A stretch of DNA of 63,976 bases, the filler included, from Catajapyx aquilonaris (lineage: Eukaryota), in the NCBI GenBank assembly GCA_000934665.2. It is 2 parts of 2 records of this genome, joined end to end, with 100 filler letters (N's around TTAATTAATTAA, not from the genome) between each part and the next. Parts side by side here need not be neighbours in the genome. Positions count along the whole stretch, not along the records: positions 1 to 31,939 come from JYFJ02004477.1; 1 more part is not named here. One strand, 5' to 3'. Each line of letters starts with the position of its first letter. Within the stretch, counting starts at the first letter, position 1. The notes under the pieces were generated by a model. The model ran no database searches, was not told the origin of the DNA, and saw only the letters and a program-made list of their open reading frames with translations. The position numbers were made by a program, and so were the translations under genes. Shown here piece by piece: positions 1 to 63,976 of the stretch.

Positions 1-410
1 AGTTCATATATTGGGTTAGCTTGCGTCTCCCTTCATCGCTGACTACCCCTCATAGGGAAATGTCGTGATGTTGTTGTTGTTGTTGTTGTTGTTGTATGTT
101 GTCCATCCAAAATGTTTCTTATGGAAAACTGCCTCCTTATAAAAATACATCAGTCTACCCCATTGCAAAGCAGAAGGCATATTTTGTGAAGTTGTAGGTG
201 ACATTTTTAATGCATTGCCAGCAAAATAAATTATTGGTGATTTTAGAGTGCAAAAAGTTAGTGATTATAATATTTCCAGATGTTTGTGATTGACAGTATA
301 CGAGTATGGTATGGGCAGGTTAGGATAAAGCACTTACTTGGCGTGCTGCTCATCATTTGCAAAGGTTTCTAACTCGCTGGAAGTTACTGACACCACTTGT
401 TAATTTGCAG

Positions 411-2194
411 CCACGAGGTACTTCCCATCATGATGGAAAATGGATTCAACCTTGCTTCTGAGTGCTACCAGGTTATTGATGGGCTGCCTCTCTCAGATGT
501 GTGCATGATGCGATTGAGCAATGGTGAAATGACCCCATTTGAGTCACTGTTTGAGATAAGAAAGTTCAGGGTGGCAGAGTATCGTTACGCTATGCCCATC
601 ACCCTTCTACTTGGATCTCATGCTCAACAGGAATGGCTCGATGCACTCAAGTCATACTTGGATGCAGGTACGGTGTTTAGCTGAATGAAATGTGTGCCAC
701 CTGAAACTATAATGAAATGCATGTCTGGATTTCATCAGGTTTGCAGATAAACCCATCCCGCCTGGATGTGTCCCCTCCTCTGTTTCAGTTCTTGCGTCAT
801 TATGACAGCAGGGGGCTCACAGATTCCCTCCATCTGTCCTTCCTCCGCCTTCTAGAGTCTAGAGGTCTAGACCCAGATTACACATCCAGTCACAACACCT
901 TTGGAGTACCAGATTCACTTGTGGCTGCCAGCGTAAGTGACCCCCGAACCCTGGCCTTCCTCCTGACATTCTCTAGGACCACACCAGAGCAGATTCTCGA
1001 CAGGTGCCTATGTAGATAACTAGATAATATAGAAGATAATAGTGTCTTAGTCATCTCCATTCATTCCATGCTTAGCACATCTACACAAATTCCAACAGGT
1101 GGACAGTGTTACTGATGGGCAGTGATGATGGTGGTGGGGTGAGGCTGGTGAGACATGATCTGCGCATGGTGTTTGCAGCACACATGAAGGCCACTTGCAG
1201 TGTGGCAGTGGAGTTTGGAGGGAATTGTTTGGGCCGAGATCTGGTGAGGAGGTTCCAAGAAGCAGTGGAGGCAGCAACGGAAGAGGCGGCAGACTGGGAG
1301 ACCATCCGTGAGCGTATGGGTGAGAATATTCTTTGTGTACTACCATTTGGGAGTTAATGTTCAACAATGGAATAGAAAATTTGGACACGCCTGAAAAAAA
1401 AGTGCATGTTGCAGAAGGTTTTGCATGATATTGGAAACTGCTTGTAACTTTTGTACTGTGAAACCTGTTTTTAGCTGCTCTTACATACAGTGGAAGCTAA
1501 TTCACTCTTGCAGAAGCGTCTGACATACCTGCGCAGTGAAGTAAGGTTTTCATAGCTGGCTGCTGATGCTATTGTACTGTACCATTGTGCATTTTGAGTG
1601 GTATGGACAAATATGCAGATGTCTAATCCATCCGATATTTAATGTTCACAGGTACGCTTGTTATAACCAGAACATGCTGTAGTCCGTTGAAGTGTGCCCC
1701 AACCTCTGACAGCTATAGAGAGTAAACCTATTGTGTCCTGTCATTATTGAACAGGGAAAGTGCATGTAGGTGATGAGGCAGCACCTATAGGCACAGAGTC
1801 ACGTCTAGTGAATTATTAGGATTTTCGACCTGCATATAACTGAAACCATGGATGCAGGGGGAATACTGTGCAAAAGTTTGCTGGTGATTATAAGTATGCA
1901 CTTAGGCCCGTAGCATGGTTATCCTGTGTAGATTTCCCACTTTGGTAACTGACGCAGAACTACTGGCCTGTAATGTTTATTTAGAGTGGTGATTATAATA
2001 TTGCCTTGGCAGATTGCGTCCCAACCCTGAAGGACTTGTGCAGATGGGGGATACGCCACATACTGTCCCACTCTCTCCGTCCAGGCCAGCTGGTGAGGGA
2101 CGCTGTGGATCAGTTTAAGGTCCCCGACACACTCAAGCCCTTTCTGTTGTATTCTGAAGTTGACCTGCTCGAGTTCCCCATAGGGAAGGGGTAG
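411..2194 (+). CDS. Ankyrin-like/SOCS-box (ASB-like) gene, array copy A, 5'-partial (last 4 exons)
   Basis: Exons 411-667, 739-1003, 1099-1319, 2013-2194 with GT-AG boundaries and consistent phases. Internal exon lengths (257, 265, 221) equal those of copies B and C. Last exon encodes a SOCS box (VPTLKDLCRWGIRHIL...FKVPDTLKPFLLY). AATAAA at 2308-2313. Confidence 0.85.
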
Positions 2195-2412
2195 AAGAAT
2201 GCACTATTTAGCTGAAGAAGTGCACTTTACAAAAATGTCAATGCACCTTTATAAAACGTGCTGTTTGATTTTCTTATGACTGGCTCTTGGGCCATGTGAC
2301 TTTGGAAAATAAAGGAGTGTGTTTTCTGCCAGTAATTTGTAACTGTAAGGTATGTCACTTTTTGAAATGAATTAATAGAGCTGCCCTATGCATTCCATTG
2401 ATTTTAAATGGA

Positions 2413-2429
2413 TTTGAAGTGCGCGGCAA
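2413..2429 (-). promoter_or_regulatory. CDE/CHR (DREAM-type) promoter element, copy 1
   Basis: TTTGAA-GTGC-GCGGC-AA; on the minus strand this reads SSSSS-N4-TTYRAA. The same arrangement recurs upstream of all four first exons. Confidence 0.55.
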
Positions 2430-2490
2430 CAAAATACTCTTTGTCTCTTTTGGTCTGGCTTCAGAGGGTTGGAAGGCCTAGCAGACGGCC

Positions 2491-4021
2491 ATGGAAGATC
2501 TGGTGGGATGGCGGCATGAAGTGGATGAAGACTTCTTGGAGGAATGGGTGAGCAGCCTGATGGAGCAGGAGGGAGGTGAGGGGGAGACCCACTGCCAGGA
2601 CAAGCGTCGCGTCCACCACATCGAACACTCCATCAGGAAGGAGGCGAAGCACTTCAGAGAGAGTATCGCTCGACTCAGAAAGCAATTCGCGTGGAGGACG
2701 CGTCGTCGGCCTCCTTCGACTTATTCCCAGGAGGATCGGGAGTGGTTGAGTCAGGAGGGCCAGCGCATTGGAGAGAAAATGGTCCGCATGCAGGGAGAGA
2801 TGAACTGCTTTCGGAAGAGGGTGACAGACTGGGGCCGACTCCTCTGGCAGGATGTCGACACATACCAGATAGAGGAGCGGCGCCTTGCTGTGGCCCTCCT
2901 GGACTCCCATGGCAACATAAGGGACCTCACGCCACTACAAACCATCGTCAATCAGGAGTTGGGATTGGCACAGGGAAATGAGGGGCAAGCAGGACCTTCT
3001 CGCAATGAGCACCAAGCCAATGTGGAGGTAATTACTTGATTGCAGTTTACTATATGCACTGTTCTCATGTGACTGTGGGGTTGGACATGGTAGTGCGTCA
3101 ACAATAATATTGGAGGATTAGATGGTCACAGGAAAATTTAAATGTGAAATACATTTAAATAAGCGGAATAACAATCTTGAGAACCGTGCCGGAAGATTTT
3201 GTTGAAATCGTTGTACTTTCCGAGATATAAATTAATACGTTTCTGCCACTTGCCACTTGCCATTCATATCGAATAACTCCCAAATTTACTTATTTCTCGA
3301 AAAGTATGACTATTTCAGCAAATTCATCTGGCATGCTTCTCAAGATTGTTATTCCGTATATTTCAACGTATTATGTAATTAAATCAGCCTCACAGTTGGC
3401 CGGCAGCACTCAAGTTCGAATTTTTACAGCGATCTTTTCGGAAATTAATATAGGAACTGCTACGGTAGTAAAATGGTTTCCAACACATTCATAGTGCTTT
3501 CCACGAACGGGTAAGCTGTTAGTATTTGTAAAATATCATGTTCGTATCTTCAAAGCAAGCGTAAGCAGAAAACTAGGTAATGGCGGGTATAGCTGGTATT
3601 GAGCAGTCGAGTTCTCATCACCTAGATTCGAGGTGGCTGGGGGCGAAAGAGTTAGGCATCTTTCATTGCCATAATAATTATTGTACTTGTTTTATTATTG
3701 AATGTTCCTACCATTCCCGGTTGTCATTTTAAAATTTAAAGCATGGCCAAGTGACTGTCATTTCTGGCAATTTCTTGGCCATCACATTATTGATAGGAAA
3801 TATGGAGTCTCGGTTTTGTACATGAGGAATAATCTCCACTAAAAGTTGTCACGTATGTGACAACAATCCTGGAAATATTTGCCTGTAAATGCTTCTGTTC
3901 ATTTATTTTATAGGAAGGGGCTGGTGATTCAGCATCATCTGGGAACAGCATGGATGGCGAAGGACTTGTGCAGCATGATGCCACAGGTGGACACATGGAA
4001 GAAGTGAATGTTCATGGATGA
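2491..4021 (+). CDS. Truncated array copy A' (variable coiled-coil-like exon 1 + exon 2 only; ~214 aa if expressed, otherwise pseudogene)
   Basis: Exon 2491-3027 (ATG, LDSHGNIRDLTP motif, phase-0 donor GAG|GTAATT). Exon-2 homologue starts at 3914, has lost its donor and reads to TGA at 4019-4021. AATAAA at 4085-4090, then sequence resembling the 3' flank of other copies. No ankyrin or SOCS exons. Confidence 0.6.
3165..3652 (-). mobile_element. Partial non-autonomous piggyBac-like element (same family as 24643-25395)
   Basis: Reverse-complement similarity to 24643-25135, including the terminus (…GGCTGGGGGCGAAAGAG vs CCCTTTCGACCCCAGCC…). Confidence 0.65.
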
Positions 4022-4265
4022 AACATGTTGGCTATTTTTTTTTTTTTTTAAGACTGGGTGTTGTTTATACCTTGGTATACTATAAATAAAGGGTCCTTCT
4101 CTAATGAATTTATTTATCATTGCATACTGTGCCACCGAGGCCACCTTTTTAAAGCGAATTAATAGACTTGCCCTGTAGAAACAACAGCATCGTTTTCATC
4201 AGAAATATTCTTCAATGCCTAAGATTTCAGAGAGAACCGAAGAAAAAAAAAATCTCTTGACAAGA

Positions 4266-4548
4266 TTTGAATAGCCCGGGAAGGAGAGGGACTTTCTACT
4301 CCCTCTCCGCCAGGTGGCCAGCTCAGCTCTGTGACTAGAGAGCCACTTTATATATCGTACATCTCTGTCCGCCGCCTCCACATTCGGCCATGTTCTTTTC
4401 GCCAAGGCCTTTTCCATCTAATTCTCTTGCCCGCCTCATGTTCCGAGTGTGAGATTGTTTGGAAAAGAGTCGTTCTGGTTGTAGGAAGGGGCATCCTCGG
4501 CGGCATCGGAAGGGAAGAGGAGGATCTGGTGGGCCTAGGTAGGACCAG
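4266..4548 (+). promoter_or_regulatory. Promoter and non-coding 5' exon of array copy B
   Basis: TTTGAA-TAGC-CCGGG-AA at 4266-4282 and CCGCCAGGTGGCC at 4307. Donor CCAG|GTACAC at 4548/4549, acceptor TTCCAG| at 4638. Homologous to 13873-14094 and 27127-27339. Confidence 0.6.
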
Positions 4549-4699
4549 GTACACACAGTGTGTGCTGCATAGTGTCTGTCGAATGAGTGGGGAGAAGGGC
4601 TTCTCCATGTACACACTAGTGTTCCTGTATTATTCCAGAACATTCCCCACCAAGTCGAAGGGTTGGAAAGAGTTGTCTCCAGTCGTGTAGTAGCTGGAC

Positions 4700-7600
4700 A
4701 TGGATCAGAAGGGAAGGATGGAGGATGAGGAGCGGAGGGAGAAGAAGAAGAGTTGCAATAAGGAGCAAGAGGACCGCTTCTGGGTAGAGGTCGTGCCCAT
4801 CCCAAAGGAATTCATCTGCACGAAGGAACAGCGGGGAGGGCCGCCTTCGAGAGGCCTTCTGCGGGCCTGCATAAGAATCACCTCGCAGCATGTAAGCACA
4901 CTGTGGATGCCAAAGCCTTGCCTTGCTGTGGTCCTTCTCGACACCCAGGGCAACATAAAGGACCTCACGCCAGTGCCAGTACCAATACCAACCAACGATC
5001 AGGAGTTGGAATTGGCACCGGGAAGTGGTGATGGGGAAGCAGGACCTTCTTGCGAGGAGGAAGAGGAGGATGAGGGACACGCCAGTGGGGAGGTAATTAG
5101 CTAATTGCAGTTAACCATTTCAGGGACATTTTTGTGTGGTTGGACAGGGTAGTGCAACAACAATAATCTGGGAGGATAGGAGATCAGAGGGCCTGTCATC
5201 AGACTCTACCTGATTGCAATTTGTGGAGCAATACTTATTTCACAGATATGACTAATGTCCCATGTTGGCCAATTGTGATCATTTTCACCCGATTTTGGAT
5301 TGTGCTTGGACACTTCTTAAACCATTTATTCCACCTGCAGTGACTTTGTAATTTCTTTTTGCATATACTATATACAGACTTTTTGAAAATGTACAGTGTG
5401 TTCCAAGCATATCGTCATTTGTAGTTGACCTGAAATTGTTTTTTTGTATACTTTGTTGTACCCTCATTGAGGTGCCCAATTTATGGCAACTGCGCTATAT
5501 TCGACCATCTGGTAATAATTGGGCACCTGGATCAGAGCGCAACGAGGTACACAAAAGTATACCTTGTGCATTGGACAAGAGTATTGGATGATAGAGTACT
5601 CCAATCCTTCACTTGATTATCGGGTAAGGCTGCAGACATACTTCTCTAAGCCTTTAAGAGATGCGACTTCACATATGCACCCATCCAGGGATCAGTATCT
5701 TGAGAGCCATATTCCTGAATCGTACCCCACAATATATGATTTTGATGGTTCCAATGTAGTTTTGACATTTTTATAAACAAGGAGTGGACGTAGAGGAAGG
5801 AAGACAATTCCTCTATATTTTCTGCTTGAGTTGTTGATGCAAGCATTTCTCTGATCCATCTAGCTCGCCTGGTGCCAATGTCCTGAAGTGCCACTAGAAA
5901 ATAGCTGCTCCAGTTGTAGCAAGGTTGCAACCTGCTGGATATGGGCAAGTCATACTTTTTTTCTCTCTACCCTACCAAAACAATTATTAAACATTTTAAA
6001 GATACTTTCATTTTCTTACAGAGTGTTGCAGATTTTTGTGTGTACATTTTTCGACACTATTAGTGATAGGCTAGTTATATTACCACTATTCATTTTGATG
6101 ATGCACTTTCCTTGGATGTCTATGTCTGTATAGTAAATTTACCACCAAGCACGATTGTGGTCCAAGTGAGCACAAAACAATGACTATATCTAGGGGGGAG
6201 TGTCTTGTGGGCAGGAGTAATTGCAATTTTGGCAACAACTCATGTGGTTGCAGTTACGTGATCTCTTGCATAATCTGAACTTCGGGTGTGTGTGTCCGGC
6301 AACAAGTCTAAAGCACTACCATGTAAATGTAATGTGCAAAGATGTTGGTGATAGCGAATTATTGTTCTTATCCGTTTCCTAATGTGACAACTTCAGGAAG
6401 TCAACATGTTAATTTTTTTACTCCATGCGTAAAGTGTTTGTTGACACTTAATATAGGAGTAGGGGTGACATTAGATGTGGCCATTAAGGCCATTTAAGGG
6501 CACAACCAACTGAGTGATGTAATATCTGGGCAATATTGGGTACGTACCTAATTTTGTACATTACAAAAGATGAGATGATTTAACCCTAATAAGATGGGTG
6601 GTTTTTCGCATTTTTGGATGGATCTGGAAAAAATTTGCTTGCTTGCTCACTTTCGGGACGAGACTTGAATACAAGAGTGAATAAGATCGTCTAGTGTCCA
6701 GGCTAGATCCTGAGGCCATCTATGTGACCCTCCTCTCATTACCATATGCAGTGGAAATTCTCAAATGCACAACAAGTTGGCGCGGGGGGTATGTTTCGCT
6801 CCTACTCCAAGTTTTTGTCACTCTGGCTGATTGCCAAAAAGTATTTCAGTATGTAGCCTTGGCACCCCTTTACAAAGCAGTACATAAGCACATGGCATGA
6901 ATTACGTCACAGGCCTGCTAGGTATGCAGCAGTGATAAACACACAACCCCTCACGAATTTAAACATCCCTTCAAGTCACAGCTACTGTATTTACTCGCAT
7001 ATAAGACGCACCCCGGTTTTGAGGCGAAAAATCGTGGAAAATCGGTTGTTGACTCATATAAGACGCACCCAGATTTATTGCCGTAGTTTGGGAACTGACC
7101 TCGAGCTGCCGGCAGCAACCTGGTGTGCAATGCATGTGCAATGCATGTGCGTGTGGAATCCATTAAAATCCAGTAAGGGGGGGGGGGGGGGGGGGGGGGA
7201 ANGGGGGAGTGGAAAATGGGACAATGCTACGCATCTGAAACGTATAGGTGGCAAGGTCACACCGGAATTGTGCACGTGTGGGGACGGGGAGAGCATATCA
7301 ATGGAAGTGAAGGAGAAACGCAGGTCGTACCATGCCGATTTCAAGAGGAAAGTGATCAACTGTGGTGACAGGACATCAAACCAACAAGCTTAAATTTTTC
7401 AATAAACGATTTTCACGATTTCTCATGGGTTTCACCCGTTGTGCCCTGCCGTATAAGACGCACACGCGTATAAGACGCACCCTACTTTTTGAGCTACAAA
7501 AATCGGAAAAAAAGTGTGTCTTATATGCGAGTAAATACGGTATTCAAAAACCACACGGGGCATGCGCCCCTCGAGCCATACAGAGGCCGGTGTTGAAGTG

Positions 7601-10600
7601 CCCAGATGCCTGCCAGACACTAATTGGCATTATTTTACGAACATTATTTATATTAAAACTATTGAATCAACTTTTGCACTAATTTTAGGGTGGAATCTCT
7701 TCAGGAGGTTTGGGGGCAACTATATATGCCGAAAATTTGCCGGTCAAGGTCGGATTTTTTTTTTCAGCGGCCGCAAAAAGATGATTTCATTCAAGTTAAT
7801 CTGGTTAATCCGGTTTATTTATACACGATTTTGTAGTCCAAAACTCCCGACTTTTTACGCGAGAGAAAATTTCAAAAGCCACACAGAAACCACGTTACAT
7901 AGTGGGAAAACGCTATAGTTTCGCCAGCAGAATTTTTTAAAGCCAGCGTCTCAGCATAGAGACGCCTGTCTTATTAGGGTTAACCACCACCATGCCCTAA
8001 TTTGACTTGGAATGACAAGTGTTACTTTTAGAGAACAATACGTAAGTATTGTCATTATCATAATAATTGCGTTACAAGTTACAAGTTACAAATTATAGGA
8101 TGCACCTACTATCTTCAGTTGAATTTTTTTAATTTTAAAATATTGCCAAGTGACTGCCAAGTCTAGATGCTTTTTAGCAATTACATGTAGTAATTGAGAG
8201 GAAATCTTCACTAAATTTTCAACATGTGACGACAATATTCTGGAAATTTGCCTTGAAATTTTTCCACTCATTCATGCTTTTAGAAAGGGGCTGGTGATTC
8301 AGCAACGTCGACGAACAGCATGGATGAGAATGGACTTATGAAGTGTGATGCCACAGTTGGACACCATGAAGGTATCTTGCATTGGTTTTCGTGGTAGCCT
8401 TTTCTTTCATGAGCTTACCAAATGACGATAAAATGATGTGGATTATGCCCTATTTTGTATTGGCCATCTTTCCACCTGACATTCTTCTCAATGCTAATGC
8501 TACACAGCTGTGTAGGTCGACAGAAGAAATGCATAACCTGCCAGTCTTTAAAACTGAGATATTGCCCACTTGTAGATCACTTGTAGAAAATCTAGTGTAT
8601 AAATTGGAGTAGGCCTACTCCTTTTCGGCCCAGTGACAGCAGTGCAAGAAAAACTGCGCATGTTCTTGTCACTGGTGTAAGATGTTCTTGTTCCCAAATG
8701 ATTTTTTTTTTAAAACACAGCATCCTGAATTGACACTGAGGCCATTAACTTTGAAAAAAATCAGGTTATCAGATTATTGGCACAAATAAGCGAGCAAGAA
8801 TGCTGAATTGCAAGACTTTAACTTTTTCTTCAAAAATATTAGGATACATCATCCTTCCACTGACCTGTCAATTTTCTCGGAAGCCGTACCTGAAGAGAAA
8901 TCACTCACAAGTTTTTAAAGTTGCTTTCATGGAAATATTAGGTCGGTTAACATGTTTTAATTTTAGGTGCTGCCTGTGAAGTTTTGATCGAGACCACCGA
9001 GGACCTTGGTGATGGTTTGCATGAAAATGATGAAGGCTGCAGTAAGTCAAGTGAGAAAGCTACGTGTGGCAACATCAGTCAACGGGCCAGCAGGTCCGTG
9101 GGATTGAAGTTTTTGGTTTTGTAAGAGAGAATGTCTGATAACATGCCATTTCAGAAAGAGGTCTTACCCAGAGGACTTGGAAAATGACAGCAAGCAATCA
9201 AGAATGAATGAGGGAACAGTCCATGGGAACAACCAAGATGACGACAAACCCGAGGGACCTTCCCTAGCCTGTAGCACACCGTAAGAAATAATAGCATGTT
9301 TATAATTTCTAGAAAGGATTTCTTCCAAGGTGGAATATGCAGTGTAACATGAGAATTTAAATTGGAAGTTGGTCCTCATAATACAGGTAGTACCCGTTTT
9401 ACGTCGTTAATTGGTTCCAGCAAAACATGGTGTAAAGTGAATCAGCGTAAAACGAGACAAAATTATAAGGCAAGTAAATGAGATAGGTTCCAAAATTTCC
9501 CAAAATTTTCCATAGACAGTACTGCTCAAAATATTAGGTACCATCTGTCATTGTCAAAAAATGAAAGTTAAGAATCTGCCAGGCTTCCAGCACCAGTGAC
9601 CGTTTCAGATGTGAAAAAATTGCAAATCTCAACTGTCAAACCCAAGTTTTCACTGCTTGCTGAACAACTCCATAAAATCTGAGTTTGCCTTTTTCATCTC
9701 ATATTATTATTATTATTAGGAACAACTTCCAATGAAAATTGTGATACATTGCAAAATACATCCTGGAAGTGATCTTTCAGATGTTAGTCACTGTGTTATG
9801 ATGAATAACAGTTCTGTTACTCATACATAGACTTGTTTGAAATGCAGGGCTGTTCCTGGAATGACACCGTTGATGAAAGCAGCAATTGCAGGTCACTTTC
9901 AAATGGTGGAAGTCTACGTTGAAGCTGGCGCAGACTGCAGCGTGTTGGATAAATTGTGGGAACATGTCCCTCTTAATTGGATAGTGGCAACCAAGAATCG
10001 AAGGCAGGTTATCCTAATGCAGTTCCAGATATTCCTTTACTTTATTAATCCCTGTATCGTAGGGCCTCTTATTGATTGTCTACTTTTTTGGAGGGAAGGT
10101 GGAAGGCTCTTCTGTTGTAGGCCCTTCCCCTTACGTTTGGGCTAATATAAACTAAGCAGCATCACAGTTACAAAACAGTCAAACAGTGAAATAAATTAGA
10201 GCAAAAAATATTGTCTGGGTAGCATTTGGTAAAAATATTGCATGAGATCCATGTGTTAAAAATGACCTGAAAACCTAGTTGCATCACAGATCATCAACAA
10301 CCAAACAACAACAATAATAAATAATGTCACAAAATTCATGTCACATTATGACTGCAGTGTGTATGTCCAGTGCTGATACAGTCCAGGACACGTCTATTGC
10401 CTGACACATCTCATAAGATTGTTCGTTATGTTAAAATTTCACGGCAACCTTTTCAATTAAAAGTGCAAGGCTGCAAGAAGGGAAGCACACCTACCAGGAT
10501 ATTTCATACGTTGGGTTTGGATTTTATTATCCGAGTAACAAGGCGTCTCAGAAAGTAGATACCACTACACAAAGTGATCCTCTGATTGCCGGCAAGATCT

Positions 10601-13003
10601 GTGAGCTATTTAGCAAAACGAAGGACTGAAGGAATTTGCCTTGATTCGTTGTGATGGAGTGCGCTGAACATGGGATATGTCCTACAGAAGAAGTTGCATA
10701 TTTTCACAGCCATGTAGGCTGGTACTCACACATTTTCCCCTGTAACATTATTTTAGAATAGTACCAGTTGCATTTAAAAAATTTGACAAGGATCAGAATT
10801 ATGGAAATCTACCCTGGTTATTGCGGCATGCCAGTCGACCTGGTTGTACACTGGCAAGCCGGTTTAAGTGAGGTAATACGGTACTTCCCTGGTGTATCAC
10901 TTTGGGGGAAGAAAAAAGGATTCAGAGTATAACAGAAACCTGTCCATTATACGACAGGTTGCCCCTATATTCAATCCACATTGTCATTGACATTGATATC
11001 TCTTTTCAGGTCGTGCTGTGTTCATGCTTGCTGTTTTTTTTTTTTGTTAATTTCAAAGATGGACACAATGTTACCTTTATAACCTACAGAACATTGCCGT
11101 ATCAGGTCCAGCAACTCTGTCAGATTGAAGATTGTGTAAATTCATGGAATGCTGGCTACTTCACACCTTATTTGGGCCACAAGAGGTCTCTCTCATGTGA
11201 CACGTGTTCGAAGTAATTATTCCTGTGAGCAGAGAGTTTTTACAGACTGAATTAGCTCACTGAATATGGAGCTTTTACAAACTTGTTTCATTCATTAAAT
11301 TCATTCATCAATCCCTGTGTGAAGAACAGTTACCCAGCTAGTAAAACTTGCTTGACACCAGTGTTTAATTTCCAGCCAACATGCAATTCCCATCATGATG
11401 GAAAATGGATTCAACATTGCTTCTGAGTGCTACCAGGTGATTGATGGGTTGCCTCACTCGGATGTGTGCATGATGCGATTGAGCAATGGTGAAATGACCC
11501 CATTTGAGTCACTGTTTGACCTAAGAATATTTAAGGTCGCAGAGTATCGTTATGCTATGCCCATCACCCTTCTACTGTGGTCTCATGGTGAAGAGGAACA
11601 GCTTGATGAACTAAAGTCATACTTGGACGCAGGTATGGTGTTTAACTGAATTAAATGTGTGCCACTTGGAACTATGATGTAATGCATGTCTGGATTTCAG
11701 GTTTGCAGATAAACCCAACCCGACTGGATGTGGTGCCTCCTCTGTCTCTCTTCTTGCGTCATTATGACAGCAGGGGGCTCACAGATTCCCTCCACCTGTC
11801 CATCCTGCGCCTTCTGCAGATTCGAGGTCTGGACCCAGACTACACGTCCAGCCACAACACCTTTGGAGTGCCAGATTCACTTGTGGCTGCCAGCCTAAGC
11901 GACCCCCGAACCCTGGCCTTCCTCCTGACGTTCTCTAGGACCACCCCAGAGCAGATTCTTGACAGGTGCATATATTGATAATAATTAGACACTAGATCAG
12001 TGGTTTCAGAGCTTTTTTGTCATGTAAAAACATGTAGCTGCAATTGAGCAAGGTTCCATAAGGATCACTATACTTGGATGGGAATAAGTGCACAGTTGTT
12101 CTGCATATGGGAGATGATTATACACTTTGCAGTTCCATGGTCTGGTCCTGCATATTGACCTCGTATGAAAGTAATTTGCTCATTTCCTGTCAGATCAACG
12201 CGATTTGCACATGATTTCCGTGCATCCTTAGCTTTCTGGTCCAAGGTTTCTATTATGAATCAGAATTTTTGTTCCCACAAATGTAGAGACCAGATGACAC
12301 TACACAATATGTTTCACTTCTCCCAAAATTGTGTCCTCGTAACCTTGTTTGTTAACCACTGATCTAGATAATGGTGTCTCGATATGGATTTCATGCATGC
12401 TAATCACATCTGCGCAAATTCCAACAGGTGGACAGTTGTGCTGATGGGCAGTGATGACGGTGGTGGCGTGAGGGTGGTGAGGCGGTGTCTGCGCAGACGA
12501 TTTTCAAACCACATGAAGGCCACTTGCAATGTGGCAGTAGCGTTGGGAGGCATTTGTTTGGGTCATGATCGGGTGAGGAGGTTCCAAGAAGCTGTGAAGG
12601 CAGCAACGAGAAGATATGCTGACTGGGAGGACCTCCATGAGCGCATGGGTGAGATTTCTGTAGCTTGCTACCACTTGCTATACATAGGTATGCTGGTACG
12701 AGTGGCTCGTATTTTGGTCACCCTGCCTAGCTCACCGGCTTCAGTAACTGATGCAGAACTAGCCCACGTTGTTTATTTAGACTCGTTTCTGAATGTGGTG
12801 ATTATTTTGCCGTTGCAGATCGCGAAGTCCCATCCCTGAAGCACTTGAGCCGGTGTGGAATACGCCAAGCACTGTCGCAGTCACTACGTCCAGGCCAGCT
12901 GGTTAAGAGTGCTTTGGATCAGTTGGAGGTTCCTGAGACACTCAAGCCCTTTCTGTTGTATTCTGATATTGACCTGCTCAAGTTCCCCATAGGAATGGGC
13001 TAG
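4700..13003 (+). CDS. Coiled-coil + ankyrin-like + SOCS-box (ASB-like) protein, array copy B, complete, ~605 aa
   Basis: Nine exons: 4700-5092, 8284-8371, 8967-9093, 9155-9280, 9848-10003, 11376-11632, 11701-11965, 12428-12648, 12819-13003. Total 1818 nt, in frame (intron 5 needs a GC donor). Ankyrin repeat GMTPLMKAAIAGHFQMVEVYVEAGAD; SOCS box VPSLKHLSRCGIRQAL...LEVPETLKPFLLY. Confidence 0.8.
6584..7979. mobile_element. Non-autonomous piggyBac-like element
   Basis: TTAA at 6580-6583 and 7980-7983 flanking TIRs CCCTAATAAGA / TCTTATTAGGG. Confidence 0.75.
6985..7540 (+). mobile_element. pogo/Tc2-type non-autonomous element nested in the piggyBac-like element
   Basis: TA target duplication and TIRs CTGTATTTACTCGCATATAAGAC / GTCTTATATGCGAGTAAATACGG. 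Repeated TATAAGACGCAC motifs. Relic peptide MEVKEKRRSYHADFKRKVI resembles the Brinker-type DNA-binding start of pogo transposases. Confidence 0.8.
11998..12361. mobile_element. hAT-type MITE in intron 7 of copy B
   Basis: Ends CAGTGGTT / AACCACTG, flanked by an imperfect 8-bp duplication CACTAGAT / ATCTAGAT. Absent from the equivalent intron of copy A. Confidence 0.65.
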
Positions 13004-13485
13004 AAGAATGTAGGACTGCAGTACCTGAACAAGTGCACTTTGGAAGTCTAAGAGTGAATGTACCTGGATGAATCATGTTTAATTTTCTTATTCTTGCCTC
13101 ATGTGTGTTGTGACTTTGAAAATAAAAAAAGTGAGTTGCTGGAGTCCAGTTATTTGTCATTGCATACTCTGCTGCCATTGCCACTTTTTAAACATTAAAA
13201 TGAGTATGTTGTGATCTGTGCCATGTTGCAATCTCTATGGTTTTTGCAAGAAAATTAAACAAGATAGACAAATTGGCATAACGGCTTTCCCATGGGCTAC
13301 AGCTCGCAATCGTGTTTGTGATTATGCTCCAGAATAATAGTCATGAAATTGACCTCTGTTTCATAGGCAATGTGGTTATTTGATAAGCTTTTTAGAAGCA
13401 AGTTCATGAATTGCATTACAGAACAGTTACAAAAAGTGTGGTTCCTCCTGTTTTCTTAGGGCAGGTTGAAATGTACAAAATAATA

Positions 13486-13790
13486 GGGGAGGCGGAGTGG
13501 CGCTGCGGTAACGTATGCGCCCACAGATGTAAGGGTCCCTCGTTCGATCCCAAGCCCGGGCATTCCCCCCTTCATCTTGTGCAGAGTTGGGTCGTCTCTG
13601 GTTTCATCTCCAGTGGAATTCCTTGTGACTGACCACCCGGGGAGGTCACAAAAAGACCCTTGCATTGCACTTACACTTTGCACATCCCCCCTCCTAGAGT
13701 CCCAGTCATCCTGACTGTGGGCCAGGGCGCTTCGTTGAAGGTTCCATCCAATACATATGTACAGATTGTACACACAAGGCTAATAAAAGT
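13486..13790 (+). mobile_element. tRNA-derived SINE-like element
   Basis: GGGGAG start, A-box-like TGGCGCTGCGG, B-box-like GTTCGATCC. Body segment (GACCCTT…CATTGCACTT…CCCCC) is shared with 15322-15580. 3' end approximate. Confidence 0.55.
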
Positions 13791-13872
13791 CTGTGCGACA
13801 TACCTTGCAAGGGCCTCAATAGAGAGAGAAAAAAAAACACTGAAAATATTACACGATGGATTCTCATTAAGA

Positions 13873-14094
13873 TTTGAATTCCCCGGCAAGAGGAAGCAGT
13901 TGTCGCCCACTGCCCGCCAGATGTCCGCACGTTTCACTATCTGTATAATCTCTGCATCATCCAGGCCGCCATTTGGGATTGGACATGCTAGTCACCCTGT
14001 CCGTGCCGACTCTTCGTTTGCCCCGTGTTCCGCCCCGTGTTCTGCCCGCAGTCTGACGGAAAAAGGAGGTTCTCGTTGTAAGGGGGCGCACCAG
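13873..14094 (+). promoter_or_regulatory. Promoter and non-coding 5' exon of array copy C
   Basis: TTTGAA-TTCC-CCGGC-AA at 13873-13889 and CCGCCAGATGTCC at 13914. Donor CCAG|GTACAG at 14094/14095, acceptor TTCCAG| at 14169. Confidence 0.6.
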
Positions 14095-14230
14095 GTACAG
14101 CATTGGGTAGGCAGCGGCAAGCCTACAACTCAAAAGCTACTCTTTTATTTGTGTGTGTGCATATTCCAGAACGTTCCAGAACATCCCCCAGCACCAGTGA
14201 GGGTTGGAACTGCCTTCCAGTCTACTAGTG

Positions 14231-17200
14231 ATGGCCATGCCTCAAGAGTGGGAGGAATGGGAGGAGGAGGAGGAGCAGTGGAAGCGCCAGGATGAGGAGT
14301 GGATTCTGTCAGTGGGGGAGCAATTCATGAGAGACATGCTGTGGAATAAAGGGAATGGGCATCGCAGCCAGGATTGCCGGGTGTCGCACGTCATGCACTC
14401 CATCCTCAAGGAGCAGTATCGATTAGGTGGACGCCTTAAGCGCCTGGATCAAGAGAAGGAGTGGAAGAAGCAGAAGATGAGTCATCGTCGACATCCTCCG
14501 TCCAAGAGAGGGAAGAAACGCTTGCGCAAGGAGGTCCAGCGCATCGAGAAGGAAATGGCCTGCATAGAGGAAGAGCGGTACAGCTTTTTCAACAGGGTGT
14601 GCGTCTACAATGCACTGATGGACCAGCAGTATGGCCACCCATATGATCAGCTAAAGCGTCGCCTGTGTGTGGCCATCCTGGACTCCCATGGCAACATAAG
14701 GGATCTCACACCACTACCAACTACTGACAATCAGGAGTTGGGATTGGCACAGGGTAATGGTGATGGACAAGCAGGTCCTCCATGTGAGGAGGATGAGAAC
14801 CAAGCCAATGTGGAGGTAATTCGTCAATTGAAAATGGGACATTGTTTGTCAACCTGCCAATTGTAACAATTCTGCCATCTATCCTCTCCCTGCCCTTTTC
14901 CCCCTTCCGTTTTGTTCCACCTTTCCACCCACCCGTCCATGTGTGTTGTTGGCCAGTCGGCACGACTGTCAAGTTGCTGACAGTCAGCAAACAGTTCATT
15001 GCAGTACACATTCTGAGAACCGGGCTGTTCAAAGGCCAAACCGAATAACAATATGGCCTCCACCACCATATAGGCCTCACGCCTAGAAAAATGGAGGGAA
15101 GAGAGGGTTTTTCTAGTTTATTATTTTTAACCACTGTGGCCAAATGCGTGAATGCTTGGACAATGGCTCCCTCTCCACACGTACTTGTCACAATGGGGTC
15201 ACGACTTTCCTCTGATTTTTAAGACAAAAAGTAGCAAATTTCTCTTTGAATGGCACACCAAACGAACGACTAGATTCCCCAGTTATAGATTCACTTTGTT
15301 TCAAGTGCACATACTGTAATTGGGGAAGATGCCGTGGCCGAGATGGTAACGTCTCGGCTTGCTGTGCGAAAGGTTCCAGGTTCTAATCCCTGCCCAGGAA
15401 TTACCTTTTGTCCGAGTCAGGGGGTCTTTGGGCCACGCCTAAGGAAGAATCTTGGCAACCGGCCTCCTGGGGACTGCACATGACCCTTTTCAGACATTGC
15501 ACTTGCACCAATGTTCCCTCCCCAAATCCCCCCAACCTTGCCCTACTTCCCAAATTGTCCTTGCGCAGAGTCCAAAGAAAAAACTGACAATTATTCAAAT
15601 AGTGGTAATCCACTCGTCAGGACAGCATATTGCTACCCTGACTAATGTGACCTTCTAGAAAACTGTAACACACTGGATATACATATATACCTTGTAAATG
15701 AAATACAATAAGGTCAGGTTTTTTGCGTAATAATAGAGTGACTTGAAAGAAAATTTATTTGCCAATACACATGGTGCAGCAGAAGCAGCCTTAAGTCAGA
15801 AAACAAGGGTTTGTCATACGTTGTAAACCCCTCGTTAGTGACCATAGTAATACCATGGTTTTTAATGTTTCCCTTCATGAATTCTTTCTAGGAAGGGATG
15901 GTTGATGCAGCAAAGTCTAGGAACAGTGAGGATGCCAACGGACTTGCGCAGCATAATGTCATGGATGGACATCATGAAGGTATCTTTACATGGTTCTGAT
16001 GGTAATCTTCTCTTGCATGGGCTTACCTATATGAGTATATGGCACACCTAATGGTGATTAAGATAATTATAGAGGGTGTAAATGAAATAAGTGTGCATAT
16101 TTTGACGAACTATAGAGTGACTAGAAAGGAACATTATTTGCCAATACACTTGGTGCTTCAGACATGTCAGAAAACAAGGATTTTTTATGCATTCACACAC
16201 CCACACACACCTAAATCTTAGTAACCGCAGTAACCACCATGGTAACCATACTACTGCAGTGTTTATCACAAGGTAGTCTCCCCAAAGAACCAGCTATGTA
16301 TGAGTATTTTTTCATCCCGCTCTACCTAGAAACATGATGTTTCTTAGTTCATGGGAATATAGCACTATTCACAATAAATGCTGGAATTGACCTTCGATGA
16401 CCTCCATACACTCGAACGGGACGCAACGCAATGCCTATCTTTTAATTATATGAGATCCTCCATAGTATTTTCACATCAACAGTCAGCATTGCCACAGTGT
16501 GTGTTTTGGACCAATACCGTGCAGGAAAAAGGCTCGCTGGAGTGTGGAGAGTGGAGAGAGTTGTGGGCAGATAGCAATACCTGACAACATTGGCCTAATG
16601 TAGAAGAACAAACAGTTTGTTGCATGTATCAGGCACAAATCGTACTCAACCTCATGTCCTCATCTGACAGGATCAGCTCTTCCATCTCATCAAAAACTCC
16701 TGCAATATCACTTCTTCGCAATTAGCTTCTTTTGGCTTAATGGACCATGGCTGTTACTATGGTTACTACGAATTAGGGTTCAATCTCGCATAAGGTCTAA
16801 CGATGGACTTTCATTTTAGGTGATGCAAATGGTGCTTTGACAGAGAGCACCAAGGAGCTTGGTGATGGCTTGCAGAAAAATGATCTGGGAAGCAGTAACT
16901 CAAGTGAGAAAGCTACAGGTGGCAACATCAGTCAAGCAGCCAACTGGTATTTATAGGGTTAAAGTTTTGGGTGTTACAAGTGTCATTGACTTTAAATATA
17001 ATTAATTAGTAGGTTCAGTCAACTACGTTTTCTGTGGACCAGGTTGAGAATTAAGTGGCACACAGGTTAAAGTAACTACAAGTGGTTTATTAAGGCAAAT
17101 CTTAGAAAGGCTTATGCACACATAGTGAATTGTAAGTTGAAACACTTATGTCATCAAAAGAGAGAGAGAGAGAGTGCCTCCAATGCTGGGTATCTGCTAC

Positions 17201-20200
17201 GTTGTGCCTGGATTCCTCTGCCCCCATAGCAGGAATTGGGGCCTCTTTTTTATATGAATTTCAACCCGGAAAAGTGTATATTGGCCACCTGCACCTCCTA
17301 AGTGCAGTCTATTGGCACAACTACATTAGATCTATGCTTTGCTTCATCAAGTGTGTTGAAGGACAAGGCCAACGCGTGTTTGCAAGCTCGAATGACGCTA
17401 TGTTGGTTCTACTGTAGGCGTAGTAAAATTTTTATTGCATGTGTTCAGTGATAATTAATTATTTGTTGTTTTATCCAGCAATGGAGGACACGAGAGAGGA
17501 TAACTCATAACATGTCATTTCAGGAATTCTTTGAATTCAGATGGCCCTGAAGAATCGGGAAGTGAGAGCAAGGAATCAAGAGTGAATGAGGAAACAGTCA
17601 ATGCGAACAACCATGATGACAATGTATCGAAGGAACCTTTGCTTTGCATAAATAATGTGTAAGAAACAATAATAGCAATTTTGTATTTTATAGGTATTCA
17701 GATATGTTATCTGGTTGTGGAAAATAGCCTTCACCTGACTCATATAGAGTGACATGGTCTTTATTGTAATGCAGGGATGTTCCTGGTATGACACCGCTCA
17801 TGAACGCAGTGAGGGCTGGACACTATGATGTTGTGGAAGTGTTTGTGGAACCTGGAGCAGATTGCAGTGTGTTGGAAAAATTGTGGGAATACCTCCCACT
17901 GTACTGGACAGTGCTTACCAAGAATAACAGGTAGGTTATCCAAAAGGCTATCTCAGATGTTCCTGTCAACTTATGCATCATAGGCATACACTGACCGACA
18001 CCCAAGTTCACTGTATAATTTGTAAATTATTTTTTATTTCCAGCCAGGAAGTACTTCCCATCATGATGAAAAATGGTTTCAACCTTGCTTCTGAGTGCTA
18101 CCAGGTGATCAATGTGTTGGCTTTCTCGGATGTGTGCATGATGGGATTGAGCTACCATGACATCACCCCATTTGAATCACTGTTTTTGGAGAGAAAGTTC
18201 AGGGTGGCAGAGTATCGTTATGCTATGCCCATCACACTTCTACTTGGGTCCCATGGTCAACAGGAACAGCTTGATGCACTCAAGTCTTACTTGGATGCAG
18301 GTATGGAGTTTTGACTGAAGAGTTACGTGTCATCTGGCACTAATGAAATGCATATCTGGATTTCAGGTTTGCAGATAAACCCAACCCGACTGGATGTGTC
18401 CCCTCCTCTGTCGCTGTTCCTCTGGCATCATAATAGCCCTGGGCTCACAGATTCCCTCCATCTGTCCTTCCTCCGCCTGCTGGAGTCGAGAGGTCTAGAC
18501 CCAGACTACACTTCCAGCCACAACACCTTTGGAGTACCAGATTCACTTGTGGCTGCCAGCATGAGTGACCCCCGAACCCTGGCCTTCCTCCTGACGTTCT
18601 CTAGGACCACACCACAGCAGATTCTCGACAGGTGCCTATTGATAACTAGATAATCTAGATCAGGGGTGCTCAATCTTTTGGCAGTCACAGGCCACACAAT
18701 AAGCAAGTCTTATACAAGTCTTATTTAAAAAGTATACAGGGTGAAGGGAAACTCCTGGACAATCACCAGGTAGACTGATAGTACTTGCAAAACTAATACA
18801 GGGATGTGCAATTAGTTTTGGACTCCTTTGCGTAGTTAATGCGTATGGCTCCATCGAAGTTTCTTGCCGTCACATCCGTTTCGCCAGTGTCTAAGAAGCA
18901 AAAGTCAGTTCGAGGGCCTCTGGTCCCTTGCCTCAACCCCCTAACACATCGTCCCTGTGCAAAAAGCGATCAAATCCCGCCAGAATAAGAATCTCGGCAC
19001 GACACCCGTGCACTTTGTCTTTTTTATCTCATATTCCACCATCTGGCCCTCTACACTTTAAGGATGCCGTATGCATTAACTATGCAATGGAGCCAAAAAC
19101 TAATTGCACATCCCTATATTAGTTTTGCGACTACTATAAGTTTACCTGGCGATTGTCCACGAGTTTCTCTTCACCCTGTACGCCATGTTTATGCTTAAAT
19201 TCAGGTGCAACAAAAAGACTGCAATTTTAACATTACTTGAAAATTAATTTTATTTCTAAGTTTGCACTTGCAGAGCCCTAATTCCATCTTCAGATCATCC
19301 AACTCTGATTCTGGCTTGCCTTCTGCTGTTATCAACTCTTGGATTTGTTTATTTTGTGCCATTATGTAACAATAATTTTTTCGGGGAGATTCCCTTTCGC
19401 AGGCCATGAGGAAAGGTGTGACAGGTCATGGTTTGAGAACTCCTGATCTAGATAATAACGCCTTTTTATTGATTCCATGCTTGATAAGCACAAACTGCAC
19501 AAATTTCAACAGGTGGACAGATGTACTGATGGGCAATGATGATGGTGGTCATGTGAAGGTCGTGAGGGAAGATCATCGCACTGCGTTTACAGCCCATATG
19601 AAGGCCACTCGCAGAGTGGCAGTGAAGTTGGGAGGGTGTCTCTTGGGCTATGATCATGTGCGGAGGTTCCAAGAAGCAGTGGATGCAGCAACAGAAACAT
19701 TGGTTGACTGGGAGGACCTCCATGAGCCCATGGGTGAGAATTTTTTTGTTTACCATCATTTGTGGGTTTCTATTTTAACTGCTGTGGTGGGCCTTGTGTT
19801 TGTCCCGTGACCCCGAAGAGCTAAGTCGGTGGTAGCTTCGTAAACAGGCAGGGTCTCCCAAGTTGGACAATTCTTTGGAGTAGAAGACAGACAATGGGGG
19901 ATACCACTCAGGGGACAGTGACTCCATTATTGATGTTTAAAGCTGTATTACAGTGTGGTGTAAAATTTTTAAAAGTATTCCGAGTTACGTAAAATTTACT
20001 TGTACGTACATATTGTTGCGGAACAATCCACTTACTTAAGTCAGGGACTTGCTCTAGTTAACTTGAAATTAATGCGATATTTTGTGCACAATACAATGGC
20101 TGTAAAAATATTGACCCTTCTTCATATACTTTATATGTGCAATGTTGTTCTGCAAAGTTTTCTTAACTGAAGAGGTTATCTTGCACAACTGGGGTGTTTA

Positions 20201-20428
20201 TTTCAACTGGTTTCTAAACACAATGATCATATTGCCTTGACAGATCGCATCCCAACCCTGAAGCACCTGTGCAGGTGGGAAATACGCCGAGCACTGTCAC
20301 AGTCTCGCCGTCAAGACCTGCTGATTAAGAGTGTTTTGGATCAGTTGGAAGTTCCTGAGACCATGAAGAGTTTTCTTTTGTATTCCGACGTCGACCTGCT
20401 CGAATTCCCCAGGGGACGGGAGGACTAG
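14231..20428 (+). CDS. Coiled-coil + ankyrin-like + SOCS-box (ASB-like) protein, array copy C, complete, ~672 aa
   Basis: Nine exons: 14231-14815, 15892-15979, 16820-16946, 17524-17658, 17775-17930, 18044-18300, 18367-18631, 19513-19733, 20244-20428. Total 2019 nt, all GT-AG, in frame. Ankyrin GMTPLMNAVRAGHYDVVEVFVEPGAD; SOCS box IPTLKHLCRWEIRRAL...LEVPETMKSFLLY. Confidence 0.85.
15322..15580 (+). mobile_element. tRNA-derived SINE
   Basis: Pol III A box TGGCCGAGATGG and B box GGTTCTAATCC, followed by a non-tRNA body and A-rich end. An inverted relative lies at ~20780-21046. Confidence 0.7.
18661..19445. mobile_element. hAT-type non-autonomous element in intron 7 of copy C
   Basis: TIRs CAGGGGTGCTCAA / TTGAGAACTCCTG with a perfect 8-bp TSD ATCTAGAT (18653-18660, 19446-19453). 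Confidence 0.85.
18737..19178. mobile_element. Tc1/mariner-type MITE nested in the hAT element
   Basis: TA flanks and roughly 90-100 bp imperfect TIRs (CAGGGTGAAG…AAACTAATACAGGGATGTGCAATTAG / CTAATTGCACATCCCTATATTAGTTT…CTTCACCCTG). Confidence 0.85.
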
Positions 20429-20779
20429 AGGCTGGCAGCACAGAACCTAGAAAATGCACATTACAAATGTGGTATGTGAATACTTAAAGAAATAATTTGT
20501 CATCAGAGCTTATTAAACCTGTTCACCTTACTTCCTTTGGATCTTATGACCTCAGAAAATAAAGCATCTGTGTTGGACTTTGAACTTTGAAGATTTTGTT
20601 TACTAATATAAGTGGGTTTTTTGACTCTCCATATCCTTTTTTTTTTTTTTAAATGGGGATATTGGACCTGCTGTTTAGAAGCATGTTCATGAATTGCATT
20701 ACTTTTCAATGTTGCAGGAAGTGATGACCCTTATGGGTGCTATAGGGGGGTGGCATACCACCATCAGTTTTCTGTATAT

Positions 20780-21046
20780 ATTTTCTGCTTCATTCTCTGG
20801 TGCAAGGAAACAGGGACAATGGGAAAGGAGAGGGATTTTTTGGGGAGGGAACATGGGTGCAAGTGCAGTGTCGGTAAAGGGGTCATGTGCTGTTCCCCAG
20901 GAGGCTAGGTTGCCAGACACCTCCTTGGTACAGGTCAGAGACCCTCCTGACGCAGGTGAAAGGAAAGCTCCCCAGGCGGGGATCGAACCTGGGGCCTTTC
21001 ACTCAGCCAGCCGAGACGTTACCATCTCGGCCATCTACACCTCCCC
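20780..21046 (-). mobile_element. tRNA-derived SINE (inverted relative of 15322-15580)
   Basis: Minus strand reads GGGGAGGTGTAGATGGCCGAGATGGTAACGTCTCGGC…GGTTCGATCC; body matches the 15322 copy. Left boundary approximate. Confidence 0.7.
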
Positions 21047-21373
21047 GCATGTAACAATATTGAAACACAGTACACTCTGGATGTAACAGACTTCAAGGAA
21101 CTACCAAAATCAGTCTCGGAGCCGATTGCACCAAGCTTGGTATATGATAAAACCAGGTTTCTTGAGGAAAATCCATACAAATATGTAGGGATTTTCTGAA
21201 AGAAACCTGGTTTTATCATATACCGACCTCTGTGAAACCGGCCTAGATGCACAAGATTCTGGAGAGAACCCAGAAAATCTCTTTACATTTCGTTAAGGGG
21301 GGGGATGAATCAAGTTCGGGAGTAAAATTCTCACTAACCAATAATATCAGTAAGGTACAAAAAAAATCTAATC

Positions 21374-21374
<1 letters not shown>

Positions 21375-21419
<45 letters not shown>

Positions 21420-21480
21420 GTTCATTATTATTAATATTGTTGTTGTTGTTTATTATTATTAATGTTGTTGTTGTTGTTAT
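21375..21480. repeat. (TTA)n/(TTG)n microsatellite; a further (ATA)n tract at ~21868-21920
   Basis: Directly visible trinucleotide tracts. Confidence 0.95.
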
Positions 21481-21890
21481 CACAAGTGGTTACCAGACGT
21501 CCCGGATTGTCCGGAATATCCACCCATTGTCCCGGATTCTTTCAGGGGTCATTCGGGATACCAATTTGTCCCGGATTGCGCCAAATTGTCGCAGTTATAG
21601 CAGGGCTATGTTAGTATACAGTAGTATACGACTGTAACAGTACAACATATGATTACTCTCCGGTCAGCCAGCTACTTGAATGATGTATCTGGGACGGCCC
21701 AAACCAGTAGCCTATAACATCTCATTACAGTGGCAAAAATAAGTAGTTATATAATGGTACACCTGCGATGGTCTCCACTAAGGGTCTCCATCATCACCGA
21801 CAGATCACCTCTTATTGTTTGCTCCCCTAATATAAAAAGGTCCAATAAAGCATATCATGGGATATCCATAATAATAATAATAATAATAAT

Positions 21891-21921
<31 letters not shown>

Positions 21922-22120
21922 GGATACCTCGCGATATGGCTCCTTGAGTCTTTTAGGGGATGATATTTCCAATAACAGTCTTTAATCATTGCCCGAAAAA
22001 AACTACATAAGACTCGGATATCAAATTGCGGCTTGAACCTTGCGGTCCTTGCCGCGTGTGTTTCGGTAAGGTACGCTTACCGGACCAGACCGCCCGGCAG
22101 CGCCATATCAGGACTAAAGT

Positions 22121-24267
22121 ATGGCGAGAAAAAGGAAGACGTGCCGCAGGAAGAAGAGCGTGGCAAACAGGATGAAGCGAGTCAGGTAAGTGCAATAAGC
22201 ATTTTTTTTGGAATCGATCGGATTACACTGTGCAACAAAATTTGCCTTTATTTTGTCCTTTTTCCCCTTGCGAAGGGCAACCCGCAAGGATCAGAAGAAA
22301 GCTGTGACAGCTCACAACGACGCCAGAATGGCCTGCAATCCTAACGAGTGGGTATATTATAACACATTGAAAAATGCCATTGATATGTTACGTTATGTTC
22401 CCTCAACTCCCCAGAACCCCGGATGCTTCATCAGTCGCAAACGTCTCGGACACGACGACCTCAACCTCCTCTCAGATGGTTGACATGGCCACAGTATACT
22501 CGGAACCTGCCTTCTCTACACCAGTCAGGTCTTCTGCTAGGCGTTATGGGCGAGATGACGTTTTCGATTTCACGGAATCCGCGACGTTGTCTCCCATCCA
22601 GCCGTTGCATATTCGCTCACGGTAGGTGTAAACGTTTACAAACCGGTCGGGGTATAACCAGCTTGCATCCTAATCCAGGTTGATCATTTTCCCAGTCCCG
22701 CACCAGACCCTCATGCAGATTCTGAGAGTGAAGCCTCTACAGGTCCGGTGGTTTTGCAAGGGCGTAGAATTGTTTCCGTGCAGCATTTATTTGCGCAAAT
22801 ATTGGGGGATGAACACGCCCCATTCGGTTGTTCATTTGTACATAACGATGTGATTAAGGAACACTGTGATGGCCTGAGATGCATATGGACTTTGCGTTGC
22901 AAAATGTGCAATAAAGTCACAGTCCTGCACTCTGATGAAGATGCTGAAACAACTGTACCCGTCAAGGATGCAGCTGTAACTGGAATCTTGGCTGGAGGAG
23001 GAGGATACTCCTCTCTGATCAACCTCACGTCTGGCTTAAACATGCCGTGCATGACCAGCAAGACGTACGTGAGGCATGAGAGGAAGCTGGGGAAGATAAT
23101 TGAAGATGCCGCATTGGATTCGATGATCCAGGCTGGGATGGAGGAAAAGTCTCTTGCGATAAGCGAGGGCCGCGTGGATGTAGACGGCATACCCCTCATC
23201 GCCGTCATAGCTGACGGAATGTGGGGTAAGAGGTCCTACAAGACCAAATATGACTCCCTGTCTGGTGTGGTACGTATCACTTCCTGAGTAGTAAGGGTAT
23301 GAGTAGCATTTCCGTTTTCAATTAGGCCAGCATAGTCGGTGCTCGCACTAGGAAAGTACTTTTCTTGTCGGTCAGAAACAGGTACTGCCTGGTGTGTGCA
23401 CTGGCGCACCATAGGGGTGTTACCCCTGATCCCAAGCACCATTGCTCGAAAAACTGGCAGAGCACCGCTACGAGCATGGAGGCTGACATTGTCGCGGAAG
23501 GCTTCGCATGCAGCATCAACATGCATGGCGTCAAGTACAGCCAACTCATTGGTAAAGGACTGCCCACTCACACTCTGGAAAATGTTAATGTCATTTTGTC
23601 TTTCAGCCGACGGGGACAGCAGCGTGTACAGGAGACTGTTGGAGACGGTCCCGTATGGTCCGAGGATTGTGGAGAAAATCGAGTGCAAGAGCCATCTCCT
23701 CAGGAACTTCTGCCGGCACCTTCGGGCCATAGCCAGCACGACGAGTTATCCGCCTCATCTGCGCAAGCTACTGAATGGCAATGTCCTCAGGTTGCGCATT
23801 GCTGTGTCTAAGGCTTGCCTTTTTCGGAAAGATGAACCTGGTCAGTACGATTCTGTATATGTGGATGCTGCAGCTTTCAGAGGCTGCAATGATGACCATT
23901 TCTTATACTTACAGGAATAATGCATGAACGTGTTATGGGCCTCCAGAGAGACATCCGAAATAGTGTGTGTCACGTTTTCGGCCAGCACGACAGATGCGCA
24001 TCCTATTTCTGTGGTGGACCAAGCGGCGCACACAAGGGCGACTGGAACTTTGTGCCTGAGTTCCAGCGTTGCGGGATGTGGTTCGACTTGCAAAGGTTGG
24101 TCCAGAAGTTGTCGGACGATGCCAGCAGCCTCATCCACTACGTCTCCAACAATCAATGTGAGGTGCTGAATAGCGTGACAGCTAAGTTTTTAAGCGGGAA
24201 GAGTGACTGCTCTTGTTGTAGCCCAGGGATCGCCAGTGTGGTACAGCAGCAACAACAACAATCATAA
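22121..24267 (+). mobile_element. Intron-containing Mutator-like DDE transposase gene (~576 aa, probably 3'-truncated)
   Basis: Exons 22121-22185, 22276-22347, 22415-22621, 22696-23269, 23326-23551, 23607-23840, 23915-24267; 1731 nt in frame. Motifs GRRIV, CxxC, VIADGMWGKRSY, VRNRYCxxC, HxCxxNW, SMEADI, IADGDSS, ECKSH and NNQCE are typical of the arthropod Mutator-like transposase family. Confidence 0.85.
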
Positions 24268-24537
24268 ATGTTACATGTAAAACTCCACTACCGGTCCGTT
24301 TAATGTTTAGGAATGATCCACTTGCATAAGTCGGGGACTTGCTGGAATGAAATTTAAATTTATTTTACATTTTGTGCACCATTTTTAGATGGAGAAATGG
24401 TGAACCTCCTTTATTCACTCCCCTCTGCAATTTTATTATGCGAATTTTCTTAACTGAAGATGCCATCTTGCGCAAATAGGTTATGCTTTACTAGTTTATT
24501 TCAACTGGTTGCTAAATATGATATGTTGCCTTGGCAG

Positions 24538-24640
24538 ATTGCGTCCCAACCTTGAAGCACTTGTGTAGGTGGAGAATACGCCAAGCACTTCCTGCTTTAT
24601 TCAGACGTTGACGTGCAGAAATTCCCTATCAGACATGGTT
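24538..24640 (+). pseudogene. Orphan, internally deleted SOCS-box exon of the array
   Basis: Intact acceptor, then CVPTLKHLCRWRIRQAL, followed by a deletion/frameshift. Preceded by ~230 nt homologous to intron 8 of copy C and interrupted at a TTAA by a piggyBac-like element. Confidence 0.8.
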
Positions 24641-24642
24641 AA

Positions 24643-25395
24643 CCCTTTCGACCCCAGCCACCTAGAATCTGGGTGATGAGAACTCGACAGCGCAGTACCT
24701 GCTATACCCGCCATCGCCTGGTTTTCCACTTACACGAGCGCTGAAGATATGAAGAATATATTTACCAATAATAACAGCTATACTTACCTGTTCATGGAAA
24801 ACACTATGGATGTGTTGAAAACAATCTTCCTCCGATAGAAGTCTCTAAATTAATTTCCAAACATTTCGCTGTCAAAGCGCGAAATTAGAGTAGGCCTACT
24901 GCCAGCCAACCGTTCGCTGATTTAATTATGAAATACCTTAAAATATATGGAATAACAATCTTGGGAAGCAAGCCAAATGAATTTACTGAAATCGTCATGC
25001 TTTTCGAGAAATAAGTAAATTTGGGAGTCATCCGAAGTGACCAGCAAGTCGCAGAACTTTATTAATATGTTTCTCGGAAAGTACAACGATTTCAACAAAG
25101 TCTTCTGACATGGTTCTCAAGATTGTTATTCGGTATATTGCATTTCATTATTAAATCAGCTTAAAAGTTGCCCAGTAGTTGAACTTGAATTTTCATCTTT
25201 TACAGCGATCTTTTTGGAAATTAATTTATAGGACTTCTATGCGAGTAAAATTGTTTCCGTTATTCCAAAATCATGATGTTATTATTTGTAGAATATCTTG
25301 TCCTTATTTTCATGTGGAACAGAAGCGAAAAGAATCTATGCGATGGAGGTACAGCTGGTATCTGGCAGTGGAGTTCTCATCACCTACATTATAGA
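24643..25395. mobile_element. Non-autonomous piggyBac-like element with long imperfect inverted ends
   Basis: TTAA at 24639-24642 then CCCTTTCG…GGTGATGAGAACTC. Inverted match GAGTTCTCATCACC near 25370-25384. Right terminus is degraded. Confidence 0.65.
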
Positions 25396-26692
25396 TATGA
25401 CCGCTTGTATATTATGATTTATGGGATGTTTCCAGTGACTAGTGAATATTAATTTTGTCTTATGGAGTACGTTGGATTGTACCAAAGAGATTATTATCAG
25501 CAGTCTTATGGACTCGAGGCAGGTGGTGTGTTTTAGTACTACTTTTAGTTCTATTTATCATGAGGATTTTCCAACTGGCCGTGCCTATTCTGCCCTTTGT
25601 CCTGGATTAGCCAATGACGACTGATGGACTCTTAAAGTTGGTTGCAAATGTGGCGAACTTGGTGGATCTAGGGGGCGGAGACCAAGTTCCTGCCGACACA
25701 CTTCTGAAAATTTCCAGTCTGCTAGACACCTCACGACTATCAGGAGACATTTCCTAGCAACCAGTACTCGAACTAGTACAGTACTAGTGGACCAGGTCAA
25801 GACTATGGCGAGTTTCCTGTCCCCTCTTATCAGATACAATGTCAACCAGGAGGGCAGTTTTCGAGTGATTAAAAAGAAACATCATTCTCGCTAGTACCCA
25901 GAGACGATGATACTTCTTCCACTTCACCTGGCATTGGGAATGGTTGTCCTCGCTTCCATGCAAAGTGACTTTTTTCTGTCTAATTCATATTTCTGCTGAT
26001 CAGGTAGGAAAACATGTCCATTTTTTATATGCAAATCTATTAATAAGTAAAAATATACGGTATTATTGTACACATTGTGAGTCCTCTGTATTTGCTCAAA
26101 TTAATGCAGCATCACAAAATATTCAAACCACTGTTGGTTGAATAAAAACACTGGACAGGAAATAATTTCATTGTTTTTTAAAAGTAGATATATTCAAATC
26201 AACCTCCCCCAAACATTGCATCCATTCCATGACTCTATCCATCATTCCATTGTTCTGACTTTTTCAGCTGACACCATAGCGTGTCACCATGTCACTGTTC
26301 CAACAGCAAAGTGTATTAATATATGAACATGATATAATCATGTAATTTAAATTAAAGACATTTTCAGCTACAAATCTCTTATTGCATGTACCCCAGGGAC
26401 CTCCTGTGATGTACAGAAGTAATAGTGATGATGATGATGTAAATTTTAATTACGTGGTGCGGAACAATCAACTTGCGTAAGTTGGGGACTTGCTGTAGTT
26501 AAATTTAAATTGAATCTTCATTTTGTGCACAATGTTTGGTTGGTGAAATAGTGACCTCCTTTATTTACTTCTGGCTGCGCAGTTATATATTCTGCAAATT
26601 TTCTTGACTGAAGAGGTCATTTGCACATAATATAGGCTTGTTTTACTAGTTTATGTCAACTGCTTGCTCAAGATGAAATGTTTTCTTGACTG

Positions 26693-26876
26693 ATTGCATC
26701 CCAACCCTGAAGCACTTGTGCAGATGGGGGATACGCCAAGCACTGTCACAGTCTCTCGGTCCTGGCCAACTTGTTACGGATCAGTGTTCCTGAGACGATC
26801 AATTGAGCTTTCTTTTGTACTCTGATGTTGACTATTACTAAAGTTCCCCATGGGACAGGAGGATCTCCAGAGTCTA
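26693..26876 (+). pseudogene. Second orphan, decayed SOCS-box exon
   Basis: CIPTLKHLCRWGIRQALSQSLGPGQLV then a frameshift and stop. Acceptor mutated (CAG to CTG). Preceded by intron-8-like sequence from ~26440. Confidence 0.8.
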
Positions 26877-27126
26877 GCGGCTGGCAGCACAGAAATAAGC
26901 AAAGAAATGCACATTTCAAATCTGGGAGGAAATTATTTGAAGACCTTGGGGAAAGAACGATCAAAGTCCACTTTTTGTCAAAAATGAGTTGCATAACTCT
27001 GAAGATACTTTCATTAGTGTACGTAGAACATGATGGTTTGGTCGTGGTTGTGGAGTAATGATCGTAGGTCACTATGGAAAGGCCCCAAAAGTGGGATTTA
27101 CACTGTTCGAATCACATTCCGATGGA

Positions 27127-27339
27127 TTCGAATTGAGCGGCAAAGAGCGGCAGTTTCCATCCGCGTCTCGCCAGATGTCCTCACTCTCTAGGTCATCCAC
27201 ATATTATGACATCATTGGACGTTCCACTAAACGTGTCCGTGTGACTGGTGCTGTTCGTTTGCCCCGTGTTCCGCCCCGTGTTCTGCCCGCAGTGTGCCGG
27301 AAAAGGAAGTTCGTTGTTCGGGGTGGACCGGCAGACCAG
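27127..27339 (+). promoter_or_regulatory. Promoter and non-coding 5' exon of array copy E
   Basis: TTCGAA-TTGA-GCGGC-AA at 27127-27143 and TCGCCAGATGTCC at 27168. Donor CCAG|GTACAG at 27339/27340, acceptor TTCCAG| at 27461. Confidence 0.6.
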
Positions 27340-27498
27340 GTACAGTATGCGTGCAGTAGAGTGACTGATGGGGAGGGCTGCAGCTTCTCTCTCTCTCCGC
27401 CACAACTCAAAAGCCACACTTCTTCCATTCCTGTGTGTGCTGTACACTTGTTTCATTCCAGCACAGCTCCAGTGGGTCGTCTCAGTCGTGTGCTGGAC

Positions 27499-30400
27499 AT
27501 GGATCAGGTGGGAGGGAGCCAGGAGGAGGAGGATCGGAGGGAGGAAGAGGAGACTCGCAGGCTGCGAGAAGAAGGGAACGACATTCGCTGCCACGACTGC
27601 AGACGCTTGACCTACATCCATCTCACTGCCGAGAAGGAGAGGCATCGATTACATCAGCGTGACAGGCGGGTCAAGGAAGCCTGTGACTGCCTCTCCCAGA
27701 AGGTGTGTCGAGTGCCCCCTCCATCCAAGGAGGAGGTGGAATGCTTGTCCCTTGAGATCTCACCCCTTGAAAAGGAGCTGGCGTGCGTAAGGAAAGATGC
27801 TGACCATTTATATAAGGAGGCAAGCAAGTGGAGTGTACTGCTCCAGCAGGATGCCGCCACACTCGAGCTAGAGAAGCGTCGCCTGTGCGTGGCCCTCCTG
27901 GACTCCCACGGCAACATAAGGGACCTCACACCACTACCAACTGAGATTCAGAAGTTCGGATTGGCACAGGGAAATGAGGATGGGCAAGCTGGACCTTCTC
28001 GCAAGGAGGATGAGGGACAAGCCAATGTGGAGGTAGTTACAATTAAATGCAGTTAGCCATTTCAGGGAAATTGTTGTCAAGTGTAAAGCAGTGCTTCCCA
28101 AACTGTGGGTCGCGAACATTATGCAGTTGACTCCGGATATATTTTTTATTCCTAATATAACAGATTCATTTGCACCTCACCCTGGCTGTAACAGACCATC
28201 TTTTTGGCCCCTTGGCAGGAAAATATGCTGTTCCTGATTATTCAACTTCATTTCCCATGTGCAGGAAGGCATGGAATACTGAGGGGGGGGGATTTTTACA
28301 TCTGTCACTGATCCAAGTTACTCAAAATCACACTTTTTCTGGCATATTTGGCAACAAGGAGACGGAATAAGAATATTACGGATTTTTTTGGTCCTGTCTA
28401 ATTTGCTGGTGAGCTAATTTGGCATTTTTTGTGGATAGTTTCATTTTTAAAAATGCAGTAGTGTGTGTATTATAACCATATGGAAAGCGTAAAGCTTGTA
28501 TATTCTCTGCAAAAGGGGCCATTTACCTATAACAGACCTCAGTTATGACATGCTTTTCCCACTGTCCCTTGAAGTCTGTGATATCCGGAGTCAACTGCAT
28601 TTGGGGTCGTGAGGGAGGGTAACAAATTAATATTATTTTAACAAAATGATTCTGCCTCTACAAAAATATACAGTAAAACTTCTATAAGTCAAACTTCCCT
28701 AAGTCGAATGAAATGATGAGCTTGGTTGGTCACAATGTAAATAATAATAGTGAAATAAACTTCCCTAACTCGAATTTTTATAACTAGAAGTGCTGGCAGG
28801 GCCGTACGATGGGATATCAATGCATTTTCAGTCGAAGTCGAAGTCCATGTTGGCGAGTATGGAAAATTTTCTCATTTCTCAGCCAAAGGGTCGAGAGTTG
28901 GTCACATGTACAGTACCCTGCATTAATGGCCATGCACAGACACCGCCATCTGGCGGGAACGAGCGGAAGTAGATGAAGTTGGTTGCGTCCAAAATACTTG
29001 GGACAGCTCAAGGCTTCTCACGAGTCCGCTCAAGGCTGCTCAAGACATCGCAGTGGATTAACAGGCATTCACGTGGTACGTGTAATAACTGGTTCACAAC
29101 CTCAATACATTGATAGGAATCGCAATGGCCTTATAATATTCATCCCACAGATACAGATGTGATCCGCTGTGATCCATCTTTGTAGCAAGCGTTTGAATCA
29201 ACCGCGATATCTTGAGCTGTCCAAGTATTTTGGACGCAGTCCACCGGCGCCTAATTCCGCTCGTTCTTGGACAGGTGGCGATGTCTGTGCATGGCCATTA
29301 ATGCAGGGTACTGTACAGAAGGCTCAATTTCCTGATCTCCGTCTACCAGACATACCTAAAGAAGAGTTTGACTCGATTGTGACAATTGAATCCTTGAGAA
29401 TCTAAGAGTAGGCAAATGTCCATAACGGAGATTTTTTTTACAACAAAACGAGGAACATTGTAAGTGTGATACTTGGCGGTTATTTTTAAGTTTTTATCAC
29501 CTTTCGTCGCTGGATATAAAGGTAGGCTTCCTTATAGAGTTATGTGCTTTAAAGAATCCAAACTTCTCTAACTAGAATCTTCTATAACTCGAAGTTTCTT
29601 GCAATTGGCTGCATTTTCATTGCCAGTTTGTTCTGTAAATTATTTGTTCATGTCTGAAATTTGTGTGCGCAAGTCTGCATCTATGTAAGGCCAGTCTAGA
29701 CAAGAGTCCAGAGGTAAGTCAGGGGCTGCCAGTTTATGTCACAACAAAATTGAAGAGATTTCCTTTAACGTAGCCATTCATTCATTCATTCATTCTAGAA
29801 AAGGACAGCGGATGCAGCAACGTCTGGGGATGACTTGGATGGATATGGATTGATGCAGCATCATGTCACAGATGGACACCATGAAGGTATCTTTGTATGG
29901 TTTTGATAGTAGTCGTTTCATGCAAGGGCTCATGGAGAGTGCACAGCTATCTGACATTATGATGTACATACCCGTTTCTGCCTTTGCCATTCTCCCTCCT
30001 GATATCCTTCTCATTGGGGCACCGCTGTGGGAGTAGATGGATGAAGTTTGTATCCTACCAACATTCAAAACGAAGCATTTTGAATTGAAACATTTTGTTA
30101 TGATGTTTGCTAACATTATAAGAAAAGTTAATGAAGTTGGATAACTCTGTATGTTCCTTCTGTGGAAACCATCAGGTCTATCAGTAGGCTTTTATTTTAG
30201 GTGCTGCAAATGATGCTTTGATGGAGAGCACCAACAAGTTTGGTGATGGTTTGAAGAAAAGTTATGCTGGAAGCAGTAACTCAAGTGAGAATGGGATGAG
30301 TGGCAACAACAGTCAGGCAACCAGGTCTTTGTGGGATTGAAAATTTGGGTTTTACAAGGAAGAATGTCTGATAGCATGTTGTTTTAGGAAGAGGTCTTTG

Positions 30401-30788
30401 AGTTCTGATAACCCTGAGGACTCGGGAACGATCAGCAAGCAATCCAGAATGAATGAGGAAGCAGAAGACGGGATCAGCTGTAATGAGAACAAACCCAAAG
30501 GACCTAACTTTTGCCTTAGCATTCCGTAAGAAACAAGAGCCATTTGATATTTCATAGAAATTTAGATATAAGTCATCTGGTTGTTAAAATTAGCCTTCAT
30601 CTGAGTAACATGGACTTCTTGAAAAAATGCAGGGATGTTCCTGGTATGACACCGCTGATGCAGGCTGTGAGGACTGGTCACTATGAAGTTGTGGAAGTGT
30701 TTGTGGAACCTGGAGCAGACATCAGTGTGTTGGAGGAATTGTGGGAATACCTCCCTCTCTACTGGACAGTGGTGACCGAGAATAACAG
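27499..30788 (+). CDS. Array copy E, 3'-partial (first 5 coding exons; remainder lost at the assembly gap)
   Basis: Exons 27499-28032, 29799-29886, 30201-30324, 30388-30525, 30633-30788, in frame and homologous to copies B and C. Ankyrin GMTPLMQAVRTGHYEVVEVFVEPGAD. Confidence 0.8.
28121..28600. mobile_element. MITE with perfect 20-bp TIR, inserted in a hAT-like relic
   Basis: ATGCAGTTGACTCCGGATAT / ATATCCGGAGTCAACTGCAT. Removing it rejoins CAGTGCTTCCCAAACTGTGGGTCGCG…TGGGGTCG. Superfamily not determined. Confidence 0.8.
28911..29313. mobile_element. Tc1/mariner-type MITE nested in a Tigger-like relic (~28671-29600)
   Basis: TA flanks and TIRs CAGTACCCTGCATTAATGGCCATGCACAGACA / TGTCTGTGCATGGCCATTAATGCAGGGTACTG, plus an inner inverted segment (GCGTCCAAAATACTTGG). 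Confidence 0.85.
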
Positions 30789-31018
30789 GCATGTTACCAA
30801 AAGGAAATTCCAGCCAACTTCTGTGCCGTAGGCTCTCTTTTTCAGCACTTGCATTTCTGACAGGAGGGGTCTGCATAACAAGTGCAGGCAAATGCTGTTA
30901 TTGACATGCAAGAATTAAATGAGTACCTAGGGTATATTTTCAAGACGTTGGCAGATTGGATGGCAGTTGATTAATGATTCTCTTTCTATATCAATCTGTT
31001 GTATGGGGATAATATGAT

Positions 31019-31291
31019 CAGTGGCGGATCCAGGAATTTTTTCTGGGGGGGGCACAAAGGTATGGGTGGGGGGGCGTGGAGGGCCCGCCGCAGGCGAAAA
31101 TTTTTTCGCTTCAAGGTCACAACCCTTACTTTCGAGCCCAAATTTGGGGCCAAACGGAAAATAATTACCCATAGAGGGTTTTTGCGTGTTTCCCCCCCGT
31201 TTTTTTTTTTTTTTTTGTTTTTCCCTCTGGGGGAGCTCTTGGGGGGGGCACGTGCNCCCGTGCCCCCCCCCCCCCTCTAAATCTGCCACTG
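31019..31291. mobile_element. hAT-type MITE
   Basis: TIRs CAGTGGCGGAT / ATCTGCCACTG and a perfect 8-bp TSD AATATGAT (31011-31018, 31292-31299). Confidence 0.9.
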
Positions 31292-31939
31292 AATATGATA
31301 ATAACTGCTTATGGAATTTTTCCTTCCTCATTTAACAAGGAGTACAGTTCATTGTTGGTAGATTCAAAACCCACAATAAATGCCCAGCTTGCCTAACTTG
31401 AAATTAATTTTTAAGATCAGGTAATGTGATATGCCTTGCCTGGCATGGCCAAAACAAAGGACACTACTGGCGCTGTCACCCAAAAGCCATACAGCTACAA
31501 CAACGCAAAGGGCTACTCCAACCATCACCCTATCACCCGCATCTCTCTCCACCCAGAAGGGTGCCTGGGCGTGTGTAAAAATTCATTTCATTTCTTCCTT
31601 TCCTTTGCAAGCACCCACATTGGCGTGCACGCAAGTTCTGGGTGACTGGAACCCTGAGCCATCTTTTTGTCAGCTCCCTCCACCAACCCTGCCTGCTCTT
31701 CTTCCCCTCAGACTGCACTGTCAAAAGCCCGCCAATCAGCTTTTCCTTCTCCACAATTCCATCCTGCTGTTGCCAGAATGTGCATGGCAGACACCATCCC
31801 ACTCTTAGCACCAGGTCACTGTGCATCCAAAGTGAAGAACAGCTTAAGGTAGTTCTTGCGCTAAGTCCATTCATTGACAATTTCGTGAAAATCACACCAT
31901 CCATTCCTGGGCATGTCGCACATGCGCCTGTGAAGTTTC

Positions 31940-32039
31940 NNNNNNNNNNNNNNNNNNNNNNNNNNNNNNNNNNNNNNNNNNNNTTAATTAATTAANNNNN
32001 NNNNNNNNNNNNNNNNNNNNNNNNNNNNNNNNNNNNNNN
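31940..32039. other. Artificial scaffold/contig linker
   Basis: 44 N + TTAATTAATTAA (31984-31995; stop codons in all six frames) + 44 N = exactly 100 nt. Confidence 0.95.
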
Positions 32040-33833
32040 AAGAGCAGTAATGAGGCGAATCTTGATAGATGGCATTACATGCTCCTTCTCTAAGAGCCTG
32101 GACCTGAACGCTACCTGCTATCTGACGGTGAAAATATGCACTGCATGGACAAACTGTTTTGCCAGGATCGCGAAAAACCTATGCGAAAACTATTCACCTA
32201 ATTACGGGCCAGACTGGTCGGATCAATAAAAAGAGTCGCGACGACTCACACGACTGGGGGGAAGGGGGGATGCATGAGAGGTGGGGTGGTGGATATGCGG
32301 GTTTGGGGTTGAGTGAGCTAGACTGTTGCCGCTTCTCCCAACAGGGCCAATAACCTGGCCTCATACTATAGGGAGCTATAGGTATTTTGTCTACTACGAC
32401 GACTACAACTACGCTGCAACGGAAAGGGAAAGTCGCCTGCAGAACGATGACCTAGTCGTCGAATAGAATCACTCCGACGTGTGAAGCAATACCGTCAATG
32501 CAAGAATAGATGACAGCACTCCAATTAATTACAGCAGGTAGCACGGTCAGTTTTACGACGACGTTAGGTTCCAGCAAAAATGGAAAGTAAAACGAGTCAT
32601 ATTATTTTGATATCGATACACCCAATCACGCACCCCGCATTTGCCAGCCATTGGCACCACGAAAAACAAAACAAAACCGCCTATAGGCCTACTCTAGTGT
32701 CTATGAACTCACTGGATCAGAGGTGTTGCAGGGATGTTTGGATTTTTTGACACAATTTTTATTTAAAAGGTAATGGATAGTTTTATTAATGTGAAACTTC
32801 GTAAAACGGAGCCTACCTCACTACCTGTACTTAATTGAAGATCACAATTCAGTAGGGCCCATAATATTATGATATACACATTATTCGCTTCGGAGTAATA
32901 TATTACACGTTATAGGCTATTTAATTAAATTTAATGTGTTTTTGGTCTGCCATGCCATCTGTGTAGGCCTACATTATAAAGTAGCGGCCATTTTTGACCG
33001 CTTCCCTAGGGCAGGTCAAAGATTTTTTGATGACATATAGACCCACACCAAGTCTACTTTATTTTCCACTAGGTTTAGCACTGCTCCTCAGAGGGGAACG
33101 TTCTAATTGGTAAAGTAATGCATCTCCTTTAGAAGTAGCGCTAAGACTAAAATGAGTAAAATCACGTCGAGCTTAAAAATCATAACTATTTTTAAATTGC
33201 GAGTCACTTGTAGTGTACATTATACAGTAGGCCTATTTGCGCTTTTCAAAAGTGAGAATGACGTTTGTCACTAGTATTGATCAATCGCGCTTTGTTAAAT
33301 CGCTGGTTAGAAGCCTTTTTCAGGTATTACTATAGTAACATTTCGGCTCTTCTTGCATTTTATACCAGAGGAAGTACGATATGCCATAAAAGTATTTCCG
33401 TAAAAATTGATAGGTGGGCTTTTATTGCATTATTGTGATCTTCAATTATGTCCAGAGAAAGGCAATGCCTACTGTAACACCTTGCCGCCAGTAATATGCC
33501 TCCTCTTATATCAGAATTGGCCACAATAAATTACGTACGCCACTAATTATTTTATTTGTGTCAGCAATAAACGTTTTTTTTTTCTAAATACATACTAACC
33601 CACGTCACTAAACCACAATTAATTTCTTGACATCAGTTACCCGACGTGGGTCAAAAAATTATGCAACAACCCCCAGGTCACTCGACCGCATTTAGCAACC
33701 GAAGTCAAATCGAGCAAGGAAGCAACCCTTATCACCACTTGGCCATCGTTCAAGGAGCAAGCTGACAAGCAATCAGAATAGATTCTTGTTCTAGGATAGA
33801 TCTGTTGCCAACCAAGAAAAATGCCCCCTTAAA

Positions 33834-34155
33834 ATTTAGCGCGGGAGATTTTCCCGCGTAAAAAGGACCTACGCATGCGCAAGTGTTGGGAACCATGGAA
33901 GGGGGGGTTGGATCGGTTGGCATTCATTGAGGGCTGTTGACCTTCGTAGTAAGGGGAGAGCGAGTCGGGAGAGAAAGACGCGTCTTTTTAGCCCGCCCCA
34001 CCACCACACACAGCCCACCCTCAGCATATCTGGAACTACTGGAAGAACAGAGGCTCAGTAGAGGCCCAGACTTCATTTGGGAAGACTCGTGTCATCCTGC
34101 AGCACCGCCTGTCACACACGTGTCAACCCAGGGGACAGCAGCCTACTTCAGACAG
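33834..34155 (+). promoter_or_regulatory. Probable promoter and non-coding first exon of the pinocchio-like gene
   Basis: CpG-rich. Hairpin-like GCGGGAGATTTTCCCGC containing E2F-type TTTCCCGC, NRF1/EWG-like ACGCATGCGCA (~33871), GC box GCCCGCCC (33991), donor CAG|GTGAGG at 34155/34156. Confidence 0.55.
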
Positions 34156-35709
34156 GTGAGGGGTGTTTACACTAGACGGTTGTTGACCGGGTTTGGCTGC
34201 TTGGTATCCCCCGGAACGGGGACGCTTCCGGTACCTATAGATGCATGGGGGGGNGGGGGGGCATTTCCGGTTGATGCTCTACACTCGAGGTTGATGTTTA
34301 CATTGCTCCGTGTAAATGATGTCAGTCGCTTGAATGAGGTGGTTAGCAGAGCGTTTGGGTTGACCCATACCGACGGTTCTCGGTATGGGGATGTTGGTAG
34401 GCCACGTATGCAACTGTACTTACATACCGATGCTGGACACTGTGGCCGATGTTTGTGTTGACAGTGGAATGTAGTTTTTTTTGTGTGAGAGACCGCAGCA
34501 TACCAGAGTGGTAGTGTCACTGTGTTGTGGCTATTTGCGACCTTGGGCCTAATTTTACAACGTTAAAAACTGCATAGTATTAATTTTTTCCAGGCGAAAA
34601 GTTGAAAGTACAGCGGTTGTTTCAACAGTATCTGAAGCATGACGTCCGTGAAACATAATACAGTACGCATATTGTAGATATTCAAACTCTCTTTAAAGTG
34701 ATAACATTTCGCAGGTCTCATGCTGGTTTTGCAGGTCATAGCAATGAAGCAATTCTGAAAAATAAAGTGAGGTGAACGCGCATATGACGTAAGTAACGGG
34801 CCTTTGATGCAATGCAAGTCTTGCCCCCGTACATTCAAGCTATCTCTCGCGTCAGGAAGACTCGGATAATTACCTGCTGTGCAGGTAAAGACGGGTATCT
34901 ACTGGCAAGGTCGTTCGTTTAAATATAGATACAGTAAGGCAGGGACAATTTATTTAGAAGGGCGTTTTTGATCGTGGTATGCGTACAACTCGGTTACTTT
35001 CACGCTGTGTCTACACCATTTTTCGATTTTCATGGCGTTACAAAAGAACTTGTGACGGCAGGATAGAGGGGTTGCATAAGGAAAAGGTGCAAGTCATAAT
35101 AATTTAGTGTAATCCTCAATCACGGTCGCGTGTAATTGCTGCAGGGAGGTAAAAAAAACCCTGAAGACAATTCAGGTGTCATAAAAAGAGCTGCAATATC
35201 CGTGGCCGTGACGGACAGCTGGATAAATTTGATTTAATAATGTGGGGTCTGTGAAGCATGTTGTGACAACCTGTACCAGTTGAGCGACTGTCCAACAAGG
35301 CATATTAATTATGACTGCCACCTTTTCAAAATTCACTATAGGGAATATTGGCAGAGTAATATGTCACCGTTGGTGTCCGTTTCGACCATGTCACACGTGT
35401 GCCAGAAGGTGTGTACTTGACACCATCACTTCCTCTCGTGTTCTCTTCGGCAGCCGTCTGTCTACACGAGCCACTTGCTTTCATGACTTAGACCTTGAGA
35501 CAAATGACCCCATCCAGGCACATACGTGACCTTGCCCTTCTCTTGCCTGGGCTTATCGGTCAAAACATGTGCAGCCTTTTGTCATGATTGCGGCCGGAAG
35601 CCCAATTTTCCAACTGTCTGAAAGTGCTTGGCGGTACGTTCACACGAAGGTCTTTTCTTTTTTATTTTTCATAGAAAAAGGAGCGCAGCTGGTGATAGAG
35701 CCCGTGAAG

Positions 35710-38700
35710 ATGATGGCGGATCCTTTGTCTTTTACCGACTACGAAGACGCCATTGCTTTCGACATGGATGACCCTGATTTCAACCGAGAGTCTGACCACT
35801 GGACGGGATATACCTGCCGTACCCGGCACCGTAAGTCACTGATGCTGCTACCTGGGCGTGTCCCTGCGATGTAGAAAACAAAATACCGATAGTTATCAGT
35901 GGGGGCCCTATTTCAGCCATGAAGGACCAGGCATATATGGAAGAACATGAAAAGCTACAATGGAAAGTTCCAAAGCTTTTTGACATACCAAAATTGATAA
36001 CATTCCGAGTGTAGTAATGCATGGCGGACATTTTCTGGGATGGTGATAGGATACAGGCGACATGTAAATGACGCAAATTTTCAGCTGGCGGAATACGTGG
36101 AAACCTGTAAACAACATACGCTGACTTCCTCGAAAGTCAGAATAATCTGGTATTAGTAGCAACATACCGACTACTACTAGAGTTAAGCACATTGTAGGTG
36201 ACAACATCGGTTACCACGGTGTCTCTTGCATTGCTTCATGTGGACTGTAAAAGACTAATAAAACGGATGCAGTAACCGGTCTTGGGAGATGTGCCTGCTT
36301 AGTACATTCGGCCTCGTATTGCACTTATGTTAGCAACTGCAATATCATCTGCGTGTGTCCAATGATTGCCTGCAAATTAACAACTCGTACGTAAGTCACG
36401 GAAATGTTGCGGTGGTGTAATGTCTTTCCCACGTCTGTATAAGGATAGTGGTGGAAAGTTAACTTTTTGCCCTTTACATAACTTTTTCCTTGTAGACTAG
36501 AGTACAAACGTGTTTACCTATGCAAATAAGTGACCGTATGTGATATGCATATAATTGCATTGTTTTTATGGGCAGTAATGTACAGTTTCTTCGGAGAAAA
36601 ATGTGACCGTGATGAAATGTGCCGCAAGGTACTGTCAAGAAAATATCGTTGTAACACGTGTGTATACTTGAGTGTCATGGTTTGGACAGGTGACATCCGC
36701 ATTATGTCAAATGGTGTTGTAATATTGCATTGTTACAAAATTACAATTTACATAAAAGAAGTGACTTCCGGGCATGTGTCGTTGTTTGTCAGCGTCTGCT
36801 TAGTCGAATTGGTTTTATTTGACAAGCGAGGTCTCTAAACGGATCTATGATTTGTGTGCCTTGGGCTGCCGGAATGCTTTATTAATGCATGGTATTGTGC
36901 TCTTTATACCTCAGGTAGTGGGCATAAATTAACAGTTCATATTATGCTGCATTTCTGACATTTTAATCGAGGCTGTTATTCCTGACATACTCTCATTATG
37001 CAATAGCACACCGCTACACAACAAAATATATTACACTGAATAGTCGAAACCTGTCTATTATTATGGATGATACATACGCTGCAGCTACTTAATTAGTGTA
37101 ACATTATTTTTTCACTTTCGGGTTACGCAGAGGTGAAGCTGTAATATGATTACGCAAAGGCATGATTTATGGCTTTCCGTTGGCATTATAGAAATAACCA
37201 GTCATGGCTGGGCATTTTCCGGGACTATTCCCTTATTTTACAACAAAATAGCAAAAAGCCTATCACGTGAAACATAAATGCTCTCTTTGTTCATAAGGTG
37301 CGGCAGTGTTGCCGTACATTTTTGCGCTTCACAGAGAATGAAAGCTATGGCCTCATTAATAAGTCCCAATCGGATTAAGCTGGATTAGCGTTCAGGCTGA
37401 TTAAATGGAAATGGTGGTTAGGAGAAAAAAAATGAGGATTTCCCTCCCCGTGCATCGCCTTGTGGAATGAGCAACGGTGATCCCGGAAATAGCAGCTGGT
37501 GAAAACAGCGCCGGTAGGGTATTTGGCGCAGGAACAAGGACGCCAACAGGAGCCAAAAAGCATGAGGCACCTCTCGTCTTATTGGCGCCACAATCCCCAA
37601 CACAATGTTTGTTTGCCTACAAATTGTCCTTGCCGAAATAGTCTGCACAGCCAGATTTTTTTAACCCCCCCTTTTCCTGGTGCGTTATGCGAAACCTACT
37701 TTTCCTTCCGGGGAAACATTGCCTGGAAAAACGCTGGCGATTCAAAGCGCTCGCCGGTAATAATAGACGCGGTTTAACAGCGATGCCGGCGAACTCGCAC
37801 AAGGATAACCGATGTATCTGGACATGCCAGCAGGTGTCGGTACATGTACTGTGTCGGAAACGGTTCGGTTTGGCGCTTCACGATCTGTGTAAAATAATTT
37901 TTAAAAAGCTGAAGTTAGTGCTGATAGGGCAAAAAAAACAAAAAAAATGCAGAAGTACCAACCAGGACAGTTTCAGCCAGTATGATACCTAATCTCCATG
38001 TCATGCAAAGATTTTTGGGGGGCCGGAAGATGCATATAATTATACGTAACATATCAGGAGACGAAGACCTCTCAAGCATCTAGGTTCTAGGAGATAGGAA
38101 AAGTGAGAGCAAAAAGTGCGGTAAAAGGTTGTGAAAGCGTGATAGGAGGGTGTAGCATTTCATATTGGTTTATCGCCACGAGCCGAGACGCACACGACCC
38201 ATTGTCCCTCAGCTGCCTGGTTTCCAATGGCCAACCTCGAACTTTGACCTCCAGGCAACAGACCTTTTCAGGGCTGTCTTCGTGCAATACGAGAGTCTTC
38301 ATTGTCAGTCTGTCCAGAAACATGGCCTAAGGGCGTATCATTGAGCAGAAGTAATGATATGTTGTTGCTCATTTGCGATTTGCTGTTGTGGTGATTGGTA
38401 GTTTCTGGTTTTAACTATTATTCAAGATTCTAAAAAGTCTAGTTCTCTTACTTGACCTGAGAGAAGGTCACAAAAATACATGCCATACTTTTTAAACGGA
38501 TAGTAAATTCATTATATTGGAGGGTGGGAGTGGCCATGTAAAATTGTTCGTTATGCAGGAAGCGAAATTATAGCCCACCTAATTAAACATTTTATTGTTC
38601 TTTGGAAACGTGTGAGTATTTCAGTGGATAAAAGAATTACACACCAGTTCACGCCCGAGAATTGTGTAATTTGACTAACTTCCTTTTTGATCCTAAATAA

Positions 38701-41700
38701 CTTGAGCACGACGCCGGCTGCATTTCCGTCGTCACTGTTTTACGCCCAAAATAATAGGTACACCTATGATAAAGTATACGACATTTCTGTACCGTATATA
38801 TACATATGCATGTTGTATCATTGGTGCAACTCGGGAGAAACGTGTTATTCCTGGAACTCCTTCCGGGTTTAATTTTAGTTGCCGGAGATTAAATGTGGTT
38901 GTTTTTTGTTGTTTATTTATCCTCGGTTATGGTCACGCACACCAAATTATTGGTTAGGGGGATTCCCTGGTCGAGTTGATGAAACGGGATTTTCCTTTGT
39001 CTTGTCTAATTTGATCTCGCAAATAGCGTGCTAACCAGGATTCAAATTAATTCCGGTTTCATTGACAATACCCAGTTCTTGGAAACGAGAAGTGATTGTC
39101 ACCATGCTTCCGATGCCGCAAATAGCTGACAGCCAGATGCATATTGACGGAACATCACGAGCTGTGTACAGGGCAGCACAGAAGGTGTTGGCAAAGTGAC
39201 AGCCCGCCTTTATTGACATATTGCGCGTTATATAAGCAGCATCTTAATCAGTGTATATTGGTAAGTCCAAAGTTAGCTCACTTAAAAGTTTTTTCCGCCT
39301 CTTGTACACAACTGATGTTACCAAGTGAGGGACGATTACGACAGCCTGCCGGGGAGGACTCCAGCCCAATAGATGACATCCGATTATTGACCTTGAGGTT
39401 GGTTGAAAGGGATTATTGCGCCACATATACACTCGCATTATTGTTCGAGGCAGTAATTGGGGTCAAAAAGATCAAGTTTAATTTTTAGCATTCATGGTTG
39501 CAAATGATGCGACCTATCGCAAAGTCGTGAACTCTTGAAGCCGATTATACGATAGTATACTCTCATTAATGACGTTTAGTGATGCAAGTAGTGTCATTTT
39601 CATGTGATCTACGATCGACCCTGGAAGATGTCTGCATCATTATCATAATGATGAAATGTGTGATTATTATAATCGGATTTGGGGTTAAGAAAATTATTGT
39701 CATGTACAGCAGCAACTTATTGGAAATACGCTTTGGTGGTTGTACAGATAATTTAATTTATGTACTGGCTACAAGCTTGGTAGGCAATATACGACATCAG
39801 GAAGGTAGTCATCAAACTAGTCTGTTATTTTGCCACCATGTGAGTTAATGAGCCAACCGCGTGTTTGTACATTCATCGTATGATTGATATAAACATACAC
39901 ACTAAAACAATGTGATTGATGCCATATTTCCATCGTAAAAAAATAAATAATGCAGGAGTTGACACGCAGCCGTTGCCCTATTGCGAATTGCTTCATCATA
40001 ACCACCATAAATATAACATAACATAACAATAACATCCTCGGGTCTTGAATGGCAATACTCTTGCACATATACACACATTGTGACACTTCATTCTTTCAAG
40101 CCAATGCAATGCAATTATTCACATTTACGATCTTGTTTTCCTTCGTATATTCTGCTTACATCGGTATACGTTCATTATATTGAGCTACCCTCCACCCCCT
40201 CCTTCCTTGACTGTAACCCCTTCCCCTTTCTTATCGGCAGTTACGACATAACGACATTGATAAATTTCAGGGTGTGCAATGTGTGGGAGGTAGGGAGGTT
40301 GATAATGTTAACTAAGTGGTCAGACTTGCCCTACCCTGATGCAAACCAGGCCTGTGTTTCCAGGACACCACACTTTCTCCTACATAGGCCTATATTCCAT
40401 GTTTACAAACCCATACTGGGGTTTCCCTTTTGGACAACTTTGATATCACGTGCACGATGTGTGCTAAACTTTTTTGTGCGCAAAAAATAATGCAGGAATG
40501 CTGGTCAGATAGGTTGAGTTGGCTTTTCCACCCCCCCCCCCCCCAAAAAAAAAAAGTTTATTTCTGGTAGATGTGAAACCTATAGAGATATGTAACGGGG
40601 GTCGTCGATCTATGAGAGGAGATAGGATATCTTCGGGTGACTGAAGTTGAGGGTCGTCTGTTGGGTCACCCTCATCGGTGACGTGAGAACACTGTGGCCT
40701 CACATTCACCAGTCGTCAGTGGTGCAGGCAACCAGCCTTCACCCCAAAACAGGCAACAACAAACAAAAATTCATAACCGTGACTCTGGTGGCGAATTTCA
40801 CCTCGACATCAGGAGAAAATTCATCTTGGGAATAGGAACAGCTGAGAGGAGGGGGGGGGGGGGCGGACAATCCGCCAGATTTACGACTTTAGGCCTCTCC
40901 AGGTTTTTTCTACGTCTGGCTAAGAAGGAGGTCACTGAAAGAAAGAGGATGGCTATGATGCAAAAGGGACGGAAAATGGACGTTTTCACCAATTTGATTT
41001 TCAAACAATGAACAGCTCGTATTACAACAGTCGCACGGGCAATTTAACATTCATGACAAGGGAACAAACGGTAGATGTTTTTATCGGAGGATAATTGTGA
41101 CCAGAACAATATTAATCGTCATAATACGCGTGTGAAAAGAAATCATTGTGTTCCTTGACCCATTACGAGTGAATGGACTTGACATTCGCCCATAGTTCTT
41201 TTTCAAAATAGAACTCCGTAGCGAAATAGGTGAATTTCGTCAGTGACTGGCAAGGCCAGTACAGTAACCAGAGCAGTCAAGGTTAAAATATATTGATGAG
41301 GCTAATTATACTGAAAGTTCCTGCGCAATTGAGCAGTAATGTAAATGCGTTGTTCCTTATAGTATAGCAGAGACATTGGTCATCAATGTCCGATGTGTCG
41401 CTTCATAAATGGGCCTTTTATTATTGACAGCAAGTTGTTATATGTAATTACAATTTGCAAGACAGGGAAACTTATTTTTGCCATATTGATCCCAGATATA
41501 CCTGTATTGAAATCGTTACTGATCATGCTATTACTCTGTGGAATGCTTTTTGTTTGCACTAATAATCGCATGTCCTATATTTTCTCTCAGATTAATAAAC
41601 ATCCGCATTCGCGTTTGGCGGTATCAGATGAAGCTCTTGGCATTCCTGAGTCGTGGTAAGAATAACAAAATTTATAGCGAAGGAAAAAAAAAATGTTCCG

Positions 41701-44700
41701 AGTTACAAACCTGAGACAAAGCCTAGTGTTCTAATTATAATGGCTCTTTGAAGGAATGTCTCCTTGTTGCCGCTGTTGAAGAATCTCAGAATCCAATTCT
41801 CCCAACGCTGCTTATAGAGTTTCACCCTGGAATATTTTCCGAAGCACGTAACCAAACTGGTAGCTATAGAACATAATATAGATGCTAGTCAAAACATGAT
41901 TTGTTAAAAATTAATATATATTTTTCTTTATCACCTGCATTGACATGCGCAAAGAAATCACTCTCAGTTTAAGTAATTATGTATTCAAATAATTATATAA
42001 TGTTTATGTAACAATTGAATGTGGCTTCTTGCATAATTTAATCAGATTAATGCGGTGGATCTTGTAGTCGATTTTTATCACACGTATTGTTTGACAGATC
42101 CGGACCAATACTGTGTTATTCCGTAGATGACACGTTCGTGCAAAAGTGAACCATTGACATTTGAGGAACGACCTTTGCGTCGGAGAGAGTATTTTTGCAT
42201 ACTGAATTGAGCACCCCCACACACAAACCCACGCATTTTCGCAACCTTGAATGGATCTAGTTAGTCTACTTCCTATGCGAAACCTGCACCCACGCTGGCA
42301 GGCATATTTGTGAAATACAACGCCGTAGCCTCTATATATTAATAAAAATTGCTTTTTAGCCCATTCTAAAAACATTGTTCAAGGGCTTGCAATATGAGCC
42401 GGGGATTTCCAATTGTCTTAAAATAGAATGGTGGACAAAAAAGTTGCCATACCAGCATACAAAGTGTAATGTGCCACCCTGACCTAGGATGTGCCCCCTT
42501 AGGTTTGTTATTGTCAAGCTTAAGAATTGTCGGGGATTCACTCGTCTGTTAAAAATAAACACTCACAAAAGAAAATAGTTGCACATGTATACCATGCAAG
42601 ATAATGACCTACCCGGCCGAGTGACCATCACTCACTATTTTCCGGCCTGCTACACACAAGTCATAACCGAAGGTCGCTTCAGGTCGCCTTCATATACTGC
42701 TCTTGCATAAAATAAGCTCTACTACGAAGGATGTGATAAAAATCCGCTGGTGACGAAAACGCAAAGAAAGACGGAAGCTTAACCTGCAGATGACCCCCCA
42801 CTTTTTAGTGCGTGTAGAACCCGCGGTCAGTGGTGTCAGCAAAGTGGGTTCTGTATGGGCAAGAGTGTGATTCAATGGGGATGATGGATAGAAAGTTGGA
42901 GATGGAGCGATAGCATAATGATCGGAGGGAAGACCTTGCAAGGGCCTTGCATCGCAGAAAGTTGGCGTAATCAAGGCAATTTGAGTTGCATTGGCCTTTT
43001 CCTTCACAGCCTTCCTCTTCCGGTCCTTTCCAAACGGAACGGACCCTGTAATGACTGTTTTCCCCTGCAGCAAATCGTGACATACAGCTAGTAGTTGGGA
43101 CTATAGTTATCGATGGGTGACTCAGCGGACCCTGTAACCCCGTAATTATACGTTGAGTGTGTTAATGCATGTTTGGGGTTACGCCGCAAATTTGTATTAC
43201 GCTGTACATTTGGTGCAACGAGTGCTGGTGTCCCAACTATTAAAACATTAACACAATAGAAAGGGTTTCAACATACCGGATGATGCATACTAGAGCAAGG
43301 ACCGCCCAGAATGATACTACGAGTATTTAAGACAATTGTTCTTATCACTATTGCACTAGAATAGGATACCCGACACGTTTTGCATATTGCTGGCTACCAG
43401 GCCAATTCACGTGAAAAAAAGCTGTATCGGGATGAAAATTTGACAGTTACACACAAAACAAGATTTTTGACGTTCCTATAGTACATCCCTGCTAAGAGTA
43501 ATAAAATTGACCTTCACCAACCAATTTTGAGCCCAAGCAAATGAGACATTTATAACTGCACTTGCAATTAAAGTCAACGGTATATCATCTCGGTGAGACA
43601 ATACCTGCTTTCACTTTTTCAAGCACGCATATGAACCATGGAATCATTTTAGCCCTCGTGAGAAAAAATTGCCTTGGCACCACTGTGTTATCAGCCAGTG
43701 AATGACACGTTGCGCATTTATTTTAGGGATGATCCACAGCTTTCGGTCGGATCAAGGTGCAGTGCAATGAACTCATGGCGGGTAATTGCACAGCCGAATG
43801 GCCTTCCCAGACCAAACGAGTCATGTGCAAACAAAGGAAATAATCACGCGGATATAAGCTATTTTCGAGAAGAATTAGCGGCTCACCTATATGCGTGTTA
43901 ACTTTCATTAATAGTGACCGAGTTGCACGTCATCAATATCGCATTTCTTTTGTAAATTAAGAGCAAATAAACCGGCAAGTGCGGATCGCACCTGATGTCG
44001 TGGCAGTATGTGAATGCACATTACCAGTGCGTTTACCTTTGCTAAACAACACGTGCAACATGATGTACGTGATGTTGATACGTTTGTAAATTGCTGATTA
44101 TGGTAAACGCCTCCGCATTTATCATAACATGCAACAGATATACGACACTTTGCAACTTGTTGATTCTGGAAGTATTATAGGGATCTAAGTCGAAGGATTA
44201 AAGGACAATGTTTCATACACTTCCAAAAAAATTTGCTGGCGCATTACTAATACTCCATAACTTCGTGGTAGGTGCATGATATTTGTAAATAAATAGTATA
44301 CAAGTTCCAAAGGGCTTATTGTGCAAATCCGTGTCACTATCATGTGCAGGATGGGGGGGGGGGGGGNNNNNNNNNGGGGGATTGTTTGGGTATACACTAA
44401 CCACATTTCCTGGGTTCCGGTTGTATTGCAACATGAAAGGTAATACGGGAGGTAACAATCGCGTGCTGCAAAGGTAACGTTCGGGGAGGATACACTGGAA
44501 AATGATAAGAAAAATTGTTGCATCACATGTACTCGTAGGCCTATAAAACTCTTCCACGTCTGAGAAAGGTGCACGAGGTGAAAACGTGGAAGATTTTTAT
44601 ATTCTAGCCGCATGCACCGTTACACAGGAGTGTTGTGCTTGTAGGCACACACAAATCCTGGATCAACACGGATAACTTGCGAAACCGATTTTAAAATCGG

Positions 44701-47700
44701 GACAGATGCAGTGCATTGCGTATTCATACACGTAGGCTATATTGTGCAATGCTGCGCAAGTGCACACTATCCTGTTTTTAAAAAGTATTTTACTTTCAAA
44801 TTTTTGTTTGCTTCAAAACTGTCGTAGGTCCTTACAAAATACGTTTGCAAAAATTTTTTGAAGTGTATACAGGCCAGTTATTGAGTCCAATTTTTCGTCG
44901 CCAATTTTTATAGACACTTGTCCGGCGTGTTGCTGAAGTTGTTGATGCGTACGGTACAAATTATACGTAAGTTAACTTGTTTACCTGTGAATATTTTCTG
45001 GCTTTCCCACATTTCCCGTATAGAAAAACTCCCATGCCTTTATTTTTTGCACCACTAACTATTCCACCTATGAGCGCAGGTACTGCCATAACATGGCATT
45101 GAAAAATGAAGATTAAGAAATCTCTCGATGGAATTACTGCCAAGGGATATTCCCCTAATCCCAAGGCTTTACTGTTGCGGTGGTCAAGGTAGCACTTATG
45201 ACGTACTTACACTTCATGTAAAGAGAGAGAGAGAAACAAACGAAATAATAATAATCCACTTTGCACTGGGTTCACATGCACTGGCCCTGAAAAGTATGGT
45301 CTGATCTAGCGATCTAGGGTTACTAGTGCAATAGTTATCGGGAATTCGAGCATGTCAAGGTGAAATGACGTCACAATGTCAAGGTGCGATAACATGAATT
45401 GGGCAACAATCCCGTTTTTTTTCCTTCTGGCCACTAGACATATGTGAGTGCAGGGAAAGGAAGACGTGGTTGTGAGGGGTCCAGAGAAGGTGGGGTGGGA
45501 TGTGGAATGTACTCATACCAGCACATGCCACGAACACTTCCTAACCGCAGATATGTACTGTACTCCGGTATGTCCACATGCGGCAATCAGGGCAGCGCTC
45601 CCTGGAACGCCTCTCGGTGCCGCTCGGTACAAGCCGGTGCACCGAGGGTAGATAATGCGGACACGTGCAGTGTTGCTGACCTCCCCAACTTCTTGGGTTA
45701 CCATCTCGGTTGCTGGTTGTAACCGAATACTTAGGGGTGTCAGGTCTGCATGTGACGTCAACCGGGAAAATGCAGACGGGGGACCGGAAACGGCAAAATT
45801 CTTGTAGCATGGTCAATATGAGCCAAATGGGAGCCAAATTCTGAAACATCCGGTGGTTCTGCCAACAATAACCACTTCCAAGTACGGGGACTATGAACAC
45901 AGGAAATAAAATGTAAATATTTCCTTTCAATTCCGTATCTACAGGAAAAGTATGATAACGTTGCCCCAAGTGTCAGCGTATGTATACAGAAGTCAAAGTC
46001 GGTCATGTTGATGCAGGTTATATTCCGTGGATTCTGAGTATATACCCCGTACATTGTTCCGCATCAGGACGTAAATCACCTGTTTATTCTTGGTGTGACA
46101 TACGCAATAAAAGCAACCCAGATGGAACCGATCCGAACTCGTTTATTGTGACATGCGATGTTTGAATGGGAATACCGAATGGTATGGCGCCAAAAACAGT
46201 CCTTGGTCGCTATTGGCCAGCTACGTCGGACCTACGTCACACCCGAGTCTGGGGAGTTACCCCCGCCAGTTACGTACATAGCAAATGTATTTTTCCCCCG
46301 CCGCAACCCCCCTGCAGCTATTCAGTAGTGCATCTTGCCTTGTGGGTTTCGCACGTACCTGCTTCATCCTCCGAACCACGCCCCGGTTTTCCAGCCCAAA
46401 ACATAGGACCACCCTCCCACCCCCTACTCCATATCCGCAAAGTACGTTCACCCCTTTTCTGTCCATTGATTTTTGGAGAGGGAGCAGACACCACGCCCTT
46501 TTCCTTCGGCCGATACACCCCGTCTGCTCCTGTTGTGTCTGCGAGCCAGGATTCCTTTAAAGGTACGGGTAAATATAGGGCAGGGTGCTGCATGGGTGCC
46601 ATGATTTCTTCCAATGGTCATGTAGTGGAAAAGGTGTGTCGAAATCTGGTGGTTGCTTGTAAACAGTGGAAATATAGGGCGAAGATACCGCCGGATCGAT
46701 CTGTTGGTTTTTTTTTTTTTTTNNNNNNNNNNNNNNNNNNNNNNNNNNNNNNNNNNNGGGGGGGGGGGACAACACCACGGCAATGTTTACTACCGGATAC
46801 ACTGTTGCCATTGTCGGGTTTCATTCTGGCTGGAGGATGACTGTGATAAAGCAAAGGTCATCGAGGCGGAATTGAAAGGAGGATATGCATATTGGCGGTA
46901 TTGACAACGGACTTCCTGTGGGGGTGGACTTAAAGTGCGGAAGTTAGGCCTTGTGCCAGCGATCAATGGCAGCAGATAGGTGGGCGGACCATCTAATAAA
47001 GCATTGCGTCGTAGTAGGTAGGGGTGCCAAGTTGGGAATATTTGGACTACGTAATAACAGGTGATTTGCAAGAGTAAGGGGGGGAAAAAAACTAAAGTAG
47101 GGCATCCTCCTTTCTAGTTCCTGGTACATCAAAAAAGACGGCGTATATAGGAGGGTGACAGTTGGCGATTGTCACCTAGGGGACCTCACGTGCGGGTGAC
47201 GACATATTGGCAAAGTGTCACACACATGTCGCAAGGAAAAGGTGATTGTTTTCGATTCGCGTGACAAACCGGGGGGTCTGTTTGGGTTCATCGTATAGGG
47301 GTAATTCACCCGCTTCTATATATACGTATTTTCCGGAACTTTCAATGGTAGGATATGAGAACGGAATTTCTGGAATTGGTGTAAACAGGACGTTGGTGCT
47401 AATGAGTGTTTGTGTTCCGGCAGGCACGCTATTTATGGGTTATATGCAAAATATTTACTCGCGCCACGTCATGGCATGTGTTGGCCACTTTTTGAGTGTT
47501 GATATCTGGGGGAAATTACCGTCAAATCCTAATAATTAGCGTCCTTGATATACCTGTACATTCCGGATGTACAAAAAGGAGGGGGGTTCGGGAAAAAAAA
47601 CATGGACAAAGAACAGCGTGCCCTCATTCTTCTTTACTTTCCCATGGGCTACCTGGCCAAGGAGCGCACCCTTGACACCAAGTTAACTTTAGAAACGACC

Positions 47701-50049
47701 TGTCTTACGCACTGTGTACAGTACACTGTATGTGTTCCCTTTTTTTCTTTCCAGGATCATCCCCAATGTCGCTGGTTGGCGTTCATCCAGGTGAATTCCG
47801 GGGCAGGGAGAGGAATTTCAGGTGAGTGTTTGTCTGATGCGCACCTGCGTCTCCGCATACAATATTATTTATATCGGACACAAAAGTCTCGAAGCGCACT
47901 TTCTGAGAGTGACGCGTTTGGCGTCCAAACTTAGACATGTGATGTCTGTATTTTTGGACTTGCATTGCTCGGCATGAAAATGTACCGCGACCTGTCCTAT
48001 TAATAGTCCGCGGATGGTAAACAGCGGCGCAGCATGTAGGAGGGCCACAGGTGAAATTCCGGGGGCCCTTTTGCTGACTCACCGCATATAGTCGTAGGAG
48101 CGTAGGCGTAAAAATTGATTCCGTATAGAAAACTTGTCCAGTTAGTCACTCGCAAATTTTCAGCAGTATAACGTTGATTGTATGTCCACAGCGGTTGCAG
48201 CATGAACCGCAAATCGGAGCGGAGTTGCAGCGAGGAGAGCCTCCAGATGGCCCGAGAAATGTCATTTGAAGAGCTGAACAACTACTTCAACCAGCAGGAC
48301 GCTGTGTTGACCATCGAGGAACTTCGGCACCACCTGAACTCCTGCTTTACGTAAGTATTGTTGTTTAGGGAGGACACTTGACAAGGTGTGGCAGATGCTA
48401 ATAAATTGATGGTTTCGTTACAGATGCGGTGTGAGCTGGAATGAGGATCACGTGTCGCTGGATTGTCGCGAGTGCGGTGGTTACTCTCTGGAGAGGCCAT
48501 GCCCCGAGTGCGATGGGAAGTGCACCGCTGTCTGGAAGCGTGATCTGTCCACGGTGAGTGTCAGACATTACAACATTTTTGCATCGAATTAATCGTTGGA
48601 TTTTCTATCGGTTAAATACTGAGAAATTTGGACACGTGGGAGTCCACACATGCAGAGAAGGTTAGGGATTCCCGATCCTATCGGCATGTCCACATGCTGT
48701 TAGTATCTGGTAGAAAAGAGGGAAATGACGTAAGTTGCTTCGAGGACATTACACAACCGGTTGAGCAAGGCTGTACAAGGACGGTGTGCATTTCGGAGAG
48801 GGAGGGGGCTGGGAGATTACCAACGCCCCTTTTTACTAACATTCCTGGCCGGGTATTTTCGTAGGGGTGTGGTCTAGGTGAATGGGGGGTATCTTTGCGA
48901 AAAAATTATAATAATAAATCCTGTTAGAGTTCTATGGGAAAGATGGGGTTTATTCTGCAACAAAAGTCAAGGGTAGATTTAATGGGTGGGAAGTTTGGGG
49001 ACGGAGATAGACGATGGGAAGTCATGGCCGGTTTTTTTGAGAGAAATTGTTGCTGCTGGAGGCTGGCTTGAACAGTACTGTAGTTTGAGTGGGTCCTTCT
49101 TCCCTCCCTTGGCGACCCATTTTTCGTGTGGGATTAACAAAGAGAGAAGGTGAAGGAGGGCCAGGTGGAACGAGCACGAGCTGACCACGTGAAGGGAAGA
49201 AGGGCCAAGGCCTTGCATCTCTCCTGAGGTTTCTCTTACCTTCCCATCCCTCCCTGCCCCCAAGAGTCCTGCAGGAGGTGGTGCTAATGACACCAGTAAT
49301 TATCAACCTGGTCACTCTTGCTGAAAGATGTGAAGTTACAGAACCACTTGGCAGTACCCTCATATGATTTCAATATAACATTTAGTTTGAAATGAGAAGA
49401 ATCACCTGATTTTCTAAGGACAGCCTGGGGATATTTCTAAGTGCAACCTTCTGCACATGAGAATAGGCAGGATGTCATTAGTAGATGCTTGATGGTGGTG
49501 GCAGGGATATTCACCTCATCTTGTCCTTGTGGTTTGGCCTATGCAAGCCTTCAGACACCGCAAGCCTCTTTGCACGGCCCACATGCTAGGTATTGTAAAG
49601 TCATGTATCTGAGGTGCCAGCCACACCTACGACTTGCGGGCGCCCTTATGCATATCCTGAAAAATCCCGGCGGCCTTCCAGTTGACCTTTCTTCCTCGAT
49701 TGGGTCCATAATACTGTTATGAAAGCAATTTGCACGTGTGGGTCACATGCCAGGTCACTATTAGGAGTAATCTGCCAGCTTCTTGAATATTCATGAATGG
49801 TGTTTTAAAGTGAAGCAGTGACTGACCTTGGATTATTTTTTTTTGTTGCAGTCTCATTCTCTGCGCAGGGCCCAGTGGGAAGGCCAATGCACCCTTGCAT
49901 CTTCCATGTCTTCTTCGCAATCCCCGGCTTCATCTTCCTTGTCACCAACGCCGTCAACTCCAGAGGCCAAGCTGCAGCTGCTCCAGGCCATCGTGAAGTC
50001 GCCAGAAGACTCTCTGTGTGTGAAGGTGAAGAATCTCAGCACATCGTGA
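35710..50049 (+). CDS. Pino: Protein pinocchio homologue (180 aa from ATG 47766; 224 aa with the upstream exon)
   Basis: Exons [35710-35830], 47755/47766-47821, 48192-48350, 48424-48553, 49852-50049, with consistent phases. Encodes [72 protein letters not shown], the Cys-rich signature I recognise from Drosophila Pinocchio. The upstream exon is less certain. Confidence 0.9.
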
Positions 50050-51853
50050 CGGACCGGGCCAGTTTAGAAGTGACTTGTCAGCCAACGAACAAGTGCGCTG
50101 ACACGAATGGACTTGGGCTGTCCCATCTGTTGCTCGAAGCCCATTGTGCAGAAATGCACACACTTGAGAGCCCCCTCCTCCCCATTTTGTATGCATTTTC
50201 GTAAAAATGTGCCACTTAAGTGAGTTCATGCTGCACTGTATTCCTCTTGTCATCTGGCGCTTTAAGCATTTGTTTTTATTTATTTTCTTCCTGGTACCGA
50301 CTTAGAGGAGTAGGAAGGAAGGAAGGTGGTTGAAAGACATGTGATGCACAACAATTAGTCATTCTCTGCTAGAAGTTATTTCACATGCTTTGACGTACAA
50401 GTGCCTACACCAGACTTGATTTTGCCTTGATGACAAGACACTGACTTTGTGTGTATATATATATGGCTTGGCACAGGATTCACCTAGGTTAAATTTTGTT
50501 TGTTTTTCATTCTGACTATTGTGTTTTGGGGGGACAAGAAACATGCTGGTTAGCCTTGCAGCCATGCTTAGTAGACTCATGAACCATTTTTACTTGTGAA
50601 ACTATTTGGATTATGATGCCGATTTTGTGAGAACTGGGAAGTATTTTTGTACACTCACAGCCAAACAGAATCCAAACCTCATTGACGTCTTGGAATTTTG
50701 TAGCAAGGTTGATGTTTTTGTATCCCATGTTTTATACTTGACTGCAGTTCTTCTGAATTGACATGACAAGCGTCTTTTTTGGCATATCTGTGTTGTTTAG
50801 GTGCATTGTACATAAGGTTTGAGCACTGAAACATTGATCATTTTTCCATGGACATGCAGTGACAGGCCCGCAGCATTATCCTCAAACAACACCCAGTCAA
50901 GTGAAGTTGCAATTCCTCAGATGCAGCATGTCAACTTGGGCATTTTTTCACTGCATGTCTGTGGCCAGTTCCAAGAACAACTAGGTGGTTTCCTCGCTGA
51001 TTTTGTAGTTATGCTTTCCATGTTAGCTATTTGCTATTGTAATGCTAGTTCTACTAAACTTGGAAAAAGGCGTGGAATAAAATGGGGTTTATTCACGTGT
51101 AAACATTTGTTTATCAATATCTGACGACTTACACCAATACATGTTTTGCAGGATATGGCAGTGTTAAATGCACAAGTCAGTTGACTAGTGTAATTTCAGA
51201 ATATATTGGAATGGAGTTTCAATGTTTTTTCTTTTTTTTTGCATGTCTTTTATGGAATCTGCTCCACTGCAACAGTTTAATTTTTAAGAATATATTCATC
51301 GTGTAAATTTTGAAGTCACACTTGATAAGGACATCAGCACCTCATCTGACACCTGGGGTGATCGACCCTGATCATGTGCACTTGAATTTCTTCTTTTACA
51401 ACTGATTACTGTTCACTCCTTGTCAGTTGTGGTTAGCAAAATGTATGAAGTGGTCCAGAAACGCCTGGAATCAGCCATATGCTAATTTCTGTACATGTAT
51501 TAAATAGTCACATTGAATTTTTGGGCAACTTGATCTCTTAACACATGTGAAGAGGGTTGTTAGCACTTGAGTTAAAATTGCACCTTTGGTGCATAGGCAG
51601 CCTTTTGAACTGGTGGCCCCCCATTTACAAATATATTGAATAATGAGACAGAAAAAGTTGTTTGTGGGACCAATACCCTATGGAATGCCTCACTGGTAAT
51701 TTAACTGGCCTCCAGATAGTAAGAAGACCCAAGTGAACCGGCCACACTGATGCCGCCCATGTTGTGGGCATAAGTGACATAAAAACACTTGACTGGACCA
51801 CAGAGTTGGAAGTAAAAGACTCCAAATGTATGTCATTCATAACACTTTACATA

Positions 51854-51859
51854 TTTATT
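51854..51859 (-). terminator. Probable poly(A) signal of the IRS gene
   Basis: AATAAA on the minus strand at the end of a ~1.9-kb U-rich stretch following the IRS stop codon. Confidence 0.45.
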
Positions 51860-53779
51860 GACTTAGGTTTCAATGACTGTATAGACTCGTACTATAACCA
51901 GAGATAGAGAGAGAGAGAGAAAAACAACAACATAGGAAAGCACATACTTGGCATCAAAAATCACCAATGCATTTGCACAATAACAAATATAGGCCATAAT
52001 TCCTGAAGAATATAAACATTTGTGTACCTGGTCAACAGATGTAGAAGAAAGAAGGCGAAAGTTTAAAACAACATTGGGAAATGTCACTGACAGAAAACAA
52101 CTTTTTTGGCAGAGCAAAAAACATCCTGCACATAGAATGACAACTTTTAAATAAAGACAGTCGATCCACACTCGCGGCAATTTCAGACATTCGTTGCATT
52201 GGAAGAGGGAGCAAGGATGGTATATATAATATTATTTGGGAAATGCTTCATGTCCTTCCAACATAAAAGCAGACACGCACTGTACACAGCATTGCCTTAC
52301 ATATGCTGCACTAGAAACCGGGAGAAAACCTTCGCTGCTACAGGGACAGTTGGACGTCATCTACCTAGGTTGCCCTTCCGCTTTCTAGTGCCATGGAAGT
52401 GAGGGCACAGGAGAGAAGACAGAACCAGGATGGGAAAGGTGGAAAAAATATATATGTATATATGGGGCCATGCAACCACAGAACAGTCATGTAAACCAAC
52501 AACAAGGAACATTTATATACATATTTTCTTTAAAAAGATACGTTTCTTATACTTGATGCGTTTCATAGATTACAAACTAAAATGACACTGAAATGTCCCT
52601 CCAAGTCCGACTTCCTTATACATGTAGCGACGAGTGTAGTGGGCTCCCCATACTTAAAAAAACATGAACGCAATGTTAATAAAATTCCCCCAATTCATAA
52701 ACTCTCACCCACACATTCAAAAAACAAAAACAAAAACAAAAAATTCATGCACTTCATTCACACTGGGAAATGTTAACGCTTTTTTTTCCGTTCTGTTCAT
52801 GGTTGTGATGCATGTGGACTGTCATAGAAGAGGTGAGGGGATGGCAAAAAAAAAAGAGGTCACTATGCAGCACATGGCAGTTATCCAGTGACTAATAATG
52901 GGCGGTAACGACTTAAAACAACCTAGCACGCAAGACAATGCACAGAAATAGACACAGCTTGTAAAAAATGTATCTCAACAATTGGCAACAATATGCACCA
53001 AAAAAGACAAGCGTAAAAAACGATGGGACCTGAGTCACACCCAGGAAACCCAAAAAAGGAACTCAACGCCAGCATTTCGCCCCCCTCCCCAGAATTTTCG
53101 GGCTTAAAGAAATTATGCGATTAATCTTTACACCGGTAAATTATATGGTTTTAGTCTTTTTCCATACTTTGAACAATTCCTAGCCAAAAGCACCATTTTG
53201 GTGATGTATTAGTTTTTATCCTCAGCTAACTAGGGTGGGAGGGAGAGGTTAATTAGGAAATAGGTATCAGAAAACAAAACAACTGAGTGGGGATCAGAAA
53301 GGGGGGTTGAAATAACAATTTCAAAAAATTTATACCACCCTTTCCCCTCTTCTCATCTCAATTCCACTCACTTTTTCCATGATCCTTGAAATATTCAGCC
53401 TTAGATTTGATTAATTCACCACTCTCCAACATTTGCACGTACACCTGCCTAGGTTAACAACCTTACAAAAATAACTTGTGCCCTCCCCATCCTTGCACTG
53501 CACTCCTCACACACATTCACAAGCTACGTAACACACACGAAAAATTGAGCATTCCTCTTCGGTCCGAAAAATGCAGAGAGGCAAACCACGGGATATCCAT
53601 AGGGGGGAAGAGGGGCCTTCCCTTTGTAAGTGCTGATATGTGCGCCCTCCCCAAGGCAAGGCGACGTAAAGCATAATTTCACAGGTTTGACCCCGAAAGA
53701 AGAACACCCCCCCGCTCCCCCACTATCCTTCCCCAGCCCCTCTCAATAATAATAATAACAACAATAATAAAAGTGGCAG

Positions 53780-56700
53780 TCAATGCCTGGGGTCCCTGAG
53801 GAAGGAGTGAGCCATGTTCCTCACACCTTCACTCCGGGTGAAGTCAATCTGGGCATAACTCAGCCTTTGCCTGGGAGGCCCATCCTCCTCATCTCCACCT
53901 GACCCTTCCCCCCTCTGACTCTTTACCCCTCCACTAACACTTCTCTCGTCCCCAGGAAGGTCCAAAGAAGCGTAGTTGAGTTCCTTGTCCATTGCAAGTC
54001 TCCCACCAGCAGGTGTAAAGTTCAGGTTTTCATATGTTGGAGGTGGTGCTGCAGTGGCGGTAACAGCAGCAGCAGCAGCTGTCGTGGTAATGGTGGCAGG
54101 TATTGTGGTGGTGGTGGTGGAGGCACCAGGGGCAATGGTGATGGTATTTGGGGTGGGGTCAGAAGTAGGTGCTGGTGATTCTGCAGGTCTTTTGTGAGTG
54201 AAAGCAGCCGACTTCAGCCCTAGCCTGGTGCTTAAGAGGACAGGCTCCACTGGGATGGAATCCAGCTTGTGGGTTGACTTGGGCCTGCTGGAGAATTCAT
54301 ACAAGAGACAGCATGAGAAAAATAACACACCTAATAAGGGCATTCTATATGTGCCAAAATGCCTTTTAAAGATGGCCTTTGTTTCTATGAGAATTAGAGT
54401 AATAATACCATTCACATCCACACGTATTGTGATCAGATAATTTTTTTCCCATCGTCACTGATTATACAGTATATTACTTACTGAACAATTAATAACAATA
54501 AGCAACATGATCTGATTGTGCAACTATTGTGACATGTAATGACTTTAATACCACTGCCATACTGATCTGAACATGTGCACCAAAAACATGTGAGGAGAAG
54601 AATAAACTTACCTCTGCACAGCGGACATGTTGACATAGTCATGGCTGGCAGATGATAAGGGGACTGCAACCACTGCTGAAGATACTGACTCGGTGACACT
54701 CACTACACTGGTATTACTTGGGCTGGAGCTGGTGTCAGCCGACCCACCAGATGTAATTGACCATGACGAACCCCTCCCTGCCCCACTTGCTCCTGTCCCT
54801 CCCCCACTTGCTCCTGTCCCTGTTCCAGTGCCACCACCTGCCCCAGTGGATGCCACAGTATATGACAGTGATGCTGATCTGGTGGCTGCCAATGTTGGAT
54901 GAATTTGCTGCTTGGTTGGGAGCACTGCTTGTGGTGGACTATGAGGCTCAAGTCCCAGAGTCTCAAGAGACTTGGTCAGATTTTCTGCAGAAACCACGGC
55001 AGGTGCAACACTCACTGGCGTTGCTCCACTTCTGGGTAGAACTTTCCTCCGCAGAGAAGAAAATGGGCTTGATAAAGGGGACTTTGGACTTCCTCTGGGT
55101 GGAGGGGTGGTTCCACTCTTTCTGGACAACATGCTTGTGAGGCTGCCATAAGGGCTTGGAAGCTTGGATGACATGGACGATGTACGGAGGGAGGAGGAGC
55201 AAGGCTGGATCTCTTCAGAAAGCATATAGTCCCCACTATTGTTGTTGTTGTTGCTGTTGTTGTTGCTGCCAGGTAAGGAGGACCGGTCCCCAGCACGAAT
55301 ACTAATTGGCTGGGAAGTGGGGATGTTGCGTGGTGTGGTGCGGGCTGCTTTTAGACTGCCCTGGCGCTCACGGGCCTTGGAGCCCACCAACATGGACACA
55401 TAGTCTCCTGGAGATAACACTGTTGGATACAAATAACTAACATCAGTAATTTCAAATATAATTAATAAGTTGCCCTGTATTAGGACTGTGGCCTTTTAAA
55501 GAACCCATTTTAATTGACTGATGACTTGACTTATGAAATTGTGCTGTTAATAAATTTTGACTGTGAGGAAGCTTTGAGAAAACCAGTCGAAATTCTTATG
55601 AGAATCATGTCTGATGTGGTCAAATGCAAGACCTGAGGTGGAAGGCTATGGCTACAACCACTACATCACCATACCACCCTATGCCAATGAAATTAGTTTA
55701 CAATATGGCTAATATGACACATCAATTAGGCTAATAAAATCCTCCAGATTCTGGACTGTGGATCCTAAGAAAGGTTTCAGAGATTTATAGAGCCTTTACA
55801 TTTCTGAAGGCAGTTACAAATCACAAGCCACAAAGAAAGGACTGACCTGATGATGGTGATGAGTGAGGGTTGGTGGGTGTGACAGCAGGTGACATGTGAT
55901 ATGCCCCAACATCCAGAAGCATGTACTCCTCTGATTCTGGTGATGTCAGCTGTGGTGTCTGTTGCTGTGTTGTAAGACTGTCCTTCCTCTTACCACATGT
56001 CATGTCAACATAACCGGAAGGTGCCACCATCTCCTTTGAGTGTTGCCATGGAGGTGGTAAGAGGAGCGATGACTTTGTATCAGAAGAGGATGAGAGTGAT
56101 GATGGCATCATGGTAACATAGGCTCCAGTTGTGGTAGGAGGCTCACTCTTTCCTTTTGCCATCATCATGTAATCACCCGCCTGCTTCCCAATGGAGCTGT
56201 GGTTTTCATTATCTTGGCTCCCACCCACCATCATAATGTAGTCTTCCTCTTCAGGAGGTGCACTCCCTCTCTTCCTCCTAAATGAGTCTACCCGGAATGA
56301 CCTTGCCAGGGCAGACCTAACACCCCCTCCTGAGCGCCCTGACTTTCTGTCCTTCTCAGCTCCTAGGCTGGAAGCACTTGAGTTGCGCTTCTTTGAGAAG
56401 TCCATCTCCATCAAGTCCTTAGAGCCTGACATGTGAGAGGTTTAAGTTAAAACAGACAGGTTGAATAGAACAGGGATCCATTTTAATAATACGTAGAATT
56501 AAGCCAAAGAAGTGCAAATACCTGTGGTGACTTCCTGAGGTTGTAAGGCTGTCCCTGAATTGTCTTTGTGCCCACCAAAAAAGTTCCTCAAGTAGGACCC
56601 TCCACCTGACCAGGATGATGCCACTGGCTGTGGTGGTGAAGCTGCCAGAACTGGTGCACTGGCACATTTCTTCCCAACTCTTCCACTTCCTCCTTGTTGG

Positions 56701-59700
56701 GATGACTCAGAGGAGGAGGAGGAGGAGGTAGGTGGCTTTGACAGCTGTGATGACTCAGATGATGTTGATATTTTTGCACTAGCACTACCACTGCCAAGCT
56801 TGATTCCAAGTCTGCTCCCAAGTGAGAGGGCCCTGACCCTGAAGTTTTCTTGGGCCACCTCAAGACGGTTGGTGCTATTCTTCCGCTTGGCGCAATCAGG
56901 CCTTGACCCCACTGAGTAGGCCCTCACAGGTCGTTCCAATAGCACACCCTCATCCTCTGAAGGAGGGAAGTATGAACACACCTTGTCTAGGTGATACTCA
57001 GAAAATTTCAGGTCTGTTGACGGTGTCCCAGATGTGACTGAGCAGCTGCTTGCTGGAGACATGCCCACCTGGAACTCTAAATTTGGACCACAAGTTAACT
57101 CATGGAATTGAGTCTTGATGTGTAAAAACTAATGCAAGCAGGGATTCCCTCTATTTCTACAAGGTGTCCTTCAAGCTCATTAGATTTGCAATTGCATGAC
57201 TACCTTCTAGACTGCTGCAAGATAATGACTTGATCCCTAAAAAGAGACTTTACCATCAAGGCTGTGCAAGCCTCTCCCAGGTTCCATTTCTGCATATCCC
57301 GAGTCAACCCCTCCTGGTGCCATAGGAACATAGCCATCAGGAGTCTCCTCCGCCAGGCTGCTTGTCCGACTATGGTTGGCACTCATCTTTCCATACACGG
57401 CAGTCTTAAGGAGTGAGTCTCCTACTGGGGCAGTGCCAGGGCTCATTGGAATATAGGCTCCAGAGGGGTCCGTTGGGGAGGTGCCACAGGAGCTCATCAT
57501 TTCCATGTATGAACCCTGCTTTGAAATAGGATTATATTTTTAATAATCACTGCAGGAAATGGGTTGTGAAATCTGTTAATTATATACCATCAAATTATCC
57601 CAACCTACAACATGATGACAAATCACAAAATCAACGATACCTTGCTGGGAGTCCTTGTACACATGCTTCAAAGATTAAAATTTTGAATTTACAATGCAAA
57701 TCAACAAGGGCACTAGTTAGTGATCGGCTTGGTTTCACATGGTCCACACCAATAAATGGCCACTACTAATGCACATACTAAACTTGTGGTATGATCTTTT
57801 TTTAAACTATGCACTTGGTTATTTCACCTCTTTGCACCTTGCTTCAGACCTTTCTCAACTGATTGCTTAAAAACTCGTGGCCTTTTCCTTTGCTTTGCAT
57901 TTTCTCATAAGCTTCCAATGTACACTTTTTTGTAATACATGTACAGGAATTTAGAAGCGACAAACTCTCACCTGGGATGGAGACCCAGATGTGAACCCAT
58001 GACCTGGTGAGAACTTGGAGAAGTTTCTACTTCCTGACTGGTTGAGTAATAGGGACAAAGACCCAGTAGGCCTGTCCATTGGCACATAGGAACTTCTGTC
58101 TTTCTCTTCCACATCTGAAATAAATATCATGAGTATGCTGCAAAATCCACTGAAACTCCTGTCACCCTACCATTTGGTCCTTGCCAAGGGACATACTCAT
58201 CCAGGCTCTCCTCTAATATGGCAGGCTCCATAGGTAGGCTATCAGGAGTGGCTGCTGCTCCATGATGAACACCATCCATTTCCACCTCATCAATAGACAT
58301 AGATGATCCAGCCGAGTCGGTTGAGTAGGCCACTGAGCTTGGGCTGAATGACATGCACACAGTGTCCCTGCTGGAAGCACCATAACACTAATCAATTTGA
58401 AGTCTCTTGATTTGCAATAGTCATATACAGTGCCCAACATTTTATATGATGACTGACAAGCCTTTCCTTTCATACAACCTCCCACTTTTATCACATCAGT
58501 GTTAACCTTTGGTAAAAATAACTTTAGTGTCTGATGCAGTACACTTACTGCTGCTGTTGTGGGAGAGAAAAAGAATCTTATAAATCAATACATTGGACCT
58601 GCCTAACCCCCCACCTAACCTCCCCACCAAGTCATGCTGCATCAAAACTGGAGTCAAATCCCTCCATACCAGCATGAAGTACTTTATGAATAAACCCTTT
58701 GTAACAGCAGCATCTGATTGAGAAGCATCTCAATAAAGAAAAACTAGGCCGACAATAAATCACTGCAACCAAAACACAACAAAAAAACTTCAGTACTACC
58801 TGACTGAGGTGGTTGGGACAGGTGGTGAGTACGAAATCGCCCTGGAGTACATGGAGTGCGGTCGACTGGCAGTGCTGGTGGTGATTGCGTTGGCAGGCAT
58901 TAGGTGGGGAGGACCTCCTAGCATCTGGGATGTGTTGCTAGTGACACTTCCAATCCTTGCCAGGGAAGGTTGTTGTGATACAGGACCATGTGACTGAGAA
59001 GGTCCTTGATGGTGTCCTTCACTGATTGTCCTGGACCGTGAAGGCATGCTGTCTGCACGATCCCGATTTGTCGTTGCTCCTGATGCATGTGCATAAGCAC
59101 ATGGAGGAGGAGCTGAATTAATTAATTTGCACTATTTTAACACATTATGGGGCACCCCCTGCTTTGTCCAAGAATGGAGCAGAGGAAGTAAGTTAGTTCT
59201 ACAGATGGCTGCACTATACTATACCCTTTGTAAAATTATGGATAGAGATTTAAGCACCTGACTCCCAGGCTGCATTACTACATTGTTATGGTGCAGTAAG
59301 CATGTTGTATATACAATACATTTGCCCATCATAAATGTAACGCTGCTTCTTGTGAAACAATCTGAGGTTAGCATTTGTCATATTCACAATATTTGTTACA
59401 TAACCCATCACCACGTGGTGTTTCACTGTAAGTAACCCACAGTTTTGGTAATATTTTCCTGACTACTTCCAGGGTTTCCCATGATTTTTTTTCATCATCC
59501 CATCTAATCTCTGCCCAATTTAAATATAATTTATCTGCATTCATATTTACTTCTGCTCTGATTTCACTGTCTCATTTGGGTAAAGCTACATATCAATAAT
59601 TTTGGGCTGCCCAACTGATGTCCCAAATTTTGTCAGAAAACAGACCAGACCAGGCAGGCAATGCTGAGCAGTCTCTGGTGGAGGTGGCAAGGCAGATGTG

Positions 59701-62700
59701 GAGGTGAGAGATGATTGAGGAGCAATCTTTCCCCAATTCAGATTAATACCCTCTCCGCAAACCTCAGAAAATCTGTAACATTCCAACAATGGTCTAATCA
59801 CTGATGCCTGTAAAGCCAGCTACCCAATGATACCAAGGTGGCACACCTCATGTCAGGCATAACCTCCATTTCATTAGTTATAATCAAAAGATGGTTTCAA
59901 GATGCCTTCCTTACACCTCCTCATCTGCCTCCACACCATCACTGCTCAGGAGGCTGCCTGCTCTCTCTATTCTCCTTTCCCGTAGGCTGAGCCATTTGTG
60001 ACTCCAAAAATATAATATGCACCCAACAGATCTTATAGTCAGGTGCAAGCTACTTCAAATCTGTCATTTTGGGGAGGAGACTTCAAGCATAACAATTTTG
60101 AATTGGAATGCATTCTCTGATTAGAAATGGTAGTACAATGATTGCAGAGGCGTGGGGGTCAAGTTTTTACCCACATCATACCACCCCCCCCCCCACACAC
60201 ACACACANACACTTCTCAAAAGAGAAATGTTGAAAAATGTATGGCCCTGCAAATCTCAATTCTTATGGGGCACCCCTTATAGTGCAGTATCTATTCAATA
60301 TTACAGTGTGGATATGCAACCAAAATAACACAAAATAAAGAAGTTCAGATGTAGTAAAAGGTCAAGTGATACTCTGAAAATTCGGGTACAACGTGACCAT
60401 ATTGGTCAATATAAAAGGGTCGACTTAATGTAGTGTACATATTTAAAATAGACGTGCCAAAAATTCGTTTGTGACTAGCATGCTGGATAACATGTGCCAA
60501 AAAGTTAGTACAACTACCAGGTCATTCCATTTGCACTGCAAGCATAAAGGAAGTGCACAGGAGCATTTGCTACATGCTCCAACATGCATTCACAAAAATA
60601 ACTAAAGACAAAAATGTTTTAAAAATAGATAATTACACTATTTACAATTCTACAACCACACCAAACCTAGACCTTGTGGTATCTACCGGGAGTGCCCAAG
60701 GTGCTTGACACTCCTATATTTACATAAAAAGAAAAGACTATCTATCATTGTAATGACCCTACTCTAGCCTGAACCTACTTTTCATGCGATGAGAGAAGTA
60801 GGCTCGGGGCTGTGGGTGGGAAAGTGGGGGTGTGGTAACGGGGCGGACCAAGAAGCAGAGTGAGCCTTCTGTCTTGAGACTCTGTGGCTGCATCAAGAGG
60901 AGGAAGGGAACGCAAGGGGGCACAAAGCGCGACCTTCGCCATGCTTGCCTGACAGCAGGGGTGCCATGCAAAAGGGTGAGAAGCGGTACTGTGGGGAGCA
61001 CGGCCCAACATCCACATGCGCCTAAAGCCACTGAAAATCAGAGGAAGAAGCACATAGAAAAAGAGAAGCAACAAGGCAGAATGATAACGGTGACATGACA
61101 TATACTGCATTTTGGATTGGCATTGCAATTCTAAGAGAAATGTATCACTGAAAAGGGCAGAGCATGGTAGTAAGCAATTTGGTAGACTTTTGTATTTAAC
61201 AACTACAGGCAAACCCCAACATATGTAAATCCGGACTCGGAAATTTTTCCCAACATACGCAAAAAATCTACAGAACTATGAATGTAAAACGCCACCAATT
61301 TTGAGAAAGTGTGCTAAATTGCAGCATGTGGCAACTTGAAAGTGCTCTCTGAGACTCATTCCCTTGCTCAGTTTACAAGTAACAAACATTTGCACCTCTT
61401 CTGGGCCCCATGAGGAATCTCTTTGCACTTGCAATGGCTTCAATTGGATACAATACAGTGATTTCAGTATCAATGTGAAAGGTACAGTATACTGTATAAT
61501 TTTTAAAAAAATGTCCTGAGTGATGTAAAACATGTCTTATATATAATGTTGCAGAGTGACCCATTTACGTATGTCAGGGGCTGCCTGTAATCCAAACAAT
61601 TCTGCTGCTCTTCTCTATCCCAATAATTTACATTATTTACATTACATTTACATAAAAAAGCATGCCAGAGAAATAATAGGATAAAAATGGCAAAATCTCA
61701 CGCGCGAAGTCAAGAAGGTTACATTGTTTACACCTACGAGTAATTCAAGTTTTCTTGCAGAGCGAGTTAAATGCTTCGAGCCCCTCTTAATGAATTCTAC
61801 ATTGGAAGCCACATCAATGTCTCAGAAATATGTACACTTCTGCATGGAAGATATTAACTATTATATCATGGATTATTTGGCAATGTCCTTGCAACAACTG
61901 TCCTGCAGGGTACAATTTATTACATCTTATGCTGTACTGAACACTGGTGCAGTAATGATGTGACAGTGCGAATGCTATTATGAGACCGACTGTGATTTAA
62001 CACTAACAACAATTTGTTGCAATTACACATGATGTGTGAGATAAAAAATACTACTTTCAGTTTAAAAAGGAGATTTCCATACAGCAACTGAGGAGAGTAA
62101 TGCATGATGGTGGTCAAGAGGACAATTATCATGATGATGAAAAGATTTAACAAGAAAAACTAGTACCAGTGCCACAACTTCCATTCATTCCTTATGTACC
62201 CCATTCACCCACTAATATTCATAACAATCACCGCAATATAGCTCTATCATTTTCCAAAATGAAAATCTGACATTCTTAAGCATGTACATGATGAAAACAA
62301 AAGCATGATTAATAATGGAAGTGTTACAAAACACATGAGAGAGTAGAGCATGCTTTAAGAAGTTAAAGGACAAGTAAATTTTTCCCCCCACCCAAAATAA
62401 AACCACATATACAACTTTTGTTAAGTGGCAGGTAAAATCCCCTGAAAGCAGCACACTTGGAAATACCTGACACAGAGTGACGACGGCGTGATGTTCGAGC
62501 AGTGGGAAGGAGCACGGGAGCTCGGGAACATAAGGCACTGCTAGTACTTGACGGGAGGCTCTTGCAAAGGGAGGGGGGCATAGCTGAAAGAACACGTGAA
62601 AAAAATAGGGAAGAGATAAAAAATCCTGCCGGAAACCAGATTATAGAATCTGCATATCAGCTTCACAAGTTGCCTGCGCAGCTTTAAGGGAAACATATAT

Positions 62701-63420
62701 GCACTGATTGCATGGGTTTCTTCCACAATTCTCATGGAAAGAGGTGAAGAATTCACAAGCACCTCGAAGGCCAAATCTGGCACAGAATCATCATCATGGC
62801 ACTCTATCCCGTAATACCAGCAAAAAGTCAAAAAATGCATATGCAAGCCAAACCAGAGGCCATGCAATGAACATGTTCCCAACAAATAGAACACAACACA
62901 TTCCCTGAAGACATCTCTCAATTGACTTAACCCCTTAAATACTCTACTGTCACTGTAAAAATTCTTTTGCAATTTAAAATGTTCCAAGTATTAACCACAA
63001 GAAAATTTAAATATCCGAGTCTCCTAATAAAATAGGGCACAATAAAAATGTGCATGCCCCCAAACGTAAAAACTTGAAAAGGCAGTTTAGTCTCAACATC
63101 AGTATGTAAGGGGCTAATATAATGAATGAGCCCAGCAGTTCTCCCCATCCCATTTTTGCAGTGGCACATCTCACATCACGGGGACCAGCAACAGTCAAGC
63201 TCCTTGGTGCCAGGGATAACATATGTCAAGATTAAACACACTAATATTTTTATATAAGAATTACACAATGCAAGACCAATGACCCAACTACCCACCTGCT
63301 GATGCTGTTTGCCTCCTGGCTACCACGATGATTGGCTTGGTTGCTTCTGAGGTGGTTGTGGAAGAAGACCATGTCCTTGCCCTCGGTGGTGCCTCATCTT
63401 TGGCACTGTTGCGCATTGCA
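53780..63420 (-). CDS. chico: Insulin receptor substrate (IRS/chico-like), 5'-partial; PH/PTB exons not seen in the window
   Basis: Exons 63420-63296, 62583-62467, 59112-58800, 58370(or 58343)-58171, 58114-57972, 57515-57254, 57076-56522, 56425-55847, 55419-54612, 54287-53780; ~1200 codons with matching phases. IRS-type motifs RDRADSMPSRSRTISEG, STDSAGSS, RTSSLAEETPDGYVPM, SVTSGTPSTD, RAYSVGSRP, RVRALSLGS, DLMEMDFS, 12 YxxM, and C-terminal LNYASLDL / LSYAQIDF. Confidence 0.9.
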
Positions 63421-63930
63421 CTGCAAATGTGTGTCAGACAGTAATCAGATGTGAAAGTTAATTCATTATTTTCAAGAATATTTGCCAAGAGACTTTCCAT
63501 GCCTCAAACTCTATTCCTGGAAGACCAAGATCACATGCCTTACAAATTACAGTAAAACCCTGAATAAGAAAAACCTCATTAGGTCCAAAATATGGGCACT
63601 TTGTTTTAAATGGGTTCATATAATCTGGGACAGTTAATCAACAGAGAGCCAATGATCAGACAGCTAAATCTGCCACTCACTGGCAGCCTCATTGGGTTGG
63701 TGCAGTCTTAACTCCCAGCTAAGGGTCTCGGACTTGACACTAGTGCTTACTTTCATACATGCAATATTTCATCATCAAATAGCTTCAACACTTTCACGTA
63801 TACCTGGTACCAGCAACCATTTTAACTGTCTCTTAAACAGCTACCTGTTGTTTAGTGTGAAACAGTGGGTTGTGTACCTGTGTTCCTCCAACACACAGGG
63901 AGCTAAACCTGAGACTAAACATTTTATTAA

Positions 63931-63976
63931 GGGGTCGTCCATAAACCACGTGACCGTTTTGGGGGGAGGGGGGGGG
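63931..63976. mobile_element. Probable left end of a PIF/Harbinger-type MITE
   Basis: TAA followed by GGGGTCGTCCATAAACCACGTGAC…G-run. The partner TIR would lie outside the window. Confidence 0.4.

What the first reader, a model, noticed from the sequence alone, without database searches (positions are those of the whole stretch)
411..30788. Tandem birth-and-death array of an unusual coiled-coil/ankyrin/SOCS-box E3-adaptor gene
Seen: the four seemingly stand-alone charged ORFs (2491, 4700, 14231, 27499) each end in a phase-0 donor (GAG|GTAATT or GAG|GTAGTT), and each is followed by a homologous phase-0 exon (3914, 8284, 15892, 29799). They are therefore first exons of one 9-exon gene, present as 2 complete, 2 edge-truncated and 1 short copy plus 2 relic exons in 31 kb. 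Known: SOCS boxes recruit Elongin B/C and usually Cullin-5; typical ASB proteins are ankyrin + SOCS without this N-terminal module. Inference: a lineage-specific, rapidly turning-over family of ubiquitin-ligase substrate adaptors, analogous to nematode/plant F-box expansions, which may be undescribed.
Basis: partly seen in the sequence, partly recalled or inferred. Interest (0 to 1): 0.8.

Follow-up and report, generated by a model that had tools for sequence, protein, structure and literature searches.

The report
Ankyrin-SOCS adaptors with swapped front end
An arthropod-type genome carries about a dozen duplicated genes for protein-degradation adaptors in which the usual front ankyrin repeats were replaced by a new, fast-changing helical hairpin on a flexible tether, which may be a new way of picking targets, but expression and targets are unshown.

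Summary
Two open nine-exon models (605 and 672 aa), two partial copies, one short copy and two relic exons are in the window. The four charged ORFs are first coding exons. All 12 genome-wide matches end in a phase-0 donor at the same site. Two copies that lack exons 3-4 carry a second exon shifted to the phase that keeps the frame. New here: the genome holds a compact 537-aa ordinary ankyrin-SOCS (ASB) paralogue that shares exons 5-9 but has ankyrin exons in front. The roughly 10-12 derived copies form one clade next to it. So the family arose by replacing N-terminal ankyrin repeats with a helical hairpin plus an acidic linker. The hairpin shows site-level positive selection (p about 6e-5), clustered on one helix face. 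The SOCS box passes Pfam, and Cullin-5 is in the genome. Splicing, expression, Elongin/Cul5 binding, substrates and taxonomic range are untested. One window copy has lost half the hairpin, and the expansion is far smaller than nematode F-box families. The scan had not noted this family on other DNA. Verdict: new variant of a known kind.

The parts
411..2194 (+). Copy A, exons 6-9 (411-667, 739-1003, 1099-1319, 2013-2194); 5' part lies off the contig start
   Evidence: Open 307-aa model, canonical splice sites; SOCS_box 29.5 bits; AATAAA 114 nt after stop
2491..4021 (+). Short copy S: hairpin exon 2491-3027 plus read-through exon 3914-4021 (214 aa, no ankyrin or SOCS box); its exon 1 is also in frame with exons 2-9 of copy B
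   Evidence: S exon 1 + B exons 2-9 gives an open 653-aa frame; AATAAA 64 nt after stop, no homologous upstream donor found
4700..5092 (+). Copy B first coding exon (131 aa); first hairpin helix deleted, conserved motif kept
8284..9280 (+). Copy B linker exons 2-4 (8284-8371, 8967-9093, 9155-9280), acidic and low in complexity
9848..10003 (+). Copy B exon 5, one canonical ankyrin repeat, GC donor
   Evidence: Pfam Ank 26 bits, cut-off 21.1; GC donor shared with paralogues
11376..12648 (+). Copy B exons 6-8 (11376-11632, 11701-11965, 12428-12648), degenerate ankyrin-like and helical region
   Evidence: No Pfam hit; 54-77% identical to the ordinary paralogue; fold comparison of a paralogue inconclusive
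12819..13003 (+). Copy B exon 9, SOCS box and stop
   Evidence: SOCS_box 34.9 bits; BC-box pattern met, Cul5 box LEVP
14231..14815 (+). Copy C first coding exon (195 aa): acidic helix, helical hairpin (about residues 53-134), conserved motif, acidic tail
   Evidence: Model with helices 53-83 and 92-134; heptad pattern and selected sites
15892..17658 (+). Copy C linker exons 2-4 (15892-15979, 16820-16946, 17524-17658)
17775..19733 (+). Copy C exons 5-8 (17775-17930 ankyrin, 18044-18300, 18367-18631, 19513-19733)
20244..20428 (+). Copy C exon 9, SOCS box and stop
   Evidence: SOCS_box 40.1 bits; AATAAA 130 nt after stop
24538..24640 (+). Relic exon 9 with an internal deletion through the SOCS box
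26692..26860 (+). Relic exon 9, acceptor lost, stop inside
27499..30788 (+). Copy D, exons 1-5 (27499-28032, 29799-29886, 30201-30324, 30388-30525, 30633-30788); contig ends at 31939
   Evidence: Open 346-aa partial model; Ank 29.5 bits; contig limit

Best explanation
These are chimeric, ASB-derived substrate receptors for an Elongin B/C-Cullin-5 ubiquitin ligase. An ancestral ankyrin-SOCS gene like the one on contig C104 lost its N-terminal ankyrin exons and gained new exons 1-4, spliced onto the old exon-5 acceptor. The chimera then multiplied to about 10-12 copies, and some copies decayed. The retained half (one canonical ankyrin repeat, a degenerate helical repeat region, the SOCS box) docks on Elongin B/C-Cul5. 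The new helical hairpin, on a 56-158-residue acidic tether, is the target-binding arm, and one face of it diversifies between copies to take different or changing targets. Shown by sequence: gene structure, origin by exon replacement, clade, copy turnover, selection pattern. Inferred: splicing in vivo, ligase assembly, and that the hairpin binds the substrate.
For: Paralogue C104: 537-aa open model with N-terminal ankyrin exons; exons 5-9 have the same phases and the same GC donor. Its N-terminal exons match no derived locus. Derived clade of 10 sequences has support 99.1/100 with C104 as sister; more distant paralogues on C2812, C1213, C1588 and C2921 have ankyrin exons in front. Exon 1 has a phase-0 GT donor in 12 of 12 matches. 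Complete open models also exist on C3057 (663 aa) and C1254 (557 aa). In the two copies without exons 3-4, exon 2 is 101 and 56 nt and ends in phase 2, matching exon 5, whereas it is 88 or 91 nt and phase 1 in the 8 other spliced copies modelled. No AATAAA within 600 nt after any of the 4 window exon-1 donors, but one within 130 nt after the stop of A, S, B and C. Eleven exon-1 frames stay open; 0 of 2000 neutral simulations kept all 11 open. dN/dS is 0.23-0.33 for exons 5, 7 and 9 against 0.71 for exon 1. M2a beats M1a on exon 1 (p 6e-5 on 124 stable columns, 18% of sites at omega about 2.6; 0 of 40 null simulations reach it). Eight of the 10 top sites lie on helix 2 and cluster on one face (p about 0.01); no recombination signal in exon 1 (p 0.6). 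BC-box pattern met in 10 of 11 and the fourth-position proline of the Cul5 box in 11 of 11 (definitions from PMC3355856 passages). Cullin-5 is in the genome. ASB proteins use the ankyrin domain for substrates (PMC3779351 passages; PMC11263391 abstract), so its loss calls for another binding surface.
Against: No junction, protein or binding data exist. The second-position proline of the Cul5 box (LP-phi-P) is Glu or Lys in 11 of 11 sequences, including the ordinary paralogue. Copy B has an intact back half but has lost half the hairpin, so the hairpin is not needed for a copy to persist. Exon 8 is also fast-evolving (dN/dS 0.63) and exons 6-9 give a weaker selection signal (p 0.002) with signs of recombination (p 0.013), so the back half may still bind substrates. 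About half of the exon-1 sites fit neutrality. The selection test is my own implementation (fixed relative branch lengths, naive empirical Bayes, MAFFT modes only). The C1254 exon-2 donor was chosen by eye knowing the phase needed. Exon-1 copies were found by protein search, which favours open frames. Some copies are 91-94% identical over long blocks and may be alleles.
Confidence: 0.5

Rival explanations
1. The gene structure is as described, but the hairpin and linker serve to localise or oligomerise the protein, while the residual ankyrin-like region still binds substrates. Fast evolution reflects loose constraint plus a tissue-specific (for example germline) role.
For: Linker exons evolve near neutrally (0.78 and 0.91). 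A KR-x(10-14)-K-x-x-R motif, like a bipartite nuclear localisation signal (consensus recalled), starts linker exon 4 in 6 of 7 models that have it. Exon 8 is variable. Copy B persists without a full hairpin.
Against: Selected sites concentrate on one helix face while the hydrophobic core and the opposite flank are conserved, which fits a binding surface under pressure to change better than a passive scaffold.
Confidence: 0.27
2. The proteins are decoys or suppressors rather than ordinary receptors: the hairpin mimics or baits a partner (a selfish-element, pathogen or germline protein) and drags it to the ligase, or SOCS-less forms such as copy S sequester it.
For: A SOCS-less 214-aa hairpin copy with a poly(A) signal exists. 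ASB7 binds helical degrons in its ankyrin groove (PMC11263391 abstract), so helices can act as degron mimics. Young F-box genes act in hybrid incompatibility (PMC11573670, search listing only).
Against: No partner is identified and no source of the hairpin was found in the genome or among viral structures.
Confidence: 0.12
3. Copy S is not a separate short gene: its exon 1 is an alternative first exon of copy B, giving variable hairpins on shared constant exons. This is compatible with the best explanation.
For: S exon 1 joined to B exons 2-9 is open (653 aa), and B's own exon 1 lacks half the hairpin.
Against: All exon-1 donors and exon-2 acceptors are phase 0, so the open frame is automatic. 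S has its own nearer exon 2 with a stop and AATAAA. No second such arrangement was seen in the fetched contigs.
Confidence: 0.15
4. The array is mostly drift: recently duplicated, weakly expressed or dying copies with little function.
For: Relic exons, broken copies on C5865 and C1991, exon-5 fragments on C13845 and C4167; overall dN/dS of 0.5-0.75.
Against: Copies differ by dS 0.3-0.9 yet keep open frames, splice sites and purifying selection on exons 5, 7 and 9.
Confidence: 0.07
5. The charged ORFs are separate single-exon genes that only sit next to ASB fragments.
For: No transcript evidence joins them.
Against: 12 of 12 conserved phase-0 donors, colinear order on several contigs, phase-matched exon 2 in the two short-linker copies, and no other start exon for the ASB half.
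Confidence: 0.04

Closest known systems
ASB family (ankyrin repeat and SOCS box proteins, human ASB1-18; CRL5 substrate receptors)
   Same: Ankyrin repeat followed by a C-terminal SOCS box with BC box and Cul5-box-like motif; a lengthened H1-H2 loop in the SOCS box, as reported for ASB9 (PMC3779351 passages); direct descent from an ordinary ASB gene in the same genome.
   Different: The N-terminal ankyrin array, the usual substrate-binding part, is replaced by a helical hairpin and acidic linker. One canonical repeat remains. Multi-copy and fast-evolving rather than conserved. Cul5 box reads L(E/K)-phi-P.
Unstable F-box families of Caenorhabditis (birth-death, tandem, positively selected substrate ends)
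   Same: Tandem duplication, copy loss, conserved ligase-docking end and diversifying opposite end (PMC8665587 passages).
   Different: SOCS box and Cul5 instead of F-box and Cul1; about a dozen copies instead of tens to over a thousand; the variable part is a newly gained helical hairpin.
F-box A2 genes that captured a transposase HTH domain (PMC12062965, abstract)
   Same: A cullin adaptor family gained a new domain that is proposed to widen its substrate range.
   Different: The hairpin here has no identified transposon, viral or host donor; different cullin system and animal group.
In-genome paralogue on contig C104 (537 aa, L001 7654-4965, minus strand)
   Same: Exons 5-9 with the same phases and GC donor, 49-77% protein identity per exon; sister to the derived clade.
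   Different: Short introns, ankyrin exons in front, no hairpin or linker exons; one copy found.

Membership tests
ASB (ankyrin-SOCS box) | C-terminal SOCS box | tested here: met
   PF07525 above cut-off in 3 of 3 window exon-9 copies
ASB (ankyrin-SOCS box) | BC box (S/T/P)LxxxC/S/AxxxPhi | tested here: met
   10 of 11 sequences; C3057a has Arg at position 1 (pattern from PMC3355856)
ASB (ankyrin-SOCS box) | Cul5 box LP-phi-P | tested here: inconclusive
   Fourth-position Pro, which the review singles out, is present in 11 of 11; second-position Pro is absent in 11 of 11
ASB (ankyrin-SOCS box) | N-terminal multi-repeat ankyrin domain | tested here: not met
   One Pfam-detectable repeat; the paralogue's N-terminal ankyrin exons match no derived locus. 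Met for the C104 paralogue. The derived genes are filed as ASB-derived, not as canonical ASB.
ASB (ankyrin-SOCS box) | Exons 6-8 continue an ankyrin-type solenoid | tested here: inconclusive
   Model of the exon 7-8 region of paralogue C1213 (pLDDT 85) aligns end to end with many ankyrin proteins including ASB7 at Z 5.6-6.4, rmsd about 4 A, below the trust level; weak Ank hit (E 0.001, under cut-off) in the C964 homologue
ASB (ankyrin-SOCS box) | Descent from an ASB gene | tested here: met
   Shared exon phases and GC donor; tree support 100/100 for C104 plus the derived clade
CRL5 substrate receptor | Binds Elongin B/C and Cul5 and ubiquitylates a substrate | not testable with these tools
   A Cullin-5 gene is present (C5442, E 3e-81 to Cullin-5 chains); Elongin B and C were not searched; binding needs experiment
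Birth-death adaptor expansion (F-box-like) | Tandem copies with decayed members | tested here: met
Birth-death adaptor expansion (F-box-like) | Positive selection on the end opposite the cullin-docking box | tested here: met
   with the caveats stated
Birth-death adaptor expansion (F-box-like) | No one-to-one orthologues in related species | not testable with these tools
   No related genome is held; library searches found no relative of any part
Coiled-coil helical hairpin (exon 1) | Two long amphipathic helices with heptad periodicity | tested here: met
   Helices 53-83 and 92-134 at pLDDT 77-98; d positions 97% hydrophobic in both; nearest solved structures are hairpins, none significant. 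Not met in copy B.

The most novel reading that the evidence does not exclude
An arthropod lineage built a new class of Cullin-5 receptor by grafting an orphan helical hairpin onto a truncated ASB, and uses one hypervariable face of that hairpin as an evolving recognition surface against pathogen or selfish-element proteins: a SOCS-box counterpart of the nematode and plant F-box arms race, possibly with alternative first exons supplying variable hairpins.
Probability: 0.25. Interest if true: 0.78.

Novelty: new variant of a known kind. Interest (0 to 1): 0.52.

Why it matters
If expression and function hold, this is a clean natural case of a ubiquitin-ligase receptor swapping its substrate-binding domain, with the unswapped paralogue still in the genome as a control. 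It gives a short list of hairpin positions to mutate or swap, and extends conflict-type evolution of cullin adaptors from F-box proteins to the SOCS-box/Cul5 system. A small hairpin that retargets CRL5 would also interest people who engineer protein degraders. Without RNA or binding data it remains a well-supported gene-structure and evolution result in one fragmented assembly.

Tried and rejected
Expression: no RNA holder listed; one run of unknown kind held 0.26 of the words. No reads were laid, so splicing is untested. Homologue searches gave nothing usable: exon 6 against longer proteins, 0 of 31 candidates; exon-7 profile against 1.84 billion representatives, 2 hits, both repeat artefacts; exon-1 alignment against proteins of 72-342 aa, 0 of 3425 (longer proteins not searched); exon 7-8 profile against longer proteins, 0 of 8000; ESM Atlas, no usable hit for exon 1 and only generic arthropod SOCS-box clusters for the paralogue's C-terminal part. 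These blanks mainly show that the lineage is not sampled. Exon 1: no Pfam family shared by more than 2 of 11 members; no significant fold match in PDB or viral libraries. No donor locus for exons 1-4: every genome match examined was a family copy or relic (one weak E 0.11 match on C773 was not supported). Exons 1-4 as decayed ankyrin exons was rejected: no similarity and different phases. Hairpin homodimer prediction: no verdict. Foldseek and sequence search of the exon 7-8 region: no significant match. Literature: five searches on SOCS box or ASB with ankyrin plus expansion, arthropod duplication, exon shuffling or positive selection listed no paper on such a family; the library lacks most subscription papers and I opened no supplements. 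Earlier scan notes: none on this family.


Full report
Observation. The left 31 kb of the window is a direct tandem array: self-BLAST shows repeated blocks at 70-88% identity. Exon models built from splice sites give two complete open frames, B (4700-13003, 605 aa) and C (14231-20428, 672 aa), a 3' part A, a 5' part D and a short copy S, all with AG acceptors and matching phases. Pfam finds an ankyrin repeat in exon 5 and a SOCS box in exon 9 above the cut-offs in 3 of 3 copies each, and nothing credible in exon 1 or exons 6-8. Two decayed exon-9 pieces lie between C and D, with a Mutator-like transposase in front of them. D stops at a contig end, not at the window edge.

Genome-wide family. 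The window's genome (286 Mb, 20,583 contigs) gave 12 matches for exon 1, one of them partial, 11 for exon 6, and 12 close plus 16 distant matches for exon 7. Counts are lower bounds, and some pairs are 91-94% identical over long blocks and could be alleles, although a three-way set (C780, C4256, C8884) cannot all be alleles of one diploid locus. Complete open models were also built on C3057 (663 aa) and C1254 (557 aa). Broken members include C5865, a frameshifted exon-1 relic on C1991 and exon-5 fragments on C13845 and C4167. I estimate 10-12 derived copies.

Is exon 1 spliced to the rest? No transcript data were obtained, so the case is comparative. All 12 exon-1 matches end in a phase-0 GT donor at the same position. 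Exon order is colinear on C3057, C1254, C880, C4778 and C4681. The two copies that lack exons 3-4 have a second exon of 101 nt (C3057b, homologous donor kept) and 56 nt (C1254, a different donor, chosen by eye), both ending in phase 2 as exon 5 requires; in the 8 other spliced copies modelled it is 88 or 91 nt and phase 1. Poly(A) signals follow the stops of A, S, B and C but none of the four window exon-1 donors. Eleven exon-1 frames are open although neutral substitution along the same tree left on average 0.06 of 11 open (the search favours open frames). I put the chimeric structure at about 0.9-0.95.

Origin. Contig C104 holds a compact paralogue with an open 537-aa model in ten coding exons. 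Its last five exons match exons 5-9 in phase, including a GC donor found at 9 of 10 exon-5 ends examined, but upstream it has ankyrin exons and no hairpin exon. Those exons match no derived locus. In a tree of exons 5, 7, 8 and 9, ten derived sequences form a clade (99.1/100) with C104 as sister (100/100) against five distant paralogues. For five of the ten (A, C780, C4256, C8884, C6019) the 5' end is off the contig, so their front end is inferred. Distant paralogues on C2812, C1213, C1588 and C2921 carry N-terminal ankyrin exons, so the ankyrin front is ancestral and exons 1-4 are derived. No donor for exons 1-4 was found.

Anatomy of the new module. An AlphaFold2 model of copy-C exon 1 (11-sequence alignment, mean pLDDT 69) has two confident helices, 53-83 and 92-134, a low-confidence strand pair at the conserved motif and a disordered tail. 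Both helices show heptad hydrophobicity. The nearest solved structures are generic helical hairpins with no significant score. The linker to the ankyrin repeat is 56-158 residues, acidic and rich in Gly, Ser and Asn. Copy B lacks the first helix.

Selection. Pairwise dN/dS is 0.23, 0.41, 0.33, 0.63 and 0.25 for exons 5-9 and 0.71, 0.78 and 0.91 for exons 1-3. In my own codon-model code, M2a beats M1a on exon 1 with all 11 copies (p 2e-7) and after dropping copy B and keeping only 124 gap-free columns stable across four MAFFT modes (p 6e-5; two 8-sequence subsets p 1e-4 and 2e-3; 0 of 40 null simulations). Eight of the ten sites with posterior above 0.8 lie on helix 2 and cluster on one face (p about 0.01), mostly at e and b heptad positions, while d and g positions are the least variable. 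A homoplasy test shows no recombination in exon 1 (p 0.6) but some in exons 6-9 (p 0.013), which weakens the smaller signal there.

Ligase end. The BC-box pattern given in PMC3355856 (passages) is met in 10 of 11 sequences. The Cul5 box keeps the fourth-position proline in 11 of 11 but never the second. Cullin-5 is present in the genome. ASB proteins use their ankyrin domain for substrates (PMC3779351 passages; PMC11263391 abstract). Whether exons 6-8 continue an ankyrin solenoid is inconclusive.

Mechanism. Most likely (0.5), the back half docks on Elongin B/C-Cul5 and the tethered hairpin, with its variable face, has taken over target binding. Rivals: the hairpin as a localisation or scaffold element (0.27), a decoy or suppressor role (0.12), drift (0.07), separate genes (0.04). 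Separately, the S exon may be an alternative first exon of B (0.15).

Novelty. The parts list is that of an ASB, and the evolutionary pattern resembles unstable nematode F-box genes (PMC8665587 passages) and F-box genes that captured a new domain (PMC12062965 abstract). Five literature searches listed no ASB-derived family with this replacement. The arthropod assignment rests on unchecked earlier scan notes and the taxa of the nearest Atlas clusters. I rate it a new variant of a known kind, interest 0.52: the structure and origin are well supported, while expression, targets and range are open.

Noticed in passing
window 22658-24264 +: Mutator-like transposase (PF20700, 120.7 and 72 bits) in pieces, inserted between copy C and the relic exons; no clear terminal inverted repeats found.
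   Followed up: partly
window about 53780-63500 -: Multi-exon gene with 11 YxxM motifs in 3 of 7 ORFs scanned; looks like an insulin-receptor-substrate gene (recalled; the 3 ORFs scanned against Pfam gave no hit).
   Followed up: partly
window 31940-32039: Two N runs mark a contig join; the array does not continue to the right of it.
   Followed up: yes
contigs C2812, C1213, C652, C1074, C1588, C1986, C964, C2921, C8067, C7963: A wider, older family of at least ten ASB-like paralogues, several as tandem pairs, with different intron positions in the exon 6-8 region.
   Followed up: partly
window 9155-9205 and 30388-30450; C3057, C4778, C880, C210: KR-x(10-14)-K-x-x-R motif, like a bipartite nuclear localisation signal (consensus recalled), at the start of linker exon 4 in 6 of 7 models; lost in copy C.
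   Followed up: partly
window 3136-3654 and 24640-25390: Non-coding repeat present in both orientations (69-79% identity), probably a small transposon.
   Followed up: no
L001 8600-9950 - (contig C104): Gene with a weak SHIPPO (sperm-tail PG-rich) repeat hit directly upstream of the ordinary ASB paralogue.
   Followed up: no
contigs C5953, C1153, C126, C4, C309, C5442, C1720, C482, C441: Cullin matches on nine contigs; C5442 is Cullin-5 and C1720 looks like a diverged extra cullin.
   Followed up: partly
L057 2397-3110 - (contig C4256): A separate ankyrin-repeat ORF (238 aa, Ank_2 221 bits) lies 3 kb downstream of a family copy.
   Followed up: no

Follow-up and report, generated by a model that had tools for sequence, protein, structure and literature searches.

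A tandem cluster of putative ASB-type ankyrin and SOCS-box genes with a fast-diverging N-terminal region in Catajapyx aquilonaris

The window analyzed here, i.e., the whole 63,976-nucleotide stretch taken from the Catajapyx aquilonaris assembly GCA_000934665.2, carries five units of a duplicated gene (copies 0, A, B, C, and D), all on the plus strand, as are the other features described below. A full unit comprises nine exons, the last of which encodes a SOCS box; exons 8 and 9 had been missed in the sequence-only reading that preceded this analysis. Only copy B (4700..13003; 605 amino acids [aa]) and copy C (14231..20428; 672 aa) are complete, each remaining open across nine exons to a single terminal stop, with GT-AG introns throughout except for the GC-AG intron 5 of copy B. 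The exons of copy B lie at 4700-5092, 8284-8371, 8967-9093, 9155-9280, 9848-10003 (GC donor), 11376-11632, 11701-11965, 12428-12648, and 12819-13003, and those of copy C at 14231-14815, 15892-15979, 16820-16946, 17524-17658, 17775-17930, 18044-18300, 18367-18631, 19513-19733, and 20244-20428. Across the window, exons 1 and 2 each occur four times, exons 3 to 5 and exons 6 to 8 three times, and exon 9 three times plus two relics, with all exon boundaries resting on conservation between paralogs and on open frames. The four first exons described previously, of 179, 131, 195, and 178 codons, were recovered at 2491-3027 (A), 4700-5092 (B), 14231-14815 (C), and 27499-28032 (D), each beginning with an ATG and terminating at a conserved donor (exon end GAG, intron start GTA[AG]TT). 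Exons 6 and 7 exist as three sets (copies 0, B, and C), not four, and exon 1 is found together with exons 6 and 7 in copies B and C only.

The remaining units are partial. Copy 0 (411..2194) is a tail, placed by alignments and splice sites and open for 307 aa to its stop, with exon 6 at 411-667, exon 7 at 739-1003, exon 8 at 1099-1319, and exon 9 (SOCS box and stop) at 2013-2194; its exons 1 to 5 lie upstream of the window. Copy D (27499..30788) contributes exons 1 to 5 (27499-28032, 29799-29886, 30201-30324, 30388-30525, and 30633-30788, the last with a GC donor), and none of exons 6 to 9 was found downstream of it in the window, where runs of N begin at 31256. Copy A (2491..4030) is an internally deleted stub consisting of exon 1 (2491-3027) and exon 2 (3914-4001), the donor of the latter being destroyed. 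Exons 3 to 9 of this copy are absent from the inventory of the window, and exon 2 leads directly into a 3'UTR-like sequence (4003-4153) with a 68% match to the 3'UTR of copy B (13053-13192). As read from its sequence, copy A could still specify a 214-aa product that lacks ankyrin and SOCS parts and consists of the N-terminal module only. Two exon-9 fragments were also identified: relic X (24538..24627), which has an early stop, and relic Y (26693..26864), in which the acceptor is mutated (CTG) and the frame is shifted and interrupted by stops. A Mutator-like transposase lies between them, and relic Y is the remnant of a lost unit immediately upstream of copy D. A conserved element at 14010..14103, upstream of copy C, shares 81% identity with a stretch preceding copy D (27251-27348) and may be part of a promoter or a 5'UTR exon.

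The truncation of copy A, the missing 3' half of copy D in this assembly, the two exon-9 relics, and the transposon insertion could indicate that the array is decaying, with most or all copies being unexpressed pseudogenes whose variable part drifts. This is very unlikely, as the frames of copies B and C are intact over 605 and 672 codons, ω (dN/dS) is 0.2 to 0.4 in exons 5 to 7 and the motif, and none of the four copies has an interrupted frame in its variable N-terminal part (chance of an open frame after nucleotide shuffling, 0.001 to 0.027 per copy). A different possibility is that the first exon of stub A is spliced to exon 2 of copy B, giving one core with two N termini. Copy A retains an intact exon-1 donor despite the destruction of its exon-2 donor, its motif part is under purifying selection (ω of 0.27 versus copy C), and it lies 1.7 kb upstream of exon 1 of copy B on the same strand. 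However, a 3'UTR-like sequence of its own follows copy A, copy B retains its own donor and its own ATG, the context of which matches that of copy D, and copy C has its own complete nine-exon set, making the use of alternative first exons quite improbable.

A conserved 21-residue motif is present in exon 1 of all four copies, as the sequence-only reading stated, reading KPCLAVVLLDTQGNIKDLTPV in copy B and [EK]RRL[CA]VA[LI]LDSHGNIRDLTPL in the other three (14654..14716 in C, 2875-2937 in A, 4913-4975 in B, and 27874-27936 in D). Directly before the motif lies the third of three long helices (14504..14653 in C, 2728-2874 in A, 4760-4912 in B, and 27727-27873 in D), which corresponds to columns 101 to 152 of the A1 alignment (49 codons) and is referred to here as helix 3. 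For exon 1 of copy C, AF2 placed helices at residues 4 to 39, 47 to 84, and 92 to 134, with a pLDDT of 72 to 94 across residues 50 to 130 and a confidence below 50 over the motif and tail. Exon 1 had been described as barely alignable as protein yet open and alignable as DNA; the frames are indeed open, but the alignability is the reverse. The N-terminal parts of copies A, C, and D align as proteins over 96 to 114 residues with 25 to 32% identity (E values of 1e-7 to 4e-11), whereas blastn returned pieces of only 11 to 71 nt. In copy B, the N-terminal part has only 72 aa and shows hardly any match to the other copies. The GC3 of the variable parts, 0.67 to 0.72, is coding-like.

Using Pfam, SOCS_box (PF07525) was found above the curated cutoff of 23.5 bits in all three intact exon-9 copies, with E values of 4.2e-10 (40.1 bits) for copy C, 1.9e-8 (34.9 bits) for copy B, and 9.1e-7 (29.5 bits) for copy 0, covering profile positions 1-3 to 39 of 39. 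The BC box for Elongin C, with the consensus [STP]-L-x-x-x-[CSA]-x-x-x-[LIV], is present in the exon-9 alignment as TLKHLCRWEI (copy C), SLKHLSRCGI (copy B), and TLKDLCRWGI (copy 0). At the position of the Cul5 box, for which the consensus is L-P-x-P, the sequence is LEVPET in copies B and C and FKVPDT in copy 0, such that the first proline is missing but the second is retained, together with the L-x-x-F-L-L-Y that comes after it. An ankyrin repeat was identified in exon 5 (Ank_3; E value of 1.1e-6 in copy C) and is also seen in copy B. Exons 6 to 8 gave no Pfam match at E values up to 1, no PDB-profile match, and no match to the exon-5 repeat by hhalign. Among the 30 ESM-Atlas clusters closest to exon 7 by language-model features, 14 carry the ankyrin family set that ranked first, with more rows containing other ankyrin families, at a score of 0.96, with recognition below the mark and hence a lead only; AF2 modeled helix pairs at low confidence (pLDDT of 49.8), and the model is unusable. 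Because exons 6 to 8 are without a Pfam or PDB-profile match and the exon-7 model is unusable, the ankyrin core proposed earlier is only partly shown: one repeat, in exon 5, is detectable by Pfam, and further repeats in exons 6 to 8 were not detected. No relatives, and no orthology to a named ASB (ASB1 to ASB18), emerged when exons 6, 7, and 9 were used as queries in word-indexed searches and an exon-1 profile in a full HMMER scan, in libraries that may hold few animal proteins.

Rates of change are heterogeneous along the unit. By exon, ω was 0.24 to 0.33 in exon 5, 0.33 to 0.40 in exons 6 and 7, and 0.5 to 0.75 in exons 8 and 9, and the motif with its tail gave 0.35 (P = 0.01). Exons 2 to 4, the linker, gave 0.83 to 0.93, and 0.92 to 1.12 as the maximum-likelihood (ML) control, at normal dS. 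Exons 6 and 7 had been portrayed as length-invariant and nearly identical; the former is accurate (257 and 265 nt wherever present), but identity between copies is 83 to 90% for DNA and 74 to 91% for protein. Gene conversion, raised earlier as a possible explanation for their conservation, is not needed, since ω is approximately 0.3 and no significant conversion tracts were found.

Over the whole variable part, ω was 0.47 to 1.04 (NG86) and 0.74 (three-taxon ML), and silent divergence was as high as or above nonsynonymous divergence, formally the outcome that the sequence-only reading had itself named as contradicting diversifying selection on exon 1. In alignment columns 1 to 100, ω was 0.33 to 0.44, significantly below 1, with saturated silent sites, and tree dS was 2.35 versus 0.50 elsewhere; the alignment is gapped here and the sequence is low complexity and GAG rich, with a κ of <1, which suggests saturation or misalignment. 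Taken over its full length, the variable part has 2 to 5 times the silent divergence found elsewhere in the gene, with equal dS rejected (P = 0.0001 to 0.012 pairwise and 0.0008 jointly), and 19 of 46 four-fold sites at conserved residues differed, compared with 151 of 637 in the rest of the gene. These values, along with a sharp step in nucleotide identity within exon 1 (from approximately 0.55 to 0.8 to 0.9) and a nearest copy that changes by exon (A-B in exon 2 and C-D in exon 5), would fit a mosaic ancestry in which unequal crossing-over or gene conversion homogenized the units from the motif onward, leaving an older N-terminal part under ordinary purifying or relaxed selection. We consider this improbable given that the best P value in a permutation test for conversion tracts was 0.021, uncorrected, among 12 pair tests, that all copies share one boundary, unlike the prediction from random tract ends, and that the excess dS falls mostly in columns 1 to 100. 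The 81%-identical element shared by copies C and D upstream of the variable part also argues against it.

Helix 3 is the only segment with a point estimate of ω above 1. With its own silent rate, ω was 1.4 to 1.6 and not significantly above 1 (P = 0.17 to 0.29), whereas with a silent rate shared with the rest of the gene it was 2.2 to 3.1 pairwise and, with shared branch lengths, 2.36 jointly (P = 0.0002 for the joint value and up to 0.018), although only four paralogs of a single genome underlie these values and the pairwise tests lack independence. Sharing of dS was not rejected in four of the five pairs or in the joint A/C/D test (P = 0.13 to 0.45, the joint value being 0.45) but was rejected in pair B-D (P = 0.02), and local dS point estimates are 1.5 to 2 times those of the rest of the gene. 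Silent differences at codons for identical residues (9 of 37 in helix 3 and 21 of 123 in the motif part) were not significantly different. When dN in the variable part was divided by dS in the remainder of that gene pair, the ratio was 1.6 to 2.4, with a bootstrap interval above 1 in nine of 10 comparisons. Plain relaxed constraint fails to explain either this excess or the helix-3 ω of 2.36.

These results lend some weight to true diversifying selection, essentially the model proposed earlier, in which helix 3, and perhaps more of the N terminus, is the specificity determinant in a conflict with a pathogen, transposon, or germline element, and the motif, ankyrin-like region, and SOCS box stay constant. 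The neutral linker control remaining at an ω of approximately 1, the open frames of the variable parts, and an array that gains and loses copies, with truncated units and relics, are consistent with it. Set against this are the lack of significance with helix 3's own silent rate and the ω below 1 in columns 1 to 100, and we view the model as a tentative, minority reading. Judged from the sequence, diversifying selection of the variable front end is suggested, with dN/dS significantly above 1 for helix 3 only under a shared dS, and an arms race is a possible cause of its rapid change.

With a probability of roughly 55%, we favor the reading that an ASB-type gene restricted to this lineage forms a tandem cluster here, that the cluster evolves via gain and loss of copies, and that the N-terminal helices, diverging much faster than the rest, are mainly a weakly constrained accessory module. 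Under this reading, helices 1 and 2 show some purifying selection and deep divergence, helix 3 changes at a rate that is roughly neutral or somewhat higher, and adaptive diversification of helix 3 is possible. The predicted protein would begin with the region of three long helices, followed by the conserved 21-residue motif, an acidic, serine-rich linker of approximately 120 residues (the exon-1 tail and exons 2 to 4) that would be evolving neutrally, one clear ankyrin repeat with approximately 245 conserved helical residues resembling degenerate ankyrin repeats (exons 5 to 8), and, at the C terminus, a SOCS box (exon 9). Judging from the SOCS-box family in general, Elongin B/C and a cullin would be docked through the SOCS box, and the ankyrin-like region, perhaps with the N-terminal region, would select a protein for ubiquitination. 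The analysis shows the exon structure, the domains, the inventory of copies, and the heterogeneity of rates; from these we infer that the genes are expressed and that their products bind such a ligase and choose its substrates. The outline of a variable front joined to a constant effector stands, the constant effector being the overlooked SOCS box of exon 9.

As the evidence stands, a lineage-specific ASB-type cluster that gains and loses copies and carries an unrecognised N-terminal module is of value for annotation and is unsurprising. Should helix 3 truly be under diversifying selection, an arthropod would have a conflict gene family built on the SOCS box and Cullin, in which the variable surface and the constant motif are defined and the effector arm is obvious. 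That an arthropod-type genome holds tandem SOCS-box Cullin-RING substrate receptors in which a new three-helix N-terminal module, anchored by an invariant 21-residue motif, is the fast-adapting determinant of specificity (helix 3, ω of approximately 2) we regard as rather doubtful; such a family would be an ASB-based counterpart of the TRIM5-like or F-box arms-race families, and the product of stub A could then serve as a decoy or competitor.

The cluster resembles the nematode F-box and MATH-BTB genes, ubiquitin-ligase adapter families that have expanded and evolve fast, in being multicopy and in combining a conserved ligase-docking domain with a variable, presumed target-binding part. Ubiquitin-ligase adapters are reportedly the subject of a 2006 paper by Thomas. 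An excerpt of another article (PMC8120010) reports positive selection in Caenorhabditis elegans F-box genes. In the present cluster, docking would be via a SOCS box rather than an F-box or BTB domain, selection above neutrality is only suggested, and only five units were seen. Variable-first-exon clusters, such as the clustered protocadherins and UGT1A, have several first exons upstream of similar downstream exons, whereas copies B and C each have their own full set of downstream exons and A-to-B sharing is the only conceivable kind. Among solved structures, the exon-9 profile matched the SOCS box of SOCS3 (PDB 2jz3) best, via the BC box and very weakly (E value of 0.38); SOCS3 carries an SH2 domain where the cluster proteins carry ankyrin instead. 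ASB proteins (ankyrin repeat plus SOCS box) are substrate receptors of Elongin B/C-Cullin 5 ligases. Compared with these, the cluster proteins have a single profile-detectable repeat, the Cul5-box LPxP is LEVP or FKVP, and the ankyrin part is preceded by an unrecognised three-helix region of approximately 140 residues, the 21-residue motif, and a disordered linker of approximately 120 residues. They share with ASB proteins the order of ankyrin repeat(s) followed by a C-terminal SOCS box (Pfam) and a BC-box pattern of T/S-L-K-x-L-C/S-R-x-x-I, and on this basis the duplicated genes probably belong to the ASB-type substrate-receptor family. Ankyrin plus SOCS box is described in an excerpt of one review (PMC3670263) as the most ancient SOCS-box architecture.

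Self-comparison of the window by blastn and tblastn identified a tandem array on the + strand, in DNA that is eukaryotic, with GT-AG introns and a G+C content of approximately 44%. Exon boundaries were set by aligning the copies exon by exon and reading the splice sites, which gave a unit of nine exons rather than the seven or so implied by an earlier reading made from the sequence alone (the sequence-only reading). The array contains two complete units, copy B (4700 to 13003; 605 residues) and copy C (14231 to 20428; 672 residues), both of which, with these boundaries, have an open frame and one terminal stop. The introns of B and C are all GT-AG, with the sole exception of a GC-AG intron 5 in B. 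This intron also begins with GC in copy D (10004 to 10005 in B and 30789 to 30790 in D), in contrast to GT in C; an alternative GT lies five bases downstream, and its use would break the frame.

Using a tblastn threshold of E up to 1, exons 1 and 2 were each found four times, exons 3 to 5 three times (B, C, and D), exons 6 to 8 three times (copy 0, B, and C), and exon 9 three times, with two additional broken relics (X and Y). Inside the window, copy 0 is represented by exons 6 to 9 only and copy D by exons 1 to 5 only; no exons 6 to 9 were found by tblastn downstream of D in the window, where runs of N occur from 31256. Copy A has only exons 1 and 2, its exon-2 donor being destroyed and followed directly by sequence resembling the 3'UTR of B; it is thus an internally deleted unit, which, going by its sequence, could still encode 214 amino acids. 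Relics X and Y lie on either side of Mutator-like transposase open reading frames (22658 to 24267, + strand) that match PF20700 in at least two frames (E values of 9e-35 and 1.5e-12); thus, a transposon has landed within an array unit that was destroyed. The stop codon of copy 0 and the start codon of copy A are only approximately 300 nt apart (2194 to 2491, with AATAAA near 2309); thus, units are very tightly packed here compared with the approximately 1.2 kb between B and C. An element of approximately 100 nt (14010 to 14103 and 27251 to 27348; 81% identity) precedes the start codons of C and D by 130 to 150 nt and was detected before neither A nor B; it could represent a 5'UTR exon, with CAG/GTACAG just after it, or a piece of promoter.

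The short introns share 76 to 88% identity between copies and are probably ancestral, while the long introns are alignable only beside the exons and look like independent insertions. The global alignment of intron flanks was crude, with an identity of approximately 0.7 in shuffled controls, such that informative alignments were limited to the short introns and a small number of flanks. Dispersed repeats with 69 to 79% identity, partly inverted and probably transposon fragments, pair intron 1 of A (3136 to 3654) with a site near relic X (24640 to 25390) and intron 1 of C (15335 to 15526) with a site downstream of C (20839 to 21033). Elsewhere in the window, a series of long Ser/Pro-rich open reading frames with several Y-x-x-M-like motifs (53780 to 59131, - strand) had no Pfam match; by eye, it may be similar to an insulin-receptor-substrate-type adaptor tail.

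The lengths of the four first exons, 179, 131, 195, and 178 codons in A to D, and the conserved 21-residue motif toward which they converge, were as described in the sequence-only reading. Nucleotide identity rises from approximately 0.55 to between 0.8 and 0.9 within approximately 25 codons at the motif. The variable part preceding it is open in all four copies (P of 0.001 to 0.027 each after shuffling), with GC3 values of 0.67 to 0.72, and is thus maintained coding sequence. These parts had been considered alignable as DNA and barely so as protein; the opposite was found, as the variable parts of A, C, and D share 25 to 32% amino acid identity over 96 to 114 residues (E values of 1e-7 to 4e-11) and as DNA yielded only short blastn pieces. 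The variable part of B, at 72 residues, hardly matched any other copy. Structure predictions were run on single exons. For exon 1 of copy C, AF2 with the four-sequence alignment predicted long helices at residues 4 to 39, 47 to 84, and 92 to 134 (pLDDT of 72 to 94 over residues 50 to 130) and a short helix leading into the motif, with confidence below 50 for the motif and acidic tail. This three-helix model supports the helical N terminus that had been proposed. The motif was also considered as a vestigial ankyrin half-repeat (LL-x-x-HG...TPL), for which neither Pfam nor hhalign gave support.

Along the gene, ω was 0.24 to 0.33 in exon 5, 0.33 to 0.40 in exons 6 and 7 (dS of 0.24 to 0.29), 0.5 to 0.75 in exons 8 and 9, and 0.83 to 0.93 in linker exons 2 to 4 (dN of approximately 0.32 and dS of approximately 0.35). 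Whole exon 1 gave 0.56 to 0.87, comprising a variable part with ω of 0.47 to 1.04 and dS of 0.85 to 1.75 and a motif and tail with ω of 0.27 to 0.71 (1.21 for A-B) and dS of 0.24 to 0.48. When shared runs of unusual length were sought by permutation in 12 pair tests, the lowest P was 0.021 before correction. Old gene conversion may have occurred in exons 6 and 7; with no significant tracts it is not needed, and the conservation of these exons is explained by purifying selection.

Maximum-likelihood tests used a Goldman-Yang-type codon model, which handles multiple hits, both pairwise and on a three-taxon star of A, C, and D. Alignment columns 1 to 100 of exon 1 had a tree dS of 2.35, versus 0.50 in the rest, and an ω of 0.33 to 0.44, significantly below 1 (P of 0.001 to 0.006), with a κ below 1 and gaps that point to possible saturation or misalignment. 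If the N-terminal part were of older origin, this would account for its high local dS but not for a boundary common to all copies. The third helix (columns 101 to 152; 49 codons aligned, with gaps in only three columns) gave an ω of 1.4 to 1.6 with its own branch lengths (P of 0.17 to 0.29). Branch lengths shared with the rest of the gene were not rejected (P of 0.45) and gave an ω of 2.36 (P of 0.0002). The motif and tail had an ω of 0.35 (P of 0.01), and the control, the exon 2 to 4 linker, an ω of 0.92 to 1.12 with a dS equal to the rest. Silent differences were present at 29 of 76 identical-residue codons in columns 1 to 100, 9 of 37 in the third helix, and 21 of 123 in the motif part. Within a gene pair, dN in the variable part was 1.6 to 2.4 times the dS outside that part, with a bootstrap interval above 1 in nine of 10 comparisons. 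Plain relaxed constraint does not account for amino acid replacement at double the silent rate of these genes. Diversifying selection fits the third helix and may have acted there, although it is significant only under an assumption on the silent rate. The proposal of a hypervariable first exon joined to a near-constant ankyrin core and driven by diversifying selection held in part, both as observation and as interpretation. Within the variable part, the point estimate of ω exceeds 1 only in the third helix, not significantly with its own dS, and lies below 1 in columns 1 to 100. Judged from these four paralogs of one genome, an older origin and diversifying selection are both candidate causes of the divergence of the N-terminal part.

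Searched by HMMER against the full set of 1.84 billion representatives, the exon-1 profile had a single match, P0001, a 916-amino-acid repeat protein in which an ILDSxGNIK-like motif recurs many times (E value of 3.4e-8 summed over seven short stretches). Its repeat unit of approximately 70 residues, with [KR]-[IF]-L-D-x-x-G-N-[IV]-[KI], recalls the exon-1 motif; no stretch of P0001 matched Pfam significantly, and the match was rejected as a short-motif coincidence. No relative of exon 1 was found among these representatives, which perhaps include few animal proteins, and exons 6, 7, and 9 as protein queries found no relatives among longer proteins in a word-indexed library that may be similarly poor in them. 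The absence of relatives is thus weak evidence of novelty. A metagenome locus, L001, was discarded as a 21-residue chance match on a bacterial contig. Exon 1 had no match in a scan of viral contigs, no family in the ESM Atlas, and, by Foldseek of its model against the PDB, only generic helical matches and none at E up to 0.001. Literature searches found no paper on expansion of arthropod ankyrin repeat-SOCS box genes, none containing the motif string among those searchable, and nothing relevant by title on positive selection in tandem genes of this type.

Exon 9 encodes a SOCS box, with PF07525 above the curated cutoff in all three intact copies. The BC-box pattern is present, and in the Cul5 box LEVP or FKVP occupies the position of LPxP. 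Exon 5 encodes one clear ankyrin repeat. Exons 6, 7, and 8 (approximately 245 residues) matched no PDB profile and, at E up to 1, no Pfam family; judged by eye, they resemble degenerate ankyrin repeats. Exon 7 adjoins ankyrin clusters by language-model features (score of 0.96, with a recognition value below the tool's mark), 14 of its 30 nearest ESM Atlas clusters carrying the ankyrin family set that ranked first and additional rows naming other ankyrin families. The AF2 model of exon 7 (pLDDT of 49.8) was too poor for a structure search, and hhalign of exons 1, 6, and 7 against the exon-5 ankyrin alignment gave no match. According to a review, the combination of ankyrin repeats with a SOCS box is the oldest SOCS-box layout (PMC3670263). 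The architecture is ASB-type, and the locus can be firmly assigned as an ASB-type ubiquitin-ligase receptor gene cluster that has undergone duplication, truncation, and loss of copies.
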